A stretch of DNA of 64,000 bases from Verrucomicrobiales bacterium (GTDB taxonomy: Bacteria > Verrucomicrobiota > Verrucomicrobiia > Limisphaerales > UBA9464). Both the position numbers and the translations under genes were made by a program. Below the pieces are notes generated by a model. That model worked only from the letters and a program-made list of their open reading frames with translations, did no database searches and had not been told where the DNA came from. Where the stretch lies: positions 1,779 through 65,778 of the forward strand of contig SYEM01000120.1 of assembly GCA_005801385.1 (NCBI GenBank), read 5' to 3'. The first letter of the stretch is position 1. Every line of letters begins with the position of its first letter. Positions 1 to 64,000 of this stretch are shown here, one piece after another.

Positions 1-1065
1 ATCAACCTGGTCGCCACCGCGGCGGAACAAGGCGCCACCCTCCTGAACTATGCGCCGGTCACCGGACTGCTGAAGGACCCGGACGGTCTGGTCACCGGGG
101 TCCAATTCCAGGATCTCGAGTCGGGCCAGACCTTCACCGCACGGGGCAAGGTGATCATCAACGCCACGGGGCCGTTCACCGATGAGGTCCGCCGGCTCGC
201 CGAACCGGCGGTCCAACCCATGATCTCTCCCAGTCAGGGGGTCCACATCGTCCTCGACCGCAGCTTCCTGCCGTCCGACACCGCCATCATGGTCCCGCAC
301 ACGAGCGACGGACGAGTGATGTTCGCCATCCCGTGGCATGGTCACACCCTCGTTGGCACCACGGACACGCCGATCCCATCGGTCCCGGTCGAGCCGGTCC
401 CGATGGATCAGGAGATTGGGTTCCTCCTGGAGACGGCGGCCCTGTACTTGGAGAAGAAGCCGAACCGGGACGACATCCTGAGCGCCTTTGCCGGGGTGCG
501 GCCGCTGGTCCGATCCGGTGACGGGAAGAACACGGCGGCGTTGTCCCGGGACCACACGATCCACATCGACGCCTCGGGTATGGTCTCCATCTGTGGAGGG
601 AAGTGGACCACCTACCGCAACATGGCGGAGGACTGTGTCAACCAGGCGGCGGTCCTGGCGCGTCTGACGGAACGCCCCAGTGTCACGCGACATCTCAACA
701 TCCACGGGTACCACCAGCATGCGGAGCGATTTGGCCGACTGTCGGTCTACGGTTCGGATGCGGTGGCGATCCAGGCCCTCGTCCTCGAGGACCCGGGCTT
801 GGGTGAGGTCTTGCATCCGGCGCTGCCGATCGGGGGTGCGGAGGTGGTCTGGGCGGTCCGGCGCGAGATGGCCCGGACAGTGGAGGACGTCTTGGCACGC
901 CGGACCCGTGCTCTTTTCCTGAACGCCCGGGCGGCGTTGGAGATGGCGCCGATGGTGGCGGCTCTCATGGCGCGGGAACTTGGCTGCGACAAGGTCTGGG
1001 AGGCTCGCCAGATGGAGGAGTTCCGGGCCACGGCACAGGGGTTCCTCGTGGGGCACGTCCCCTGA
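1..1065 (+). CDS. glpD: FAD-dependent glycerol-3-phosphate dehydrogenase, 5'-truncated by window edge
   Basis: Frame 1 is open from base 1 (INLVATAAEQGATLLNYAPV...). Translation carries GlpD/GlpA-type blocks: INATGPFTDEV, SQGVHIVL, DGRVMFAIPW, LVGTTDTP, FAGVRPLV, ICGGKWTTYRNMAED. Confidence 0.85.
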   Translation: MNLVATAAEQGATLLNYAPVTGLLKDPDGLVTGVQFQDLESGQTFTARGKVIINATGPFTDEVRRLAEPAVQPMISPSQGVHIVLDRSFLPSDTAIMVPHTSDGRVMFAIPWHGHTLVGTTDTPIPSVPVEPVPMDQEIGFLLETAALYLEKKPNRDDILSAFAGVRPLVRSGDGKNTAALSRDHTIHIDASGMVSICGGKWTTYRNMAEDCVNQAAVLARLTERPSVTRHLNIHGYHQHAERFGRLSVYGSDAVAIQALVLEDPGLGEVLHPALPIGGAEVVWAVRREMARTVEDVLARRTRALFLNARAALEMAPMVAALMARELGCDKVWEARQMEEFRATAQGFLVGHVP

Positions 1066-1388
1066 GACTGGCGGTTCAGGGGAAAATCGACGCGGGTTGA
1101 TGCCGTGTCTGAACGCCGGGAATGTTCTGGTTTTGCGGGGTGCCCGGATTATCTTGACCCAGTAGATCGCTCGATCCGAGCCCACTGTTCCGAGTCTTCC
1201 AAACCGCCGAGTCCCTGAACCCGCCCTCCATCACGTCCACCGGAACACCCGCCAGAACCGCATCGGGTTGGCTGGCACTGATCGCCTCGATCGGCCTCGG
1301 AGGCCTTGCGGGATCGGCATCTGTCCATGCTGCGGATTCCGGGTCGCTCAGAGGGTTCCACATTGGCAATTCCCTGACTGGCAACCTC

Positions 1389-2162
1389 ATGCCACATGGG
1401 CTTGAGGAGTCCTTGGGCAGGAATGGCATCCCTGCCAGTATTGGCTGGCATATAGACTATTCCCAGTCCGCAGCCTCGATCGTCGCCAACCCGCAGGGCG
1501 TCGGAGGACTGGATGGGTTGGTCCCGTTCTACAGAGCCTGGCCCCAGGCCCTTCGGGAACACACGTGGGATTACGTTGCGATCCAATCCTATTTTGGGCC
1601 GAGCGGCCTCTTGGAGGTCGCAGGGATCCAGACCCTCATCGATGCGGCCCGAAGCAATCCTGCCAATGCGGGAACCCGCATTCTTCTCTATTCGACCTGG
1701 CTTTGGAACGACGGGCTGTCGACCCAGCCCAGCTACGCAACGCTCTGGGACAAGTCTCATCGGACGCTCAGCCAGGCCGCCGAACCCAATGCCCGGTTCT
1801 TCAGGCGGATGTTGCGCAGACTGCGGATTGAAAACCCTTCGGTTGCCATCGGGGTGATCCCGGTGGGAGAGGTCTTCGCGACGGTCGATGCCCTACTGCG
1901 GCGTCAGCCTGTCGAAGAGTCGGATCGGACGCTCCGGTCCTCATGGGATTTCTACCAGGACCAGATCCATCTCGGGAAGCAGGGCTGCTACATCGCGCAT
2001 CTCACAACGCTTGTGACAATCCTGAATCGGCATCCCGATGGAATTGGCCTTGATCCGGCGGTGGCGTCGTCGGTCTCCGAGGAATTGAAGGCTGTCGTTC
2101 ATCCGGTGATCTGGACCGTGGTGGTCCGATCGAACCGGGCCTATGAAACAGACCGGGAGTGA
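1389..2162 (+). CDS. SGNH/GDSL-like hydrolase (start uncertain; homology continues upstream of the first ATG)
   Basis: The in-frame upstream sequence (1260-1388) encodes a signal-peptide-like segment (GWLALIASIGLGGLAGSASVHA) and the SGNH block I motif FHIGNSLT. A DxxH-like block (DQIHL) lies near the C-terminus. No ATG/GTG/TTG occurs in frame between the stop at 1155 and 1389. Confidence 0.5.
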   Translation: MPHGLEESLGRNGIPASIGWHIDYSQSAASIVANPQGVGGLDGLVPFYRAWPQALREHTWDYVAIQSYFGPSGLLEVAGIQTLIDAARSNPANAGTRILLYSTWLWNDGLSTQPSYATLWDKSHRTLSQAAEPNARFFRRMLRRLRIENPSVAIGVIPVGEVFATVDALLRRQPVEESDRTLRSSWDFYQDQIHLGKQGCYIAHLTTLVTILNRHPDGIGLDPAVASSVSEELKAVVHPVIWTVVVRSNRAYETDRE

Positions 2163-2321
2163 CGAGGGGATCTGCGGGGTTGGGGTGTCTCCCAGGTCCG
2201 GTCTGGACGGGCACTGCGGTACCTGTAGACCGTGACGCCTTGCCCGGGACTCTGTGCCTGGTCGTCCAACGCGCTTGACCCGACACGGCCTTGATCGCCT
2301 GATGCGGGAGCGCCTTCCCCC

Positions 2322-3092
2322 ATGGACTTTGCCGATCTCTCCGCTCCCACGCTGGCCTCCCTATCGCGGGACATCCCGGTGGTGATTCCGATCGCCGCAC
2401 TCGAGCAACACGGGCAACACCTACCGGTGTTCACCGACAGCCTGCTCCTTGGCGATGTTGTCCGACGCGTCCGCGAGCGGCTCGCCCAGGAGGTGCTCTT
2501 CGTCCCGCTGTTGTGGATCGGTAATTCCGACCACCACCTCGATTTTCAGGGAACCCTGTCCGCGCCACCCCGGACCTATCTTGATGTCTTGTCCGGCCTT
2601 GCTGAGAACCTGATCCAGCAGGGCTTCCGTCGGCTCGTCTTCCTCAATGGCCATGGCGGCAACGATGTTCCTGGACGCCAGGCGCTGTTCGAGGTCCGGC
2701 AACGGCATCGGGAGCGAAAGGATCTCCTGCTGCTCCTGGCCACTTACTGGGCCTCGGGGCCAGGTCCTTCGGGGGTTCCTTCGGGTGTCGGCCCCACGCT
2801 GCACCAGAAGGAAATGGGTCACGCCTGCGAGTGGGAGACCTCGATGATCCTGCGTCTCGCCCCCCATCTCGTGGGGGATTTTCAGGGCCTCGAGCCTGTG
2901 CCTCCGGGGAACCCCTTCCTTCCCGCATCCCGGGCGTGGATCACGCGCGACCGCACCGGATCGGGCCACATCGGTTGGCCCCATCTGGCCTCGGCCGACA
3001 AGGGGGAGTTGCTCTTCAAGGCGTTCTCCGACGATGTCGTGACCCTTCTCCAGCGGGTGACCCGTTGGGATGGGCATTCGTGGGAAGGGTGA
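2322..3092 (+). CDS. creatininase-family amidohydrolase
   Basis: Motifs typical of the creatinine amidohydrolase family: PIAALEQHGQHLP, GNSDHH, VFLNGHGGN, HACEWETS. Confidence 0.85.
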   Translation: MDFADLSAPTLASLSRDIPVVIPIAALEQHGQHLPVFTDSLLLGDVVRRVRERLAQEVLFVPLLWIGNSDHHLDFQGTLSAPPRTYLDVLSGLAENLIQQGFRRLVFLNGHGGNDVPGRQALFEVRQRHRERKDLLLLLATYWASGPGPSGVPSGVGPTLHQKEMGHACEWETSMILRLAPHLVGDFQGLEPVPPGNPFLPASRAWITRDRTGSGHIGWPHLASADKGELLFKAFSDDVVTLLQRVTRWDGHSWEG

Positions 3093-3096
3093 GCAC

Positions 3097-4353
3097 ATGG
3101 ACTCCACCGCGACGCCCCGAGCCTCCCGAGGCGCTGTCTGGACCTGGACGGTGTGCGGCCTGCTGCTGGTGGCGTCGGCGATCAACTACATGGATCGCCA
3201 GACCTTGGCTGGGGCCTCGGTGCGGATCAGTCGGGAATTCCATTTAAGCCAGACGCAATATGGCGAGATCGAGTCGGTCTTTGGCTACGCCTTCGCTGCG
3301 GGGTCACTGGTGTTCGGGTGGATGGCGGACCGGTTTGCGGTGCGGTGGGTCTATCCTGGCGTGTTGCTGGCGTGGTCGATCGCCGGCTTCCTGACCGGCT
3401 GGGCCTCGAATGCACAAGAACTGTGGCTGGCCCGAGGATTCCTAGGGTTCTTCGAGGCCGGTCATTGGCCCTGTGCCATCCGCACGACCCGGCATCTGTT
3501 GGACGATCGCCGGAGGTCCCTTGGAAATGGGCTCCTGCAGAGCGGCGCGACCGTTGGGGCGATCACGACACCCTTGATCCTGCGGGCTCTGATGGGAGAA
3601 GGCGATGGGGCGTGGCGGTTGCCGTTCCTGGTCGTCGGGGTCGCGGGAGCGTTGTGGATTCTCCCTTGGCTCCTGCTGGTCCGGGACGGAGACCTTCCAC
3701 TGGGGAATGCGGGGACCGCCATGGCAGGTGGGACGACCCCGTTCTGGAACGTTCTCATGAGCCGTCGATTCGGTATCGTCCTGTGCGTCCTGGCCTGCAT
3801 CAACACGACCTGGCAGGTGTACCGGGCTTGGCTGATGAAATTCCTCCAGGAGGGTCGGGGTTATCCCGAGGCGGAGGCACTTTATTTCAATTCCGCGTGG
3901 TTCGCCGCGGCCGACGTGGGGTGCCTCCTGGCCGGGGCCTTTGCCAGCCGACTGGCTCTCCGAGGCCTGCCGGTCCACTCGGCCCGGATGGCCGTGTTCG
4001 GGATCTCGGCGACATTGTGTGGACTTGTTGCCCTGGTGCCTTGGCTGGGACGTGGGCCGCTGCTTCTGACGGTGCTCGCGTTGGGTGCCGCCGGGGCGCT
4101 GGGTGTGTTCCCGATCTACCACAGCCTGACCCAGGATCTGTCCGCGGAACACCAGGGTAAGGTGACCGGGATCGCCGGTGTCGCGGGCTGGCTGGTGCCG
4201 GGCTATGTGCAGAAGGGGTTTGGGCAGATCGCGGACCTGACGGGTTCCTTCAATCTGGGTCTGGCCCTCGCGGCGCTGCTCCCATTGCTGGCGCTGATCC
4301 CCTTGTCGTTTTGGGGTACACGACCCGTCACTGGTGGGCCTAAAGCGGCTTGA
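3097..4353 (+). CDS. MFS transporter
   Basis: About 12 hydrophobic segments. N-terminal MFS signature INYMDRQTLAGA...GWMADRF. ATG at 3097 is preferred over 3070 because it avoids a 23-nt overlap and has a purine-rich SD upstream. Confidence 0.8.
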   Translation: MDSTATPRASRGAVWTWTVCGLLLVASAINYMDRQTLAGASVRISREFHLSQTQYGEIESVFGYAFAAGSLVFGWMADRFAVRWVYPGVLLAWSIAGFLTGWASNAQELWLARGFLGFFEAGHWPCAIRTTRHLLDDRRRSLGNGLLQSGATVGAITTPLILRALMGEGDGAWRLPFLVVGVAGALWILPWLLLVRDGDLPLGNAGTAMAGGTTPFWNVLMSRRFGIVLCVLACINTTWQVYRAWLMKFLQEGRGYPEAEALYFNSAWFAAADVGCLLAGAFASRLALRGLPVHSARMAVFGISATLCGLVALVPWLGRGPLLLTVLALGAAGALGVFPIYHSLTQDLSAEHQGKVTGIAGVAGWLVPGYVQKGFGQIADLTGSFNLGLALAALLPLLALIPLSFWGTRPVTGGPKAA

Positions 4354-4600
4354 TCCACGCGGACGAGGACGGGAACGGATTCGCGACGGGAATGGACGGA
4401 TGATTGGAGGAGTCCACCTACCAGGTAGCCTTCCAGGCCGCTGGGCAATGGACTCTCGAAGACGATCCACGCCTCGAATCTTCTTCCTCCTTCGCGTCTC
4501 GGCGTGAGTCCCTCTGGTCTCCAATTTTATCCGCAACGCAGTTGAATCTTGTCCGGGTTCTGCTCGTCCGGCTAAGACTGGGCTTTCAAAGCTAGACCGC

Positions 4601-5128
4601 ATGACCGTTCCCCAACTTCGCCACTCCCTCCGCCGACGCCGCCAGGCTTCCGGGTTCACCCTGATCGAGATCCTCCTTGTCATCGTCATCATCCTGCTCC
4701 TGGCGGGTGCGCTGGTGGTCTTCGTGCTGCCGCAGCAGAAGGGTGCCGAACGGAACACCACTCGGCTCATGCTCCAACAGGTCGCCAATGCGTTGGACAC
4801 CTATCGCCTGAACCTCGGCCACTACCCGAACGAGCAGGAGGGTGGACTCGATGCTCTCCTCAAGAAACCGACATTCGAGAATGAGCGTCTCGGCGAAAAA
4901 TGGCAGGGACCCTATCTGAAGCCGGGCACCACTCTCGACGACCCTTGGAACAACAAGATCCGCTATGAGCTCGCGGACATGACCACACAGGGACAGAACT
5001 CCGGCGCATTGCCGTACAAACTCTTCTCGGTGGGACCCGACGGGCAGCCTGACACCGAGGACGATGTGAAGCTCGCCAGCGACACTCCGGACGGCGCTCC
5101 GTCGACCGGAGGCGCGGGGTCCAACTGA
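4601..5128 (+). CDS. gspG: type II secretion major pseudopilin GspG
   Basis: Prepilin leader followed by G|FTLIEILLVIVII with Glu+5. GspG body motifs: LDTYRLNLGHYPNEQEGLDAL, WQGPYL, DPWNNKIRY, FSVGPDGQPDTEDDV. Confidence 0.9.
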   Translation: MTVPQLRHSLRRRRQASGFTLIEILLVIVIILLLAGALVVFVLPQQKGAERNTTRLMLQQVANALDTYRLNLGHYPNEQEGGLDALLKKPTFENERLGEKWQGPYLKPGTTLDDPWNNKIRYELADMTTQGQNSGALPYKLFSVGPDGQPDTEDDVKLASDTPDGAPSTGGAGSN

Positions 5129-5148
5129 TCTCCCGAGGAACTGGAGGG

Positions 5149-5946
5149 GTGATGGGTGTCCAGGGTCGACCAGAAAGGGCGACCCGGACTGGGTTGACTG
5201 GGTTCACGCTGTTTGAGCTCGTCCTGACCGTCTCCCTGATCCTGCTTCTGGCCGCCGGGGTGATCTTCGGCTGGGACTCGCTCCAACGTGGAGCTCGGCT
5301 CGAGGAAGGGGCCGACCAGGTCGAGATGCTGCTCCGCTTCGCCCGGGCCCATGCCGCCACCTCGGGTCGACTGGTCCGGATACAGGTTGGCACCCCGGAA
5401 CCGTTCCCCGGCACACCTGCCGGAACTAACTCCCCGTCGGCTTCGACCCCGATGGAGGTTTCCGGTGGATTTCAGGTGCTCTGGGAACCGGATCCCTTGA
5501 AACAGCCGGGGACTTTTGAACCGCTGCCGGGCACCGACGGGTTCCGGGAACGGATCGATGAGCTCGTGGAAGTCCAATCGCCGGAGATGGTATCACCGCA
5601 GAGGATGACGATCCTGCCTGAGACTCCGTTCGAGGAACCCGGTGGTGGCACCAACGCTGTCGCGGGAGACCCTGCCGTCTCGACAACCTCCAGCCCCGGA
5701 GCCCGGCTCCACCTCCAGATCACCTTTTACCCCGATGGCTCCAGCGACTCGGTGGAATGGATCCTCAGTTCGAAGGACCCCGAGGATGCCCGCCGACTCC
5801 GCATTCGGTTGTCGGGTCTGACAGGGACCACCCGCCGACAGTGGCTCGAGCGTCTCGATGTTACCGGCATGACGAACACGGAGTCCCCGGCGACGATCTT
5901 GGAATCCTCGGCAAGCGGGGAGCTTCTCCAGAAACCGAATCCCTGA
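5149..5946 (+). CDS. minor pseudopilin, GspH-like
   Basis: Prepilin-type N-terminus (TGFTLFELVLTVSLILLLAAGV, Glu+5). Position immediately after gspG. Pro/Ser-rich body, so the family assignment rests on position and N-terminus only. Confidence 0.6.
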   Translation: MMGVQGRPERATRTGLTGFTLFELVLTVSLILLLAAGVIFGWDSLQRGARLEEGADQVEMLLRFARAHAATSGRLVRIQVGTPEPFPGTPAGTNSPSASTPMEVSGGFQVLWEPDPLKQPGTFEPLPGTDGFRERIDELVEVQSPEMVSPQRMTILPETPFEEPGGGTNAVAGDPAVSTTSSPGARLHLQITFYPDGSSDSVEWILSSKDPEDARRLRIRLSGLTGTTRRQWLERLDVTGMTNTESPATILESSASGELLQKPNP

Positions 5947-6389
5947 TGGCCCGCTTTCCATCCAGAGGTCGGTCCGGGGCGGCGCTGCTGGAAGTGCTGT
6001 TGGCGGTGGCCCTGTTTGCGGCGGCGGCGGCGATCGTGACGAGCGCGCTCAACGCCTCGATGGGGAGTCTGGAGCGGCAACGCCTGGGTCTGCAGGCACT
6101 CAATCTGGCGGCGAGCACCCTGGCGGAGGTCCAGCTCGGCATCCGACCTTCAGTCAGCCAAGGCCAGCAACCCTTCCCGACGCCCATGGACAACTGGACC
6201 GCCGAGGTCCTCGCCTCTCCCATGGATTCGGGGGCCGCTGCAGGACCCTCCGGTCTGGTCCGTGTTGAGGTGGTGATCCGCCACCGGGAATTCCTGGTCG
6301 TTCAGCGCCTGGGAGAAGTCGTCCGAGTCCAGGCCTCCGGGACAAACATCCCGGCCGCCAGTCCGGGCTCCGGAGGCGTTGCGCCATGA
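5946..6389 (+). CDS. minor pseudopilin, GspI-like
   Basis: ATG at 5946 overlaps the previous stop by 1 nt (TGATG). N-terminus is SGAALLEVLLAVALFAAAAAIV with Glu+5. The size (147 aa) fits GspI. The 5757 start in the ORF track is a spurious extension. Confidence 0.55.
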   Translation: MARFPSRGRSGAALLEVLLAVALFAAAAAIVTSALNASMGSLERQRLGLQALNLAASTLAEVQLGIRPSVSQGQQPFPTPMDNWTAEVLASPMDSGAAAGPSGLVRVEVVIRHREFLVVQRLGEVVRVQASGTNIPAASPGSGGVAP

Positions 6390-7159
6390 ATCGGCTGCCG
6401 ACACCTCATCGGGCCGGTTTGCCACATCGTGTCGACCGGGCTCTGGCTTTTACCCTGATCGAGATCCTTCTCGCGCTGTCGATCACCGCGGTCCTGCTCG
6501 GTGTTGCCATGGTTTTCTACCGGCAGGTGGCCGACCTCAGGGGACAGGTCCTCCAGGAATCTGAACGCCTTGCCGCGACGCGCCTGGTGTTCGATCGCCT
6601 TGCTGCGGATCTTCGGTCCGCCGTACCGGGAGCCGCCTGGGGCGGTGGATTCGAGGGGGATGGATCCTCCATGGCGTTCTCACGGAGCCGTCTAGAACCG
6701 GGGGGCGCTGCTGGTGTGGTGCGGATTGCTTTCGGCCCAATCTGGGCGGTCGACGGCACCAACCTGGCGGTCCAAGGCATCGCCCGCCTGGAGAATGCCA
6801 GCATTCCGAAGCCCACCCTTCCAGTGCCTTCCCCGTCGTCCGACACCTCCACCCCCATTGCAGCCCCGGAGACGAACAGCATCGCCGAGGCCGCTACCAA
6901 TGCCCCAGTCGAGCCCCTCACCGACCAGATCCGCTATCTGCGACTCCGCTATTGGAGCGGTGCCCAGTGGTTGGATCGGTGGACCAATGGAACCACTCCC
7001 ACTGGGGTTGAGATCACCCTGGGCTGGGACCCCATCGAACCCGGGGTTGAGCCCGAGGACTACGCCGGGGAGGCGTTTCGACGGGTGATCGCCCTTCCGA
7101 CCGGCAGCCGCATCAGCCAATCCAAACCCATGGAACAGGAGGAGCTGTCGACACCATGA
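6386..7159 (+). CDS. minor pseudopilin, GspJ-like
   Basis: ATGA overlap with the previous gene. N-terminus is LAFTLIEILLALSITAVLLGV. The size and position fit GspJ. Confidence 0.55.
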   Translation: MNRLPTPHRAGLPHRVDRALAFTLIEILLALSITAVLLGVAMVFYRQVADLRGQVLQESERLAATRLVFDRLAADLRSAVPGAAWGGGFEGDGSSMAFSRSRLEPGGAAGVVRIAFGPIWAVDGTNLAVQGIARLENASIPKPTLPVPSPSSDTSTPIAAPETNSIAEAATNAPVEPLTDQIRYLRLRYWSGAQWLDRWTNGTTPTGVEITLGWDPIEPGVEPEDYAGEAFRRVIALPTGSRISQSKPMEQEELSTP

Positions 7160-7461
7160 CCTGGCCCCGTGTTCTTGGTGTCCTCGGGATGACCTGGCCC
7201 CGGCGGGGTGGTGCCGGGGAGGAATCGTACTTTGACCTGTCCCCAAACCCTCGACCTTGGTGCCCCTGCATCAGGCGAGGGCCTGTCCCCAAGCCACACC
7301 ATGGCCTGTCCCTAGACCCATCAGTGGCATCGGCGGCCGGCGACCCGGTCCTCGCACAGATGACCTGGCCCCGTACCCCATGGCCCCGACCCCCAAAGGC
7401 TGATGGCCTGTCCCCCTGGTCCCAAACCCTCAACAGCCTCAGGGACAGATGACCTGTCCCC
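7157..7461 (+). repeat. cluster of 8 same-orientation copies of the 12-nt motif TGRCCTGKCCCY, inserted between gspJ-like and gspK-like
   Basis: Copies start at 7157, 7190, 7233, 7279, 7302, 7361, 7404 and 7450. Spacing 43/46 recurs twice, indicating a degenerate ~171-nt higher-order unit (7190->7361). The 11-mer CCCAAACCCTC is also shared (7242, 7421). Confidence 0.75.
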
Positions 7462-8972
7462 CAATCCATCATCAGCGAGGAGGACCGGCGCGTCGGGGCT
7501 TCGTTCTGCTCGCCGTCCTTGTCTTCATTCTGCTGATCTCCATGGTGACGGTCAGTCTGCTGTTCCGAAACCGGGCCGAAGAGACTGCCGCCGCGGCCAG
7601 CGGCAGCCTGGAACAGTCGTGGTCGGCCGCCTTCAGTGGGGTCCAGCAGGCCGTTGAGATGGCCTCGGCGGCACGGAGTGGGGCCATGGACTGGGCGGAC
7701 AACCCGTCGGTCTTCCAGGAACGGCTGGTCTTTGAGGACGGTTCCGACCGCTGGTTCTTCAGCGTGTTCTCGCCCGGTGACAGTGAGTCCACGACCGATG
7801 TCCGATTTGGACTCACCGACCTCGCCTCCCGGATCAACGTCAATCAGCCCGGCGGTGCAGATCTTGCCAAGATTCCCCGCATGACCCCGGAGACGGTGCA
7901 GTTCCTGAGGGCGCGACTCGGCCAGGCACCCCCACCAACCTTGGCCATGGCGGATTCCCCTTCCGAACCTCTGGGCGAACCTATCCCGAACGCAATGGCG
8001 GATCCGGATGCGCCCATGCTGTCGTCCACCAACACCCTTCCGGTTCCTGTCCTCCGAAGGATTGGCCGAGTCGACGCCGTTGAGGACCTCCTGGACACTC
8101 CGGGCCTCTCTACGGAGCTCCTGCTGGGCGAGGACACCAATCTCAACGGGCGCCTCGATCCGAACGAGGATGATGGCGACGAGAGCCCGCCCGGGGACAA
8201 CCGGGATGGGCGCCTGGACCATGGCATGGCCCAGTATTTCGCCGTGGGTTCGACCGATCCGGATCTGACCGCCGCGGGTAAACCCCGCCTCGACATCAAC
8301 CAGGCCAGTATTGTCCTGCCCGAAAAGGGTCTTCCCCTCGCGTTCACGAACTATCTCGCGGCCCTTCGACGCACGAACCGCCGCCTCACCCATCCGGTCG
8401 ACGCCTTGGAGGATGTCGTGCGAACTACGGATGAATCGGGTGCGCCGATCGAGATTCCCTCGGGCATCACCCGCGAGGAACTGCCACGGTTGCTGGATCT
8501 GTTCACCGTTCAGAGCTCCGGCACGACGGCCGCCCGGGAGGGTTTGATCAACCTCAACACGGCGAGTTCGATCGTCCTCGCCACCCTGCCCGGGATGGAT
8601 CTCCCCACCGCGGAATCCATTGTGGCCGCCCGGGAGGGACTCCGCGCGGAACAGCGGTCAACGCCGGCTTGGCTCCTCACCGAGGGCCTTCTCGATCTAC
8701 CGAAATTCAAGGCCGTTGTGCCGCATCTGACCACCCGGGCCTACCAGTTTCGCTTCCATGTCATCGGATACGCCCTGCCGTCTGGCCGATATCGGGTCCT
8801 GGAGGCCGAGGTGGACGTCTCGGGGGAGACGCCCGTCCTCACCCGCCTCCGGGATCTCACCCGGCTGGGACTTCCCTTCAATCTTTCGCCCGAGACACTG
8901 GAACAATCCCCCCCGGCCGGGGCACACTGGGTGCCTCGATCCGGACACAGCACGAAACGCATCCATGGCTGA
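7449..8972 (+). CDS. GspK-like minor pseudopilin
   Basis: N-terminus is RRGFVLLAVLVFILLISMV with no Glu+5, as in GspK. The size is large (507 aa). Contains helix-hairpin-helix-like segments (INVNQPGGADLAKIPRMTPETV; INLNTASSIVLATLPGMDLPTAESIVAAR). Confidence 0.6.
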   Translation: MTCPPIHHQRGGPARRGFVLLAVLVFILLISMVTVSLLFRNRAEETAAAASGSLEQSWSAAFSGVQQAVEMASAARSGAMDWADNPSVFQERLVFEDGSDRWFFSVFSPGDSESTTDVRFGLTDLASRINVNQPGGADLAKIPRMTPETVQFLRARLGQAPPPTLAMADSPSEPLGEPIPNAMADPDAPMLSSTNTLPVPVLRRIGRVDAVEDLLDTPGLSTELLLGEDTNLNGRLDPNEDDGDESPPGDNRDGRLDHGMAQYFAVGSTDPDLTAAGKPRLDINQASIVLPEKGLPLAFTNYLAALRRTNRRLTHPVDALEDVVRTTDESGAPIEIPSGITREELPRLLDLFTVQSSGTTAAREGLINLNTASSIVLATLPGMDLPTAESIVAAREGLRAEQRSTPAWLLTEGLLDLPKFKAVVPHLTTRAYQFRFHVIGYALPSGRYRVLEAEVDVSGETPVLTRLRDLTRLGLPFNLSPETLEQSPPAGAHWVPRSGHSTKRIHG

Positions 8973-10614
8973 CCGCACACAGCTGATCGAAGGGCTTCTG
9001 AAACGGTTCGGGCTCCGAAGGGAACCCCGGCCGAAGATGCCCTCGCAGATCACCGCGCTCGACCTCGAGGGACTCACCCTCCGGGTCGTTCAGACGCGCT
9101 CGCGTGGGGTCATCGGACAAGTGGTCTCCGGAGCCCTTGAGCTGGCTCCCGAGGCGGATCGGAACGACCCCACGATTCTGGGTGCGGCGCTGCGACGGAC
9201 CGTGAACCTGCTTGGAATCCGACCCGCCGCCGTCGTGATGGGTGTGCCGCGCGCTCGGGTCGTCCTGAGGACCCTGACCGTTCCGGAAATTAGCCGCGTG
9301 GATGAACTGGCTTCGTTGGTCCACTTCCAGGTCGCCAAGGACCTGCCCTTTCGCCTCGAGGAGGCGGTCATCGACTTCAGGGTGCTGCGTCGGATCGTGC
9401 CGACCGGTGAGACCGCCCCGACGAAGGATCCGGTTCAGGCTTCCGGGGCTTCCGGGTCCAACAAGCTCGAGGTGCTGGCGGCGGTGGTGCGGCGGGACGA
9501 GGTCGACTCCTACCAGAAACTGGCGGATGCCGCTGGGTTCCGGCTGGTGGGACTTGGACTGCTCCCCGACGCCAACGCGCGCTGCATCCAAGCCTGTCGG
9601 CTCGAAGCCTCCCGGGATGCGACGGCCCTTGTGACGGTCCGGCCCGAGGAGGTAGGTGTCGACATCATGGTGGATGGGGCCCTGCGCTTCAGCCGTGGTG
9701 GGGCGCTTCGTCCGTCGGGTGATGCCGCATCCTCCGACGGCTGGGTTGGCTCTGCCGCGATCGAAGTGGTCCGCAGCCTCCATAGCTATGGTGGCATGGG
9801 CAATGAGGCGCCGATCGGCCGGATTCTGGTCACTGGATGCACCGGACAGGAGCCTGCGGTGGTGGAGGCCCTTGCTTCGCGGACTCCGACACCCTGCACG
9901 GTGCTCGACCCCGGTGTGTCTCTGGATCTTGCCTCGGATCTGCACAAGGAATCCGCCGGGGCGGTTGCCCCAATCGGACTGGCCCTTGGCATTGGGGACG
10001 CCGACGGACTCCCTCTCGATTTCGTCAACCCGAAGCGACCCGCGGTGCCGCGGGACTATCGACGTCTCGCCCTTCTCGGAGGCACTGCCGCTGCCGTTGT
10101 CCTCCTCGTCGCCGTGCTCGGAACCCGGTCGTGGCTGCTCAACCGCCGCAACGCCGTCCTGCAGGCGGTCAACGCCGAGCTGGCCGATGCCGAGAAGAAA
10201 CGACCTGTCTACCAGAAGCTCACCCGCCAGACCGCCGTGGTGGAGGACTGGGTCCGGGGAGAACGGGATTGGCTTGACCACTACGCCTACCTGACGTCGG
10301 TCTTGCCACCGAGCGAGGAGATCTATTTGGGCTCGATCGCCGTTTCGGGACCCAACGCCATCCGCCTCGCCGTCCAGGCCCGCAGCGGTGAGACGCTGGC
10401 CCGGTTGGAAAAGCAGCTCGTCGCGGCCGGATACGAGGTCAAACCCATCGCGATCACTCCGGGAGCCGACCGCTTCGGCTACGAGTTCCGCTCCAACGTG
10501 GAGGTCCTGGTTCCCGCCAAGCTCAAGATCGATCTCCACAAGGTGAAGCCCCCCACGCGGCCGATCGACGATGTGTCCCTCGACACCGCGGCCTGGAAGA
10601 AAGGAGTCCAGTGA
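8965..10614 (+). CDS. GspL-like protein (PilM-like cytoplasmic actin-fold domain + TM + PilN-like periplasmic domain)
   Basis: ATG at 8965 overlaps the gspK-like stop by 8 nt. The N-terminal ~350 aa resemble PilM (ITALDLEGLTLRVV..., LVHFQVAKDLPF). A single TM lies at ~10066-10125 (LALLGGTAAAVVLLVAVLG). A coiled-coil and ferredoxin-like periplasmic tail follow. Confidence 0.65.
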   Translation: MADRTQLIEGLLKRFGLRREPRPKMPSQITALDLEGLTLRVVQTRSRGVIGQVVSGALELAPEADRNDPTILGAALRRTVNLLGIRPAAVVMGVPRARVVLRTLTVPEISRVDELASLVHFQVAKDLPFRLEEAVIDFRVLRRIVPTGETAPTKDPVQASGASGSNKLEVLAAVVRRDEVDSYQKLADAAGFRLVGLGLLPDANARCIQACRLEASRDATALVTVRPEEVGVDIMVDGALRFSRGGALRPSGDAASSDGWVGSAAIEVVRSLHSYGGMGNEAPIGRILVTGCTGQEPAVVEALASRTPTPCTVLDPGVSLDLASDLHKESAGAVAPIGLALGIGDADGLPLDFVNPKRPAVPRDYRRLALLGGTAAAVVLLVAVLGTRSWLLNRRNAVLQAVNAELADAEKKRPVYQKLTRQTAVVEDWVRGERDWLDHYAYLTSVLPPSEEIYLGSIAVSGPNAIRLAVQARSGETLARLEKQLVAAGYEVKPIAITPGADRFGYEFRSNVEVLVPAKLKIDLHKVKPPTRPIDDVSLDTAAWKKGVQ

Positions 10615-11612
10615 ACCAGCGAGAGAAACTCCTCACCGGCCTGATCAGCGGAATCGTGGTCCTGTTCGTCGTGGGCTTCGGGTTCCGCTGGGTGTTTCTG
10701 TCCCCGCTGAAGGAGGTGGACAAGAAGATCGCCATTGCCCGGGAACGGCTGGGGAAGATCCAGACCGAACGGCGGAACTACTTCGGGGCCGAGGACCGGC
10801 TCAAGCAGATCACCCGCACGTCCTTTGCCGACACCGTCGACCAGGCCAGTGCACGGTCGGGGGAGATGCTGACCAAGCAGATCACCGCGGCCGGACTCGA
10901 GGAGGCCGACTTCACCCGGCTGCCGGTGGGCCCTCGGAAACTCCGGGGTGCCAGCGAGATCGGTTGGAATGTCCAGGGCGACGGTCCCCTGACCAATGTG
11001 GTCAGCCTGCTCTTCCTGCTCAACCACTCCCCGTGGCTGCATCGGACCGAAAACCTGTCGGTGTCGATCGGCGACAGGCCCGGTGTGGTCCGGGTGCGAT
11101 TCCGATACCTCACGCTCGTGATGGATCCGTCACCCGACGTGGAACGCACCAATCTGGTCCAGGCCCTGACCCTGGAGTCCCCGGAGCGACACCTGCTCAA
11201 CAGCATCGTCTCCCGCGACCTTCTTAGGCCCTACATCAAGCGCCCGCTCGAGAAGCCCCAGCCGGGTCAACCCTCCCCGGCACCCTCCAAGCCCGGAGTG
11301 CCACCCGGACCGGAAATCTTCCGCGTGGTGTCCCTCTCGGAGTGGAACGGAGAACCGGAGATCCACATCCGCGATCTGGCCGCCCAGAAGACGGTCCGGT
11401 ATCGGGTGGGTGAGGAACTGGCCGGAGGCCGCATCGCCCAGGTCGACTACCGTCCGATGCCCATGCCGGGCAACTCGCTGCTCGTGTCCCACAGCCGGCT
11501 CATCCTCCAGATGGAGGACGGCTACTGGGCGGTGGAGCGGGGCAAGACCCTGGCCGAGAAGCGGCGCCTCGCCCCGGACGAGCTGCCTGAAACGCTTGCG
11601 AAGAAACCCTGA
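10611..11612 (+). CDS. GspM/PilO-like bitopic protein with C-terminal PilP/GspC-HR-like beta domain
   Basis: GTGA overlap with the previous gene, with AAGGAG SD at 10601. N-terminal TM (LLTGLISGIVVLFVVGFGF) plus coiled coil. The C-terminal ~90 aa (FRVVSLSEWNGEPEIHIRDLAAQKTVRYRVGEELAGGRIAQVDYR...LILQMEDGYWAVERG) match the PilP/GspC homology-region pattern. Confidence 0.5.
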   Translation: MNQREKLLTGLISGIVVLFVVGFGFRWVFLSPLKEVDKKIAIARERLGKIQTERRNYFGAEDRLKQITRTSFADTVDQASARSGEMLTKQITAAGLEEADFTRLPVGPRKLRGASEIGWNVQGDGPLTNVVSLLFLLNHSPWLHRTENLSVSIGDRPGVVRVRFRYLTLVMDPSPDVERTNLVQALTLESPERHLLNSIVSRDLLRPYIKRPLEKPQPGQPSPAPSKPGVPPGPEIFRVVSLSEWNGEPEIHIRDLAAQKTVRYRVGEELAGGRIAQVDYRPMPMPGNSLLVSHSRLILQMEDGYWAVERGKTLAEKRRLAPDELPETLAKKP

Positions 11613-11956
11613 GAAGGATGCCCCCCGCAATGCCCCCATTCCTCGCAGGAAAACCCGCTGTCGGCGATACAGCTGGTGTCGCTTTTGGGTCCCGTGGTGC
11701 CGAGGGTATCGGTGGGTGCTGCAGTGCCCTGCAGCACTCGGTGCGCCAGCATCCACCCACCCCGGGTGCATCCTCTGACTCGGGCTTTGGTGACTCCGAA
11801 CCGCAGACTTCCGATCACGCCTCCACCCCACCAGCGCTCCACGCTGGGACTTTGGCTCTCCTTCCTCCGCTCTTCCGGGTGAATAAACCCGCACAACTCC
11901 CCCGTCCCCAACCCGGTTTGCGGGACGTACCCTTCCGACTCCCGTTTCCTGTTCCC

Positions 11957-14900
11957 ATGATCCGCCCGTTCCTTCTCGGAGCCGTCCTGTCCACGGCCCC
12001 CCACCTCCTCGCCCAGGACGCCGCCAAATCCAATGCCCCGTCCGCCGGTCCGGAGGTCGTGGTCCGCGGGAACGCCCCGTCCGCGCCTGTCGCCGCTGCG
12101 CCTCGGAACATCCGGTTCCAGTTCGACGGCATCCCGTACACCGACGTCATCGAGCGCTTCGCCCAGATGGCCGGAAAGCCGCTGCTGTCCGACACCAACG
12201 TAGTGGGCACGCTCACCTACGACGATCCCAATGCCTACACCTACACCGAGGCGCTCGACACGCTGAACCTCATGCTGGCGATGAAGGGCGTGATGCTGCT
12301 TGAGGACGGCAACAACCTCCGGGTAGTCCCCTTCAAGAACCTCCAGGCGATGCCCCTGCGGATCCTGCGCGGGACCGAACCCGCCACGGATATCCGCCCC
12401 AACGAGGTGGTTACCGTGGTGCTCGATTCGAAAAACCTCGATTCCAAGGAAATCACCGAATCCATCCTGCCGATGTTGTCCCAGGCCGGATCGGTCGCCC
12501 CGCTTGGTCGGGGCCGCGGGCTGATCGTCACCGACCGCCTCGCCAACATCCAGAGGGTCAAATCCCTCCTCGCCACCATCGGATCCGAACAGGCCGCCGA
12601 GCGGCAGATGCGCAGCTACACGCTCCTCAATGCCTCGGGTGCAATCGTCTCCGATCTGCTCAATCGGACCTTCGGTGTGTCCACCGCGCCAAAGCGGACC
12701 TCCTACAACCCGAACACCAAGGCGATGGAGGTCCTGCCCGCGGATCCCAACGACTATATCACCTCGGTCTATGACGAGGCCTCGCGCACGCTGGTGCTGT
12801 TCGGACCCACCGAACGCCTCGAGCTGGCCGAGGAGCTGATCAACAAGTTCGAGCAGAAGGACGGTGCCGCTGGGGATGTGCGGATCTACAACCCGCAGAC
12901 CATCAAGTCCGAGGAGCTCGCCGCGATGATCCGTCAGGCTATCCCCGGGGTCGCTGCGCCGGGCGAGACCGGATCCGCTGCCGCTACAAAGGCGCGTGTC
13001 ATTGCCGACAATGCCCAGAACCGCCTGATCGTCGCCGCGCCGCTGCCAGGTCAGCTCGATCAGATCGAGCAGCTCATCACCCGGGTCGACAAGGGTCTGG
13101 TCGGAGCCGAAGGCCTTGCCCGCGACAACACCCCGGTGCCCAACAAAGCCCAGGCGGTCCAGCTCACCCGCATCTTCCGGCCACGGGCCACCGAGGCCAC
13201 CAACGTCTCCACCATCCTGCGCCAGGCCCTCACCCGGAAGGAAAAGACGGGCCAGGTCGTCACCACCGCCAGCGTCACCTTCGACCCCGGCAGCCAGAGC
13301 GTCGTTGTCACCGGCACACCGACAGACCTCCAGACCGCGGCGGATATTGTCTCGCAGCTCGAGACCGGGACTTCGCAGCCGACGCAACTCATCACCCGGT
13401 TCATCGAGGTCGGATCCCCCGAGGAGGCGCGTCGCATCCAGCCTCTGGTCGAACAGCTCTACAAGAACCAGACCGCCGACGGTTCCACCTCCACTGTCGC
13501 CCACGCCAAGATCCTCTCCGACACCCAGACCGGTCGCCTCATCGTCACCGCAAGCGCTGATCACCTGAGGCGTATCGAGGATCTCGTCACCCAGCTCCAG
13601 GCCGACAAGCCGCAGGTCAAGGCCCGCGACCTCCGTGTCATCCCGCTCAAGAACAGCCGCACCGAGATCGCCCTGCCCCAGATCCAGAGCCTCGTGAACG
13701 AACGGATGGCCGATCGCCGGTTCTCGAGCCTGCCCAAGCCCTCCATCGTGGCCGATGCCGCCAACAACAGGCTGCTCGTCACGGCGACCGCCGACCAGCT
13801 CAAGGAAATCGATGCCGTCATCGACATCGTCGACACCCAGCCCGCCCAGGCGGAACGGGAGCTCGCCGTGCTCCCGCTCCAGGCCAAGCCGGCCGCGGAG
13901 GTCCTTCCCCTCGTCACCCAGCTCCTAGGCCAGCTCTCCACGCAGGGAAGCCCCACTCCCACCGTCATGGCGGATCCGACGGGCAAGCAGCTGATCGTGC
14001 TGGCCACATCGAAGGACCAGGACCGCATCCGCACCCTGGTGAAACAGTTCGATGTCTCCCCGGCGACCGCGGCCCCACGGCAGTTCAAGGGCGTCGAGCT
14101 CTATGGTCGGACTGCTACCGAGTTCACCCCGCTTGTCCAGCAGCTCTACCAGGAACAGCTCCGTGGCCAGCCGGAACCCGCCGGTGGCGCCGCAACGCTG
14201 CTGTCCGAGACCAAGAACAATCGGATCATGGTCAGCGGCAGCGATCGCGAGATCGCACGGGTCGAGTCGATCATCCGCCAGCTCGATCCCGCCGAACGCA
14301 AGTCGGACCGCGACGAGACCCGGGTCATCCGCCTCCGATCCGCCTCCGCAGCCGATCTCGCCGGCCTCGTCGACAAGAGCCTCAACGCCCAGAGCCAACA
14401 GGTGAAGGTCCTCACGGACACCCGCAGCAACAGCCTTGTCGTCACCGGATCGGCATCCGCGGTTGAGGCCGCGGCAAAGATGATTCAGCAGCTCGACAGC
14501 CGACCCGAGTCGGGTCCGCGCGAGATGCGGGTCATCGAGCTCAAGTCCGCCGACGCCCGGGCTCTCGAGACCACCGTCGCCACCCTGTTTGGTGATCTCA
14601 TGAAGGATCAGAGGGGCGCCAACTACGTCGCCACCGCGAAGATCACCGCCGACCCCGTCTCCAACCGTCTCATCGCCACGGGCGATGCTGCTGACCTCGA
14701 AATCATCGCCGGCATCGTGAACCGCCTCGACAACAGCCCGCAGCAAGCCCCGGGCGCCCGGGTGTTCAAGCTCAACCAGGCCGATGCCGTCGTGATGGCC
14801 CCAATCGTGGCCAGCGCCATGACCCGCTTCGACCAACGCGGCCAGCCGGTCAAACGCGTCTCCATCACCGCCGACGAGAAGTCCAACTCCCTCATCGTCT

Positions 14901-17900
14901 CCGGCTCCCGGACGGATCTCCAGGACGTCGAGTCCGTCATCGAGAAGCTGGATGGCGGGGAATCCTCCCAGGCGCCCCGGACGCTCAAGATACTCGAGGT
15001 GAAAGGGGATCCCGACGCCCTTGCGGCGCTCATCAACAAGTCGTTCGCAGCCCAGAATCCGGGACGCAACATTGCCGGTCTCTTCACGCTCACGCCCGAC
15101 CCGAGCAACAAACGTCTGATCGTCTTCGCCTCGCCCACGATGCTGGCCCAGGTCGAGTCCCTCGTGGCAACGCTGGATGCCCGACCTGACCAGGGAACGC
15201 GGGAGCTCCATCCGGTCGCCCTCAAGAACGCCACTCCCTCCGAGTTGCTTCCCCGGGTCCAGCAGATCTACGCCGAGCAGTCCCATGGCAAGACCCTGAA
15301 GCCGGCCACGCTGTATCCCGACGCCGCCGGCAACCGGATCCTCGTTCAGGGCACCTCGGAACAGGCCGAGGCGGTCCGGCAGATCACATCCACCCTCGAG
15401 AGCGAACCCAAACCGAGCCGCGAGTCCAAGGTCTTCGACCTTGGCAAACTCTCCGAGGCCCAGCGCCTCATGCCCCTCATCCAGCAGCTCTACCGCGACC
15501 AACTGTCGAGCACGCCCCAGCTAGGCAGCCCGGATGCCCAGATCGTGAGTGACGGCAAGACGGGGCGCCTTCTCGTCAGTGCGCGTGCCGATCAACTGCC
15601 GATACTCGAGGGCATCGTCCAACGCCTCCAGTCCACGGCCACCACCGGCACCAGTGCCCGCGAGACCCGCACCGTCGAGGTCGGGAGCAGCACCGAGGCA
15701 AGCCGGCTCGTGCCGCTCATCCAGCAGCTATACCAGGATCGCTGGAAGGATCGGCTCGACACCGATCCGGCCGACGCCCAGATCCTTGCTGATCCCCGCA
15801 ACGGGCGCCTCATCCTCACCGGCAAGCCCGAGCATCTCACCCAGATCGAGGCGATCATCCAGCAGCTCGGACCGATCAAGACCGGTGCCGGCACCCGGCA
15901 GACCCGGATCATCGACCTGACCACCGCCAGCGCCGTGGAGCTGGCCAGCACCGTCCGAACCCTCTATCTCGAGGAAGCCAAGGGCCGCCTTGGAAACCAG
16001 CCTCCCGACACCGTCCTGACACCCGATCCGGGAGGGAACCGGCTGATCGTTGTGGGTGACACCAACGAGCTTGCCGCCGTCGAACGGCTCGTTGCACAGC
16101 TCGACAAGGTCAGCAGTCAGAGCGCCTCCGCCCGGGTCTTCAAGATCAAGTCGGCCGATCCGGAGAAGGTGGCGGAGATCCTCAACACCTCTCTGGTCCG
16201 GTACGACGCCTACGGGCGCGCCCAGAAGCGATCGACCGTGTCCGTCGATCCCAAGACTCGGACCCTCATCGTCACCGGGGACCCGAAGGAGCTCCAGGGC
16301 GTCTCGGTGATCATTGAACAGCTCGACCAGTCGCTGGGTTCCCAGCCCGAGCGCAAGACCCGCGTTGTCACCCTCAAGCAGGGCAAGGCGGCCACCCTGT
16401 CTCCCAAGATCCGCCAACTCTACGCCGATCGGATCAAGAGCCTCCCTGAACTCGGTACCTCGGACATCCTCATCCTCGAGGAACCCGAGAGCAACCAGCT
16501 CATCATCGCCGGCAATGACGCCCAGCTCCAGGTCGTCACCCAGATCGTCGATGAGGTGCAGTCCGCGCAGGTCCAGCGCGCCGCGCGTGAGACGCAGATG
16601 GTGTCGGTGGGTACGGTCGACGAACTCAACCGACTCCAGCCGCTCGTCCAGCAGCTCTACAATGACCGGTTCCGCGGAAGGGATGCCAGCGATCCGGCGG
16701 ATGCGTCCATCATCGCCGACGGCAAGAATGCCCGGTTCATCCTCACGGGACGCACCAATCAGCTACGCGAGATCGAGAACATCATCGCCAAGCTGCGCGG
16801 CGGCGCACCGGAGTCGGTGACGCGGGACACCCGGATCATCGACCTGACCTCCGCCAATGCCGTCGAGCTCGTGCCGACCCTCCGCACCCTCTACCAGGAG
16901 CAGGTCAAGAACCGCCCGGGGTCCTTCGCCGCCGACACCCTCATCACGCCGGACGTGAACGGGAACCGGCTGATCCTCACCGGAGCCACCAACGAACTGG
17001 CCCTGCTCGAGGATCTGATCCAGAAGCTCGACAAGGTCGGGGCCCAGAGCGCCTCCACCCGGGTGTTCAAGGTGAAGTCGGCGGATCCCGACAAGGTTGT
17101 CGAGATCCTCGGCACCGCGCTGGTCCGCTACGACGCCTACGGTCGTCCGCAGAAGCGGGTCAGCGTGGTCACGGATTCGAAGACCCGGACCATCATCGCG
17201 ACGGGTGACCCGAAGGAGCTTCAGTCGGCCTCGGTCATCATCGAACAGCTCGACTCCTCGCTGGGGGCCTCCGCAGGTCGGACGATGCGGGTGCTGCCGG
17301 TCAAGGAGCGCCGTGCCGGGGAACTCCTGCCGAAGGTTCGCCAACTCTACCAGGACCAGGCCCGGAACAATCCCGAGTTCGGCACCACCGAGCCGCTGCT
17401 GATCGAGGATTCCGCCAGCAACCAGATCATCGTCGCCGGCAACGAACGCCAGCTGGGTACCCTCGAGGAGATCGTGGGCGTCCTCCAGAACGTCGCCTCC
17501 GTCCAGGGCGCACGACAGGTGAAGGTGTTCAACCTGGAGCGGACCACCGCCAATACCCTCGTTACCATGATCAGCCAGGTCTACGCCCGGCAGCTCACCA
17601 ATGCCGAACCCACCGAGCGGGTCGTCGTGGGCGCCGGCGGCAACGAGCGCACCCTCGTCGTCGAGGCCCCGGCGGCCACCCTCACCCGGATCGAAGAACT
17701 GGTGAAGAACCTCGATCAGGACGGTCCCGAGGGTCAGAACGTCATCCAAACCGTGAAGCTCAAGCGGGGTCGGGCCGACGATCTGGCCGACGCCGTCAAC
17801 CGGGTCATGACCAACCGCGCCCTGCCCGGGATGATCCGACGCGTCAGTGTCACCTCCGTCGCCGGAGCCAACAGCCTCCTCCTCAATGGCCCCACCAATG

Positions 17901-20900
17901 CCGTCCAGGAGGTCCTCCGGATCGTCGAGGAACTCGACCAGGACGGACCCGGCAGCGGCGACATCGAGGTTCGGATCTACAAGCTCGAGAACGGCAACGC
18001 CCGCGAGGTCTCCACCGTCATCCAGCAGCTCCTCCAGTCGGTCTCCCGAAATCTCTACCGGCGGTCCGGCGGTGGAGAGGGCGACGGCGGTCGCAGGAAC
18101 GCCTCCGTCAGCGTGTCGATCGACGAGCGCTCCAACAGCCTCATCATCTCGGCAACCGAGTCCCACTTCCGGATGGTCGACAAGGTCCTGCCGACCCTCG
18201 ACAAGGCCCCGGAGCGTTCCGATCGTGACGTCCAGTTCGTCTGGCTGAAGAAGGCCAAGGCCTTCGACCTCGCCATGAAGCTCGAAAGCCTTTTCGAGGA
18301 TCGCCCCCGTGCCGATCGTCCGGTGATCGAACCCGACTCCGCGTCGAACTCGCTCACCATCATCGCCAAGCGTGGCGACATCCCGCAGATCCAGGACCTC
18401 GTCTCGCGGCTCGACGATCAGGGGCGTGATTCGGCGGTGCTGGTCCGGGTGCGTCCGCTCGAGCGGGTCACCGCCGATCAGATGGCGACGATGCTCCAGA
18501 ACATCTATCCGCAGGTTTCCGGGACCCCGCTCCGAGTGACCGACAAGGTCGAGCCTCCGAAGAACGCCGACCCGAGCACCCAGACGACCAGCCCTGAGGT
18601 GGTCATCGCGGTCGACAAGCCTGCCAACGCCCTGATCCTGTCCGGCCCCGCCCAGGAACTCGACGCAGTCGAGCGCCTCATCGGCGAGCTGTCCCTGAAC
18701 TTCTACGGCAACGAGGCCGAGTTCCGCGTCTTCGCGATCAAGGATGCCGATCCGGTGGTGGTCGCCCGGACCCTGCAGGAACTCCTCAAGATGGATCCGG
18801 TACAGATCGAGGACGCCCGTGGACAACCCAAGATCATCACGCCGCAGAACAAGATCACGGTCGTGGCGGAACCCCGCACCCGGAGCCTGATTGTCCGGGC
18901 ACGTCCGACCGACTTCGCGCTGATGGAATCGCTCATCAAGCAGCTCGATACGGCCGGCCAGGTCGCCCAGCTGGAGTTCAAGGTCGTGCCTCTCACCCAT
19001 GCGGCCCCCGAGAAGATCCTGCCGCTCGTCCAGCAGATGGTGACGCAGCTGACCGCCTCGCGCCCCGGCGATCCAGTCACCGTCGCGGTCGATTCCCGCG
19101 GACGCGGCATGCTGGTCATCGCCCGCGGCATCACCGCGGCCCAGGTTGAGAAACTCATCCAGTCCCTCGACAAGCCCACCGCCAATGTCGAGGCCGAGGT
19201 CGAGATCGTGTCCCTCAAGAAGGCCAACGCGGGTCAGCTGGCTGCTGTCCTCCAGGGCATGCTCCGGCCTGGGGCCGCTGGGGATTCCTCCCCCGAGGCG
19301 CGAGAACTCCAGGAACACATCCGCCGCCTTAAGGTCCGCAATGCCAGGGGCGACACCGTGCTGCTCGATCTCTCCAAGCCGATCCGCATCGCCACGGATC
19401 CCGTCGCCGGCACCGGGGGCGGCAACCGCATCATCCTGACCTCCACCACCGACAACCTCCGGGCCCTCAAGGCCGTGGTGGAGCAGATGGACTCCGTTGC
19501 CGTCCTCGAAGGAGTGAAGGTCCGGTTCATCCAGCTCGAGAATGCCGATGCCGCCGCGGTGTCCCAGACGCTGAACAACGTGTTCTCGCAGGCGAAGAAC
19601 CTCGCCATCGGCCCCGGCGGTCCCGGCGGTCAGCCGGCCGACCAGGGCAAGGCGCTCGTCCAGCCCCTAAACGTCGCCATCGATGCCCGCAGCAACACCC
19701 TCATCCTGAGCGGCCATCCCGAGAGTCTCGACCTCGCCCAGAAGATCGTGGCCGACATGGACAAGGAGGTCTTCCTCTACACGACCGACGTCCGGCTGTT
19801 CCGTCTGAAGCACGCGTCCGCTGCCCGGCTTCTGCCCCTCCTGCAGTCGGTCTTCACCGAGGGTACCGCGGTCCCTGGAACCGAGGGTCTCTCGACCCAG
19901 ATCACCCGGCTCAGGACCCTTCGGGATGGCACCAAGGCCCAGTCCAACCAGACTCCGAAGAACCGGCCGGCGCTCACCATCCAGGCCGACGACCAAGCCA
20001 ACATCCTCGTCGTCGCCGCGCGCAGCGACAATCTGCCCCTCATCGCCGACATCATCGAGCAGCTCGACATCCCGGCCGCCTCGGGACTGGAGACCGTCCG
20101 GGTCTACCCGCTGGAGCACTCGGATCCCGCCGCCGTTCAGAAGGTCCTCTCGGATCTCTTCACCGGACCGCGGTCGACCACGCTCCGCAACGAAGACCGT
20201 CCGGTAATCACGGTCGATGCCCGGACGGGCTCGCTCATCGTCGCCGGCAACAGCAAGGCCTTTGCGATCATCGAAGGGCTGCTCAAGAGTCTCGACCAGA
20301 AGCTGCCCTTCGATCTTCGCGACATCGCGCTCATCCCGTTGGAACATGCCGACGCCAACGTCGTCGCCCCGACCCTCCAGAAGCTCATGGACGCCCGGGT
20401 GACCCAGCGGGCGAGCCTCAACCAAGGGCAGGCCGAGGCCCTCAAGGTCATCATCATGGCCGACCAGCGCAGCAATGCGCTCCTCGTCGGCGGTGCCCGC
20501 GAGGGATTTGAACTGGTGCAGACCCTGGCCAAGCAGCTCGACCAGGCGGCACCGGCACTGAGCGGGCGGGTCCGCCTCATCCCACTCGAGTTTGCCGATG
20601 CCCGCGTTGTGGCCAGCACCCTCGCGACCCTCTTCGAGCAGCGCTACGCCGCGATCCGCACCGCGGACATGCAGCGCAACAAACCGATCATCCTTGCCGA
20701 CACCCGGAGCAACTCCCTCCTCGTGGCCGCCAGCCAGGAGGACAACCGGACGCTGGACGATCTCCTGAAGCGCCTCGACGCCAAGCAGGACAACCCGGCT
20801 CTCACCCTCACGGTGATTCCGATGCGGTTCAACGACTCCGCCCGGGTGGCCACCATGCTCGAAAGCCTCTTCGCAGCTCGCCAGAAGGCCCAGCTTCTCC

Positions 20901-23770
20901 CCGGAGGCACTCCACTTCCGAGCGACCAGATCAAGGTCGAGACCGATGCCCTCAACAACGCGCTCATCATCTCCGCCAGCAAGGAGAACCTCGAACTCGT
21001 CCGGGAACTCGTCGCCAAGGTCGACCAGGAACCCACCATTGCCGGAGGCGTGTTCGAGATGTTCACGCTCGAGTTCGCCGACGCCACCCGGGTGTCGACC
21101 CTCCTGAAGTCCCTCGTCGACCAGGGCCTCTATCGTCCGGGTCGCCCAGCCAATGCCGCGGCGAGGGCCGGCAATTCGAGCCGCGACGTCCTCTCCGTCA
21201 GCGTCGATCCCCGGTCCAACACGCTGATCGTCAGTGCGAGTCCCGAGAACCTCAGCATCGTCCGTGAGGTGGTGAAGCGTCTCGACACCAAGGATCTCGC
21301 CGCCAACGCGGACGTCCGCCTCTACCCGCTCAAGAACGCCCGCGCCAGCACCCTGGCGGCCACCCTCCAGCAGTTCTTCCAGGCCAAACGCACCGCCGAT
21401 GCCGTCGCGGTCAACGCCAACGAGCGGACCATCGCCACCACGGTCCTCGCCGACGATCGGATCAACTCCCTGATCGTCACCGGTGGGAAGGAGGCGTTCG
21501 ACCTCATGGATCGGATGCTCCCGCAGATGGACGGTGAAAGCGTTTTCTCGAAGCTGAACTTCCGGGTGTTCCCCCTGAAGAAGGCCACGGCCCTCAAGCT
21601 GCAGGCCACGCTCCAGCCGATCTTCGCGAATCGCCCGCCCAAGGTTCGGGGTGAGCCGGTTGACCCAATCACCATCATCGCCGACCAATGGATCAATGCC
21701 CTCCTCGTCGGTGCGACGGTCGAGGATCTCAGCACCGTTGCCGGCCTGATCGAGAAGCTCGACAGCGACCCCGCGGAGACCGGCATCGCCATCCACGTCT
21801 TCCCGCTCCAGAAGGCCGACGCCACGAAGGTAGTCGCCACGGTCCGGGGACTGTTCCGCGACAACCTCCCGAACCAGGTCGTTCCGATCACGGTCACTGC
21901 GGATGAGCGCATCAACGCGATCGTGGTGTCCTGCGGCGAGACCGATGCCCAGCGGATCGGTCAGCTGGTGCAGAAGCTGGATACCGACCAGGTGGCCAAG
22001 GTCAGTGAGATCAAGGTGTTCCCGCTCCAGTTTGCCAGGGCCGAGTCCCTGGCGGGTATCCTGAACACGGCGCTGAACACCAAACCCGCCCCGCTCAACG
22101 ACCAGGCGCCCAATGCGCAGTCCGTTCTCCAGTTCATCACCCGGACGACCGAGGGACAGGAGCTTGTCACGGCGGCGCTCAAGGAATCGGTGCTGATCAC
22201 ACCGGACCAGCGGATGAACTCCCTCGTCGTCTCCGGGCCAGTCGACTACATGGGGCTGATCGAGCAGATCATCCAGCGCATGGATGCCAGCTCACCCCAG
22301 CTGGCCAAGATCAAGGTCTTCGCCCTCCAGAATGCCGATGCCCGACAGATGGCGGAGGTGATCACCCAGATGTTCCGCATGACCCCGACGGCCGGGACCG
22401 GATCCACCCGATCGGTCCAGTATACTCTGGTACGGGGCAAGGCCGAGAACGGGACGCCTTCGGAGGAGCCGCTGGCCTCGGCGACGCTGGGGACAGCGGA
22501 GCAGACCGCCCTCACGGTGACGGTCGATCCCCGGACCAACAGCCTTCTGGTGGGTGGCACGGAGCACTACATGAACCTGGTGTCGCAGCTGATCGACACC
22601 CTCGACTCCAGTGCGGCCCATGAACGGGCGTCCGAAGTCATCCGGCTGAAGAACTCGCAGTCCCCGGAGATCGCGACTGCGATCCGCAACTTCCTCGACC
22701 AGGAACGCCAGAAGCTCATCCAGTCGCTGGGGGTCGATGCGGTCTCCGCCACGGCCCGTCTCTTTGACCAGGAAGTCGCGATCGTCGCCGAACCCACCAG
22801 CAACACGATCCTCCTCTCGGCGAATAACCGCTATTTCGAGCAGATCCGGTCGATGATCGACGAGCTGGACTCCGCGCAGCCCCAGGTGTTGATCCAGGTG
22901 CTGCTGGCCGAGGTGCGTCTCGACAACCAGACCGACCTCGGGTTCGAGTGGACCTACCGCGGCACGGCAGGAAGCAGCACCTACGGGATCGGGACGGATT
23001 TCTCGCCGGACATCGACATGGCCAAGATGAGCGGCCTCGTCGGCGGCATGCAGGGCGGGGACTTCTCCTTCCTCCTCCGGGCGCTCAAGACCCAGGGCAA
23101 GCTGCACGTCCTGAGCCGCCCCCAGATTGTCACGGCCGACAACAAGCCAGCCACCATCAACGTCGGCAAGAAGGTGCCCCTCGTGGAGCAGACCCGCCTG
23201 GACGCCCAGAACAATCTGACCACCCAATACCGCTACGAGGACGTCGGTGTGAACCTGACCGTCACACCGAAGATCAGCCGGGATGGCTTCGTGAAGATGG
23301 AGATCAGTACGACCAACAGCACGCTGTCGGCACAGATCATCGACATCAACAAGTCGGCCCAGGCCCCTGTGGTCGACCAGCGGAAGGCCAACACCACGGT
23401 GAGTGCCCAGAGCGGCCAGACCATCGTCATCGGGGGTCTCATCGACACCATCAACGAGACCAACATGCGGAAGGTGCCGGTCCTTGGGGACATTCCCTAC
23501 CTGGGCGTCCTCTTCCGGACCACTAGCACAAAGAAGGAGCGGAAGGAGCTGTTGATCCTCATGACCCCGATCGTCTTGGACAACTCCCAGGTCCCGGTGA
23601 AGCTGACCGATCCGGATCGGGTGCTCCGGGACAACCTGGACAACGCGGACATCAAGCAGATCATGCGGGAGGGCGACATGCAGCGCCGCATCCTGGAGCC
23701 GTATTATCGGACCAATCGCCCCTCCTGGCGGGAGAACCAGATCAGGACCAACCCGGCACCGGCGCTATGA
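11957..23770 (+). CDS. gspD: giant secretin (GspD family), 3,937 aa: signal peptide + N0 + ~43 tandem N1-type Secretin_N domains + secretin core + C-terminal tail
   Basis: ATG 11957 gives the signal peptide MIRPFLLGAVLSTAPHLLAQD. N0 lies at ~12108-12330 (IRFQFDGIPYTDVIERFAQMAGKPLL...LRVVPF). The array at ~12407-22870 repeats the unit '[VI]R[VI]xxLKxAxAxxLxxxLxxL...D.R[ST]N.L[IV]V.[AG]....(L)..[IV]..L[IV]..LD'. The secretin core lies at ~22883-23580 (QVLIQVLLAEVRLDN, LSRPQIVTADNKPATINVG, VGVNLTVTPKIS, VPVLGDIPYLGVLFR, ELLILMTPIVL). Confidence 0.9.
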   Translation: MIRPFLLGAVLSTAPHLLAQDAAKSNAPSAGPEVVVRGNAPSAPVAAAPRNIRFQFDGIPYTDVIERFAQMAGKPLLSDTNVVGTLTYDDPNAYTYTEALDTLNLMLAMKGVMLLEDGNNLRVVPFKNLQAMPLRILRGTEPATDIRPNEVVTVVLDSKNLDSKEITESILPMLSQAGSVAPLGRGRGLIVTDRLANIQRVKSLLATIGSEQAAERQMRSYTLLNASGAIVSDLLNRTFGVSTAPKRTSYNPNTKAMEVLPADPNDYITSVYDEASRTLVLFGPTERLELAEELINKFEQKDGAAGDVRIYNPQTIKSEELAAMIRQAIPGVAAPGETGSAAATKARVIADNAQNRLIVAAPLPGQLDQIEQLITRVDKGLVGAEGLARDNTPVPNKAQAVQLTRIFRPRATEATNVSTILRQALTRKEKTGQVVTTASVTFDPGSQSVVVTGTPTDLQTAADIVSQLETGTSQPTQLITRFIEVGSPEEARRIQPLVEQLYKNQTADGSTSTVAHAKILSDTQTGRLIVTASADHLRRIEDLVTQLQADKPQVKARDLRVIPLKNSRTEIALPQIQSLVNERMADRRFSSLPKPSIVADAANNRLLVTATADQLKEIDAVIDIVDTQPAQAERELAVLPLQAKPAAEVLPLVTQLLGQLSTQGSPTPTVMADPTGKQLIVLATSKDQDRIRTLVKQFDVSPATAAPRQFKGVELYGRTATEFTPLVQQLYQEQLRGQPEPAGGAATLLSETKNNRIMVSGSDREIARVESIIRQLDPAERKSDRDETRVIRLRSASAADLAGLVDKSLNAQSQQVKVLTDTRSNSLVVTGSASAVEAAAKMIQQLDSRPESGPREMRVIELKSADARALETTVATLFGDLMKDQRGANYVATAKITADPVSNRLIATGDAADLEIIAGIVNRLDNSPQQAPGARVFKLNQADAVVMAPIVASAMTRFDQRGQPVKRVSITADEKSNSLIVSGSRTDLQDVESVIEKLDGGESSQAPRTLKILEVKGDPDALAALINKSFAAQNPGRNIAGLFTLTPDPSNKRLIVFASPTMLAQVESLVATLDARPDQGTRELHPVALKNATPSELLPRVQQIYAEQSHGKTLKPATLYPDAAGNRILVQGTSEQAEAVRQITSTLESEPKPSRESKVFDLGKLSEAQRLMPLIQQLYRDQLSSTPQLGSPDAQIVSDGKTGRLLVSARADQLPILEGIVQRLQSTATTGTSARETRTVEVGSSTEASRLVPLIQQLYQDRWKDRLDTDPADAQILADPRNGRLILTGKPEHLTQIEAIIQQLGPIKTGAGTRQTRIIDLTTASAVELASTVRTLYLEEAKGRLGNQPPDTVLTPDPGGNRLIVVGDTNELAAVERLVAQLDKVSSQSASARVFKIKSADPEKVAEILNTSLVRYDAYGRAQKRSTVSVDPKTRTLIVTGDPKELQGVSVIIEQLDQSLGSQPERKTRVVTLKQGKAATLSPKIRQLYADRIKSLPELGTSDILILEEPESNQLIIAGNDAQLQVVTQIVDEVQSAQVQRAARETQMVSVGTVDELNRLQPLVQQLYNDRFRGRDASDPADASIIADGKNARFILTGRTNQLREIENIIAKLRGGAPESVTRDTRIIDLTSANAVELVPTLRTLYQEQVKNRPGSFAADTLITPDVNGNRLILTGATNELALLEDLIQKLDKVGAQSASTRVFKVKSADPDKVVEILGTALVRYDAYGRPQKRVSVVTDSKTRTIIATGDPKELQSASVIIEQLDSSLGASAGRTMRVLPVKERRAGELLPKVRQLYQDQARNNPEFGTTEPLLIEDSASNQIIVAGNERQLGTLEEIVGVLQNVASVQGARQVKVFNLERTTANTLVTMISQVYARQLTNAEPTERVVVGAGGNERTLVVEAPAATLTRIEELVKNLDQDGPEGQNVIQTVKLKRGRADDLADAVNRVMTNRALPGMIRRVSVTSVAGANSLLLNGPTNAVQEVLRIVEELDQDGPGSGDIEVRIYKLENGNAREVSTVIQQLLQSVSRNLYRRSGGGEGDGGRRNASVSVSIDERSNSLIISATESHFRMVDKVLPTLDKAPERSDRDVQFVWLKKAKAFDLAMKLESLFEDRPRADRPVIEPDSASNSLTIIAKRGDIPQIQDLVSRLDDQGRDSAVLVRVRPLERVTADQMATMLQNIYPQVSGTPLRVTDKVEPPKNADPSTQTTSPEVVIAVDKPANALILSGPAQELDAVERLIGELSLNFYGNEAEFRVFAIKDADPVVVARTLQELLKMDPVQIEDARGQPKIITPQNKITVVAEPRTRSLIVRARPTDFALMESLIKQLDTAGQVAQLEFKVVPLTHAAPEKILPLVQQMVTQLTASRPGDPVTVAVDSRGRGMLVIARGITAAQVEKLIQSLDKPTANVEAEVEIVSLKKANAGQLAAVLQGMLRPGAAGDSSPEARELQEHIRRLKVRNARGDTVLLDLSKPIRIATDPVAGTGGGNRIILTSTTDNLRALKAVVEQMDSVAVLEGVKVRFIQLENADAAAVSQTLNNVFSQAKNLAIGPGGPGGQPADQGKALVQPLNVAIDARSNTLILSGHPESLDLAQKIVADMDKEVFLYTTDVRLFRLKHASAARLLPLLQSVFTEGTAVPGTEGLSTQITRLRTLRDGTKAQSNQTPKNRPALTIQADDQANILVVAARSDNLPLIADIIEQLDIPAASGLETVRVYPLEHSDPAAVQKVLSDLFTGPRSTTLRNEDRPVITVDARTGSLIVAGNSKAFAIIEGLLKSLDQKLPFDLRDIALIPLEHADANVVAPTLQKLMDARVTQRASLNQGQAEALKVIIMADQRSNALLVGGAREGFELVQTLAKQLDQAAPALSGRVRLIPLEFADARVVASTLATLFEQRYAAIRTADMQRNKPIILADTRSNSLLVAASQEDNRTLDDLLKRLDAKQDNPALTLTVIPMRFNDSARVATMLESLFAARQKAQLLPGGTPLPSDQIKVETDALNNALIISASKENLELVRELVAKVDQEPTIAGGVFEMFTLEFADATRVSTLLKSLVDQGLYRPGRPANAAARAGNSSRDVLSVSVDPRSNTLIVSASPENLSIVREVVKRLDTKDLAANADVRLYPLKNARASTLAATLQQFFQAKRTADAVAVNANERTIATTVLADDRINSLIVTGGKEAFDLMDRMLPQMDGESVFSKLNFRVFPLKKATALKLQATLQPIFANRPPKVRGEPVDPITIIADQWINALLVGATVEDLSTVAGLIEKLDSDPAETGIAIHVFPLQKADATKVVATVRGLFRDNLPNQVVPITVTADERINAIVVSCGETDAQRIGQLVQKLDTDQVAKVSEIKVFPLQFARAESLAGILNTALNTKPAPLNDQAPNAQSVLQFITRTTEGQELVTAALKESVLITPDQRMNSLVVSGPVDYMGLIEQIIQRMDASSPQLAKIKVFALQNADARQMAEVITQMFRMTPTAGTGSTRSVQYTLVRGKAENGTPSEEPLASATLGTAEQTALTVTVDPRTNSLLVGGTEHYMNLVSQLIDTLDSSAAHERASEVIRLKNSQSPEIATAIRNFLDQERQKLIQSLGVDAVSATARLFDQEVAIVAEPTSNTILLSANNRYFEQIRSMIDELDSAQPQVLIQVLLAEVRLDNQTDLGFEWTYRGTAGSSTYGIGTDFSPDIDMAKMSGLVGGMQGGDFSFLLRALKTQGKLHVLSRPQIVTADNKPATINVGKKVPLVEQTRLDAQNNLTTQYRYEDVGVNLTVTPKISRDGFVKMEISTTNSTLSAQIIDINKSAQAPVVDQRKANTTVSAQSGQTIVIGGLIDTINETNMRKVPVLGDIPYLGVLFRTTSTKKERKELLILMTPIVLDNSQVPVKLTDPDRVLRDNLDNADIKQIMREGDMQRRILEPYYRTNRPSWRENQIRTNPAPAL
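15662..17510 (+). repeat. intragenic tandem duplication of a ~924-nt (4 N-domain) block inside the secretin gene
   Basis: Block A (~15662-16585) and block B (~16586-17510) align colinearly at protein and DNA level. Examples: TRIIDLTTASAVELASTVRTLY / TRIIDLTSANAVELVPTLRTLY; ARVFKIKSADPEKVAEILNTSLVRYDAYGRAQKR / TRVFKVKSADPDKVVEILGTALVRYDAYGRPQKR; GDPKELQGVSVIIEQLD / GDPKELQSASVIIEQLD. Confidence 0.75.
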
Positions 23771-24258
23771 GGGAACGCAGGCGGCGGACAGTGATTTGGA
23801 TCGTGGTCCTGTCGGGACTGGCCGTGCTGACCGGATGTGCTGGCCTCTCGACCGGTGGACGATTGACCGAGCTGCATCTCTTTGGCGTGCCGGTGGCGCT
23901 GAATCTGGGGTCGAAATCCGGACCCGACGGCATCGGGCTTCGTCTCTATGCCAGCACGGCCGACGTGGCCAAGGGGATCCCGATCCGGGACGGTGTCCTG
24001 GAAATCCTGATGTTCGACGGAACCGTCGGGGAGGCCTATGCGCGGTCGGAGAAACCACTCAAGACGTGGTCGTTCACGGCCAGTCAGCTGGGAGCCTTCG
24101 CCGGGACATCGTCCCTCGGTGTCGGCTATCAGTTCCCTCTCCGCTGGGGAGCGGATGTGCCCCGTCAGCCGGTCGTGACGGTGATCGCCCGCCGTGTGGC
24201 GCCGAACAAATCGGTGACGTGGTCTACGGCCACGACGATCTCGATTGTCACCCGGTAA
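23767..24258 (+). CDS. small lipoprotein, translationally coupled to the secretin (candidate pilotin)
   Basis: ATGA overlap with the secretin stop. The N-terminus MRERRRRTVIWIVVLSGLAVLTG|C carries a lipobox (LTGC). 163 aa, with no recognisable family. Confidence 0.6.
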   Translation: MRERRRRTVIWIVVLSGLAVLTGCAGLSTGGRLTELHLFGVPVALNLGSKSGPDGIGLRLYASTADVAKGIPIRDGVLEILMFDGTVGEAYARSEKPLKTWSFTASQLGAFAGTSSLGVGYQFPLRWGADVPRQPVVTVIARRVAPNKSVTWSTATTISIVTR

Positions 24259-24280
24259 GGGGGCATCCGGTCGTCGCCCC

Positions 24281-25045
<765 letters not shown>

Positions 25046-25193
25046 GGGTTTGAGGACCGGATCTAAAAGGGAGCAACACAAAGCGTTTCATCGGGTGGGC
25101 GGACGGCCAAGTGAGGATTTTTCGGGTGATCGAATAACCAGCGCCCGTTCTTTGCCCTTGTTGGACAGGAAAGCCGTCCTAACCTTGCGTGCG

Positions 25194-25649
25194 ATGGAGC
25201 CCATCATTTTCCTGTTGGTGGCTGGTGCCGTCCTTCTGCTGGTGGAGCCGATCCTCCCCCACCTGGTTTCCGGATCAGTTGGGCTCGTGTTCTGGGCCAT
25301 CGCCGTGGTCCTCATCTATGGACGCTACGGGTCCAGCGTTGGACACCTGAGTCTCGCCGTCCTGCTATCCGTGGCGCTGGTCGGATCATGGTGGTACCTC
25401 AGGAAACTCCCCGAGACCCGGTTTGGTCGCAGCGTCCGATCCGATCGCGTGATCCCTCCCGAGACCGCTGCCAAGACCCATCTGGTGGGCGTCGATGGTG
25501 TCGCTCTGACTCCGCTGCGTCCGGGTGGACTTGCCCAGTTCGGGGCTGAACGGGTCGACGTCGTGACCTCGGGGGAACCCCTCGACAAGGGGGAACGGAT
25601 CCGGGTCCTGAGCGTCGATGGCCCGCGTGTCCTGGTCCGATCCGCCTGA
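25194..25649 (+). CDS. NfeD-family membrane protein
   Basis: Three N-terminal TM segments plus a C-terminal OB-like domain ([45 protein letters not shown]). Lies immediately upstream of floA, the classical pairing. Confidence 0.75.
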
Positions 25650-25689
25650 ACCTCCTTCCCGTCTTCACCCCGCCCACAATTCCCCATCC

Positions 25690-26718
25690 ATGCACAGCCT
25701 GCTTGCTGCCCAGCTCGATATCGGTTCCGTCGTCATCGTCGCCATCCTCGGTGTCGCCGGACTTTCGTTCCTGTTCCTCATGGCCAGCTTCGGATCCATC
25801 TGGCTCCGGGCTATGGCCTCTGGAGCGCCCGTTGGCCTCGTCGAACTGATAGCCCTCCGACTCCGTGGCATACCGGTCGGGTTCATTGTCGACAACCGGA
25901 TCACCGCCGTGAAATCGGGCCTGCCCCTCACCATCGACGATCTGTCCACCCACTTCCTCGCGGGTGGCAACGTCGACATGATTGTCCAGGCACTCATCGC
26001 AGCCCAACGGGCGGGCATCCATCTCGATTTTAACCGCGCCTGCGCGATCGACCTCGCCACCAAGGGCACCGGCAAGAATGTCGTCGACGCAGTGAAGACC
26101 TCGGTCAATCCGCGGGTGATCGACTGTCCGAATCCCGCCTCCGGCAAGGTCACGATCGACGCGGTGGCGAAGGACGGCATCGTCATCAAGGCCCGGGCCC
26201 GCGTTACCGTTCGTACCAACCTTGACCGCTTCGTCGGCGGCGCCACCGAGGAAACCATCATCGCGCGGGTCGGCGAAGGCATCGTGTCGACGATCGGATC
26301 GGTTGAGACTTATAAGCAAGTGCTCGAGAACCCAGACCGCATCTCGAAGACGGTTCTTGAAAAGGGTCTCGATGCGAATACCGCCTTTGAAATCCTCTCG
26401 ATCGACATCGCGGACGTGGACATCGGCGAAAACGTGGGCGCGAAGCTGCAGGCGGAGCAGGCCGAGGCGAACAAGCTCAAGGCGCAGGCCGAGGCGGAGG
26501 TCCGCCGGGCCAACGCCGTGGCCCTTGAGCAGGAGATGATCGCCAAGGTGGCCGACATGCGGGCCCGGGTTGTCGAGGCGGAGGCGCAGGTGCCGCTGGC
26601 GCTGTCCGAGGCGTTCCGCACCGGGAATCTCGGGGTCATGGACTACTATCGGATGAAGAATCTCCAGGCGGACACCTCGATGCGGGAGAACATCGCAGGC
26701 ACCCCGGACTCGAAGTGA
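25690..26718 (+). CDS. floA: flotillin-like protein FloA (UPF0365/YqfA family)
   Basis: Strong match to the FloA pattern: [104 protein letters not shown]. Confidence 0.85.
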
Positions 26719-26738
26719 GGGGCATCGGGGATCCAGCC

Positions 26739-27476
26739 ATGCACCTTCTCCTGGCCGATTCCTGGGATTCGCTGATTCCGGTGGCTGTCGTCGCCATCGG
26801 CGTGCTCTTTTCCCTGATCCAACGCGCCTTCCAGCGAAGCCGTCGGTCCGACCGATCCGAGCCGGGTGGATGGGAGCAGAGCCCCGAGGTTCTCGAGGAA
26901 GGGTCCGAGGTGGAGTCCGGTGGACGGGTACTCCGGCGCTATGTGCGACCTGGAGGGTCGACCTTGGCTCCCCCACCGTTGCCAACCGCGTCCAGTCCCT
27001 GGGAACAGGAGCTGGAACGAATCCTCCAACGGCGCGCTTCCCAGGCCGCGCAACCCTCGCCCCCAGTGCTGCCGACAGCCGAGACGGTTACGATGCCGGA
27101 ACATGGTCCCTCTTGGGAAACCGTCCGGAACACGCTGGAGCATCCCATCGATCCTGTAACCTCGGTCGAGGATTTGTCCGCCCGTGACCTTGAGTCGGCT
27201 CCGGCGGCCTCCATGCCGCTCAGTACGGCGGTGGAGTCCGGGGAACGGAGGGTGTCGACTGTTGATCTCGAGGAACGCGTCCGCCGGATGATGGAGCGGG
27301 TCGGCGGGCAGCTGCGACACGTGATCCCGGTTACCGCAACGGCGGCGACCTCCTCGAAGGGCAAGTCATCCCGGGTCCACGAGGCATGGACTGGCAGTCT
27401 GAGGAGCCCCGTGACAGCCCGGCAGGCCATGCTGGCAAGCCTCGTCCTAGGGCGTCCGAAAAGTCTGGAGGCCTGA
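26739..27476 (+). CDS. hypothetical membrane-anchored Pro/Ser-rich protein
   Basis: N-terminal TM (LIPVAVVAIGVLFSLI), with the rest low complexity. A GTG at 26715 would give a GTGA overlap with floA. No family recognised. Confidence 0.35.
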   Translation: MHLLLADSWDSLIPVAVVAIGVLFSLIQRAFQRSRRSDRSEPGGWEQSPEVLEEGSEVESGGRVLRRYVRPGGSTLAPPPLPTASSPWEQELERILQRRASQAAQPSPPVLPTAETVTMPEHGPSWETVRNTLEHPIDPVTSVEDLSARDLESAPAASMPLSTAVESGERRVSTVDLEERVRRMMERVGGQLRHVIPVTATAATSSKGKSSRVHEAWTGSLRSPVTARQAMLASLVLGRPKSLEA

Positions 27477-27536
27477 TCCGGATGCCGACCTGGGGTTGTC
27501 GGCTCCAGCAGGGTGGAGGGAGAGCTGGGGCTGGGC

Positions 27537-27992
27537 CTACATGCCCATGCGCATCAGTTCCTGCTCGAGAGCCATCTGGAACTCCTGGCCATCGGCGGCA
27601 CTGGGGCGATAGCCCTTAGTCTCGGGCATCAGACCGAGACGACCCGTGGTGTCGAGCAGCCAGGTGGCCTTCTGGCCATCGCTGAACGTGACCTTTCCGC
27701 TGACCATGGCACCGGGACGGGTGACGGCGTCGACGGTCACCTTAACCCCACCGGGGGGCGCAGGTTCGGTCGGCTCGAGTGGCGATGGGGCTGGGGTTTC
27801 CGGGACCGGAGCCGCCTTGGGCGGTTCGGGGTCCTTGGGCATCACTTGAAGATCGGTGACCAGCATCCGGACATCCATGTAGGTCAGGCGGATCCCGAAA
27901 TCCGTCTCCAGCCGGCGCTGGAACTCGGACAATTTCATCCCATCGGCAAGCCACTGACGGGCGACCTGCTGCTGTTCGGTGGTCAACTGCAT
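27537..27992 (-). CDS. hypothetical protein
   Basis: ORF with coding-like composition. ATG at 27992 (MQLTTEQQQVARQWLADG...) is preferred over 28127. A central Pro-rich linker joins two small domains. No family recognised. Confidence 0.4.
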   Translation of the reverse strand: MQLTTEQQQVARQWLADGMKLSEFQRRLETDFGIRLTYMDVRMLVTDLQVMPKDPEPPKAAPVPETPAPSPLEPTEPAPPGGVKVTVDAVTRPGAMVSGKVTFSDGQKATWLLDTTGRLGLMPETKGYRPSAADGQEFQMALEQELMRMGM

Positions 27993-28176
27993 AAAGGGGA
28001 GACTAGGAATCCTGGGCGGTGCGGGCAAGACGCCAGAGACGTCGTGTCCGCAATCCATCCCTAGGGATCGGGAGTATTCCGATAGGGATTGTTGCCCTGG
28101 GCGGAATAGCGCTTTTGGCCCGTCCATCGAGAGATGTTTCGATCAATCCTCAGCCTCCCTGACCGACCCTCATTCT

Positions 28177-29616
28177 ATGCCTGTTCACTCAGAGAATCCG
28201 GAATCCCTCACGTCCCCGTTGAGGCGGCTACTTTCCCGCCCTGCTGGGGTCTTCTGGGTGTTGCTCGCGATCTACCTTTCCACCTGGGCTGGGCACTACA
28301 CCTCGGGTGATGGGGCTATCAAGGTGGACTGGGCGCGCGGACTCCTTTTCCGCGGCAGTTCCCGACTCGATCCCGCAATCGGTGGACCGGAAGAGTACAG
28401 TTTCTATCCCATAGGCCATACCGTCTTGGCTATGCCCGCCCTGGTGATGTCCCACCTGACCCGGAAGTTTATGGGAGTCAGCTGTGAGGCAGCACTCTAC
28501 ACGTTGCTCTTCGTGGCCAACGGGGCGCTGTTGCTGTATCTCATGGCACGATATCTCTGGCCGATCTATGGACCTCGACGGAGCTGGATCACGGTCCTGG
28601 TCCTGGGTCTTGGAACCCTCTGGTGGCCCTACACCAAGGTGGACTTCACGGAGCCGCTCGTTGCCACCGTGATTTTCGGGGCGTTCCTCCTGCTTCGTGC
28701 GGACAGGCCTTTCCTGGGCATGCTGGCGGCTGGAGTGGGATGGACTCTCCGCCCGGAGGCGATCCTGTTCGCGGGTCTTCTGGGTCTCTGGCACCTGATG
28801 CGAACCCGGCGGCTGGACCAAGTTGCGTTGATGGGGTTGGGGCTCATTCCGGCGGCAGCAGTAAACCTCTATGCGAACTGGATCCGTTGGGGTTCCTGGA
28901 GCAGTTCCGGTTACGCGGGAGGCTATTCACAGGCAGGCTTTGATTATCCAGCCCTGGCTGGCTTCTTCGGTCTCATCTTTTCGCCCGGCAAAGGTCTATT
29001 CTGGTTTTCACCGCCCCTTTTGCTGGGTGTTCTCGGCTGGAATCGGATGAGAAATCGCGAGGCAACGCGTTCAGATGCCTGGTTCTTTGCAGCACTCTTC
29101 GGTCTCAGTGTTGCACTCTATTCGCGGTGGTGGGACTGGGGGAGTGACGATGCCTGGGGCGTGCGATTCCTAATATCTGGGGTGATATTCATGACCCTTC
29201 CGGTGGTGGAGATGCTAGATCGGCGTCTCTGGGTTGGAACAGTATTGGCGATCGGCGTCGCCGTGCAGCTTCTCGCAGTCCTCGTCGCGCCGCTGGAATA
29301 TGTGGTCATGCTCCACGAGGTCGAGCCTGAGAGGCCCGCGGTCCTTAGCCGCAACAGGAGGAAAACGATGGATCTGGAGGAGATGTGGTATCATCCACGC
29401 TATGGTCAGCTTCCCGGACATTGGACTCTGGTGAGGGTGATGTTCGGCGTTCCTCCCAGCCCGAGTACAGAGCGTCAGAATCGGTTCACCGGTCTCTCCC
29501 TTTATGAATGCTATCCGGAGGAAGCGTGGCGCCGCCATGCCTTCCCGGACCTCATTTGGTGGCGGCCACTGACTCGGGTGCTCGGTCTGGATGGCAAACC
29601 TGGACCGACTCCGTGA
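28177..29616 (+). CDS. polytopic membrane protein, GT-C-type glycosyltransferase-like (ArnT/PMT-like)
   Basis: More than 10 hydrophobic segments, and an aromatic/Trp-rich loop pattern typical of GT-C glycosyltransferases. The assignment rests on topology and composition only. Confidence 0.45.
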   Translation: MPVHSENPESLTSPLRRLLSRPAGVFWVLLAIYLSTWAGHYTSGDGAIKVDWARGLLFRGSSRLDPAIGGPEEYSFYPIGHTVLAMPALVMSHLTRKFMGVSCEAALYTLLFVANGALLLYLMARYLWPIYGPRRSWITVLVLGLGTLWWPYTKVDFTEPLVATVIFGAFLLLRADRPFLGMLAAGVGWTLRPEAILFAGLLGLWHLMRTRRLDQVALMGLGLIPAAAVNLYANWIRWGSWSSSGYAGGYSQAGFDYPALAGFFGLIFSPGKGLFWFSPPLLLGVLGWNRMRNREATRSDAWFFAALFGLSVALYSRWWDWGSDDAWGVRFLISGVIFMTLPVVEMLDRRLWVGTVLAIGVAVQLLAVLVAPLEYVVMLHEVEPERPAVLSRNRRKTMDLEEMWYHPRYGQLPGHWTLVRVMFGVPPSPSTERQNRFTGLSLYECYPEEAWRRHAFPDLIWWRPLTRVLGLDGKPGPTP

Positions 29617-29619
29617 CCT

Positions 29620-31452
29620 TCACGGCGCCGCGGCGCTGGACGAGGTCCCATCGGTGCCGGTTTCCTGGGAGACCAGCGGTTGGAGTGGGCCGCGCTTGGC
29701 GTGTCTCAGGTCCTGCAGTTCCTGGATCAGGGCGACCCGTTCTGAATCCTCAAGCGCCGGGTCCGCAAGGGTCCGGGTCACGTGACCCAAACGGTCATCA
29801 ATCCGAAGGTTTCGGAGACGGACTAGTGTATCGGAGAGAGCCACCTCAGGATTGGACACTGCCCGCCTCTCGCTAGCGGCGCCGGAAACCAGGGACCGCA
29901 TGGCCTCGTCGTCCTCGAGCTGGCTCATCATCCCAGCGACATCACCCTGAAGCGCAAAGTGGAGGCCGATAATCCGCCTCACGCCGTCATGACGAATCCA
30001 GTCCGGGTCAAGGTGGTGCGCTACAAAATGAGCGAGGGGAGGGTTCGCAAGAAGATACCTCACCAACCACACCTCGAGTTCCGAAGGTGGTGACTGCACC
30101 TGTGGCGATGCCGTGGCTTGGATCTCCTGTCGGGTGGATTCAAGAAGACTCGGCCGTACCTTTCGGAACTCCTGCCGGACCGCTGATGGATCCACACCGA
30201 GGCGTTGAGCCACCCGCTGGGCATAAGTGTCGATGACCACCGCATTGCCTGTCTTCTGCACCGCTTCACCGACGGATCGAACCACCACGGCGCGACCCCG
30301 GTCGGTGGAGGCGTCGTTCTCCTCGAGGAGGTGTCGGAGGTAGAAGTCGAAGTACCCCTCTGCCCGCGTCAGGATGCCTCGGAACGCCTCGGCTCCATGA
30401 CTCTTGATGAAGCTGTCGGGATCATCCGGAGGGGGAATCGAGGCGACCCGGACGGACAGGCCCGAGCCGAGGAGACCATCGAAGGATCGGACACTGGCAT
30501 TGCGGCCGGCCTTGTCGCCGTCGAAGCACAGAACGACCTCCTCAACATAGCGTCGGAGGACCCGTGCGTGGTCCGGGGTTATGGCTGTGCCCTGAGGGGC
30601 TACCACGTTCCGGATGCCCGCCGCGTGACAGGCGATGGTGTCGAGCTGGCCCTCGCAGACGATGGCATGCCCGGCGTCGAGAATTGCCCTGCGGGCCTTG
30701 TCGAGAGCGAACAAGACCTTGCCCTTGGTGAAGATCGGGGTCTCTGGCGAGTTGACGTACTTCGCGGTCTTCTCGTCGCCCTGGAGCACCCGGCCGCTGA
30801 ACGCGATCACCCGCCCCTGCTCATCGCAGATCGGGAACATCAGGCGACCCCGGAATCGGTCGTACACCCTGCCCGTCTCCGCCTTGCGGACGATCAGGCC
30901 GGCCTGTTCGCAAAGCGCTTCGTCGAAGCCCTTCGATTTCGCCCAGTTCACGGTGTCGTCCCACGCCTCGGGGGCCGCGCCGAGGCGGAACTCCTTCACG
31001 GTTTCCGGTGCGACACCGCGCCTGGCGAGGTAGTCGCGGGCCAGCTCCCCGGCCGCCTCGTTGGCGAGGCACTGCTGCCATCGCAGACAGATCGCCTCGT
31101 GCAGCTTCAGGAGTGAGTCCTTGAGACCCCGATTCTCCGGGGCGCCTGTACCCGCCTCGTATTCGAGCGGGATCCGGGCCCGTTCGGCGAGGCGCTCGAT
31201 CGCCTCTGGGAATGAGATGTTCTCGTAGAGCTGGACAAACTTGAAGACGTCCCCGCCCGCTTGGCAGCCGAAGCAGTGGAAGATCTGCCGGGCCGGGTTG
31301 ACGTTGAAGCTGGGGGACTTCTCCCGGTGGAACGGGCAGAGGCACACGAAGTTTGCGCCGTTGCGCTTGAGCGGGATGGATGCGCCGATGAGATCCACGA
31401 TGTCATTCGCGGCTCGCACGCGCTCTCGGAAGTTGTCGGAAAACCGGGGCAT
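29620..31452 (-). CDS. dnaG: DNA primase
   Basis: Zinc-ribbon CLCPFHREKSPSFNVNPARQIFHCFGCQAGGDVFKF. TOPRIM region AIVCEGQLD...VLCFDGDKAGRNA. ATG at 31452 overlaps the rsmB stop (TGATG). Confidence 0.9.
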   Translation of the reverse strand: MPRFSDNFRERVRAANDIVDLIGASIPLKRNGANFVCLCPFHREKSPSFNVNPARQIFHCFGCQAGGDVFKFVQLYENISFPEAIERLAERARIPLEYEAGTGAPENRGLKDSLLKLHEAICLRWQQCLANEAAGELARDYLARRGVAPETVKEFRLGAAPEAWDDTVNWAKSKGFDEALCEQAGLIVRKAETGRVYDRFRGRLMFPICDEQGRVIAFSGRVLQGDEKTAKYVNSPETPIFTKGKVLFALDKARRAILDAGHAIVCEGQLDTIACHAAGIRNVVAPQGTAITPDHARVLRRYVEEVVLCFDGDKAGRNASVRSFDGLLGSGLSVRVASIPPPDDPDSFIKSHGAEAFRGILTRAEGYFDFYLRHLLEENDASTDRGRAVVVRSVGEAVQKTGNAVVIDTYAQRVAQRLGVDPSAVRQEFRKVRPSLLESTRQEIQATASPQVQSPPSELEVWLVRYLLANPPLAHFVAHHLDPDWIRHDGVRRIIGLHFALQGDVAGMMSQLEDDEAMRSLVSGAASERRAVSNPEVALSDTLVRLRNLRIDDRLGHVTRTLADPALEDSERVALIQELQDLRHAKRGPLQPLVSQETGTDGTSSSAAAP

Positions 31453-32777
31453 CAGACGACAGTCGGAGTAGCCGATCCACCGCGCCCTGACGAGCCCGGG
31501 GCTCTGAGACGCGCAACGAAAGCTCCATCCACCCCGTCCCGGACAGGATCGAGCGTCCGCTGGGTCTCGACCATGAACCCTGGATGCGAGACGAGGAACC
31601 GAGTCACCACCTCCAGGTTTTCCTCGGGCTCGAGGCTGCAGGTCGAATAGACGATCCGTCCCCCGGGCCGGATGCGCCGGGCGGCGTCCGCCAGCAGGTC
31701 GGCCTGCACGGTGGCCATCCGCTGGAACTCGGCGGGATCCAGCCGCCACCGGAGCTCCACCCGCCGGCGCAGAACGCCGGTGTTCGAGCAGGGCGCATCC
31801 AAAAGGATGCCGTCAAACTCCGGCGTTGCCGGGGGAAGGGCGGAGACGGTGTTCACACAGGTCGCCCCGATACGCCCTGCATTGTCCCGAAGGAGATCCA
31901 GACGTCCTTCCGAGGTGTCATGGGCCACAATCCGTCCCGCATTCGCCATCCGCTCGGCCATGTACAGGGTCTTGCCGCCTGGCGCGGCACAGAGGTCCAG
32001 CAGGGTTTCACCGGGACGCGGGTCGAGTTCACGGATGGCCAGAAGGGTGCTTGGATCCTGGAGGTAGAATCCTCCCTCCCGGAAGCTGCCCAGACCGGCA
32101 ACTGCTGGAATGCCGGACAGCTCGTGCAGGGTGCCGGGGTCCGCCCATTCGAGGACCCGCTCGGCGTGGACGACCCCTTCGGCGTCCCAGCGGAGCAGGA
32201 GTTCCTCGGGATTGGTCTTCAGACGGTTCACGCGGGCGAAGAGCGGGGGAGGTGTATTGACCCATCGACAGAGCGTCTGCAGTTCTGCCGAGTCGTATCG
32301 AGTCGACCACCGCTCGACGAGCCAGGGCGGGAGCGACCATCCCCTCGCCGGCTCGGAGCGCTGCAGCTCCTTGAGGCGGTGTCGGGTGGCTTCGCGATCC
32401 CGGATAACGTTCCTCAGGACCGCATTCACGAAGCCGGCCTGGCTGGGAAACCCGAGGCGCCGTGCCAGCTCAACGGAGTCATGGACAGCTGCGTGGTCGG
32501 GTATCCGGTCGAGCCAGAGCAGCTGGTAGATCCCGAGACGGAGCAGGGTCCGTGGAACCACCGGAATCGGACGCCGATCGGTGCGAGCGGCAATGAGATC
32601 GTCGAGGGTTCCACGCCATCGGAGCACCCCGAGGATGAGTTCCTGCGCGAGGCGGCGATCGGCCGATTTGAGGCCGATGAACACGCGGTCTTTCTCGAGT
32701 CGACGCTCCGCGAAATCCCCGGGTTCCTCCTGTCGGACAAGAAACAGGACGGCAAATTCTCTTGGTTCGGAAACCAT
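31452..32777 (-). CDS. rsmB: 16S rRNA (cytosine-C5)-methyltransferase RsmB/Sun
   Basis: NusB-like N-domain (LILGVLRWRGTLDDLI, LRLGIYQLLWLDRIPDHAAV). SAM-MTase motifs (LDLCAAPGGKT, DGILLDAPCSNTGVLRR, GGRIVYSTCSLEPEEN). Only the last 441 codons of the 980-codon ORF are used. Confidence 0.85.
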   Translation of the reverse strand: MVSEPREFAVLFLVRQEEPGDFAERRLEKDRVFIGLKSADRRLAQELILGVLRWRGTLDDLIAARTDRRPIPVVPRTLLRLGIYQLLWLDRIPDHAAVHDSVELARRLGFPSQAGFVNAVLRNVIRDREATRHRLKELQRSEPARGWSLPPWLVERWSTRYDSAELQTLCRWVNTPPPLFARVNRLKTNPEELLLRWDAEGVVHAERVLEWADPGTLHELSGIPAVAGLGSFREGGFYLQDPSTLLAIRELDPRPGETLLDLCAAPGGKTLYMAERMANAGRIVAHDTSEGRLDLLRDNAGRIGATCVNTVSALPPATPEFDGILLDAPCSNTGVLRRRVELRWRLDPAEFQRMATVQADLLADAARRIRPGGRIVYSTCSLEPEENLEVVTRFLVSHPGFMVETQRTLDPVRDGVDGAFVARLRAPGSSGRGGSATPTVV

Positions 32778-32825
32778 CGGGAAGGCATACTGACCGTCCT
32801 CCGTTGAGGAGCCAGTTTTTAGCTC

Positions 32826-34673
32826 ATGAAAGAGGAAATGGACCAGTTGGTTGCCGCCGGAAAAATCCAGCCGAAGCACGTCGCCCCGCTGACGGCGCTG
32901 CTCGAGGCAGGGTTTGGACAACACCGCAGCTGGGGCTTCGGAAAGATCCGGACCCTGGATGGAATCGCCGGGCGGCTTGTGATCGATTTCGCCAACAAGC
33001 CCGGCCACGCCCTCGACCTGGCCTTTGCCACGGAGACGCTCAAGCCGATCCCCAAGGACCACATCCTCGCGAGGAAGCACTCGGATCTGAAAGGACTCCA
33101 GCAGATGGCGGCCCTGCATCATCTGGATGTCGTCAAGCTGGTCATCGACAGCTTCGGCGGGAAGGCGACGGTCGACCAGGTCGAGTCCGTCCTCGTGCCG
33201 GATGTCATCCAGAGCGACTGGAAGAAGTGGTGGGAAGCGGCCAAGACCGAGCTGAAGAAGGACGGTCACTTCCTGGTCCCGATCAAGAAGGCTGAGCCTA
33301 TCGTCTACCAGGCCGAGGAACAGCATCTGACGGACCGGCTCCTCCGGGATTTCCGGGCGGCCAAGGGTCTCAAGGCCCGCGTGGTGGTGGCCCATGAGAT
33401 CCAGAAGAACCTCGCGGACCTGCCCGACAAAGCGATGCTGTCGGAGGTTCTCGACCAGCTCAACACGGAGATTAAAACTCATCTGACCACTCGGCCCAGT
33501 GAGGCGCTCGAGGGCATCTTCGTCCGGGAAGAGCTGCGTCAGGCCACCTCGATTCCTGCCCCCGAGGGCGAGGTCGTCGCCAAGGACATCTGGAACCAGC
33601 GCCTCCGTATCCGGGATCTGTTCGAGGAGATTCCCGTGGCCAAGCATCGCCGGGCCCTCGAGTCGTTCCGGGACAACGTTCCGGACTGGGCAGCCCAGAT
33701 CGTGCTCCTCATCAACGACGTCCCGGCCAAGCTGGCGGGCGAGTGCGCCCGGATCCTCCTCCAGGAGAACCGTGGCCCGCTGCTGAAGGACACCCTGGCG
33801 CGTCTTTTCTCCCAGCATGGGGCCAGCAGCGAGCTGTTGCTCTGGTTCGGCAAGGACCGTAGCGACTTCTTCGCCGAACTCCTCAATCCCGAGGTGTTCC
33901 GTGCGATGCTGTCCGCCATCGAGCGGGACCAGTTCATGGAGAAGAAGGGCAACCGGCTCCGCGACTACGTCCTCGAGGATCAGACCCTCATTCCGGCTCT
34001 CATCGAGTCGGCCGATGTCGAAATCATCCGTGATCTGACCCGGACCCTCCAGCTGAGCCCGAGCTTCGACGACATGAGCAAGCGCTCCCTGCTGGCACGG
34101 ATCGTCAAGATGTACCCGGCGATCCAGGAGATGATCACCGGGGAGCAGACCAAGGAGGACAAGACCTTCCTGGTGAGCTGGTCGAGCATCGAGCGTCGGA
34201 AGACCGAGTACGAGGACCTTGTCCAGAAGCAGATCCCTGCAAATGTCCGCGACATCGCCCTCGCCCGCAGCTATGGCGACCTTCGCGAGAACGCCGAATA
34301 CAAGTTCGCCAAGGAGCAGCAGAAGATCCTGAACCGCCGCAAACACGAACTCGAGGCCCAGATGGGCAAGGCTCGTGGGACAGACTTCTCGCATGCCCGG
34401 ACCGACGTCGTGACGCCGGGAACCACGGTAACCCTCGCCGATCTCGACTCAGGCAAGACCGAGGGCGTCCATATCCTCGGGGCATGGGATGGAGATGCCG
34501 ACCGGAACATCGTCAGCTATCTCACCCCGTTCGCCCAGGCGCTCCTCAACAAGGGCGTCGGCGCAGAGTCGGAGCTGCCGGGCGAAGCCGGTAAACGCAG
34601 GGTCCGGATCGATAGCATCGTGGTGGCGGATGTCGCCTCCCTGCTCCCCGCTGCGGCGCAGGCGGCTGCCTGA
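32826..34673 (+). CDS. greA: long-form transcription elongation factor GreA (615 aa)
   Basis: The C-terminal ~160 aa are canonical GreA (YGDLRENAEYKFAKEQQ, VTPGTTVTLADLDSGKTEGVHILGAWDGD...VSYLTPFAQALLNKGVG). They are preceded by a ~450-aa N-terminal extension. Confidence 0.8.
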   Translation: MKEEMDQLVAAGKIQPKHVAPLTALLEAGFGQHRSWGFGKIRTLDGIAGRLVIDFANKPGHALDLAFATETLKPIPKDHILARKHSDLKGLQQMAALHHLDVVKLVIDSFGGKATVDQVESVLVPDVIQSDWKKWWEAAKTELKKDGHFLVPIKKAEPIVYQAEEQHLTDRLLRDFRAAKGLKARVVVAHEIQKNLADLPDKAMLSEVLDQLNTEIKTHLTTRPSEALEGIFVREELRQATSIPAPEGEVVAKDIWNQRLRIRDLFEEIPVAKHRRALESFRDNVPDWAAQIVLLINDVPAKLAGECARILLQENRGPLLKDTLARLFSQHGASSELLLWFGKDRSDFFAELLNPEVFRAMLSAIERDQFMEKKGNRLRDYVLEDQTLIPALIESADVEIIRDLTRTLQLSPSFDDMSKRSLLARIVKMYPAIQEMITGEQTKEDKTFLVSWSSIERRKTEYEDLVQKQIPANVRDIALARSYGDLRENAEYKFAKEQQKILNRRKHELEAQMGKARGTDFSHARTDVVTPGTTVTLADLDSGKTEGVHILGAWDGDADRNIVSYLTPFAQALLNKGVGAESELPGEAGKRRVRIDSIVVADVASLLPAAAQAAA

Positions 34674-34710
34674 TCTGCGGCGTACCCAGACCGTCACGGG
34701 AGACTGCACC

Positions 34711-35571
34711 GTGGAGACGGAGACGGAGTCGAAGCTCGAACAGCTGAGGGAATCCCTCCGCGGGCTGGGCTCCTGTCTCGTCGCCTACTCCGGCGGGGTG
34801 GACTCCGTCTTTCTCGCCCACGTTGCCCATGCGGTCCTCGGACCCCGGGCCTTGGCCGTCATCGCCGATTCGCCCAGTTTGCCCCGACAAGAACTCGAGG
34901 AGGCGCGGGCGCTCGCGGAACGCTTCGGGTTCCCCCTGCGGATTGTCCGGACCGCCGAGTTCTCGGATTCCCGATACCTCTCCAATCCCGTCAACCGCTG
35001 CTATTTCTGCAAGCATGCCCTGTTCTCGGAGCTGGTCCCAATTGCCCGGAAGGAGGGCTTCCAGGCGGTCGTGTACGGGGAGAACGCCAGTGATGTCGGG
35101 GACCATCGTCCCGGAGCCCAGGCGGCGGCGGAGTTCGAGGTCCGGGCTCCATTGAAGGACGTCGGACTTACCAAGGCCGAAATCCGCGGACTGAGTGCGC
35201 GATTCGGACTTCCCACGGCCGACAAGCCTCAGATGGCCTGTCTGAGTTCGAGGATTCCAACCGGTGAGGCTGTCACCCCCGCCAAGCTGGCCCAGATCGA
35301 GGCTGCAGAACGTCATCTCCGGGACCTGGGATTCTGGGATGTCCGTGTCCGACACCACGAACTGAAGCAGGGTTCCCTCGCCCGCATCGAGGTCGGTCTC
35401 GAGGAGATGCCGCGTCTCTGTGCTGCCGATCGGCTCCGATCCATCGCCGAACATCTCCAGACACTGGGGTACCTCCACGTCACGGTGGACGCGGCCGGCT
35501 ATCGACGCGGCAGCACGAATGGCGTGTCCGCACCGATCACCCTGGGCCGACCCCCGGTCGCGCCACAGTAG
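34711..35571 (+). CDS. larE: PP-loop ATP-utilising enzyme, LarE-like sulfur transferase family
   Basis: PP-loop VAYSGGVDSVFLA. Conserved NRCYFCK motif. MACLSSRIPTGE motif. GTG start at 34711 is chosen to avoid overlap with greA. Confidence 0.7.
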   Translation: METETESKLEQLRESLRGLGSCLVAYSGGVDSVFLAHVAHAVLGPRALAVIADSPSLPRQELEEARALAERFGFPLRIVRTAEFSDSRYLSNPVNRCYFCKHALFSELVPIARKEGFQAVVYGENASDVGDHRPGAQAAAEFEVRAPLKDVGLTKAEIRGLSARFGLPTADKPQMACLSSRIPTGEAVTPAKLAQIEAAERHLRDLGFWDVRVRHHELKQGSLARIEVGLEEMPRLCAADRLRSIAEHLQTLGYLHVTVDAAGYRRGSTNGVSAPITLGRPPVAPQ

Positions 35572-35667
35572 CCGCGGGCTTGCCGCTCGACAGCGCACAG
35601 GCACCCGGGTCTATTGGCTGGGATCTCCCGACCGAACCCTAGGCCTGTTCCTCCGCTGAACCTTTCC

Positions 35668-36450
35668 ATGCCGTTCCGGATCCGACCCAACCGCGCTGCC
35701 TTTACGCTGATCGAACTCCTGGTGGTGATCGCCATCATCGCGATCCTGGCTGGCATGCTCCTCCCGGCGTTGGCCAATGCGAAGGAGAAGGCGAACCGGA
35801 CCGCGTGCATGAACAATCTGCGGCAGATCGCCCTGTTCATGCAGTTCTACACTGACGAGTACCGCGACACGTTCGTCGCGCACCGCAACCTCGGTCAGGG
35901 GGATGACCCGAACCGCGCCCTCACCAACTGGTGGGGCACCTCGATCGTCGGCTACGGCAACAACAACTCGAACCTGTTCCGCTGCCCCAGCATCAAGGGC
36001 AAGCGGCTCGACAAGGGTGTGCGCTGGGAATGGAAGTTCGATGCGCACAAAGTGGGCTATGGCTACAACGGCTTCTTCCTGGGGCGTCATCCCTACGGAC
36101 CGGATTCGCTGACCGTCGGTGGTGTCCGCTTCGATGTGGCACCCTGGTTCAAGAGAACCGCCATCGTGAACCCCTCGCAGAATCTAGTGATCGGGGATGG
36201 AATGCCGAAGGCCGATGGCTACTGGAGCAGCAGTCTCTGGTGGCCATTCAGCGGCATGGAGAAGGGTCAAGGGTTGGAGGGGGTCGACAACAGCCGGCAC
36301 AAGGACCAGGGGGTGGCTGTCTTCAACGATGGCCATGCCGAGTCCCGCAAGAGTGCCCGGATCAACCCACCCATGGATCCCTCGTCGGGCAACGCCAAAG
36401 CACTCCAGAACTCAGAATTCTGGGATCCGCTCAACCGGGCTCGCCGCTAG
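35668..36450 (+). CDS. prepilin-type N-terminal cleavage/methylation protein with H-X9-DG C-terminal motif
   Basis: [11 protein letters not shown]|[43 protein letters not shown]. The C-terminal [13 protein letters not shown] is an exact H-X9-DG. Confidence 0.85.
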
Positions 36451-36503
36451 CCCGGCAGACTGTCGAGGAGCCCCACGCCCCGAGAATCAACCTGGCTCCG
36501 ATC

Positions 36504-37241
36504 ATGATCCTTCCCGTTTCAGCCACCTCTCCCCATTGGCTCTGGCGATCCGCCTTGGCTGCCACCCTGATGCTGGAGACAGGTGTCGCCCACCTTGCAA
36601 CCCGTGCGGCCGAGATCGAGCCGGGCGTCACCGTGAGGGCTGATGGATGGGGTCCCATGACCAATGGCCGAGACCTTTCCGGGTGGCGCAATCCCTTCGC
36701 CTGGGGTGAGGCCAAGGTGGTGGACGGGGAAATCCATCTCCTCGGGGACCGCAAGTTCTTCCTCGTGACCGAAAAGACCCACGGAGATTTCATCTTCGAA
36801 GGTGAGGTCTTCCTGCCACCCGGGAATTCCAACAGCGGCTTCATGTTCCGCGCCAACGTGGCAAGGAACCGCGTCTGGGGCTACCAGGCCGAGGTTGACG
36901 GTGATGAGAAACGCAAATGGTCGGGCGGCCTCTATGATGAGGATCGTCGGATGTGGTTCATCTCTCCCATCAGTGGGAACGCCGAAAGCATCGCGGCATT
37001 CCGGGCCCGTGCGGGGAAGGCGTTCAGGCGTCACGACTGGAACCGGTACCGGATCACCTGCATCGGTCGTCGACTGCGGATCGAGGTCAACGGAGTCGTG
37101 ACCACCGATGTCGAGGATGGCCAGGATGCCAGAGGCGTCATCGGTCTCCAGCACCACGGCGAGAAGGGTCAGGTCTACCGGTTTCGCAACCTTCGCCTCC
37201 ACGAACTGGGCATGCCTCACGGTGCGGCGACAAAGCCCTAG
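36504..37241 (+). CDS. DUF1080 (3-keto-disaccharide hydrolase-like) domain protein, secreted
   Basis: Signal peptide followed by the DUF1080 pattern: LSGWRNPFAWGEAKVVDGEIHL, GDFIFEGEVFLPPGNSNSGFMFRA, GYQAEVD, WNRYRITCIGRRLRIEVNGV, IGLQHHGE...FRNLRL. Confidence 0.7.
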   Translation: MILPVSATSPHWLWRSALAATLMLETGVAHLATRAAEIEPGVTVRADGWGPMTNGRDLSGWRNPFAWGEAKVVDGEIHLLGDRKFFLVTEKTHGDFIFEGEVFLPPGNSNSGFMFRANVARNRVWGYQAEVDGDEKRKWSGGLYDEDRRMWFISPISGNAESIAAFRARAGKAFRRHDWNRYRITCIGRRLRIEVNGVVTTDVEDGQDARGVIGLQHHGEKGQVYRFRNLRLHELGMPHGAATKP

Positions 37242-37310
37242 TCACCACAGGCCGATCCCTTTCCAGTCCCCCTGCGGGCCCACTCCAGTGTCCTCCTCTC
37301 GACGCCATCC

Positions 37311-40016
37311 ATGAACCCCACCTCCAAGGAGGTCCAGCGACTGGTCGCGGACGCCAATGTCCGCGCTTCGTGGCGGCTCTGGGGGCCCTACCTCGCGGAA
37401 CGACAATGGGGGACGGTCCGGGAGGACTATTCCGCCAATGGAGATGCCTGGGCCTCCGTGTCCCATGACCATGCCCGGTCGAAGGCCTACCGGTGGGGTG
37501 AAGAGGGTCTCGCAGGGCTCAGCGACATCCGCTCACGCCTGTGTCTGGGACTCGCCCTATGGAATGGCAAGGATCCGATCCTCAAGGAACGCCTCTTCGG
37601 ACTCACCAACGCCGAAGGCAACCACGGAGAGGACGTCAAGGAGCTCTACTACTATCTCGACGCCACGCCGACCCATTCCTATCTCAAATATCTCTACAAA
37701 TATCCCCAACGGGCGTTCCCCTACGCCCAACTTGTCGACGAGAACCGCAGACGGGCCAAGGAGTCCCCGGAATACGAACTCCTCGACACCGGGATCTTCG
37801 ACGAGGACCGCTACTTCGATGTGTTCGTCGAGTATGCGAAGGCATCCGTCGACGACATTCTGATGCGGATCACGGTTCACAACAGGGGGGCCGAGCCCGC
37901 GACGCTGCATGTCCTGCCACATCTCTGGTGTCGGAACATCTGGTCATGGCGCAAGGGCATCGCTAAGCCGGAGCTCCGTCAGACCGGACCTGGCCGGATC
38001 CACGCGAGTGGTGTCTATCAGTCCGACTATGAACTGGTCTGCGAAAACGCGCCCGCCCTGCTCTTCACCGAGAACGAGACCAATCGCCGCCGACTCTATG
38101 GCGAGGCCCTCGCATCCGGCTTCTTCAAGGATGGCATCAACGACGCGGTCGTCGGGGGGCGGGTCCACACCGTCAATCCCGCCCATACTGGCACCAAGGC
38201 TGCCGCCCACTATGTCCTGACCCTCGGACCGTCGGGTTCCGCTGAGGTCCGACTGCGCCTCAAGGCGGTTGCGAAATCCGCCGGGGCAGGTCGCACAGCG
38301 CGAGGCGGAAAATCGAAGCCGGCAGGTGACGGGTTTGCGGATTTCGAGGAGATCCTGACCCGGCGTCGGGCCGAGGCGGATGAGTTCTATGACGGGCTTC
38401 AAGAAGGCATGGCCGATCCGGATGCACGACGGATCCAACGCCAGGCGTTTGCGGGAATGGTCTGGTCCCGTCAGTTCTACCGGTACCACGTCCACCGCTG
38501 GCTCACGGGGGATCCGGACCAGCCGGCGCCGCCCGAGGTGCGTCGACAGGGACGAAACCGGGACTGGACCCATCTCAATGCGGGCGATGTCCTGTCGATG
38601 CCCGACAAGTGGGAGTTTCCCTGGTTTGCCTCGTGGGACCTCGCCTTCCACTGCATCCCACAGGCCATCATCGACCCCGAGTTCGCCAAGGCTCAGCTCG
38701 TGCTGCTGACCCGTGAGTGGTACATGCATCCGAACGGCGAGCTTCCGGCCTATGAGTGGAGCTTCAGCGACGCCAATCCTCCGGTGCATGCGTGGGCGAC
38801 GTGGAGGGTGTTCCAGATGGATCGGAAGGCCCGCAGGCTCCTCGATCCCAAGGACCCGGGCGACCTCGCCTTCCTCGAACGGGTCTTCCACAAGCTGCTG
38901 CTGAACTTCACCTGGTGGGTCAACCGCAAGGACACCCAGGGGAAGAACATCTTTCAGGGCGGATTCCTGGGTCTCGACAACATCGGTGTCTTCGATCGCA
39001 GCGCCAAGCTGCCGCCGGGTGTCCACATCAACCAAGCCGACGCTACCAGCTGGATGGCGATGTACTCGCTGAACCTGATGCGCATCGCATTGGAGCTGGC
39101 GTGCCACAACCGCGCCTACGGGGACATCGCTTCCAAGTTTTTCGAGCATTTCCTTGGCATCGCGGCCGCCATCAACGGTGTGGGTGAGGAGGCGATGGGA
39201 CTCTGGGACGAGCAGGACGAGTTCTACTACGACCAGATCCAGCTGCCGGACCAGCCGGCAATCCCGCTCAAGGTCCGGTCCATGGTGGGTCTCATCCCTC
39301 TCTTCGCCGTTGAGACGCTGGGGGAGGAGCTGCTCGACACGCTGCCGCACTTCAAGGAGCGCATGCTGTGGTTCCTCGAGCATCGACCCGACCTCGCCGC
39401 ACTCGTCTCGCGCTGGCACGAGACGGGCCGTGGCGATCGTCACCTCCTCTCGCTCCTGCGGGGGCACCGCATGAAATGCCTCCTGCGCCGGCTCCTCGAC
39501 CCCGAGGAATTCCTGTCGGACTTCGGCATCCGTTCACTGTCGAAGGTCCATGAAAAGGCCCCCTACCGGTTCGAGTCCAATGGCGAGTCCTTCGAGATCG
39601 GATACGTGCCCGGGGAATCCCGAGGCCATCTGTTCGGGGGCAATTCCAACTGGCGCGGTCCGATCTGGATGCCGGTGAACTTCCTCATCATCGAATCCCT
39701 CCAGAGGTTCCACCACTACTACGGCGACGACTTCAAGGTGGAGTATCCGACCGGCAGTGGCCACCACGCCACCCTGGATCAGATAGCGACCGATCTGGGC
39801 CGCCGGCTGTCGCGACTCTTCCTTCGTGATTCCGAAGGGCATCGTCCCGTGCTGGCGGCCCACCCGAAGCTTTCGAGGGATCCCCATTTCTCGGATTACC
39901 TCCTGTTCCACGAGTACTTCCACGGAGACACGGGTCGAGGATGTGGGGCCAGTCATCAGACGGGGTGGACCGGCCTCATCACCAAGCTGCTGATGCCGCG
40001 ACGCACCCTGGAGTAG
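37311..40016 (+). CDS. GH63-like (MGH1-type) six-hairpin glycoside hydrolase
   Basis: Characteristic N-terminus ([27 protein letters not shown]...[53 protein letters not shown]) and catalytic-domain blocks ([22 protein letters not shown]). Confidence 0.75.
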
Positions 40017-40116
40017 CAGGGTCGGAGGTAGTGATCCGGGGAGGCACGGGCGCCTGGCAGCAAGGGACTTGGGCCTTGGTTTCGTCGGGACCGTTTCGGA
40101 CACTCTGGGTCCATCC

Positions 40117-41523
40117 ATGAGATACCGCGCCGCTCTTCTCCTCGCCTTCTTTTGGGCTGTGGTCCGATCCAGCGCAGCCGATCGTCCGCCCAACATTGTC
40201 GTGGTCTTCTTCGACGACCTGGGCTGGGGTGATCTTGGTGCCTTCGGTGCGACCCGGATCCGCACACCCCATTTGGACCGTCTTGCAGCCGAGGGGACCC
40301 GATTCACGAGCTTCTATGTCGCCCAGCCCGTCTGCTCTGCATCCCGGGCTTCCCTCCTCACCGGATGCTATGCCAATCGGATTGGGATCCATGGTGCCCT
40401 GTTCCCCGGGGCGCCTACGGGCATCCACGCCGGCGAGACGACGCTGGCTGAGGTCCTCAAGGCGCGGGGCTACACCACCGGGATGGTCGGTAAATGGCAT
40501 TTGGGAAGTCAGCCGCAGTTCCTTCCTGTCCGACATGGCTTCGACGACTACCTCGGGCTGCCGTACTCGAACGACATGTGGTCCAACCATCCCACAGCCA
40601 AGCCGGGCAGCTATCCGCCGTTGCCGTTGTTCGATGGGGACCGCGTGGTGGAGACCCAGCCCGATCAGCGGTTCCTCACGGAGCGGTATACCCGGCGCGC
40701 GGTGGACTTCATCGATCGCCATCGGGACTCCCCCTTCTTCCTCTATGTCGCGCATTCCATGCCTCACGTGCCTCTGCACGTGAGTCCACGTCGACAGAAC
40801 CGGTCCGCCGCCGGGGTCTATGGCGATGTGATCGAGGAACTCGACGAATCCGTCGGCGTGTTGATGGAGGCTCTTCAGCGGAATGGTCTCGAGGACAACA
40901 CCTGGGTGGTGGTCACCTCGGACAACGGCCCTTGGCTGAGCTACGGCAACCACGCCGGATTGGCGGGGCCCTTCCGGGAGGGCAAGGGCACGGTCTATGA
41001 GGGTGGGATCCGAGTGCCCTGCATCATGCGGTGGCCTGGCCACATTCCAGCCGGACGGTCGTGCACGGCACCGCTCATGACCATCGACCTGCTCCCGACC
41101 ATCGCCCATCGGGTGGGCGCAGCATTGCCGGGGAGACGGATCGATGGACATGACGTCTGGCCGGTGGTGACAGGGACCGGTCTCGGTCCGGAACGCACCT
41201 ATTGGTTCTATTACCTCCAGAACCAGCTTCAGGCGGTCCGGAAGGGCAGATGGAAGCTGATCCTCCCCCATGCTGTCGGTGTGCTGGAGGGACGTCCTGG
41301 CGGGAGGGACGGCCGGCCCGTGGCCTATACCCAGACCAGGACGGGGCTCGCGCTCTATGATCTTGAATCCGATCCGGGTGAGACGCGGGATCGATCGAAA
41401 CTGAATCCCCGGGTGCTCCGGCGCATGTTGCGGGAGGTCGAGCTGGCACGACAGGAACTTGGGGATTCGCTGGCGGGTCGATCGGGTTGCGGCACCCGTG
41501 AGCCGGGTCGGGCAGAGCCCTGA
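40117..41523 (+). CDS. sulfatase (Cys-type formylglycine)
   Basis: Signal peptide. PNIVVVFFDDLGWGDLG. FGly motif CSASRASLLTG. GKWHLG. ATG at 40117 (MRYRAALLLAFFWAVV) is preferred. Confidence 0.9.
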   Translation: MRYRAALLLAFFWAVVRSSAADRPPNIVVVFFDDLGWGDLGAFGATRIRTPHLDRLAAEGTRFTSFYVAQPVCSASRASLLTGCYANRIGIHGALFPGAPTGIHAGETTLAEVLKARGYTTGMVGKWHLGSQPQFLPVRHGFDDYLGLPYSNDMWSNHPTAKPGSYPPLPLFDGDRVVETQPDQRFLTERYTRRAVDFIDRHRDSPFFLYVAHSMPHVPLHVSPRRQNRSAAGVYGDVIEELDESVGVLMEALQRNGLEDNTWVVVTSDNGPWLSYGNHAGLAGPFREGKGTVYEGGIRVPCIMRWPGHIPAGRSCTAPLMTIDLLPTIAHRVGAALPGRRIDGHDVWPVVTGTGLGPERTYWFYYLQNQLQAVRKGRWKLILPHAVGVLEGRPGGRDGRPVAYTQTRTGLALYDLESDPGETRDRSKLNPRVLRRMLREVELARQELGDSLAGRSGCGTREPGRAEP

Positions 41524-41540
41524 TCCCTGGCGACGGGAAC

Positions 41541-41572
41541 AAAAAGGGTGGCCACCCTGGGGATGGCCACCC
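41541..41572 (-). terminator. intrinsic terminator-like hairpin between convergent genes
   Basis: GGGTGGCC (41546-41553) pairs with GGCCACCC (41565-41572), an 8-bp GC stem. On the minus strand it is followed by TTTTT (41545-41541), 40 nt downstream of the stop of the 41612-42043 gene. On the plus strand it is followed by a GT-rich tract, so it may act in both directions. Confidence 0.5.
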
Positions 41573-41611
41573 GTGTTGTTGGGTTGGGTTGGATCCGAGC
41601 GCTGGGTGGGA

Positions 41612-42043
41612 TCAGGTGCCAGCGGCAACCTCGGCCGGGTCCGCCTTGTCCTTGCCGGGACCGGTCTTGGCCACCTTGGGGCCGAAGCTCGCCTTGATGA
41701 CGATCCGTTGTCCGTCCTCGTCGATCTGACACAGGCCGCGGGCCTCGTCGCCGGTGGCGATGTCCTCAATCGCTGCGGGTTGTCCCGCCTTCTCGATCTG
41801 GGTGTCGGCCGAGAGCTGGAAGACCCGTTGCTTCGGTCCACTGAGGGTGAACGTCTTCTTCTGGGCATCCATGGCGGCGACCTTCCCCCGGAACGGGACG
41901 GTGCGGTTGAACTTACGGGTTCCCGCCTCCTTCGCGGTGGTGGAGGAGGCGGCGGGTTTCTCCGCGCCGGCGGCGCGGACGTTGGGTTGGGTCGTGATCG
42001 CCGCCAGGAGCAGCGCCACGAGCATCAGCAGTGATGTGTTCAT
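41612..42043 (-). CDS. small secreted hypothetical protein
   Basis: ATG at 42043 gives the signal peptide MNTSLLMLVALLLAAITTQPNVRAAGA. 143 aa with a beta-rich body. No family recognised. Confidence 0.45.
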   Translation of the reverse strand: MNTSLLMLVALLLAAITTQPNVRAAGAEKPAASSTTAKEAGTRKFNRTVPFRGKVAAMDAQKKTFTLSGPKQRVFQLSADTQIEKAGQPAAIEDIATGDEARGLCQIDEDGQRIVIKASFGPKVAKTGPGKDKADPAEVAAGT

Positions 42044-42160
42044 GTTGTTTTGGGGTGCCACCGCGTAAAATGCGGCGTCACATGAACACGCTGCACCATT
42101 TCGAAGGGCCTCCACCATCGCCAGATTTAGGGAGGCGACGAGGAGTCCGGAACGGGTATC

Positions 42161-42607
42161 CTACGGGGCTGCCCCGGACGCAGCCTGGGGCGTGAAATCG
42201 ACAGACCCCCGGGCGCCAGCGGCCTCGACCTCGAGCCGATACACCGTGCCCGGGACGAGCGCCGAGGCGGTCGATCCACCGATACGTCGCAGTCCCTCGA
42301 CCTCATCGCCATAGGCAAATCCTCGGGTCGGGGCCGATCCCTTGTCCGACGCGAGGCTCCAGACCCATCGGGGCCTCGCGTTTGTGATCTCGGCGACGGG
42401 TGCGACCCGGACCCTGGTGAGCGACCATTCCCGATCCAGTCCGAAGATGATGGGAAGGGCTTCCCCGGGAGCGAGTCCTGGCGCGAAGGGTCGGGAGGTC
42501 ACATTGATTTGAATTTGTTGGTTCCGTCCCAAGTCCGTGAAGCCGAACAGGTAGGCGATGCCGAGCAGCACCGCCACCACCACCAGGACCCAGGAGTTTC
42601 TCGTCAT
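42161..42607 (-). CDS. membrane-anchored hypothetical protein
   Basis: ATG at 42607 gives MTRNSWVLVVVAVLLGIAYLFGF (an N-terminal anchor). 148 aa. Divergent from the prepilin-like gene at 42690. Confidence 0.45.
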   Translation of the reverse strand: MTRNSWVLVVVAVLLGIAYLFGFTDLGRNQQIQINVTSRPFAPGLAPGEALPIIFGLDREWSLTRVRVAPVAEITNARPRWVWSLASDKGSAPTRGFAYGDEVEGLRRIGGSTASALVPGTVYRLEVEAAGARGSVDFTPQAASGAAP

Positions 42608-42689
42608 ATCCAAATCCAGACCGACGCCCTTCCGGGACGTCGGAGGTCGGGAATCGATTCGATGAATCTCCCGGTCCAACCGCTGAATC

Positions 42690-43466
42690 ATGCGTCCGAC
42701 GAGATACCATCCACCGCGACAGCACGGAGCCTTCACGCTCATCGAGCTGCTCGTGGTGATTGCCATCATCGCGATCCTTGCCGGGATGCTGCTTCCTTCG
42801 CTTGGAAAGGCGAAGTCCGCAGCCCAGCGGATCGCATGTGTCAACCAGGTCCGCCAACTCGGCCTCTCCGCCACCCTCTATGCCGGTGAGAATTCCGGGC
42901 AGTTTCCGGAGCGTTCGATCACGAATCGCTGGCCGGAGCGCCTGTTCCCGATCTTCCGCTCGGTGAAGATCCTGGTGTGCCCCTCCGACATCGGGACGGA
43001 TCCTACGACCGGCAAATCAGGAAACCGTCCAGCCACTGCGATCCAGGATCCCACCGCCGTCGCTGATTCCGCGCCGCGGTCCTTCATCATCAATGGCTGG
43101 AACGACCAGTTTGCCCTCGAGATGGGAGATGCGTTCAACATGGGATCGATCCTCAACCGGACCATCCGTGAGGGTGTCATCCGTGAACCAAGCGAGACCG
43201 TCCTGTTTGGCGAAAAACTCCACTCGAGTGGGCATTTCTTCATGGATTTCCTCGAGGGCAAGCTGGGCAACGACGTCGAGACCCTGAACCACAGCGTCCA
43301 CGGCAGCACTGTCCGGGGTGCCCAGGGGGGGCGGGGCGGAGGATCCAATTTTGCGTTCACCGATGGCAGCGTCCGCTACCTCAAGCACGGACGTTCCCTT
43401 GTGCCCGTCAATCTGTGGGCTGTGACCGAGCGGTGGCGAACGAATGCCATCAACGTCGCCCCCTGA
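42690..43466 (+). CDS. prepilin-type N-terminal cleavage/methylation domain protein (DUF1559-like)
   Basis: [14 protein letters not shown]|[44 protein letters not shown]. The C-terminus contains [11 protein letters not shown]. Confidence 0.8.
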
Positions 43467-43661
43467 GGTTCTGGCGAGGGTTCTCTTTTTGGACACTCAC
43501 CGGACGCCACGGTCCTTTCCGCAACAGAGGGACAGGATTGGCATCCGAGTTGCACACCTTCTGGGGCCAGTAGGGATGCTGGGTGGTATCCCGATCTGGT
43601 TCTGGGTTGGATGGTCCGTCCTGGCGCAAGCAGGGGCGGACTTTCCGTTTCCAGCCCGGGA

Positions 43662-44897
43662 TCAAGACGCCATGGATCGGATCCACCGTGTGAGAGCCAC
43701 CACATTCAGGGCGGCCTTGGGCACGAAGGAGCCTCGGTCGACGTACTCCGGGAGCTTCGTCCCATCGGTGCTGCGTTCTGAACAGTGGTCGTTGTCCCCG
43801 GAGGGTCCCAGTCCGTCGAGGGTGGGGAAATGCGCGCAGAGATGGTTGCCATCGCTCAACCCGCCCCGGGATTCCGACCCCACCTCGATCCCGAGGTCGC
43901 GTCCGGCCGCCTCCCAGTGGGCGAAGAGTCCGTCGGTTCCGGGATTCCGTGGCCAGGGGGCGGTCTCGGTCAGGATCTCCATCTCGACCTGGCAGCGGAA
44001 CCCATCAACGGGGCTGTGGACATCACCTGGACCGGACATTGCCAGGAGGGCGTTGCGTCCGTGCTGGTAGGCCTCCTGGGTGAACGCCCGGAATTCACCC
44101 TCGGCTTCGGCGGACTGGGGGACCCGGTTCAGGCCTGTCCCGCCGCGGACGAGACCCACATTCACGGTGAGTTGGCGAGAGTCGTCGTTGATGGTGTGGA
44201 TTCGGTCCAGGAGACGCCCGAGCTGGACGATCGCGTTGGCACCCGCGGTGGGTCGCACCCCGGCGTGGGCGCTCCGTCCGGTTACCCGGAGCCGCCAGGT
44301 TCCCCGACCCTTCCGGGCAACGACGATTCGGGGGCCTTGCGGACCCTTGCCTTCCGCCTCGAATACGAGGACGCCGCGGGTGTCGGGGCCGAGGCGTTGG
44401 GTGCAGACCGTCTCGAAGTCGGGCGACAGCATCTCTTCGGAGGAGTTCCAGAACAGCTTCCAGGTGACTCTCCCAAAGGCCTCGGGCTCGAACTCCCTCA
44501 AGGCCATGAGGGTGAGCCAGAGCACGATGGTGCCGCCCTTGATATCGTGGGTGCCGGGTCCGTAGATCCGGTCGCCCTCCGGCTGCCAGTGGAACTGGTT
44601 GCGTTCCTCCTCCTCGGGCGGGAACACGGTGTCGAGATGGGAAACGCAGGCGACGGTGCCCCACCCGGTGCCGGCCCGGGTGAGCACGAGGTGTGGACCC
44701 CATTCCGGATTGCTGGATGGCACCCGTTCAGCCTCGAACCCCAGTCCGCGGAAGGTCTCGGCGGTGAGGTCGCCCACCTTGCGGACTCCGTCTGGATTCT
44801 GGGTCCAGCTATTGGTCTCCACCATGCGCCGGAGCAGGCCCATGGCTTCAGGGAGGCGGTCTTGAAGCCACGGGGTCAGGTCCTTGGAGCTGCGCAT
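43662..44897 (-). CDS. M20-family metallopeptidase (carboxypeptidase G2-like)
   Basis: SHLDTVFP, YGPGTHDIKGG, RKGRGTWRLRVTGRSAHAG and GGLSDGN are metal-binding and dimerisation-domain blocks of the M20 family. Confidence 0.8.
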   Translation of the reverse strand: MRSSKDLTPWLQDRLPEAMGLLRRMVETNSWTQNPDGVRKVGDLTAETFRGLGFEAERVPSSNPEWGPHLVLTRAGTGWGTVACVSHLDTVFPPEEEERNQFHWQPEGDRIYGPGTHDIKGGTIVLWLTLMALREFEPEAFGRVTWKLFWNSSEEMLSPDFETVCTQRLGPDTRGVLVFEAEGKGPQGPRIVVARKGRGTWRLRVTGRSAHAGVRPTAGANAIVQLGRLLDRIHTINDDSRQLTVNVGLVRGGTGLNRVPQSAEAEGEFRAFTQEAYQHGRNALLAMSGPGDVHSPVDGFRCQVEMEILTETAPWPRNPGTDGLFAHWEAAGRDLGIEVGSESRGGLSDGNHLCAHFPTLDGLGPSGDNDHCSERSTDGTKLPEYVDRGSFVPKAALNVVALTRWIRSMAS

Positions 44898-44957
44898 CCC
44901 CGACCCTCCGGCGGTCCCGCATCGGCGTCAATCGACCTGAACCGGGTCTGTACCGCG

Positions 44958-45425
44958 AAGCGGTTGGCGGTGGGCCCCCTCACCCCATGACCTGACCCCA
45001 GAGGCGTATCCTACCCCGTAGGCATATCTGAGGCGCAGGTCGCGGGAGAAACGGGTTTGGGGACAGGTCACCTACGAGCGCTGCCTGGGTTGGGGATGGA
45101 GCAGGAAGAGAGACAGGTCCCAGGTCTGCCTGAAAAGGTTGCGCGATGCGGTGGGGCCCACCCCCGACCCGTGACCTGACCCCAGAGACAGGGGATGCTG
45201 CAGGAAACAGGCTTCAGACTGGACCGTGGAGTTTCTAGAATAACGTTAACCTCATCCTAGGATTGATGGAAGATCTGGGTTTAGACCACCGGTTTTGAGG
45301 AAAAGACTGTGTTGGGGAACCGAGGTCGGATCATCTGTCGGAACTGGCCGGGGAAACTGGGGCCATCTATCGGGAGCCCTTCCGGGTCGGAACATAGGGG
45401 GACAGGAGCATAGGGGGACAGGTCA
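44958..45425. repeat. non-coding repeat region: ~50-nt direct repeat x2, plus TGACCTG[A/T]CCCC motif copies in both orientations
   Basis: Direct repeat GGTTG..GCGGTGGG(G)CCC..CCCC..TGACCTGACCCCAGAG occurs at ~44958-45005 and ~45134-45190. Plus-orientation motif copies lie at 44988 and 45172. Reverse copies (GGGGACAGGTCA) lie at 45059 and 45414, with degenerate copies at 45109 and 45397. CATAGGGGGACAGG is tandemly repeated x2 at 45393-45422. Confidence 0.65.
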
Positions 45426-45488
45426 ACAGTTTGGCAAATTCCTCACCGCAGTAGCTGGGAGCCCGGTCAGGACCATTGTCGGCTACCA

Positions 45489-46910
45489 TCACTGGCGGGC
45501 CTCAGCCCGGTGTTTGGCCTGGGAGAGGACCCGGTACTGGAGATCTTTCACCACGAGCCCGCACCACCAGGCCCAGTATTCCGCAGGCCATAACCCATGC
45601 TGGTAGCACGTTGTCCCGATCAGGCGGGTGCCTCCGGAGACCGATGCCAGTTCAAATTCTGCGGACCTGACCTCGTAGTATCCCTTCAGGTGGGGCGCAT
45701 GGAGGTGCTCGTAGATCGAGAGCTCCCTCAGTGGGGTCGGGGTTGTCTCCACCCGGAGTCTGAGACGGTGCGGCGGTTCCCAGACCTCCACCGGTTCGCG
45801 GGCCAATCCGGTGTCGAATTCGCAATAACGGATGGCCCCGATTCCCTGCCCTTCGGTCCAGGCGCGGCGGAAGGTGGCCATACCCAATCGGGACCAGACC
45901 TGTCCATCCGGCGGAATCTCGCTGACATCCACAACCAAGGGCCAGAGCCGCTCTGGGGAAACGGCCACGAAGATTTCGGATCGGACCGTGAACGTCGGAG
46001 GTGCAGGCCTTCCCAAGGGTTCCCCCACCAGCAGGGCCGGCAGGGAAAGGAAGACCACTCCCATCAGGGACGTGTTGGTTTTCCGGGAATTGGCGCGGTG
46101 GATTTCCCAGACGACAGAACCTCCCATCAGGGCCAGCAGGAGGGCAATGGGTGTGGCCATGAAGAGACACACCAACCCCTCGATCGCCAGTCCGAACAAC
46201 AATCCGCCGACACACAGGACTGCGAGACAACTCACCCACTGGACCTCCTTCAGCGTTGCGGGATGACGTCGGAGATAGAGCCAGGTGGAAAGCGCCCCGA
46301 GCACGAAGGGCATCACCACAAACAAAGCCCAACCGTATTCCCCAACCACCCACGTGCTGAGGAGTGTCAGACCCACCCCAGTTGCTCCGGCATAGATTGC
46401 CGACGCCAGAGCACAGCCCCAGCGGGTGGATGGAAGCCATCGGTCCCAGAGCGACTGTCGATCTCCCGCTTGTGGTTGGGGGCCGTTCGCCGCTCTGGAT
46501 CCGGGTACGGTGGAAAGGATCAGGAGAAAAAGAACCCGGACGCCTGGAATCAGGAACAGCAGAGCCCAACGGCGCGACACCCGAGCGTCGAGAAGTCGAC
46601 CCAACGCAAGACAGGCCCCCACCCAAACAAACGGAACCAAGCTCACCCACCCGCTCCAATTCTGGCCTGCGCCCAGGGGGTCAGGGTGAGGGACAGGGAT
46701 GATGCCAAAGGCAAAACAATTGAGGATGACCGCGATCGAGTCGGGTGGATTGTATCCCTGCTGAGCGTAGACGAGGCGCTCGAGATTCAGTCGGAGAAGA
46801 ATGAGTGTCAGGGCAGACGACAGAAAACCAGTCCTACCGAGGGCATGACGGCCCGTCAGGAACCGAAGGAGACTCCGGGCACCGGACGGATGATCTTGTT
46901 GGGAACTCAT
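45489..46910 (-). CDS. polytopic membrane protein with C-terminal SRPBCC (START/polyketide-cyclase-like) domain
   Basis: About 8 hydrophobic segments in the first 300 aa. The C-terminal ~160 aa begin FTVRSEIFVAVSPERLWPLVVDV and end YWAWWCGLVVKDLQYRVL, which is an SRPBCC-like pattern. Confidence 0.55.
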   Translation of the reverse strand: MSSQQDHPSGARSLLRFLTGRHALGRTGFLSSALTLILLRLNLERLVYAQQGYNPPDSIAVILNCFAFGIIPVPHPDPLGAGQNWSGWVSLVPFVWVGACLALGRLLDARVSRRWALLFLIPGVRVLFLLILSTVPGSRAANGPQPQAGDRQSLWDRWLPSTRWGCALASAIYAGATGVGLTLLSTWVVGEYGWALFVVMPFVLGALSTWLYLRRHPATLKEVQWVSCLAVLCVGGLLFGLAIEGLVCLFMATPIALLLALMGGSVVWEIHRANSRKTNTSLMGVVFLSLPALLVGEPLGRPAPPTFTVRSEIFVAVSPERLWPLVVDVSEIPPDGQVWSRLGMATFRRAWTEGQGIGAIRYCEFDTGLAREPVEVWEPPHRLRLRVETTPTPLRELSIYEHLHAPHLKGYYEVRSAEFELASVSGGTRLIGTTCYQHGLWPAEYWAWWCGLVVKDLQYRVLSQAKHRAEARQ

Positions 46911-46930
46911 GACCCGACCCGATGGTCATA

Positions 46931-47257
46931 CTAACGAAGCCCTGCCGACAGCATGGATTGGTCTGGGTGATCCGGATTGTAGTGGACCGGGACACGCCGG
47001 CCTGGTTGCAGCAACATCAGCAGCTCCGCATGCGCCGGCCCAAAACGCGATCCGCCAGCGTGGCAGGGATGGATGAGGTTCCCCTCGTGGCGTTTCCCGT
47101 CCACTTCAAAGGTATAACACACCCGGATTCGGTGGTTCGTGTCCTCGGGACCGGAGACGTCCGGATCGGCGACCGAGAGGAGTGTTGCCTTGGCGGTGGG
47201 CCAGCGGGATGCCCTCAGGCAATCCCAGATCCGGCGGGCGGACCGTGCGGCTATCAC
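46931..47257 (-). CDS. DUF3592-like protein (possibly disrupted; see findings)
   Basis: Body pattern WPTAKATLLSVA...RIRVCYTFEVDGKRHEG...PGRRVPVHYNPDHP is typical of DUF3592. The expected N-terminal TM helix is split by an in-frame TGA at 47282-47284. Confidence 0.5.
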   Translation of the reverse strand: MIAARSARRIWDCLRASRWPTAKATLLSVADPDVSGPEDTNHRIRVCYTFEVDGKRHEGNLIHPCHAGGSRFGPAHAELLMLLQPGRRVPVHYNPDHPDQSMLSAGLR

Positions 47258-47470
47258 AAACCCGGCGATGAACAGGGCGGCTCAAGCTATGAGAACAAAT
47301 GGGGTCATCGCCTTGAAGGGTTTCCCCCTGCCGGTTGGGTCAACACCGGCGGATCGGGGCCGAAGTGTTGTCGATAGGGTCCGGTGTTCGTGGGACTTGT
47401 TGGAGGAAGAAAACCGTTGAACCGGGGTCGGCCACGCCTAGTATCCCGCCGCCCTTCGGGGCACTTTGGT

Positions 47471-47547
47471 CGGGGCGTAGCGTAGCTTGGTAGCGCGTCT
47501 GAATGGGGTTCAGAAGGTCGTGAGTTCAAATCTCACCGCCCCGACCA
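47471..47547 (+). tRNA. tRNA-Pro (anticodon GGG)
   Basis: A 77-nt cloverleaf read by hand. Acceptor CGGGGCG/CGCCCCG. D arm GCGT/GCGC. Anticodon stem TCTGA/TCAGA with loop A-T-GGG-G-T. T arm GTGAG-TTCAAAT-CTCAC. Discriminator A and encoded CCA. Confidence 0.9.
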
Positions 47548-47616
47548 TCGGTCTCCTTCTGTGGATCCGAGCATCCCCAGCGAATCCGATCCCGAGGTCC
47601 CCATTCTTACCCACTA

Positions 47617-49338
47617 ATGCGGCTCCCCTTGCGTCGTCCCCTGATCGGTCTTCTCGGTGTCCTCATCGCACTCGTCTTCGGGATCAAAGCTCTCCATGCC
47701 GCACCGCCTTACAACATCCTCTTCATCATCTGCGACCAGGAGCAGGGAAACCTGATCCCGGCCGCAGGGTATAGAACGCCCGCCCGTCAGGCATTGGCTC
47801 GTCGGGGTGTTGTGTTCCGAAACCACTACACCGCCGCGGCCATGTGCTCCCCCTCGAGGGCTGCCTTCCTGACGGGGCTCCCGCCCCAGCGCACCGGGGT
47901 TTTCGATCAGATGGAGTACCCGTATGTTCCAAATCTGAACCCACGCCTCCCCAACATGGGTTCGGTCCTGAAACAGCTGGGCTACTCGACCGCCTACTTC
48001 GGAAAGTTCGAGATGGCCCGGGACCTCATCCACACCAAGGACACCGTCAACTACAGTCGCAAACTGCGGCCTTACGGATTCGACCACTTTGCCGCCACGG
48101 GCGATGTCGGGAGCCGTCCCAACTCCGGCTACCAGAACGATGCCATGATCGCCGCCGAGGCGGTCCAGTGGCTGCGTCGGGGAGCGGTCGATGGCGGTCC
48201 AGACAAGAAGAAGCCGTTCTTCATGGTGGCGAGCTTCCTCAATCCCCACGACATCATGTTCGCGGACGTCAATCCGCCCGGGGAGCAGATCCAGAAACCG
48301 AGGGCTCCGCTCACGCTGAGTGCAACTCCAGCCAACCTGCTCTACCAGAAGGAGTGGGAGTTCCCACTGCCTCCAAGCCTTCAGGAGAATCTGTCGGCCC
48401 CCGGCATGCCTGGGGCCCTCGCCGAGTACAACAAGGGGTGGTCGGACGCCCTGGGTTGGATTCCGTCCGATCGGCCCGTCATGTGGAGCCGGTTCTACAG
48501 CCAGTACCTGAACATGATCCGGGACAACGATACGGCCCTGCAGCAGATCGTGGACATCATGGACGAACAAGACCTCTGGCGGAACACGATCGTGATCCTC
48601 ACCGCGGATCATGGAGAGATGGGCGGCGCGCATGGCGGCCTCCGGGGCAAGGGACCTTTTGCCTACGAACAGAATGCCAAGGTGCCCTTCATCGTGGTGC
48701 ACCCCGATTTTCAGGCTGGCATCAGCGAGGTCCTCACCAGTCATCTCGATCTTCTGCCGACCCTGGTGTCGTTCAGCGGCGCCCCGGATAGCCGGCGACG
48801 TCAGCTCCTCAAAGGTCTTCCCGGCAAGGATTTTACGCCGGGCCTTCGTCGCGAGAACCGTTCGAACCCGAACGCCATCCGCAAGGGGGCCCTCTTCCAT
48901 TATGTGGGCCTGCTCACCCTTGATGCCGCCCACTGCACCCAGACCCTGACCGGAGGTGCGGGACCGGACGCCGAGAAGGCCACCGACCCCGCGCAGCTCA
49001 AGGGAAAGCTTGGCAAGAGGGGGTTCCTGTCCTTCGTGTCGGATGGCCGCTACAAGCTGGCCCGGTTCTACTCACCGGACAACTTCAACACCCCGGTGAC
49101 CCTCGATGAGCTGTTCGCCCACAACGATGTGCAGCTCTTCGATCTCAAGACCGATCCCAACGAGGTCGTGAACCTCGCCCTGGACCGTATGAAGCACCGG
49201 GGGACGTTGGAGCGCATGAACCTCCTGATGAACGAGCTGTTGTCGAAGGAGGTCGGGGTCAACAATGGTGCCTTTCTACCGGCTGTGATCCGCCCGGCTG
49301 GGGTGCCTGCCCTGAAGCTCTCCCTCGCGCCCAAATGA
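47617..49338 (+). CDS. sulfatase (Cys-type formylglycine)
   Basis: Signal peptide. YNILFIICDQ. FGly motif CSPSRAAFLTG. LTADHGEMGG. Confidence 0.9.
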   Translation: MRLPLRRPLIGLLGVLIALVFGIKALHAAPPYNILFIICDQEQGNLIPAAGYRTPARQALARRGVVFRNHYTAAAMCSPSRAAFLTGLPPQRTGVFDQMEYPYVPNLNPRLPNMGSVLKQLGYSTAYFGKFEMARDLIHTKDTVNYSRKLRPYGFDHFAATGDVGSRPNSGYQNDAMIAAEAVQWLRRGAVDGGPDKKKPFFMVASFLNPHDIMFADVNPPGEQIQKPRAPLTLSATPANLLYQKEWEFPLPPSLQENLSAPGMPGALAEYNKGWSDALGWIPSDRPVMWSRFYSQYLNMIRDNDTALQQIVDIMDEQDLWRNTIVILTADHGEMGGAHGGLRGKGPFAYEQNAKVPFIVVHPDFQAGISEVLTSHLDLLPTLVSFSGAPDSRRRQLLKGLPGKDFTPGLRRENRSNPNAIRKGALFHYVGLLTLDAAHCTQTLTGGAGPDAEKATDPAQLKGKLGKRGFLSFVSDGRYKLARFYSPDNFNTPVTLDELFAHNDVQLFDLKTDPNEVVNLALDRMKHRGTLERMNLLMNELLSKEVGVNNGAFLPAVIRPAGVPALKLSLAPK

Positions 49339-49411
49339 CTGGCGTTGCTGCGGACCCGCTCAGGTCCTGATTTCCCGCTCGCGAAATCCCGTCGATCGAG
49401 GAAAACGAGGC

Positions 49412-51034
49412 ATGCCCATTTCCGCCGGTGCCCCGACCCTTCCATACGGTTGCCTCCCGGGCAGGGCAGTCCTGGCGCTCACGCTGGCCTGGGTGGTGAT
49501 GGCCGCCGTTGTCTCGTCGAACACCTGCAGGGCTGCGACACCAACCCGTCCGAACATCCTGTTCATCATGACGGATGATCATGCGACCCAGGCGATCGGG
49601 GCCTATGGAAGCCGTGTCAACCAGACCCCGAACCTGGACCGTCTTGGGGCCCAGGGTCTGCGGTTGGACCGCTGCTATGCGGTGAATTCGATCTGTACGC
49701 CGAGCCGGGCGACGCTCCTCACGGGCCAGTACAGCCATCGCAACGGGGTCCCCGTCTTCAACGACATCGACCCTGCACGGACCACCGTGGCGCACCGGAT
49801 GCGGGATGCCGGTTACTACACAGCTATGATCGGGAAGTGGCACCTCGGATCCGACCCCCAGGGTTTCGACCATTGGGAAATCCTGCCAGGACAGGGCCGA
49901 TACAACGATCCGGTCCTCTATGACCGCGACGGCCATCGGGTCTACAAGGGCTATGTCACCGACATCATCACGCGGCTGACGCGGGACGTCCTTGAAAAGC
50001 GTCCGAAGGACCGGCCCTTCTTCGTGATGTGTCATCACAAGGCGCCACACCGTGAATGGACGCCGAGCGACCGGTATCGCCGGGAGTTTGCACTGAAGAC
50101 GGTTCCGGAGCCCCCGACGCTTTGGGACGACCATGTCGGTCGGGCTGACGCGTTGCGCGAGCAGCGGCAGTCGATCTTCAAGAACCTGTCCCGATATGAT
50201 CTGAAACTGACGCCGCCCGAGGACCTGTCCCCGACAGATCGCCAGCGCTGGCTGAACGAGGTGCCCACCGAGGTTTCCTGGATGATCGATGGGCAACCCA
50301 CGGTATTGAGGGGCCGTGATCTCGACCGGTGGAAGTACCAGCGCTACATGCAGGACTACCTCGGCTGCGTTCAGAGCGTCGACGACAGTGTGGGCGAGCT
50401 GATGGAGTGGCTCGATGCCAACGGGCTGAGGGAAAACACGCTCGTGATCTATACGAGCGACCAGGGATTCTTCCTTGGGGAGCACGGGATGTACGACAAG
50501 CGGTTCATGTATGAGCCCTCGAGCCGGATGCCCTTCCTGGCCCGGTGGCCGGCAGGGATCCGACCCGGATCAACGAGCGAGGCCCTGGCCATCAACTGCG
50601 ACTTCGCCCCAACCTTCTTGGACCTTGCTGGTGCCCGGATCCCGGACGAAATGCAGGGCCGCAGTCTGGTTCCGTTGTTCCAAGGAAAGAGGCCGGCAGA
50701 GTGGCGCACGGAGATCTACTACCGCTATTACCACGATCCTGGACACCACAACACCAGGGCCCACTACGGCATCCGGACCGCAACACACAAACTGATCCAC
50801 TATTGGAAGGCGGACCAGTGGGAGCTGTTCGACCTCGTCCAAGACCCCGATGAACTCCGGAACCGATTCGGGGATGCTGACCAGGCAGACCGGGTGGCCG
50901 ATCTGAGGCAGCGGCTGCGGAAACTCCAGTTCGAACTGGGCGACACCGGTCAGTTCACCAAGGAGTTGCCGAGGGATACGGTGGACCGCCGTCCCCGGCA
51001 GATGGACCGCAAGCATCCGGATTCGGAACTCTGA
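49412..51034 (+). CDS. sulfatase (Cys-type formylglycine)
   Basis: Signal peptide. PNILFIMTDDH. FGly motif CTPSRATLLTG. GKWHLG. YTSDQGFFLGEHG. Confidence 0.9.
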   Translation: MPISAGAPTLPYGCLPGRAVLALTLAWVVMAAVVSSNTCRAATPTRPNILFIMTDDHATQAIGAYGSRVNQTPNLDRLGAQGLRLDRCYAVNSICTPSRATLLTGQYSHRNGVPVFNDIDPARTTVAHRMRDAGYYTAMIGKWHLGSDPQGFDHWEILPGQGRYNDPVLYDRDGHRVYKGYVTDIITRLTRDVLEKRPKDRPFFVMCHHKAPHREWTPSDRYRREFALKTVPEPPTLWDDHVGRADALREQRQSIFKNLSRYDLKLTPPEDLSPTDRQRWLNEVPTEVSWMIDGQPTVLRGRDLDRWKYQRYMQDYLGCVQSVDDSVGELMEWLDANGLRENTLVIYTSDQGFFLGEHGMYDKRFMYEPSSRMPFLARWPAGIRPGSTSEALAINCDFAPTFLDLAGARIPDEMQGRSLVPLFQGKRPAEWRTEIYYRYYHDPGHHNTRAHYGIRTATHKLIHYWKADQWELFDLVQDPDELRNRFGDADQADRVADLRQRLRKLQFELGDTGQFTKELPRDTVDRRPRQMDRKHPDSEL

Positions 51035-51138
51035 AGTGGAATCGATCGGTTCCGAAAACAAGTGGGTGGGTTTGGGTCCACGACTTGAAAGGTCGCAGGG
51101 TTTGGGGTCCAGTCACCAACGACCTTGCTGAGAACCTG

Positions 51139-53757
51139 ATGCGCGCCGGCGATAAATTGGGCCCCTATGAACTGATCTCGGTGATCGGGACCGGTGGCAT
51201 GGGGGAGGTGTTCCGGGCCCAGGACCATCGGCTGGGGCGGGATGTCGCGATCAAGGTTCTGCGTCCGGAGTTTGCGAAGGACATCGATCGACTCCAGCGG
51301 TTTGAACAGGAGGCCCAGACCCTTGCGGGTCTGAACCATCCGGGTCTCTTGATGATCTTCGATACGGGCACCCATGAGGGTGCTCCCTACATCGTTTCCG
51401 AACTTCTCGAGGGCCGCACACTGCGGGAGGAGCTTCACCAGGGAAACCTGCCGATGCGACGTGCCCTGGAATACGCACTCCAGATCGCCTCGGGTCTCGC
51501 GGAGGCCCATTCCCGGGGGGTGGTGCATCGCGACCTGAAGCCCGAGAATATCTACATCACCGAGGATGGCCGGGTGAAGATCCTCGACTTCGGTCTCGCC
51601 AAGCTGCGTCAGGTGACCGGCCGCGGGTTCCGGCCGCGCCGGCCCGACGGTGGGGTTGATTTCCTAACCGATTCCGGCTCACGAGCGGCGATCCAGTCGC
51701 CTACGGAGAGCGGCATGGTGCTCGGCACCCCCTGCTATATGTCACCCGAGCAGGTGACAGGACGTGAGGCGGACCACCGGTCCGATCTCTTCGCGTTCGG
51801 CGCTATCCTCTATGAGATGATCTCGGGACAGCGGGCATTCCGCCGGCCCACCAGTGCCGAGACCATGACGGCAGTGCTGCGGGAGGAGCCACCCGACCTG
51901 ATCGAGCTGACCCCGAACCTGCCCCCTGGGCTGGACCGTGTGGTCAACCGCTGCCTCGAGAAACGTCCCGAGCATCGATTCCAATCGGCCAGCGATCTCG
52001 CCTTCGCCCTCGAGGGGTTGTCCCAGCAGAGTGGCTATCGACGGATTATCACCGAACCCAAGTCGCTGTTGCCCAAATGGTGGATCCCGTTTGCGGCCTC
52101 GCTGCTGATTCTCCTGATGGCCCGGCTGTTGATGGTGGATTCGGTGGATCCACAGCCGGAGTTCCGCCAGGTGACCTTTGGTCGGGGCACCGTCATGAAT
52201 GCCCGGTTTGCTCCCGACGGCGAGAATGTCGTCTACGGTGCTCGGTGGAACATGAAGCCCATCGAGGTGTTCTCATCCAGACCGGGCACACCGGAGGCTC
52301 GGACCCTCGGCTATACGAATGCCGACATCCTGGCGGTCTCCTCGAAGGGGGAGATGGCCATCCTTCTCAATCGGGTCGGGGTCGGATGGTTCTCGGGTCT
52401 GGGCACCCTGGCCCGTGTTTCGCTTTCCGGCGGGACTCCGCGCGAGGTGCTCACGGAGGTCAAGGACGCCGACTGGTATCCCGATGGCGAACAGTACGTT
52501 GTGGTGCGCAAGGCCGGGGGGAGATGGCGACTCGAGCAGCATCCCACCCAGGGAGGAGGGCTCCAGTTAGCGGAGACCTCGGGAACGTTCGGGCATCCGC
52601 GCGTCTCCCCCAAGGGTGACTGGATCGCCTTTTCGGACCATCCGGTTCCCAAGGACAGCCGAGGAAGGATCCGGCTCGTAAATCGTCAGGGCGAGTTCCG
52701 GAATCTGACCGGCGAGTACGCCCAGATCGACGGGTTGGCCTGGCATCCGGACGGGAAGGAAATCTGGTTCACCGCGATCAGCCACGGCGAGATCCAGAGT
52801 CTGCGGGCAGTGACGGTGAACGGGGAGGAGAGGGCCATCCTGAACACGTCGGTCAACATGACCCTTCATGACATCTTCAAGGACGGGCGTCTGCTCATGA
52901 CGCGGCAGTTCGAGCTGCAGGAGATTATCGGGCTGGTCCCGCCGGAGACCCACGAGCGGAACCTTACCACCATGGGCCGCTGCATGCTGCGGGGAGTCTC
53001 CGAGGATGGCAGCCGCTTCCTGGTGATCTTCTTCGGCGAAGGCGCCGGAAACAGCTACTCCACGTATCTGATCCGTTCCGACGGCAGTCAGTCTGTTCGC
53101 CTCGGGCCAGGATTCGGCCACGCCATCTCTCCGGACGGGAACTGGGTGTTCGCCAGCGCCTATGATCCGTCCCGGCTGATCCTGATGCCCACCGGGGCCG
53201 GGACGGGGCGGACCCTCTCCGTGACGAACCTCGATCTCTCGGCCGCGTCGTGGCTTCCCGACAGCAGGAACCTCGTCGTGCATGGACGCGTCGGCACCAA
53301 CGGGCTGCGCTATTACCTCCTCGATACCGAAGGAGCCAAGGATCCTGTGGCCATCACCCCTGAGGGTGTGAGTCCACCGACCTATTTTGGTGTTCCGGTG
53401 TCCCCGGATGGCCGTCTGGTCGTCGGGGTGCTGCGTGGCGAACGTCGCGTCTGGCCGCTTGACGAGGGGCAGTCGCGTCCGTTGCCCGCCATCCGTGACT
53501 ACCAGGTCGCGGGCTGGTCCCCCGACAGCAAGGACTTGTATGTCTATGATGGTACCTCTCCGGTGAAGGTCTTCCGATATGACCTTGCGACGGAGAGACT
53601 CGAACCCATGAGGGAGATCTATCCGACAGACCTGTCGGGAAGCCTGGGCGGTGAGCCTGCGGTGGCCATGACCCACGGGGGCGAGGGATACGTCTATTTC
53701 AACTGGCGGATCCTGACCGACCTCTTCGTGGTCGAGGGGCTGAAGTCGGGTCACTGA
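51139..53757 (+). CDS. Ser/Thr protein kinase with TM segment and C-terminal TolB/PD40-like beta-propeller
   Basis: Hanks kinase motifs: GTGGMGEVFRA, AIKVL, HRDLKPENI, DFGLAK, SPEQ. TM at ~52080-52140. Repeated PD40-like strands follow (FAPDGENVVY, VSPKGDWIAF, WHPDGKEIWF, ISPDGNWVF, VSPDGRLVV, WSPDSKDLYV). Confidence 0.85.
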   Translation: MRAGDKLGPYELISVIGTGGMGEVFRAQDHRLGRDVAIKVLRPEFAKDIDRLQRFEQEAQTLAGLNHPGLLMIFDTGTHEGAPYIVSELLEGRTLREELHQGNLPMRRALEYALQIASGLAEAHSRGVVHRDLKPENIYITEDGRVKILDFGLAKLRQVTGRGFRPRRPDGGVDFLTDSGSRAAIQSPTESGMVLGTPCYMSPEQVTGREADHRSDLFAFGAILYEMISGQRAFRRPTSAETMTAVLREEPPDLIELTPNLPPGLDRVVNRCLEKRPEHRFQSASDLAFALEGLSQQSGYRRIITEPKSLLPKWWIPFAASLLILLMARLLMVDSVDPQPEFRQVTFGRGTVMNARFAPDGENVVYGARWNMKPIEVFSSRPGTPEARTLGYTNADILAVSSKGEMAILLNRVGVGWFSGLGTLARVSLSGGTPREVLTEVKDADWYPDGEQYVVVRKAGGRWRLEQHPTQGGGLQLAETSGTFGHPRVSPKGDWIAFSDHPVPKDSRGRIRLVNRQGEFRNLTGEYAQIDGLAWHPDGKEIWFTAISHGEIQSLRAVTVNGEERAILNTSVNMTLHDIFKDGRLLMTRQFELQEIIGLVPPETHERNLTTMGRCMLRGVSEDGSRFLVIFFGEGAGNSYSTYLIRSDGSQSVRLGPGFGHAISPDGNWVFASAYDPSRLILMPTGAGTGRTLSVTNLDLSAASWLPDSRNLVVHGRVGTNGLRYYLLDTEGAKDPVAITPEGVSPPTYFGVPVSPDGRLVVGVLRGERRVWPLDEGQSRPLPAIRDYQVAGWSPDSKDLYVYDGTSPVKVFRYDLATERLEPMREIYPTDLSGSLGGEPAVAMTHGGEGYVYFNWRILTDLFVVEGLKSGH

Positions 53758-53882
53758 TATCCTCCTGCCCGTCCGGGAGATTCCGGGCCGGTGGTTCCTG
53801 TCTGAGGTTCCTGTTGCACCGCCCGGCGGCGTGAGCACACTGCGCCCGCGCCGAAGGCAAGATGCCCGCCGCGCGACCGCGA

Positions 53883-55043
53883 ATGAAGGCCATCCTCGCT
53901 CTGGAAGACGGATCTGTTTTTGAAGGTCAGGCATTCGGCAGCCGCACCACGGTGGCCGGTGAGGTGTGCTTCAACACCTCGATGACCGGCTATCAGGAAA
54001 TCCTCACCGATCCCTCCTACAAGGGGCAGATCGTCACAATGACGTACCCCTTGATCGGGAACTACGGGGTCAACCAGCAGGATGTGGAATCCTGGGCGCC
54101 CCATGCCTCTGGGTTTGTCATTCGGGAACTGTCGCCTGTCGTCAGCAACTGGCGCGCGGACTGGTCTCTGGCGGACTATCTGGAACGGCACGGCATCCCT
54201 GGAATCCAGGGTATCGATACCCGGGCACTCACCAAAAAGCTGAGGGTTCGCGGCGCGCTTTCCGGCTGTCTTTCGACCGAGGGTCTTGCGGTCGAGGATG
54301 CACTCTCGCGGGCCCGTTCCTGGGGCGGCATGGCAGGACGTGACTACGTGTCCGAGGTGACCCACAAGGAACCGTTCCTCTGGGATCCTGAGGACCGCGA
54401 TTCAGGAGCCTTCGAACTGACCCAGAACAACACGACCCCCAATCCCCGGAGTCTGCGGAAACCGCTGCCCCCCGCCGATGTCCCGATCGTCGCCTACGAC
54501 TTTGGGATGAAATACAACATCCTCCGGCGCCTGCGGCAGAAGGGGTTTCGGATCCAGGTCGTGCCGGCCCATACGACGGCTCGCGAGGCGCTGAAGCATA
54601 AGCCGCGCGGAATCTTCCTTTCGAACGGCCCCGGGGATCCTGCAGCTCTGGATGGCATCGTCCGGGAGGTCAAGGAGCTGGTCGATCACGGGATCCCCAT
54701 CTTCGGGATCTGCCTGGGCCACCAGATCCTGGGACAGGCCCTCGGCGGGCGGACGTTCAAGCTGAAGTTCGGCCACCGTGGCGGCAATCAGCCGGTCAAG
54801 GATCTTGAGACCGGCCGGGTTGAGATCACCTCCCAGAACCATGGCTTTGCCGTCGATGCGGAATCGTTGCCGGGCGATGTCGCGGTCAATCGCATCAACC
54901 TCAACGATCGAACCGTCGAGGGGCTGCGTCACAAGAAGCGCCCGATCTTCTGCGTCCAGTACCATCCTGAGGCCGCACCTGGGCCACATGATTCCACCCC
55001 TCTCTTCGATGAGTTTCGCGCCATGGTTGTCCGCCACGGCTGA
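53883..55043 (+). CDS. carA: carbamoyl-phosphate synthase small (glutaminase) subunit
   Basis: [37 protein letters not shown], the GATase triad region (GICLGHQ, QNHGFAV) and VQYHPEA. An upstream ATG at 53862 is also possible. Confidence 0.9.
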
Positions 55044-55159
55044 GCGGGGTTGGCGTTCAGCCAGCCCCTCCGATGTCCGCCGTATGACTCCATCCATACA
55101 GGGGGAAAGCGTTTGACGGGTGGTTCCGTCAACCGGTACACACGTAGACGACCTCGCTT

Positions 55160-55660
55160 ATGCCGAAACTGGTTTGCATCACCGCTGGCTTCACGGATCG
55201 GGTCTTCGACGTGAAGACCGAGAAGGGAACGCTGGGGCGTCTCGAGGAGAATACCTTCTGCATTCCGGAGCCGAGCGTCTCGAGCCGGCACTGCGAGCTG
55301 TGGGCCAAGGGCGACGAGATCGTCATCAAGGACCTCGGATCCACGAACGGATCGTTCATCAACGATGCGCAGCTGGCGGCGGAGAAGGAGGCGACGCTCC
55401 GTCCGGGGCAGACCCTGCGTCTTGGCCAGGTCGAGTTGCGCTACGAGACCGGCAAGAAGCAGACCGATCAGCCCCGGCCGGCGGTCAAGATCGGCGCCGA
55501 ATCCGCCGCTGCTCCGTCCTCCAAAGGTGCCGCCTTCGGGAAGAAGACGAACAACACCAACAAGATCTTCCTCGCGGTCGGCGCTGTCCTAGTCATCGTG
55601 ATCCTCGCTCTTCTGTTCGTGGCCTTCTCCGGTATCGGTGGCGGAACCACCGGGCAGTAA
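55160..55660 (+). CDS. FHA-domain protein with C-terminal TM anchor
   Basis: FHA core: GRLEENTFCIPEPSVSSRHCELWAKGDEIVIKDLGSTNGSFIND. C-terminal TM: IFLAVGAVLVIVILALLFVAF. Confidence 0.8.
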   Translation: MPKLVCITAGFTDRVFDVKTEKGTLGRLEENTFCIPEPSVSSRHCELWAKGDEIVIKDLGSTNGSFINDAQLAAEKEATLRPGQTLRLGQVELRYETGKKQTDQPRPAVKIGAESAAAPSSKGAAFGKKTNNTNKIFLAVGAVLVIVILALLFVAFSGIGGGTTGQ

Positions 55661-55760
55661 GGGCGCAGCAATCGGCCCGACTTGGACTGCTGATCATGGG
55701 ATCCGGGCCTATCCGGGTTCAGACCCTTCCCTATTTGGAGACCGATGGTACGGTCTCCTC

Positions 55761-58754
55761 ATGCGTCTGGCGTGCCTCCTCATCCTGCTGGCCTTCCTTC
55801 CCGTTGAGGCCGCACTTTCGCCCGAGGACTCCCTGGGACAGATCATTGTGGATCCCCGGCTCGAGGTTCGACTCTGGGCGGCGGAACCGGACGTCCTCGA
55901 CCCTGTTGCGATCGCCTGGGACGAGACGGGAGCCGCGTATGTTGGGGAGTGTCGCGACTATCCCTATGGAGCAGGTCCGAATGGAAGGACCGGAAGTGCG
56001 GTCCGACGCCTGGTCGACACCGATGGGGACGGCAAGGCGGATCGTTCGACGGTCTTCGCCGGGGACCTGAGCTACGTCACCAGCGTGGCCCCATGGCGGG
56101 GAGGTCTTCTTGTTGTCGCGCCTCCGGACATCCTCTGGCTGCGGGATTCGGATGGGGACGGCGTCGCGGATCGACGGGAGGTGGTTCTGACCGGGTTGAA
56201 GAGAGGCATCTCGGACAGCCTCGCCAGTGGGCTCCGGTACGGTCTCGACAACCGTTTCCATGTCGCCAATGGAGGCAGCAGTGGGTCAGTCCGTTCGCCT
56301 CGGATGCCGGACGTGGTGACGCCGCTGGGGAATCATGACTTCACCTTCGATCCATGGACGGGGCAGGTGGCTCTTACCGGGGACACTGGGGGCGGATTCG
56401 GACTCGTGTTCGACGGGTTCGGCCGAGCGTTCACTCCCTACAACATCAGCCATATCCAGCACCGGTTCCTCCCCCTCGATGTCACGCGGCGCCATCCTGG
56501 CTTCCCACCGGTATCCATCACGGCCTCGATCTCGGACCACGAGGAGATGAGCCGGATCTATCCCATCTCTACTGCGATGACCCGGCCGAATCATCCGGAA
56601 CAGGCAGGTCATTTCAGCGCGGCGGGTGGCATGGGTTACATCGACTCCGGGGTGTTTCCGGCCGACCTCCGGGGATCCATTCTGGTCGGAGACGTCGTAG
56701 GAAACCTTGTTCACCGTGACGTGATCCATCCGGATGGGCCGGTCTTCAAGGCGAGCCGGGCGCCGGACGAGCAGGCACGGGAGTTCCTCGCCAGCCGGGA
56801 TCCGGCATTCCGCCCCGTTGCCTTCGAGATCGGCCCCGATGGAGCTCTCTACATTCTGGATATGCAGCGGGATGTGATCGAGCACCCGGACTACATTCCG
56901 GAGAAGCTCCGGAAGACCCTCGACATCCGTGCCGGAGAGAATCGGGGTCGGATCTATCGGGTATTCCCGAAGTCGGGACTGCCAGCGCAACCCGTGGCCA
57001 TGAAGCCGCCTCGTGACGAAGAGTGCCTAGGCTGGCTTGAGCGGGCCAACGGTTGGCAGCGCTCCACAGCACAGCGGCTCCTGGTGGAGCGTCGTGCGAC
57101 GACTGCAATCCCCCGGCTCCGGGAGTTGGCCCATCGTGCAGCGATTCCGGAGTCGAGGGCCCAGGCCTTGAGGACCCTGGAGGGATTGGGAGGGCTTCGC
57201 GAGGCCGAGATCCGGGATGCACTCGATGATGCGTCGCCGGGGGTTCGTGAGCAGGCGCTGCTACTGGCAGGGGACCACCTCGGCAGTTCGGAGCTTTGGA
57301 AAACGATTCAAAGGAAGTTCTGGTCCGCTGAGGCAAGGTCCTGGGTCCTGGATCCCTCCCCGCGCGTCCGGTTTGTGCTGGCCCAGGTTCTGGGCCGTGT
57401 CGATGAGGCCAGGGCGACGGAAGTGCTCGCCCGGATTCTTGCCGAGGACCGGAACCACCGGTGGTCGCGTCTTGCGGTGATCGCATCCATCCCGCCATCC
57501 CAAGGTGTCGGGGTCCTCAAGGAGTTCCTGGGTTTGAAGGCTGCGACGGGAGGTGACCGGGGAGTCCAGGAGGTCCTCCGGGAACTCTCCGCCCTTCTAG
57601 GAGCACGCACCGGATCCCGAGATAGAGACGAAGACGTTGTGTGGTGGATTCGTGCGGCCGTGGATCTGACGCCTGTCCCAGTTCGGCTCGCAGCGTGGCA
57701 GGGTCTGGCTGAAGGCCTCGCGCGCAGCGGTTCCAAGGTGACGGTGCCGGAGTCCCTCCGGCTTGAGATCAACGAACGGAGTGCCTTGGCGGATCCCATC
57801 GAGATGGATGCGCTCTGGCGTCTCACCCGGGCCCTCGGACTCCCAGAGAACGACTCCCAACGCTCAGCGTTGACCCGGGCCATCCAGACCGTGACCGATC
57901 CCGAACAGCCGCTCGCGGCCCGCGAGGCGTTGCTGCCCTTGCTGGGACTCGGCAAACCGGGAACGGTCACGAACGCGCTGGTGCGACTCCTTGATGCCCG
58001 CGAGCCCGTGGAACTCCAGCGGGGAGCCCTGGTCGTACTGGGCAAGTTCAGGGACTTCGACCTCGGAGCCGTCCTCGTGTCCCGCTGGCGGAGTGTGAGC
58101 CCTGGCCTCCGCACTGCGGTATTGGAGCTCCTGCTCGGACGTCGAGCCCACCATGACGCTCTTCTATCGGCCCTTGAGGCCGGCGAGATCGGAATCGGTG
58201 AGCTGAACCTCGACCTCGAGCAACGACGACGCCTTTTGCGGGGAGGGACGCCGGACATCCGCCGGAGGGCAGCCGCCTTCATGGGGGATGAGGAATACAG
58301 CAACCGGAAAGCCCTCGTGACGGATTGGATGGCCAAGCTCCCGACCGTCGGTGATCCCAAGCGCGGGCGTGCGGTCTTCGAGGAATCCTGCTCCCGGTGT
58401 CATGTGGCGGGCGGAATCGGGCACCGTGTCGGACCCGACCTCACCGGGGTTGCGCATCGGAGCGTCGAGGATCTGCTATCAAACATCCTGGACCCCAACA
58501 TGGCCATCAACCCGGGGTTTGTTGCGGTGGAGATCGAGACCCGGGATGGGGAAAGCCAGGTAGGACTCCTGGGCGGTGAGACGTCCGAGGCGGTCACCTT
58601 GTTGCAGGCCGGGGGAATGAGGATCGTTGTTCCCCGCAAGGACATTGCTAAGATGTCCACCAGCGGTCTGTCGTTGATGCCGGAGGGTCTGGAGGCGGGG
58701 CGAACCCCGGATCAGCTTCGGGATCTGATCGCCTTCCTGCAGGAAGGGTCCTGA
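55761..58754 (+). CDS. PVC-type putative membrane-bound dehydrogenase domain / HEAT-repeat / c-type heme-binding domain protein
   Basis: Signal peptide [17 protein letters not shown]. The N-terminal beta-propeller-like 'dehydrogenase' domain contains the [18 protein letters not shown] pair. HEAT-like repeats follow. The C-terminal CSRCH heme motif is followed by GPDLTG...LLSNILDPN...SLMPEGLE...LIAFL, the Pirellula/Verrucomicrobium-type heme-binding domain. Confidence 0.75.
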
Positions 58755-58758
58755 ATCC

Positions 58759-58917
58759 ATGAAGAAGTCCCAGCTCCCCTCCAAGATCTGCTCCGCCTGC
58801 GGTCGTCTGTTCGTCTGGCGCAAGAAATGGGAGCGGGACTGGGATCGGGTCCTCTACTGCTCCGATGCTTGCCGGAGGGGAGTCCACCCACTGGCGAGAC
58901 GATCGAAGGGGTCCTGA
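58759..58917 (+). CDS. DUF2256-family small zinc-ribbon protein (52 aa; below the ORF-track size cut-off)
   Basis: Hand translation: [52 protein letters not shown]. The CxxC...WRKKW...W..V.YCS..CR pattern is the DUF2256 signature. Confidence 0.65.
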
Positions 58918-59009
58918 CAGATCGGAACTACCTCTTGCGGGGAATCCATCCCTGGGTCATCAATCGGTGCGCCATTGCGGAGATCGGAGGTCGGACAGAT
59001 ACTCCGTGC

Positions 59010-59492
59010 ATGCCAGTCTTGGTGAACCTGCGTCTGCTTGCCGAGGAGCCGGCCCACTTGGAGGGGGAACTTCCGGTGGCGGCCTACGGAACGGAGTATC
59101 GGGACGAGCTGATCCGGTTCGATGAGCCGCTTCGGTATGAGCTGGATGTCGAGCGTCAGCCCGACGGACTTTTGGTCACGGGATCCCTGGCTACCTCAGT
59201 TGCCTGTGAGTGCTCCCGATGCCTTAAACCCTTCCGTCTCCCTGTTGAAATCCCGGAACTGGCCACCCTTGCACCGCTCGAGGGTGAGGAGGCGGTGCCG
59301 ATCGAGGGCGACTTTGCAGACTTGACTCCCATACTGCGCGAGGACTTCTATCTTGCCCTGCCAGCAAATCCGCTGTGCAGACCAGACTGTCGCGGGCTGT
59401 CGCAAACGGCGTCGGCTCGCGATTCGCATCTCGAGGGGTCGCCATCTGATGGCCCGTCACCTTGGGCCGCGCTGGACAAGTTGAAACTGTAA
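59010..59492 (+). CDS. yceD: YceD/DUF177 family protein
   Basis: CECSRCLKPF...ALPANPLCRPDC matches the DUF177 Cys pattern. Conserved position directly upstream of rpmF. ATG 59010 is preferred over the 58827 extension. Confidence 0.75.
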   Translation: MPVLVNLRLLAEEPAHLEGELPVAAYGTEYRDELIRFDEPLRYELDVERQPDGLLVTGSLATSVACECSRCLKPFRLPVEIPELATLAPLEGEEAVPIEGDFADLTPILREDFYLALPANPLCRPDCRGLSQTASARDSHLEGSPSDGPSPWAALDKLKL

Positions 59493-59504
59493 CCACAATC
59501 CACC

Positions 59505-59693
59505 ATGGGCGTCCCTAAACGCAAACCGTCCCGAAGCCGCCAGCGCATGCGCCGGGCCTACAATTCCGTGCTCAAGCTGCCGCAGCTCACCCCCTGCGCC
59601 CAGTGCGCCGCCCCCCACATCACCCACCGGGTCTGCCCCTCCTGCGGCTACTACAACGGTCGCCAGGTGGTGACCGTCAAGGCCGCGGCCTGA
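59505..59693 (+). CDS. rpmF: 50S ribosomal protein L32
   Basis: MGVPKRKPSRSRQRMRRA...CAQCAAPHITHRVCPSCGYY is the canonical L32 sequence. Confidence 0.95.
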   Translation: MGVPKRKPSRSRQRMRRAYNSVLKLPQLTPCAQCAAPHITHRVCPSCGYYNGRQVVTVKAAA

Positions 59694-59704
59694 TGTCTGA
59701 GTCC

Positions 59705-59748
59705 CAGGCGCCGGAGTCCCGAGAGGGGTCCGGCGCCTGACTGCTTTT
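59705..59748 (+). terminator. hairpin + T-tract between rpmF and plsX (terminator/attenuator-like)
   Basis: CAGGCGCCGGA (59705-59715) pairs perfectly with TCCGGCGCCTG (59729-59739), an 11-bp stem. It is followed by ACTGCTTTT, ending 1 nt before the plsX ATG. Confidence 0.4.
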
Positions 59749-60774
59749 ATGCGTCTTGCCGTCGACGTCATGGGCGGCGACCATGGGCCGGGCGAACTCC
59801 TGCACGGCATCCGACTCGGCCTCGCTGCGGAACCCACCCTCAAGACCATCTATGTCGTGGGTCGGGAGTCAGAGGTGCGTCCGCTCGCCGAACAGGTCGG
59901 CCTGAAGGACCCCCGGGTTGAATTCTTTGATGCCTCCGAGGTTCTCACCATGGAGGACGACCCGGCCTCTGCCGTCCGTCGCAAGAAGAACTCCTCCCTG
60001 AACCAGGCCCTGACCCTGGTCAGCGACGGCAAGGCCGATGCCGCCATCTCATCCGGCAATACCGGTGCCCTCGTTGCCGGAGCCTCATTCCGGCTTGGCC
60101 GGCTGGATGGGATCAAGCGCCCCTCCCTCGCCTGCATCATGCCGTCCCGGACGGGGGCCTTCGTGCTCCTGGATGGTGGTGCGAACCCGGAGTGCACGCC
60201 GGAGATCCTCCTGCAGTTCGCGGTCATGGGCTCGGTCTATTCCAAGGCCATGCTGGGGATCCAGAAGCCCCGCGTCGGGGTCCTGAGCAATGGATCAGAG
60301 TTGTCGAAGGGGACCGATCTCACCCGGAACGCGGTCGACCTCATCCGCAAGACCTCCCTCAATTCGATCGGGTATTGCGAGGGGTTCGACCTTTTCACCG
60401 ATGGCGTGGACGTGGCGGTCTGTGATGGCTTTGTTGGCAATCTCGTCCTGAAGACTTCCGAGGGCCTCGGGAAGACCGTGGGCCATCTGATGCGGGCCGA
60501 ACTGCTCGAGCACCCGAGCCTGCTGCGGAAGCTGGGTGCTCTGCTCGCCTCGGGCGGCCTGCGACGGATCAAGGCCCGGTTGAATCCCGAGACCTATGGG
60601 GGAGCCCCGATCCTTGGACTGCATCGCACGGTCATCAAGATCCACGGTTCGGCGCGTCGTGAGGCGCTCAAGCACTCCATCCTGCAGGGGTCGAAAGCCG
60701 TGTTGGGCAACCTTAGCGGGGAGATTGAACGCGAGGTGGCTGCGGCCATGACCGCAGCCGGGGCGGAATTCTAG
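59749..60774 (+). CDS. plsX: phosphate acyltransferase PlsX
   Basis: MRLAVDVMGGDHGP, SSGNTGALVA, LLDGGAN, CDGFVGNLVLKTSEG and GAPILGL are canonical PlsX blocks. Confidence 0.95.
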   Translation: MRLAVDVMGGDHGPGELLHGIRLGLAAEPTLKTIYVVGRESEVRPLAEQVGLKDPRVEFFDASEVLTMEDDPASAVRRKKNSSLNQALTLVSDGKADAAISSGNTGALVAGASFRLGRLDGIKRPSLACIMPSRTGAFVLLDGGANPECTPEILLQFAVMGSVYSKAMLGIQKPRVGVLSNGSELSKGTDLTRNAVDLIRKTSLNSIGYCEGFDLFTDGVDVAVCDGFVGNLVLKTSEGLGKTVGHLMRAELLEHPSLLRKLGALLASGGLRRIKARLNPETYGGAPILGLHRTVIKIHGSARREALKHSILQGSKAVLGNLSGEIEREVAAAMTAAGAEF

Positions 60775-60845
60775 AATCCCAAGCGTACAGGTTGTCGTCA
60801 CCGGGGAATTGGTGGTTACATCCCGCCCGGCGTCCCTGCCGTTTC

Positions 60846-61865
60846 ATGCCGACCTCCCGCCCCTCGCTTCCACAGCGTCCTCTACCCAGGACGGTCTCGA
60901 TTACCGGAGTCGGCGCCTACGTTCCGCAACGGATCCTCAGCAATGCCGACCTTGAACGGATGGTCGAGACCTCGGATGACTGGATCACGACCCGGACTGG
61001 AATCCGGGAACGTCACTTGGCTGCAGAGAATGAGGCGACGTCCGACATGGCGGTCGAAGCCGCCAAGAAGGCAATGGCCAATGCAGGCGTCACCGCGGAT
61101 CAGATTGACCTGATTATCGTCGCCACGATCACCCCCGATCGTCTCTTCCCCAGCACCGCCTGCATCGTCCAGGACCGCATCGGTGCAACACGAGCTGCTG
61201 CATTCGATCTCGAGGCAGCCTGCAGCGGATTCGTCTATGCGCTCGAGGTCGGCAGCCAATTCGTCGCCTCTCACACCTACAACACCGTCCTGATCATCGG
61301 TGCCGAGAAGATGTCGGCCTTCGTCGACTGGACCGACCGCAACACGTGCGTGTTGTTTGGTGATGGCGCTGGGGCGGCAGTGCTTCAGCACCGGCCGGGG
61401 TCCTATGGGCTATTGATGACCTGTCTGGGCTCCGATGGTGGAAAGTCGGAGCTGCTTCAGGTGCCCGGAGGCGGCAGTGCTTGTCCTGCAACACTCGATT
61501 CCGTCTCTAAGAAGCTCCATTTCCTCCGGATGGATGGGAAGGAAACCTTCAAGAATGCGGTCAACGCCATGGTGTCCGCTGCTCAGGAGGTGCTGGGACG
61601 CTGCGGGGTCACGGTGGATCAACTCGCCTGCATCATCCCGCACCAGGCCAACCAGCGTATCATGTCGGCCGTTGCCGACCGGCTGAACGCTCGCGAGGAC
61701 CAGCTCTACGTCAACGTCGATCGCTACGGCAACACCTCCGCCGCCAGTGTGGCGATCGCACTGGACGAAGCCCTGTCCCAAGGCCGGATCAAGTCGGGCG
61801 ACCTCGTTCTGCTCGTCGTCTTCGGTGCCGGACTCACCTGGGGTGCCGCATTGATCGAGTGGTAG
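60846..61865 (+). CDS. fabH: 3-oxoacyl-ACP synthase III
   Basis: ITGVGAYVPQRILSNADLE, TSDDWITTRTGIRERH, active-site region AAFDLEAACSGFVYAL, HQANQRI and GNTSAASV. Confidence 0.9.
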   Translation: MPTSRPSLPQRPLPRTVSITGVGAYVPQRILSNADLERMVETSDDWITTRTGIRERHLAAENEATSDMAVEAAKKAMANAGVTADQIDLIIVATITPDRLFPSTACIVQDRIGATRAAAFDLEAACSGFVYALEVGSQFVASHTYNTVLIIGAEKMSAFVDWTDRNTCVLFGDGAGAAVLQHRPGSYGLLMTCLGSDGGKSELLQVPGGGSACPATLDSVSKKLHFLRMDGKETFKNAVNAMVSAAQEVLGRCGVTVDQLACIIPHQANQRIMSAVADRLNAREDQLYVNVDRYGNTSAASVAIALDEALSQGRIKSGDLVLLVVFGAGLTWGAALIEW

Positions 61866-61883
61866 AAACTGGACCGAGGACTC

Positions 61884-62948
61884 CTACTCCCCGTCCTTCC
61901 GGAACCGCTCGGTGTTCCGGGCCCGGCTCACCGCGGTGTCGTAGCTGATGAGGCACTTCGAGTAGAGGTCATGGAGACAGTTATCCATGAGCACCATGCC
62001 GTCCCGGGCCCCGGTTTGCATGATGTTGTTGAGCTGGTGGATCTGGTTTTCACGGATCACGGTTCGGACGGCGTTGGTCGCCAGCAACAGCTCGTAGGCG
62101 AGCACTCGACGGGTCCGGTCCAGACTCGGAAGGAGTTCCTGGGCGATGATGCCCTGGAGACTGTTCGAGAGTTGAAGGATCACCTGCTTCTGGGCGTTGC
62201 CCTCGAAGATGCCCACGATGCGCTCGATGGCGTGGCCCACACTGGGGGCGTGGAGCGTCGCCAGAACCAGATGTCCCGTCTCCGCCGCGGTCAGGGCCGT
62301 CGCGATGGCCTCGTGATCCCGCATCTCGCCGACGCAGATGACGTCGGGATCCTGACGCAACGCGTGGATCAGCGCCCGGTTGAAGGAACGCACGTCGGTC
62401 AGGACCTCCTGCTGCACGATGATCGCCCGGTCGTTCGGGTGAACGAACTCGATCGGATCCTCGATGGTCAGTATCTTGCATCGGCGCTCCCGGTTGATCA
62501 GGTCGATCATGTAGTTGAGCGTCGTCGTCTTTCCGGCACCGGTCGGACCGGTCACGAGAAATAGTCCGTTCGGACGCCGCGCAAAGTCGTCGATCCGTGC
62601 CGGCAGCATCAGCTCCTCGCGGCTCGCGATCCGATCGCCACAGAAGCGGGCGCTGATCTCCGTGACACCGTTCCGGCGATAGAATGTGACACGGATCCTG
62701 CCAGCCACCGGATGACGGACCGAGATGCAGAGCTCCCAGTCGTGATCCAGCTTCCGACGCTGGAGCTCATTCAGGAGGGAATCCGCCATCGCCTGGCTGT
62801 CCTCCTCCGACAAGGCATCCGCGTCTGCGAGCACGATCTCACCGGTAATGCGGAAGGCGGGTGGGACCCCGACTACCAGGTGGAGGTCGGATGCCCGCTG
62901 TTCGTAGGCCCGGTTGAGCAGCCGGTCGAGGTACGGATGGATATCCAT
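61884..62948 (-). CDS. pilT: PilT-family type IV pilus retraction-type ATPase
   Basis: ASDLHL, Walker A GPTGAGKTTT, TIEDPIEF, Walker B/His box DVICVGEMRD...TGHLVLATLH, and the PilT-type C-terminal motif AVRTVIRENQIHQLNNIMQTG. ATG at 62948 (MDIHPYLDRLL). Confidence 0.85.
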   Translation of the reverse strand: MDIHPYLDRLLNRAYEQRASDLHLVVGVPPAFRITGEIVLADADALSEEDSQAMADSLLNELQRRKLDHDWELCISVRHPVAGRIRVTFYRRNGVTEISARFCGDRIASREELMLPARIDDFARRPNGLFLVTGPTGAGKTTTLNYMIDLINRERRCKILTIEDPIEFVHPNDRAIIVQQEVLTDVRSFNRALIHALRQDPDVICVGEMRDHEAIATALTAAETGHLVLATLHAPSVGHAIERIVGIFEGNAQKQVILQLSNSLQGIIAQELLPSLDRTRRVLAYELLLATNAVRTVIRENQIHQLNNIMQTGARDGMVLMDNCLHDLYSKCLISYDTAVSRARNTERFRKDGE

Positions 62949-62980
62949 GGGAAGGAAGTCTTTGGCAGTGCCTTCTGGAA

Positions 62981-63754
62981 TCAGGAGTGGAGTCCCTGTC
63001 GGAACCATCCGGTCATGCGAGCTAAGATCCCGCGTCGGTCCAGCTGATGGATCCGTTCTCCGATTGCACGGTATTCCGGGTTGAGGTCGGCGACCTGTTG
63101 GTAGGACCGGCGGGCATTGCCGGCAAAACCGAGGGAGGCCTCGCAATCCCCGCAGAGCAGCCAGACGACCCAGTTTCCGGGGTCTGCGGCAGCGGCCTGC
63201 TGGGCGAGCTTGAGGGCGGCGGCGAACTGTCCGTAGTGGTGCCGGATCCGCGCGGCAAGCCAGTGCACCCACCAGCCGGTGGGTTCGAGGGCGCAGGCCT
63301 TCTCGAAGCAGTAGTCCGCCCGGCGTTCCCTGCGGGCGAGGAGGACGTCCCCACGCGCCAGCCAGATGTAGGCGGTGTCACCCCGCTCCTCCAGGCTCGC
63401 ATCCGAAAACGCCAACGCAGGATCAAGATCCCCGAGGCGTCCCAAGGCCACTGCCTTCGCTGCCAGCAGTTCCGGAGCGGTGGGAAAGCGTTCGAGGGCC
63501 TTGTCGGCCCAGACCCGGGCCTCGCGATACTCCCCCAGTTCGATCAGGACCCGGACCTGACCGGTCCAGGCCGGGATGGATCCAGGCTCAAACTCGAGGA
63601 CCCTTGAGTAGTGCCGCAGGGCGAGTTCGAAATCCATCGCCTGGTAGGCCGCCTCGGCCGAGGCCATCCAATAGGCACCATCCCGGGATTCTGACTCGGC
63701 CCCGTGCCGGGGCTGTTCGTGTGATTCGAACTCGAGATTGCCGAAACGACTCAT
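62981..63754 (-). CDS. TPR-repeat protein
   Basis: Multiple 34-aa TPR-like units (AYQAMDFELALRHYSRVLEFEP, GEYREARVWADKALERFP, and others). The start at 63754 overlaps the upstream gene stop (ATGA). Lies 32 nt upstream of pilT. Confidence 0.7.
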   Translation of the reverse strand: MSRFGNLEFESHEQPRHGAESESRDGAYWMASAEAAYQAMDFELALRHYSRVLEFEPGSIPAWTGQVRVLIELGEYREARVWADKALERFPTAPELLAAKAVALGRLGDLDPALAFSDASLEERGDTAYIWLARGDVLLARRERRADYCFEKACALEPTGWWVHWLAARIRHHYGQFAAALKLAQQAAAADPGNWVVWLLCGDCEASLGFAGNARRSYQQVADLNPEYRAIGERIHQLDRRGILARMTGWFRQGLHS

Positions 63755-64000
63755 TCGGTTTCCTGACGCCGAAAAAACCACCTCCGATAGGGGCGACCCA
63801 CGAACTCTGCCCGGGTGATCTGGGCCTGGTCGAGAAACGCTTGGGTAATCACGTCGGGTGAGGCTGCCCCCGCCGCTCGCTGGAGCATCCGAGGCCATGC
63901 GAACCAGGTGTCCCTCGGAATGGCAACCGCCCCCGTCATGGGCATGTACGCTTCCAGAGGTCTAGATCGCCCTGCCACCACCACGCCGTTGGTCGTGAAT
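63751..64000 (-). CDS. hypothetical protein, C-terminal fragment (gene continues beyond the window)
   Basis: The frame is open to the window edge and is translationally coupled (ATGA) to the TPR gene. No family recognised from 83 residues. Confidence 0.3.
   Translation of the reverse strand, partial: FTTNGVVVAGRSRPLEAYMPMTGAVAIPRDTWFAWPRMLQRAAGAASPDVITQAFLDQAQITRAEFVGRPYRRWFFRRQETE

Follow-up and report, generated by a model that had tools for sequence, protein, structure and literature searches.

Whether an array of type II secretion system (T2SS)-like genes that comes without genes for an ATPase, a platform protein, a prepilin peptidase and GspC is a compact secretion system of its own kind, as originally predicted, or one part of a larger machine is the question raised by positions 4601-24258 of the stretch of DNA analyzed here (64,000 nucleotides from a Verrucomicrobiales bacterium; hereinafter, the window). 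This region is the larger half of a T2SS-like machine, a verrucomicrobial one that is found order-wide. The features relevant to the argument are the following:

4601-5128, + strand: gspG, major pseudopilin (175 aa; prepilin motif G↓FTLIE)
5152-5946, + strand: gspH-like minor pseudopilin (264 aa; GFTLFE motif)
5946-6389, + strand: gspI-like minor pseudopilin, tentative (147 aa; Glu5 present)
6386-7159, + strand: gspJ-like minor pseudopilin (257 aa)
7160-7448, + strand: J-K spacer (290 nt; about five degenerate copies of the K-start motif RATGACCTGKCCCC)
7449-8972, + strand: gspK-like minor pseudopilin (507 aa; prepilin-like N-terminus GFVLLA)
8965-10614, + strand: PilM(N) fusion, a PilM-type actin-like cytoplasmic domain followed by a transmembrane (TM) segment, a coiled coil and a predicted ferredoxin-like periplasmic domain (549 aa)
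10611-11612, + strand: PilO/P fusion, a PilO/GspM-like protein (TM segment, long helix, ferredoxin-like domain, Pro-rich linker) with a putative C-terminal PilP/GspC-HR-like beta domain (333 aa)
11957-23770, + strand: giant secretin (3,937 aa; N0-like domain, about 43 N-domain repeats of 75-80 aa, C-terminal secretin domain)
23767-24258, + strand: small lipoprotein (163 aa; lipobox LTGC; ATGA overlap with the secretin stop)
24281-25081, - strand: DUF1559 prepilin-type protein, convergent neighbour (PF07963 N_methyl, 34.7 bits; PF07596, 25.5 bits)
61884-63272, - strand: PilT/PilU-family ATPase (likely start near 62948)

All nine system ORFs are intact and occupy the + strand at the predicted positions, with the predicted overlaps: TGATG at 5944-5948 (H stop and I start), ATGA at 6386, 8 nt at 8965-8972, GTGA at 10611 and ATGA at 23767. 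The order G-H-I-J-K-PilM(N)-PilO/P-secretin, likewise anticipated, is kept in all of the approximately 60 species-level loci that are long enough to show it; these relatives, counted here at the species level, are Limisphaerales/Pedosphaera-like Verrucomicrobiota. The 4-nt overlap between the PilM(N) and PilO/P genes also recurs in the ORFs called in relatives, and in close relatives, with proteins 82-99% identical, the start/stop overlaps are preserved. Such conservation of synteny and overlaps is not due to chance. The compactness attributed to the locus holds for the overlaps but not as uniform packing, given the J-K spacer and a 344-nt gap before the secretin gene. The spacer contains direct repeats, and the motif RATGACCTGKCCCC has 10 matches in the window vs. 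1.4 expected; an ORF at 7156-7452 (98 aa) spanning this spacer has homologues only in relatives at least 95% identical, with flat GC content across codon positions, and probably is no gene. Promoter and terminator scans remained at chance level.

At the distal end, the small lipoprotein directly follows the secretin in seven close relatives (82-94% identity). It matches no Pfam or NCBIfam family, and a search of metagenome contigs recovered, apart from close relatives, a single 32% match that is unrelated; our guess is that it might be a pilotin or an accessory protein. The DUF1559 protein is found at the same position in two related loci (L084 and L085), and its membership in the secretion system is uncertain. 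A protein of this prepilin type would require the same prepilin peptidase.

Pseudopilins, inner-membrane platform and secretin

Family assignments were made at the Pfam and NCBIfam/TIGR model thresholds, with equivalog cut-offs for the TIGR models. By this standard, GspG, PilM and the secretin score above cut-off, the H-like product passes the Pfam cut-off only, the I-, J- and K-like products fall below, and the PilO/P fusion matches no model. The major pseudopilin is a clear GspG (TIGR01710 equivalog, 101.9 bits vs. a cut-off of 88.85; PF08334 T2SSG, 76.9 bits) and is 67-90% identical in relatives. The gspH-like product reaches 27.7 bits with PF12019 (GspH; cut-off 21) and remains sub-threshold with TIGR01708, and its family profile, compared with the PDB, matches pilin N-terminal helices only and nothing GspH-specific, so that its assignment is carried in part by position. 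For the gspI-like product (TIGR01707, 28.7 bits, under the cut-off of 44.35; no PDB match of the family profile), position and size point weakly to GspI. The gspJ-like product is sub-threshold with PF11612 (T2SSJ, 21.5 bits), and its family profile retrieves EpsJ/GspJ structures (E 1.9e-4 to 1.5e-3). The gspK-like product likewise is sub-threshold with NF037980 (T2SS_GspK, 40.4 bits), scores 22.5 bits with PF03934 and 29.7 bits with HHH_3, and by family profile matches XcpX/GspK (5vtm, E 3.5e-4); its homologue in locus L106 contains PF21687 (T2SSK_1st). This product has Ala at position 5 and lacks the Glu5 that is present in G, H, I and J; GspK proteins typically lack Glu5. The best matches of the H-, I-, J- and K-like products, most of them under the family cut-offs, fall in the right gene order.

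The product at 8965-10614 is a PilM protein, as predicted: PF11104 (PilM_2) scores 52.7 bits vs. a cut-off of 27, and the family profile matches PilM structures over residues 19-367 (3jc8_M, E 5.5e-24; 5eox, E 1e-16). For its last 190 aa, an AF2 model (pLDDT 79), for which the alignment was built from a database search, yields Foldseek matches to PilO, to 5hl8 (a membrane protein of the pullulanase T2SS, TMt 0.80) and to the periplasmic domains of XcpY, EpsL and PulM. The model thus supports a ferredoxin-like periplasmic domain of the GspL/GspM/PilN/PilO class and, with it, a GspL architecture of the whole protein, i.e., a PilM-PilN fusion. The profile of these 190 aa matched nothing in the PDB, and an hhalign comparison with the N-terminal region of the PilO/P fusion, looking for PilN/PilO-type paralogy, gave a probability of 4% over TM segments only; because hhalign detected no such homology, it is the fold that carries the PilN-like call. 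No locus product matches T2SSL, GspL_C or T2SSM in the Pfam and NCBIfam searches. Hence the GspL equivalent is PilM, not GspL, at the sequence level, and the likeness to GspL and GspM is one of fold, in the periplasmic domain only.

The PilO/P fusion belongs to a family that has no model in Pfam or NCBIfam. In an AF2 model (pLDDT 79), its PilO part is matched by Foldseek to PilO (3jc8, E 6e-4; 2rjz and 5uvr, probability 1.0) and to Amuc_1100 (probability 1.0). For the C-terminal beta domain, PilP is the only consistent fold match (3jc8 PilP, probability 0.89; 2lc4 PilP, 0.69; a further match, 0.35). When the family profile was compared with PDB sequences, the best match was a urease (E 0.16), and the profile of the C-terminal domain by itself matched nothing; Pfam PilN, PilO and PilP have no match in any locus product. 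The claim that the GspC function is fused to GspM/PilO is thus upheld for the PilO-like fold, and for the PilP/GspC-HR domain at the fold level, with modest Foldseek scores, but not by any sequence-level signal; we modestly favour a PilP/GspC-HR-like identity for this domain. Membership of the products at 8965 and 10611 in unrelated families would count against the predicted architecture; the former is PilM, and the latter combines a PilO-like fold with no match in either database. A separate GspC gene (TM segment plus HR plus PDZ or coiled coil) was not detected in the window or the related loci, nor was a PDZ domain. The fusion has 651 homologues at 58-94% identity, and the family comprises 842 clusters at 50% identity, nearly all of which match over the full length. 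Because this family lacks a Pfam or NCBIfam model, standard annotation and TXSScan-type searches will score such systems as incomplete.

The secretin ORF is open from 11618, and a signal peptide follows the ATG at 11957; GC3 is 0.59 over 11618-11956 vs. 0.86 in the body of the gene. The start is most likely this ATG, which leaves the 344-nt gap after the PilO/P gene. The protein contains a secretin domain (PF00263, 166 bits), 39 stretches matching Secretin_N (PF03958) and a sub-threshold N0 match (18.9 bits); an HMM built from the secretin itself finds 43 N-domain repeats, far beyond the usual range. A typical GspD has an estimated 650 aa and domains N0-N3, so that the protein is about six times the usual size. 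Pfam matches include no AMIN domain. An origin of the giant ORF as a tandem-repeat or assembly artefact was ruled out: TRF found no DNA tandem repeat in the gene, and long ORFs are present in relatives as well, still open past 3,000 aa in 42 related loci and encoding proteins of 3,892 and 4,025 aa in distant relatives. In three related loci (L004, L052 and L075) the ORF is apparently interrupted. The module of PilM(N), PilO-PilP-like fusion and giant secretin is present in every related locus examined, and neither such a system nor a secretin with N-domains in the dozens turned up in the open-access literature searched.

In GspD structures, an N-domain ring measures an estimated 3 nm. It is conceivable, albeit on balance doubtful, that the three proteins of this module form a conduit across the periplasm whose length is many times that of any secretin described so far, >100 nm at about 3 nm per ring, with the fused PilP-like domain as a clamp between the platform in the inner membrane and the distal N0 ring. 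If so, the long conduit would show either that the T2SS has adapted to a verrucomicrobial periplasm of unusual width or compartmentalisation, or that N-domains have been put to a new use.

Motor genes and prepilin peptidase

The 64-kb window and the 12 kb that precede gspG on the source contig were searched for gspE, gspF and a prepilin peptidase gene, and none of these was detected. The expectation that E and F lie elsewhere proved correct: a gspE-gspF pair, recognized by Pfam MshEN, T2SSE and T2SSF and intact, is located on a separate contig within the same metagenome assembly (k141_629905 of ERZ27257033; locus L105), with unrelated genes on both sides. The same split is seen in GCA_006365115.1, with E-F on VFQT010000416.1 and the distal end of the operon on VFQT010000048.1; nucleotide identity is 94-95% for the operon pair and, in parallel, 96% for the E-F pair. 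From the shared assembly and this parallel divergence, we infer that the E-F contig and the window belong to one genome. Among the candidate GspE proteins, P0421 and P0419 led to the wanted contigs; P0414, P0410, P0412 and P0409 came from other samples and were discarded, the P0410 contig carrying another E-F pair with no gspG within 450 nt after F.

In 35 of the 45 related species loci with sufficient flanking sequence, gspE-gspF lie directly upstream of gspG, whereas they are absent from this position in the other 10. Thus the motor genes, which are not beside gspG in this genome, are so in most relatives, and the separation of E-F is a lineage-specific rearrangement. Distant family members keep E-F within the array, one of them with the whole E-to-D set and the 3,892-aa secretin. 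The order gspE-F-G-H-I-J-K-pilM(N)-pilO/P-gspD, the most common one, would then be ancestral, with E-F detached in the present lineage.

In the relatives L034 and L009, GspE scores 606-610 bits with the GspE model vs. 562-565 with PilB, and GspF 319-323 bits with the GspF model vs. 213-226 with PilC, the scores with TIGR02533 and TIGR02120 being just under the equivalog cut-offs. These GspE proteins contain an MshEN domain and the c-di-GMP motif NF053729 (44-45 bits vs. a cut-off of 38); the MshEN domain, known from MSH pili, binds c-di-GMP. The window was predicted to encode no ATPase, which is accurate for an assembly ATPase but not for ATPases at large, given the PilT/PilU-family protein at 61884-63272. 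Its scores, 380.7 bits with TIGR01420 (cut-off 319.1) and 121.9 bits with the GspE model, far under the cut-off of 630, led us to reject it as the missing GspE. A prepilin peptidase was not found by Pfam among the scanned window ORFs, nor in the gene tables of the upstream contig and the E-F contig; in other systems, too, the gene for this enzyme is often unlinked.

The closest known systems and competing readings

Proteobacterial T2SS (Gsp/Eps/Xcp/Pul) share with the present system the GspG-type major pseudopilin, a tentatively assigned set of H-I-J-K-like minor pseudopilins whose K-like member has no Glu5, and a motor of the GspE/GspF type, which adjoins the operon in relatives and is detached from it in this lineage. 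They also share a secretin that combines N0-like, N- and secretin domains, a bitopic L-like protein (actin-like in the cytoplasm, ferredoxin-like in the periplasm) with an M-like partner, and the gene order E-F-G-H-I-J-K-L-M of gsp operons. In contrast to these systems, the L equivalent is PilM by sequence, the place of a separate GspC is taken by an HR/PilP-like domain fused to the M/PilO-like protein and devoid of PDZ, the secretin gene comes after those for the platform and not before E, the ATPase carries MshEN, and the genes occupy two loci. Scattered T2SS genes are known in Legionella (PMC4793230).

The PilMNOPQ proteins of type IVa pili (Pseudomonas, Myxococcus) resemble the locus in a PilM by sequence, in PilN/PilO-class and PilP-like folds, and in the order M-N-O-P-Q when the fusions are taken to be M+N and O+P. 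In this genome the module is also encoded at a distance from the ATPase gene, and the same is true of pilMNOPQ in Pseudomonas and Myxococcus. Unlike in those pili, M-N and O-P each form one polypeptide, the PilP-like part is no separate lipoprotein, the secretin shows no AMIN domain in the Pfam search, the subunits of the filament are of Gsp type and include no PilA-type major pilin, and most relatives encode the ATPase and the platform protein in the same array.

Within the Verrucomicrobiota, the Amuc_1098-1102 cluster of Akkermansia muciniphila places a secretin beside a PilM-like protein (Amuc_1101) and a PilO-fold protein (Amuc_1100). However, a relationship is not detectable by sequence: the model of the Amuc_1101 family, NF045709, scores 21.5 bits vs. 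650, and the PilO/P profile misses Amuc_1100 in the PDB. Amuc_1100 has been reported at the cell surface or in outer-membrane pili-like structures and is not described as a platform protein (PMC5332112), and the papers considered here do not describe a many-domain secretin for Akkermansia. The generic and chimeric type IV filament systems and the atypical T2SS of Chlamydiae and Bacteroidetes, as characterized in the parts of a survey considered here (Denise et al., 2019; PMC6668835), are similar in that they are found outside Proteobacteria and match profiles of different filament types, with a peptidase that is perhaps shared or encoded elsewhere. The chlamydial systems, according to the same parts, lack minor pilins and GspLM, whereas the locus described here encodes L/M equivalents and, by tentative assignment, all of the minor pilins; those parts mention neither a PilO-PilP fusion nor a multi-domain secretin.

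Taken together, these comparisons make it likely, in our judgment, that a machine of the type IV filament superfamily, closest to the T2SS, is encoded in two loci in a Limisphaerales/Pedosphaera-like host, positions 4601-24258 being the distal one. By analogy with established knowledge of T2SS and type IV pili, GspE with its MshEN-type N-terminus and GspF, encoded elsewhere, would drive pseudopilus assembly from GspG, with priming by the H-, I-, J- and K-like proteins. The PilM-TM-ferredoxin fusion, in the place of GspL, would link the ATPase to the periplasm, and the PilO-like protein would pair with it as GspM and PilO do. The fused PilP/HR-like domain, in the place of a GspC or PilP protein of its own, could dock on N0 at the extreme N-terminus of the secretin. 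The approximately 43 N-domains might make up a very long vestibule or tether in the periplasm under the outer-membrane gate, and the lipoprotein may help in secretin targeting.

An unlikely alternative is a type IV pilus-like machine that exposes a fibre of GspG-like subunits at the surface, perhaps retracted by the PilT-family ATPase of the window, and secretes no protein. Such a machine would account for the PilM-type platform with its PilO- and PilP-like folds and for the match of the PilO/P N-terminal domain to Amuc_1100, the Akkermansia cluster having been called pilus-related (PMC5332112, PMC10688800), as well as for the MshEN domain in the ATPase of relatives. Nevertheless, it is at odds with a major subunit that passes the GspG equivalog cut-off, with minor subunits that best match GspH, I, J and K, including a K without Glu5, and with E and F proteins that score higher on Gsp models than on PilB and PilC models; it also has to contend with the absence of AMIN among the Pfam matches of the secretin and with the negligible score of the Amuc_1101 family model. 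As for the PilT-family ATPase, it is encoded in the same window, but about 38 kb from the cluster and not in synteny with it in related loci.

We regard it as very improbable that the G-to-D genes are a decaying remnant, unused and drifting after the separation of E-F. The junk-like spacer of duplicated junction motifs, the gap before the secretin gene and the three apparently interrupted secretin ORFs in relatives are what decay might leave behind, but all nine ORFs, including the 11.8-kb secretin gene, and the E-F pair are intact, the coding GC3 signal is strong (0.86 in the secretin), and protein identity and overlaps are maintained in close relatives. Finally, a self-contained compact T2SS variant defined by its own lack of ATPase, platform, peptidase and GspC genes can be virtually dismissed: although gspE, gspF and gspO are missing from the window and the adjacent 12 kb, and E-F from the side of gspG in 10 of the 45 related loci, the pair adjoins gspG in the 35 others, belongs to the array in distant family members and occurs in the same assembly on a contig other than that of the window, contrary to the predicted definition of a distinct variant by missing E and F.

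Implications for verrucomicrobial secretion

The preferred interpretation of the locus as one part of a two-locus, T2SS-related machine carries a caution, namely that the ATPase apparently missing from this one window reflects a local rearrangement and no new principle. What is unusual, judging from the family scores, is the combination of a PilM-type platform with pseudopilins, an ATPase and a platform protein that score best as Gsp. Knowledge of the T2SS is almost wholly proteobacterial, and these Verrucomicrobiota are abundant freshwater and soil degraders of polysaccharides. They would possess a widespread, differently built version of the T2SS, in which four platform functions appear to reside in two polypeptides (L as PilM+N; M and C as PilO+P) and the outer-membrane channel is predicted to have about 43 ring-building domains vs. 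the usual three or four. Such a system poses the structural question of how the giant secretin fits the verrucomicrobial envelope and would offer a natural experiment on which contacts in these machines are essential, above all those between HR/PilP and N0 and between L and M.

Gene layout and genomic setting

The open reading frames named in the original prediction are all present on the forward strand:

4601-8972 (+): pseudopilin genes G, H, I, J and K
8965-10614 (+): fusion protein MN, 549 aa
10611-11612 (+): fusion protein OP, 333 aa
11957-23770 (+): giant secretin, from its probable start
23767-24258 (+): lipoprotein, 163 aa

The reported start/stop overlaps are real (TGATG between H and I, ATGA between I and J, 8 nt between K and MN, GTGA between MN and OP, ATGA between the secretin and the lipoprotein), and the anatomy originally proposed is largely right, apart from the J-K spacing of 290 nt and the probable secretin start at 11957. 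The J-K spacing is occupied by a 98-aa ORF (7156-7452), present only in relatives of at least 95% identity, which shows flat codon-position GC and consists of RATGACCTGKCCCC, the K start motif that includes the gspK start codon, in about five degenerate direct copies; within the window this 14-mer has 10 occurrences (with at most two mismatches) vs 1.4 expected. The ORF looks like a duplicated junction, the product of repeated local duplication, rather than a gene. Some gene callers accept this spurious ORF.

Among the pseudopilins, G scores 101.9 bits with the GspG equivalog model, above its cut-off of 88.85, and H, I, J and K find their best matches, in that order, in GspH, GspI, GspJ and GspK, mostly under the curated cut-offs. 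Family profiles built from relatives connect J with EpsJ/GspJ structures (E 1.9e-4) and K with XcpX/GspK (E 3.5e-4); those for H and I matched nothing specific among structures. At position 5 of the mature prepilin, G, H, I and J carry Glu and K carries Ala, the missing Glu5 being a known GspK signature.

The window DNA comes from k141_277106, a contig of 75.6 kb in the ENA metagenome assembly ERZ27257033. The window's GC content is 64% throughout, and the homologues of its proteins bear labels such as Verrucomicrobiota, Limisphaerales and Pedosphaera. It also encodes sulfatases, DUF1559 prepilin-like proteins and a DUF7133-cytochrome c protein, typical content of the PVC superphylum. Other genes in the window include the following.

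24281-25081 (-): DUF1559 protein with a prepilin-type N-terminal methylation motif, convergent with the directly adjoining lipoprotein gene (+)
35614-36450 (+): DUF1559 protein with the same type of motif
42690-43466 (+): DUF1559 protein with the same type of motif
61884-63272 (-): PilT/PilU-family ATPase (TIGR01420 above cut-off), true start likely near 62948
62981-63898 (-): TPR protein, with the PilT/PilU-family ATPase gene directly downstream

The three DUF1559 proteins require a prepilin peptidase, and they could share the cluster's machinery as its clients or substrates. Just downstream of the cluster lies an NfeD-like and FloA flotillin-like gene pair (24870-26718, +), whose position is kept in two close relatives (L084, L085). 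Elsewhere, a 615-aa protein (32826-34673, +) has GreA/GreB N- and C-terminal domains confined to residues 450-598, and its N-terminal extension of about 450 residues matched no family.

Fused platform proteins and the giant secretin

MN scores above the Pfam cut-off for PilM_2, and its family profile aligns over residues 19-367 with PilM structures from M. xanthus (E 5.5e-24) and P. aeruginosa (E 1e-16 to 3e-18); no GspL structure is among the matches. An AlphaFold2 model of the last 190 residues (pLDDT 79) shows a transmembrane helix, a coiled coil and an alpha-beta-beta-alpha-beta-beta domain, for which the best Foldseek matches are PilO and the pullulanase-T2SS membrane protein 5hl8 (TMt 0.80), together with the GspL periplasmic domains of XcpY, EpsL and PulL and the C-terminal domain of PulM (TMt up to 0.75). 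Given the PilM match and the GspL/GspM-type periplasmic fold, MN has the architecture of GspL, with a cytoplasmic domain of PilM type.

OP has no match in Pfam, NCBIfam or PDB sequences. In its model (pLDDT 79), a transmembrane helix continuous with a long one is followed by a ferredoxin-like domain and, after a disordered linker rich in Pro, by a beta domain of six strands. Foldseek matched the first part of OP to PilO (3jc8_O, E 6e-4; 2rjz and 5uvr, prob 1.0) and to Amuc_1100 (prob 1.0). For the beta domain, PilP gave the only recurring matches (3jc8_P, prob 0.89; 2lc4, 0.69; 2ivw, 0.35), and these values, together with the lack of a sequence-level match, make the PilP/GspC-HR-like assignment a modestly supported one, at the level of predicted fold. 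Searched in full with HMMER, 1.84 billion representative proteins gave 842 clusters matching the OP profile at E <=1e-3 and 212 at E <=1e-30; nearly all matches span positions 1-331 and come from proteins 330-450 aa long, and the O-P fusion is thus the rule in the family.

The secretin frame is open for 4,050 codons before a start is chosen. The start is probably ATG 11957, where the signal peptide MIRPFLLGAVLSTAPHLLAQDA begins and which one assembly's gene caller picked; GC3 is 0.59 upstream of it vs 0.86 downstream. The resulting protein of 3,937 aa, preceded by a 344-nt gap, contains a C-terminal Secretin domain (Pfam, 166 bits), 39 Secretin_N stretches and a sub-threshold N0 match, and an HMM built from the secretin itself resolves 43 repeats spaced 72-106 residues apart. 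TRF detected no DNA-level tandem repeats in the gene; the repeats are therefore old and diverged, and an assembly artefact is ruled out. The adjoining product, 163 aa long, matched no family; it has a lipobox (LTGC).

Invariant core and mobile gspE-gspF module

The OP family profile was run against GTDB species, each represented by one genome, and gave 112 confirmed matches. Of the 80 loci retained, most carry the label Verrucomicrobiota, Limisphaerales or Pedosphaera, and some come from bins that are clearly mislabelled. Several GTDB representative MAGs are titled Klebsiella, Bifidobacterium, Akkermansia muciniphila, Proteobacteria or similar (L031, L047, L050-L052, L056, L058, L059, L061, L066, L083); carrying the verrucomicrobial operon, they look like mislabelled bins. 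The order and orientation G-H-I-J-K-MN-OP-secretin are identical in every sufficiently long locus. In 54 loci the fetched DNA ends before the ORF that follows OP has closed, and in 42 of these that ORF already exceeds 3,000 aa. Unlike these 54, three loci (L004, L052, L075) have, after the OP gene, a secretin frame that closes early, with a length of 622, 1,227 and 184 codons, respectively; frameshifts, assembly errors or real pseudogenes could account for this.

Two distant members of the OP family were inspected. One has the layout E-F-G-H-I-J-K-PilM(616 aa)-OP-secretin(3,892 aa); the other (L108; JGI 3300042261, Ga0451520_0000024) has E-F-G-PilM(675 aa)-OP-secretin(4,025 aa), with no H-K between G and PilM. 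Thus, PilM(N)-OP-giant secretin is the invariant core, and E-F and H-K are modules that can move. They are shuffled between lineages, as in L108, with no H/I/J/K at that place, and in L018, where E-F has the opposite orientation to gspG.

When the window's PilT-like ATPase was used as a query against the loci, many of them proved to have a T2SSE-type gene immediately before gspG. The ATPases studied further include two from operon-linked loci, on a complete 7.9-Mb chromosome (OZ260084.1; L034) and in a relative with 76% OP identity (L009), and one from a detached E-F contig (L105).

L034, 928-2598: GspE-type ATPase, 556 aa
L009, 462-2132: GspE-type ATPase, 556 aa
L105, 6180-7850: GspE-type ATPase, Pfam MshEN recorded

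The first two score 606-610 bits with GspE vs 562-565 with PilB, and the accompanying platform proteins (417-421 aa) 319-323 bits with GspF vs 213-226 with PilC. Both ATPases have an N-terminal MshEN-type c-di-GMP-binding motif (NF053729, 44-45 bits, cut-off 38). The presence of such a motif in the GspE-type ATPases of this family suggests that the machine may be under c-di-GMP control.

Sequence of more than 3 kb upstream of gspG is available for 45 loci; E and/or F lie there in 35, and neither does in the other 10, including the window's two closest relatives (L004, L006). Since the loci without adjacent E-F are spread over identities from 59% to 98%, detachment more than once is suggested. 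Within the window, a search for E and F homologues found none, and the 12 kb upstream of gspG on the source contig hold sugar-modification and glycerol-utilisation genes. A database search with the L009 GspE, followed by gene-context look-ups, traced the detached pair to a 61.7-kb contig (k141_629905; L105) of the same assembly, ERZ27257033, where the GspE-like protein P0421 is followed after 13 nt by a 400-aa GspF, with genes for an SDR, an AP-endonuclease-2-fold protein and an MFS transporter upstream and a convergent S9 peptidase gene downstream. An identical context surrounds P0419 on VFQT010000416.1 of NCBI assembly GCA_006365115.1, which also contains the closest relative of the operon's distal end (VFQT010000048.1). 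DNA identity between the two assemblies is 94-95% for the operon-bearing contigs and 96% for the E-F contigs, with agreeing GC (0.65 vs 0.64). The simplest reading, drawn from co-occurrence and not from a scaffold, is that two closely related organisms each have a G-to-D locus and a detached E-F locus. The original prediction that E and F lie elsewhere has become an observation, and its framing of the system as an ATPase-less variant is wrong. In GCA_006365115.1, an ISL3-family transposase gene (L101, 1219-2367) precedes the detached pair by about 6 kb, and the region aligning with L105 begins only beyond it; the transposase is possibly related to rearrangements around the pair.

A detached E-F pair and an unlinked peptidase gene are ordinary in the light of previous surveys, in which scattered loci, e.g., in Legionella, defeat co-localisation rules and very few T2SS are found outside Proteobacteria (Abby et al., PMC4793230), and of the account by Denise et al. 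(PMC6668835) of "generic" and chimeric TFF systems and of prepilin peptidases that are often shared or encoded elsewhere. We found no description in the open-access literature of a secretin with dozens of N-domains, of an O-P fusion or of this verrucomicrobial system.

Proposed mechanism and predicted function

By analogy with the solved T2SS and T4aP machines, GspE/GspF would polymerise GspG on an H/I/J/K-like tip complex, with MN connecting the ATPase and the periplasm in the manner of GspL. The ferredoxin-like domain of MN would pair with that of OP, as in GspL-GspM and PilN-PilO, and the C-terminal domain of OP would bind secretin N0, as do GspC-HR and PilP. Because N0 is at the N-terminal end of some 43 N-domains, stacking of these domains would place the platform-secretin contact very far from the outer-membrane gate, more than 100 nm at the rise of about 3 nm per N-domain ring estimated from GspD structures. 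The N-domains may stack, fold back or stay flexible, the point of greatest interest in this machine.

A pilus-like function is possible, given the PilM-type platform, the fold similarity of OP to Amuc_1100 and the PilT-family ATPase elsewhere in the window. Retraction ATPases are not among the parts of a classical T2SS. The Akkermansia cluster containing Amuc_1100 has been described as pilus-related (PMC5332112, PMC10688800). On the other side, G, E, F, J and K show Gsp affinity, which speaks for secretion; sequence alone cannot decide between the two.

The cluster is a type IV filament machine, T2SS-like, whose platform is fused and of PilM type and whose secretin is giant; it is kept in every related locus examined and is split into two loci in this lineage.
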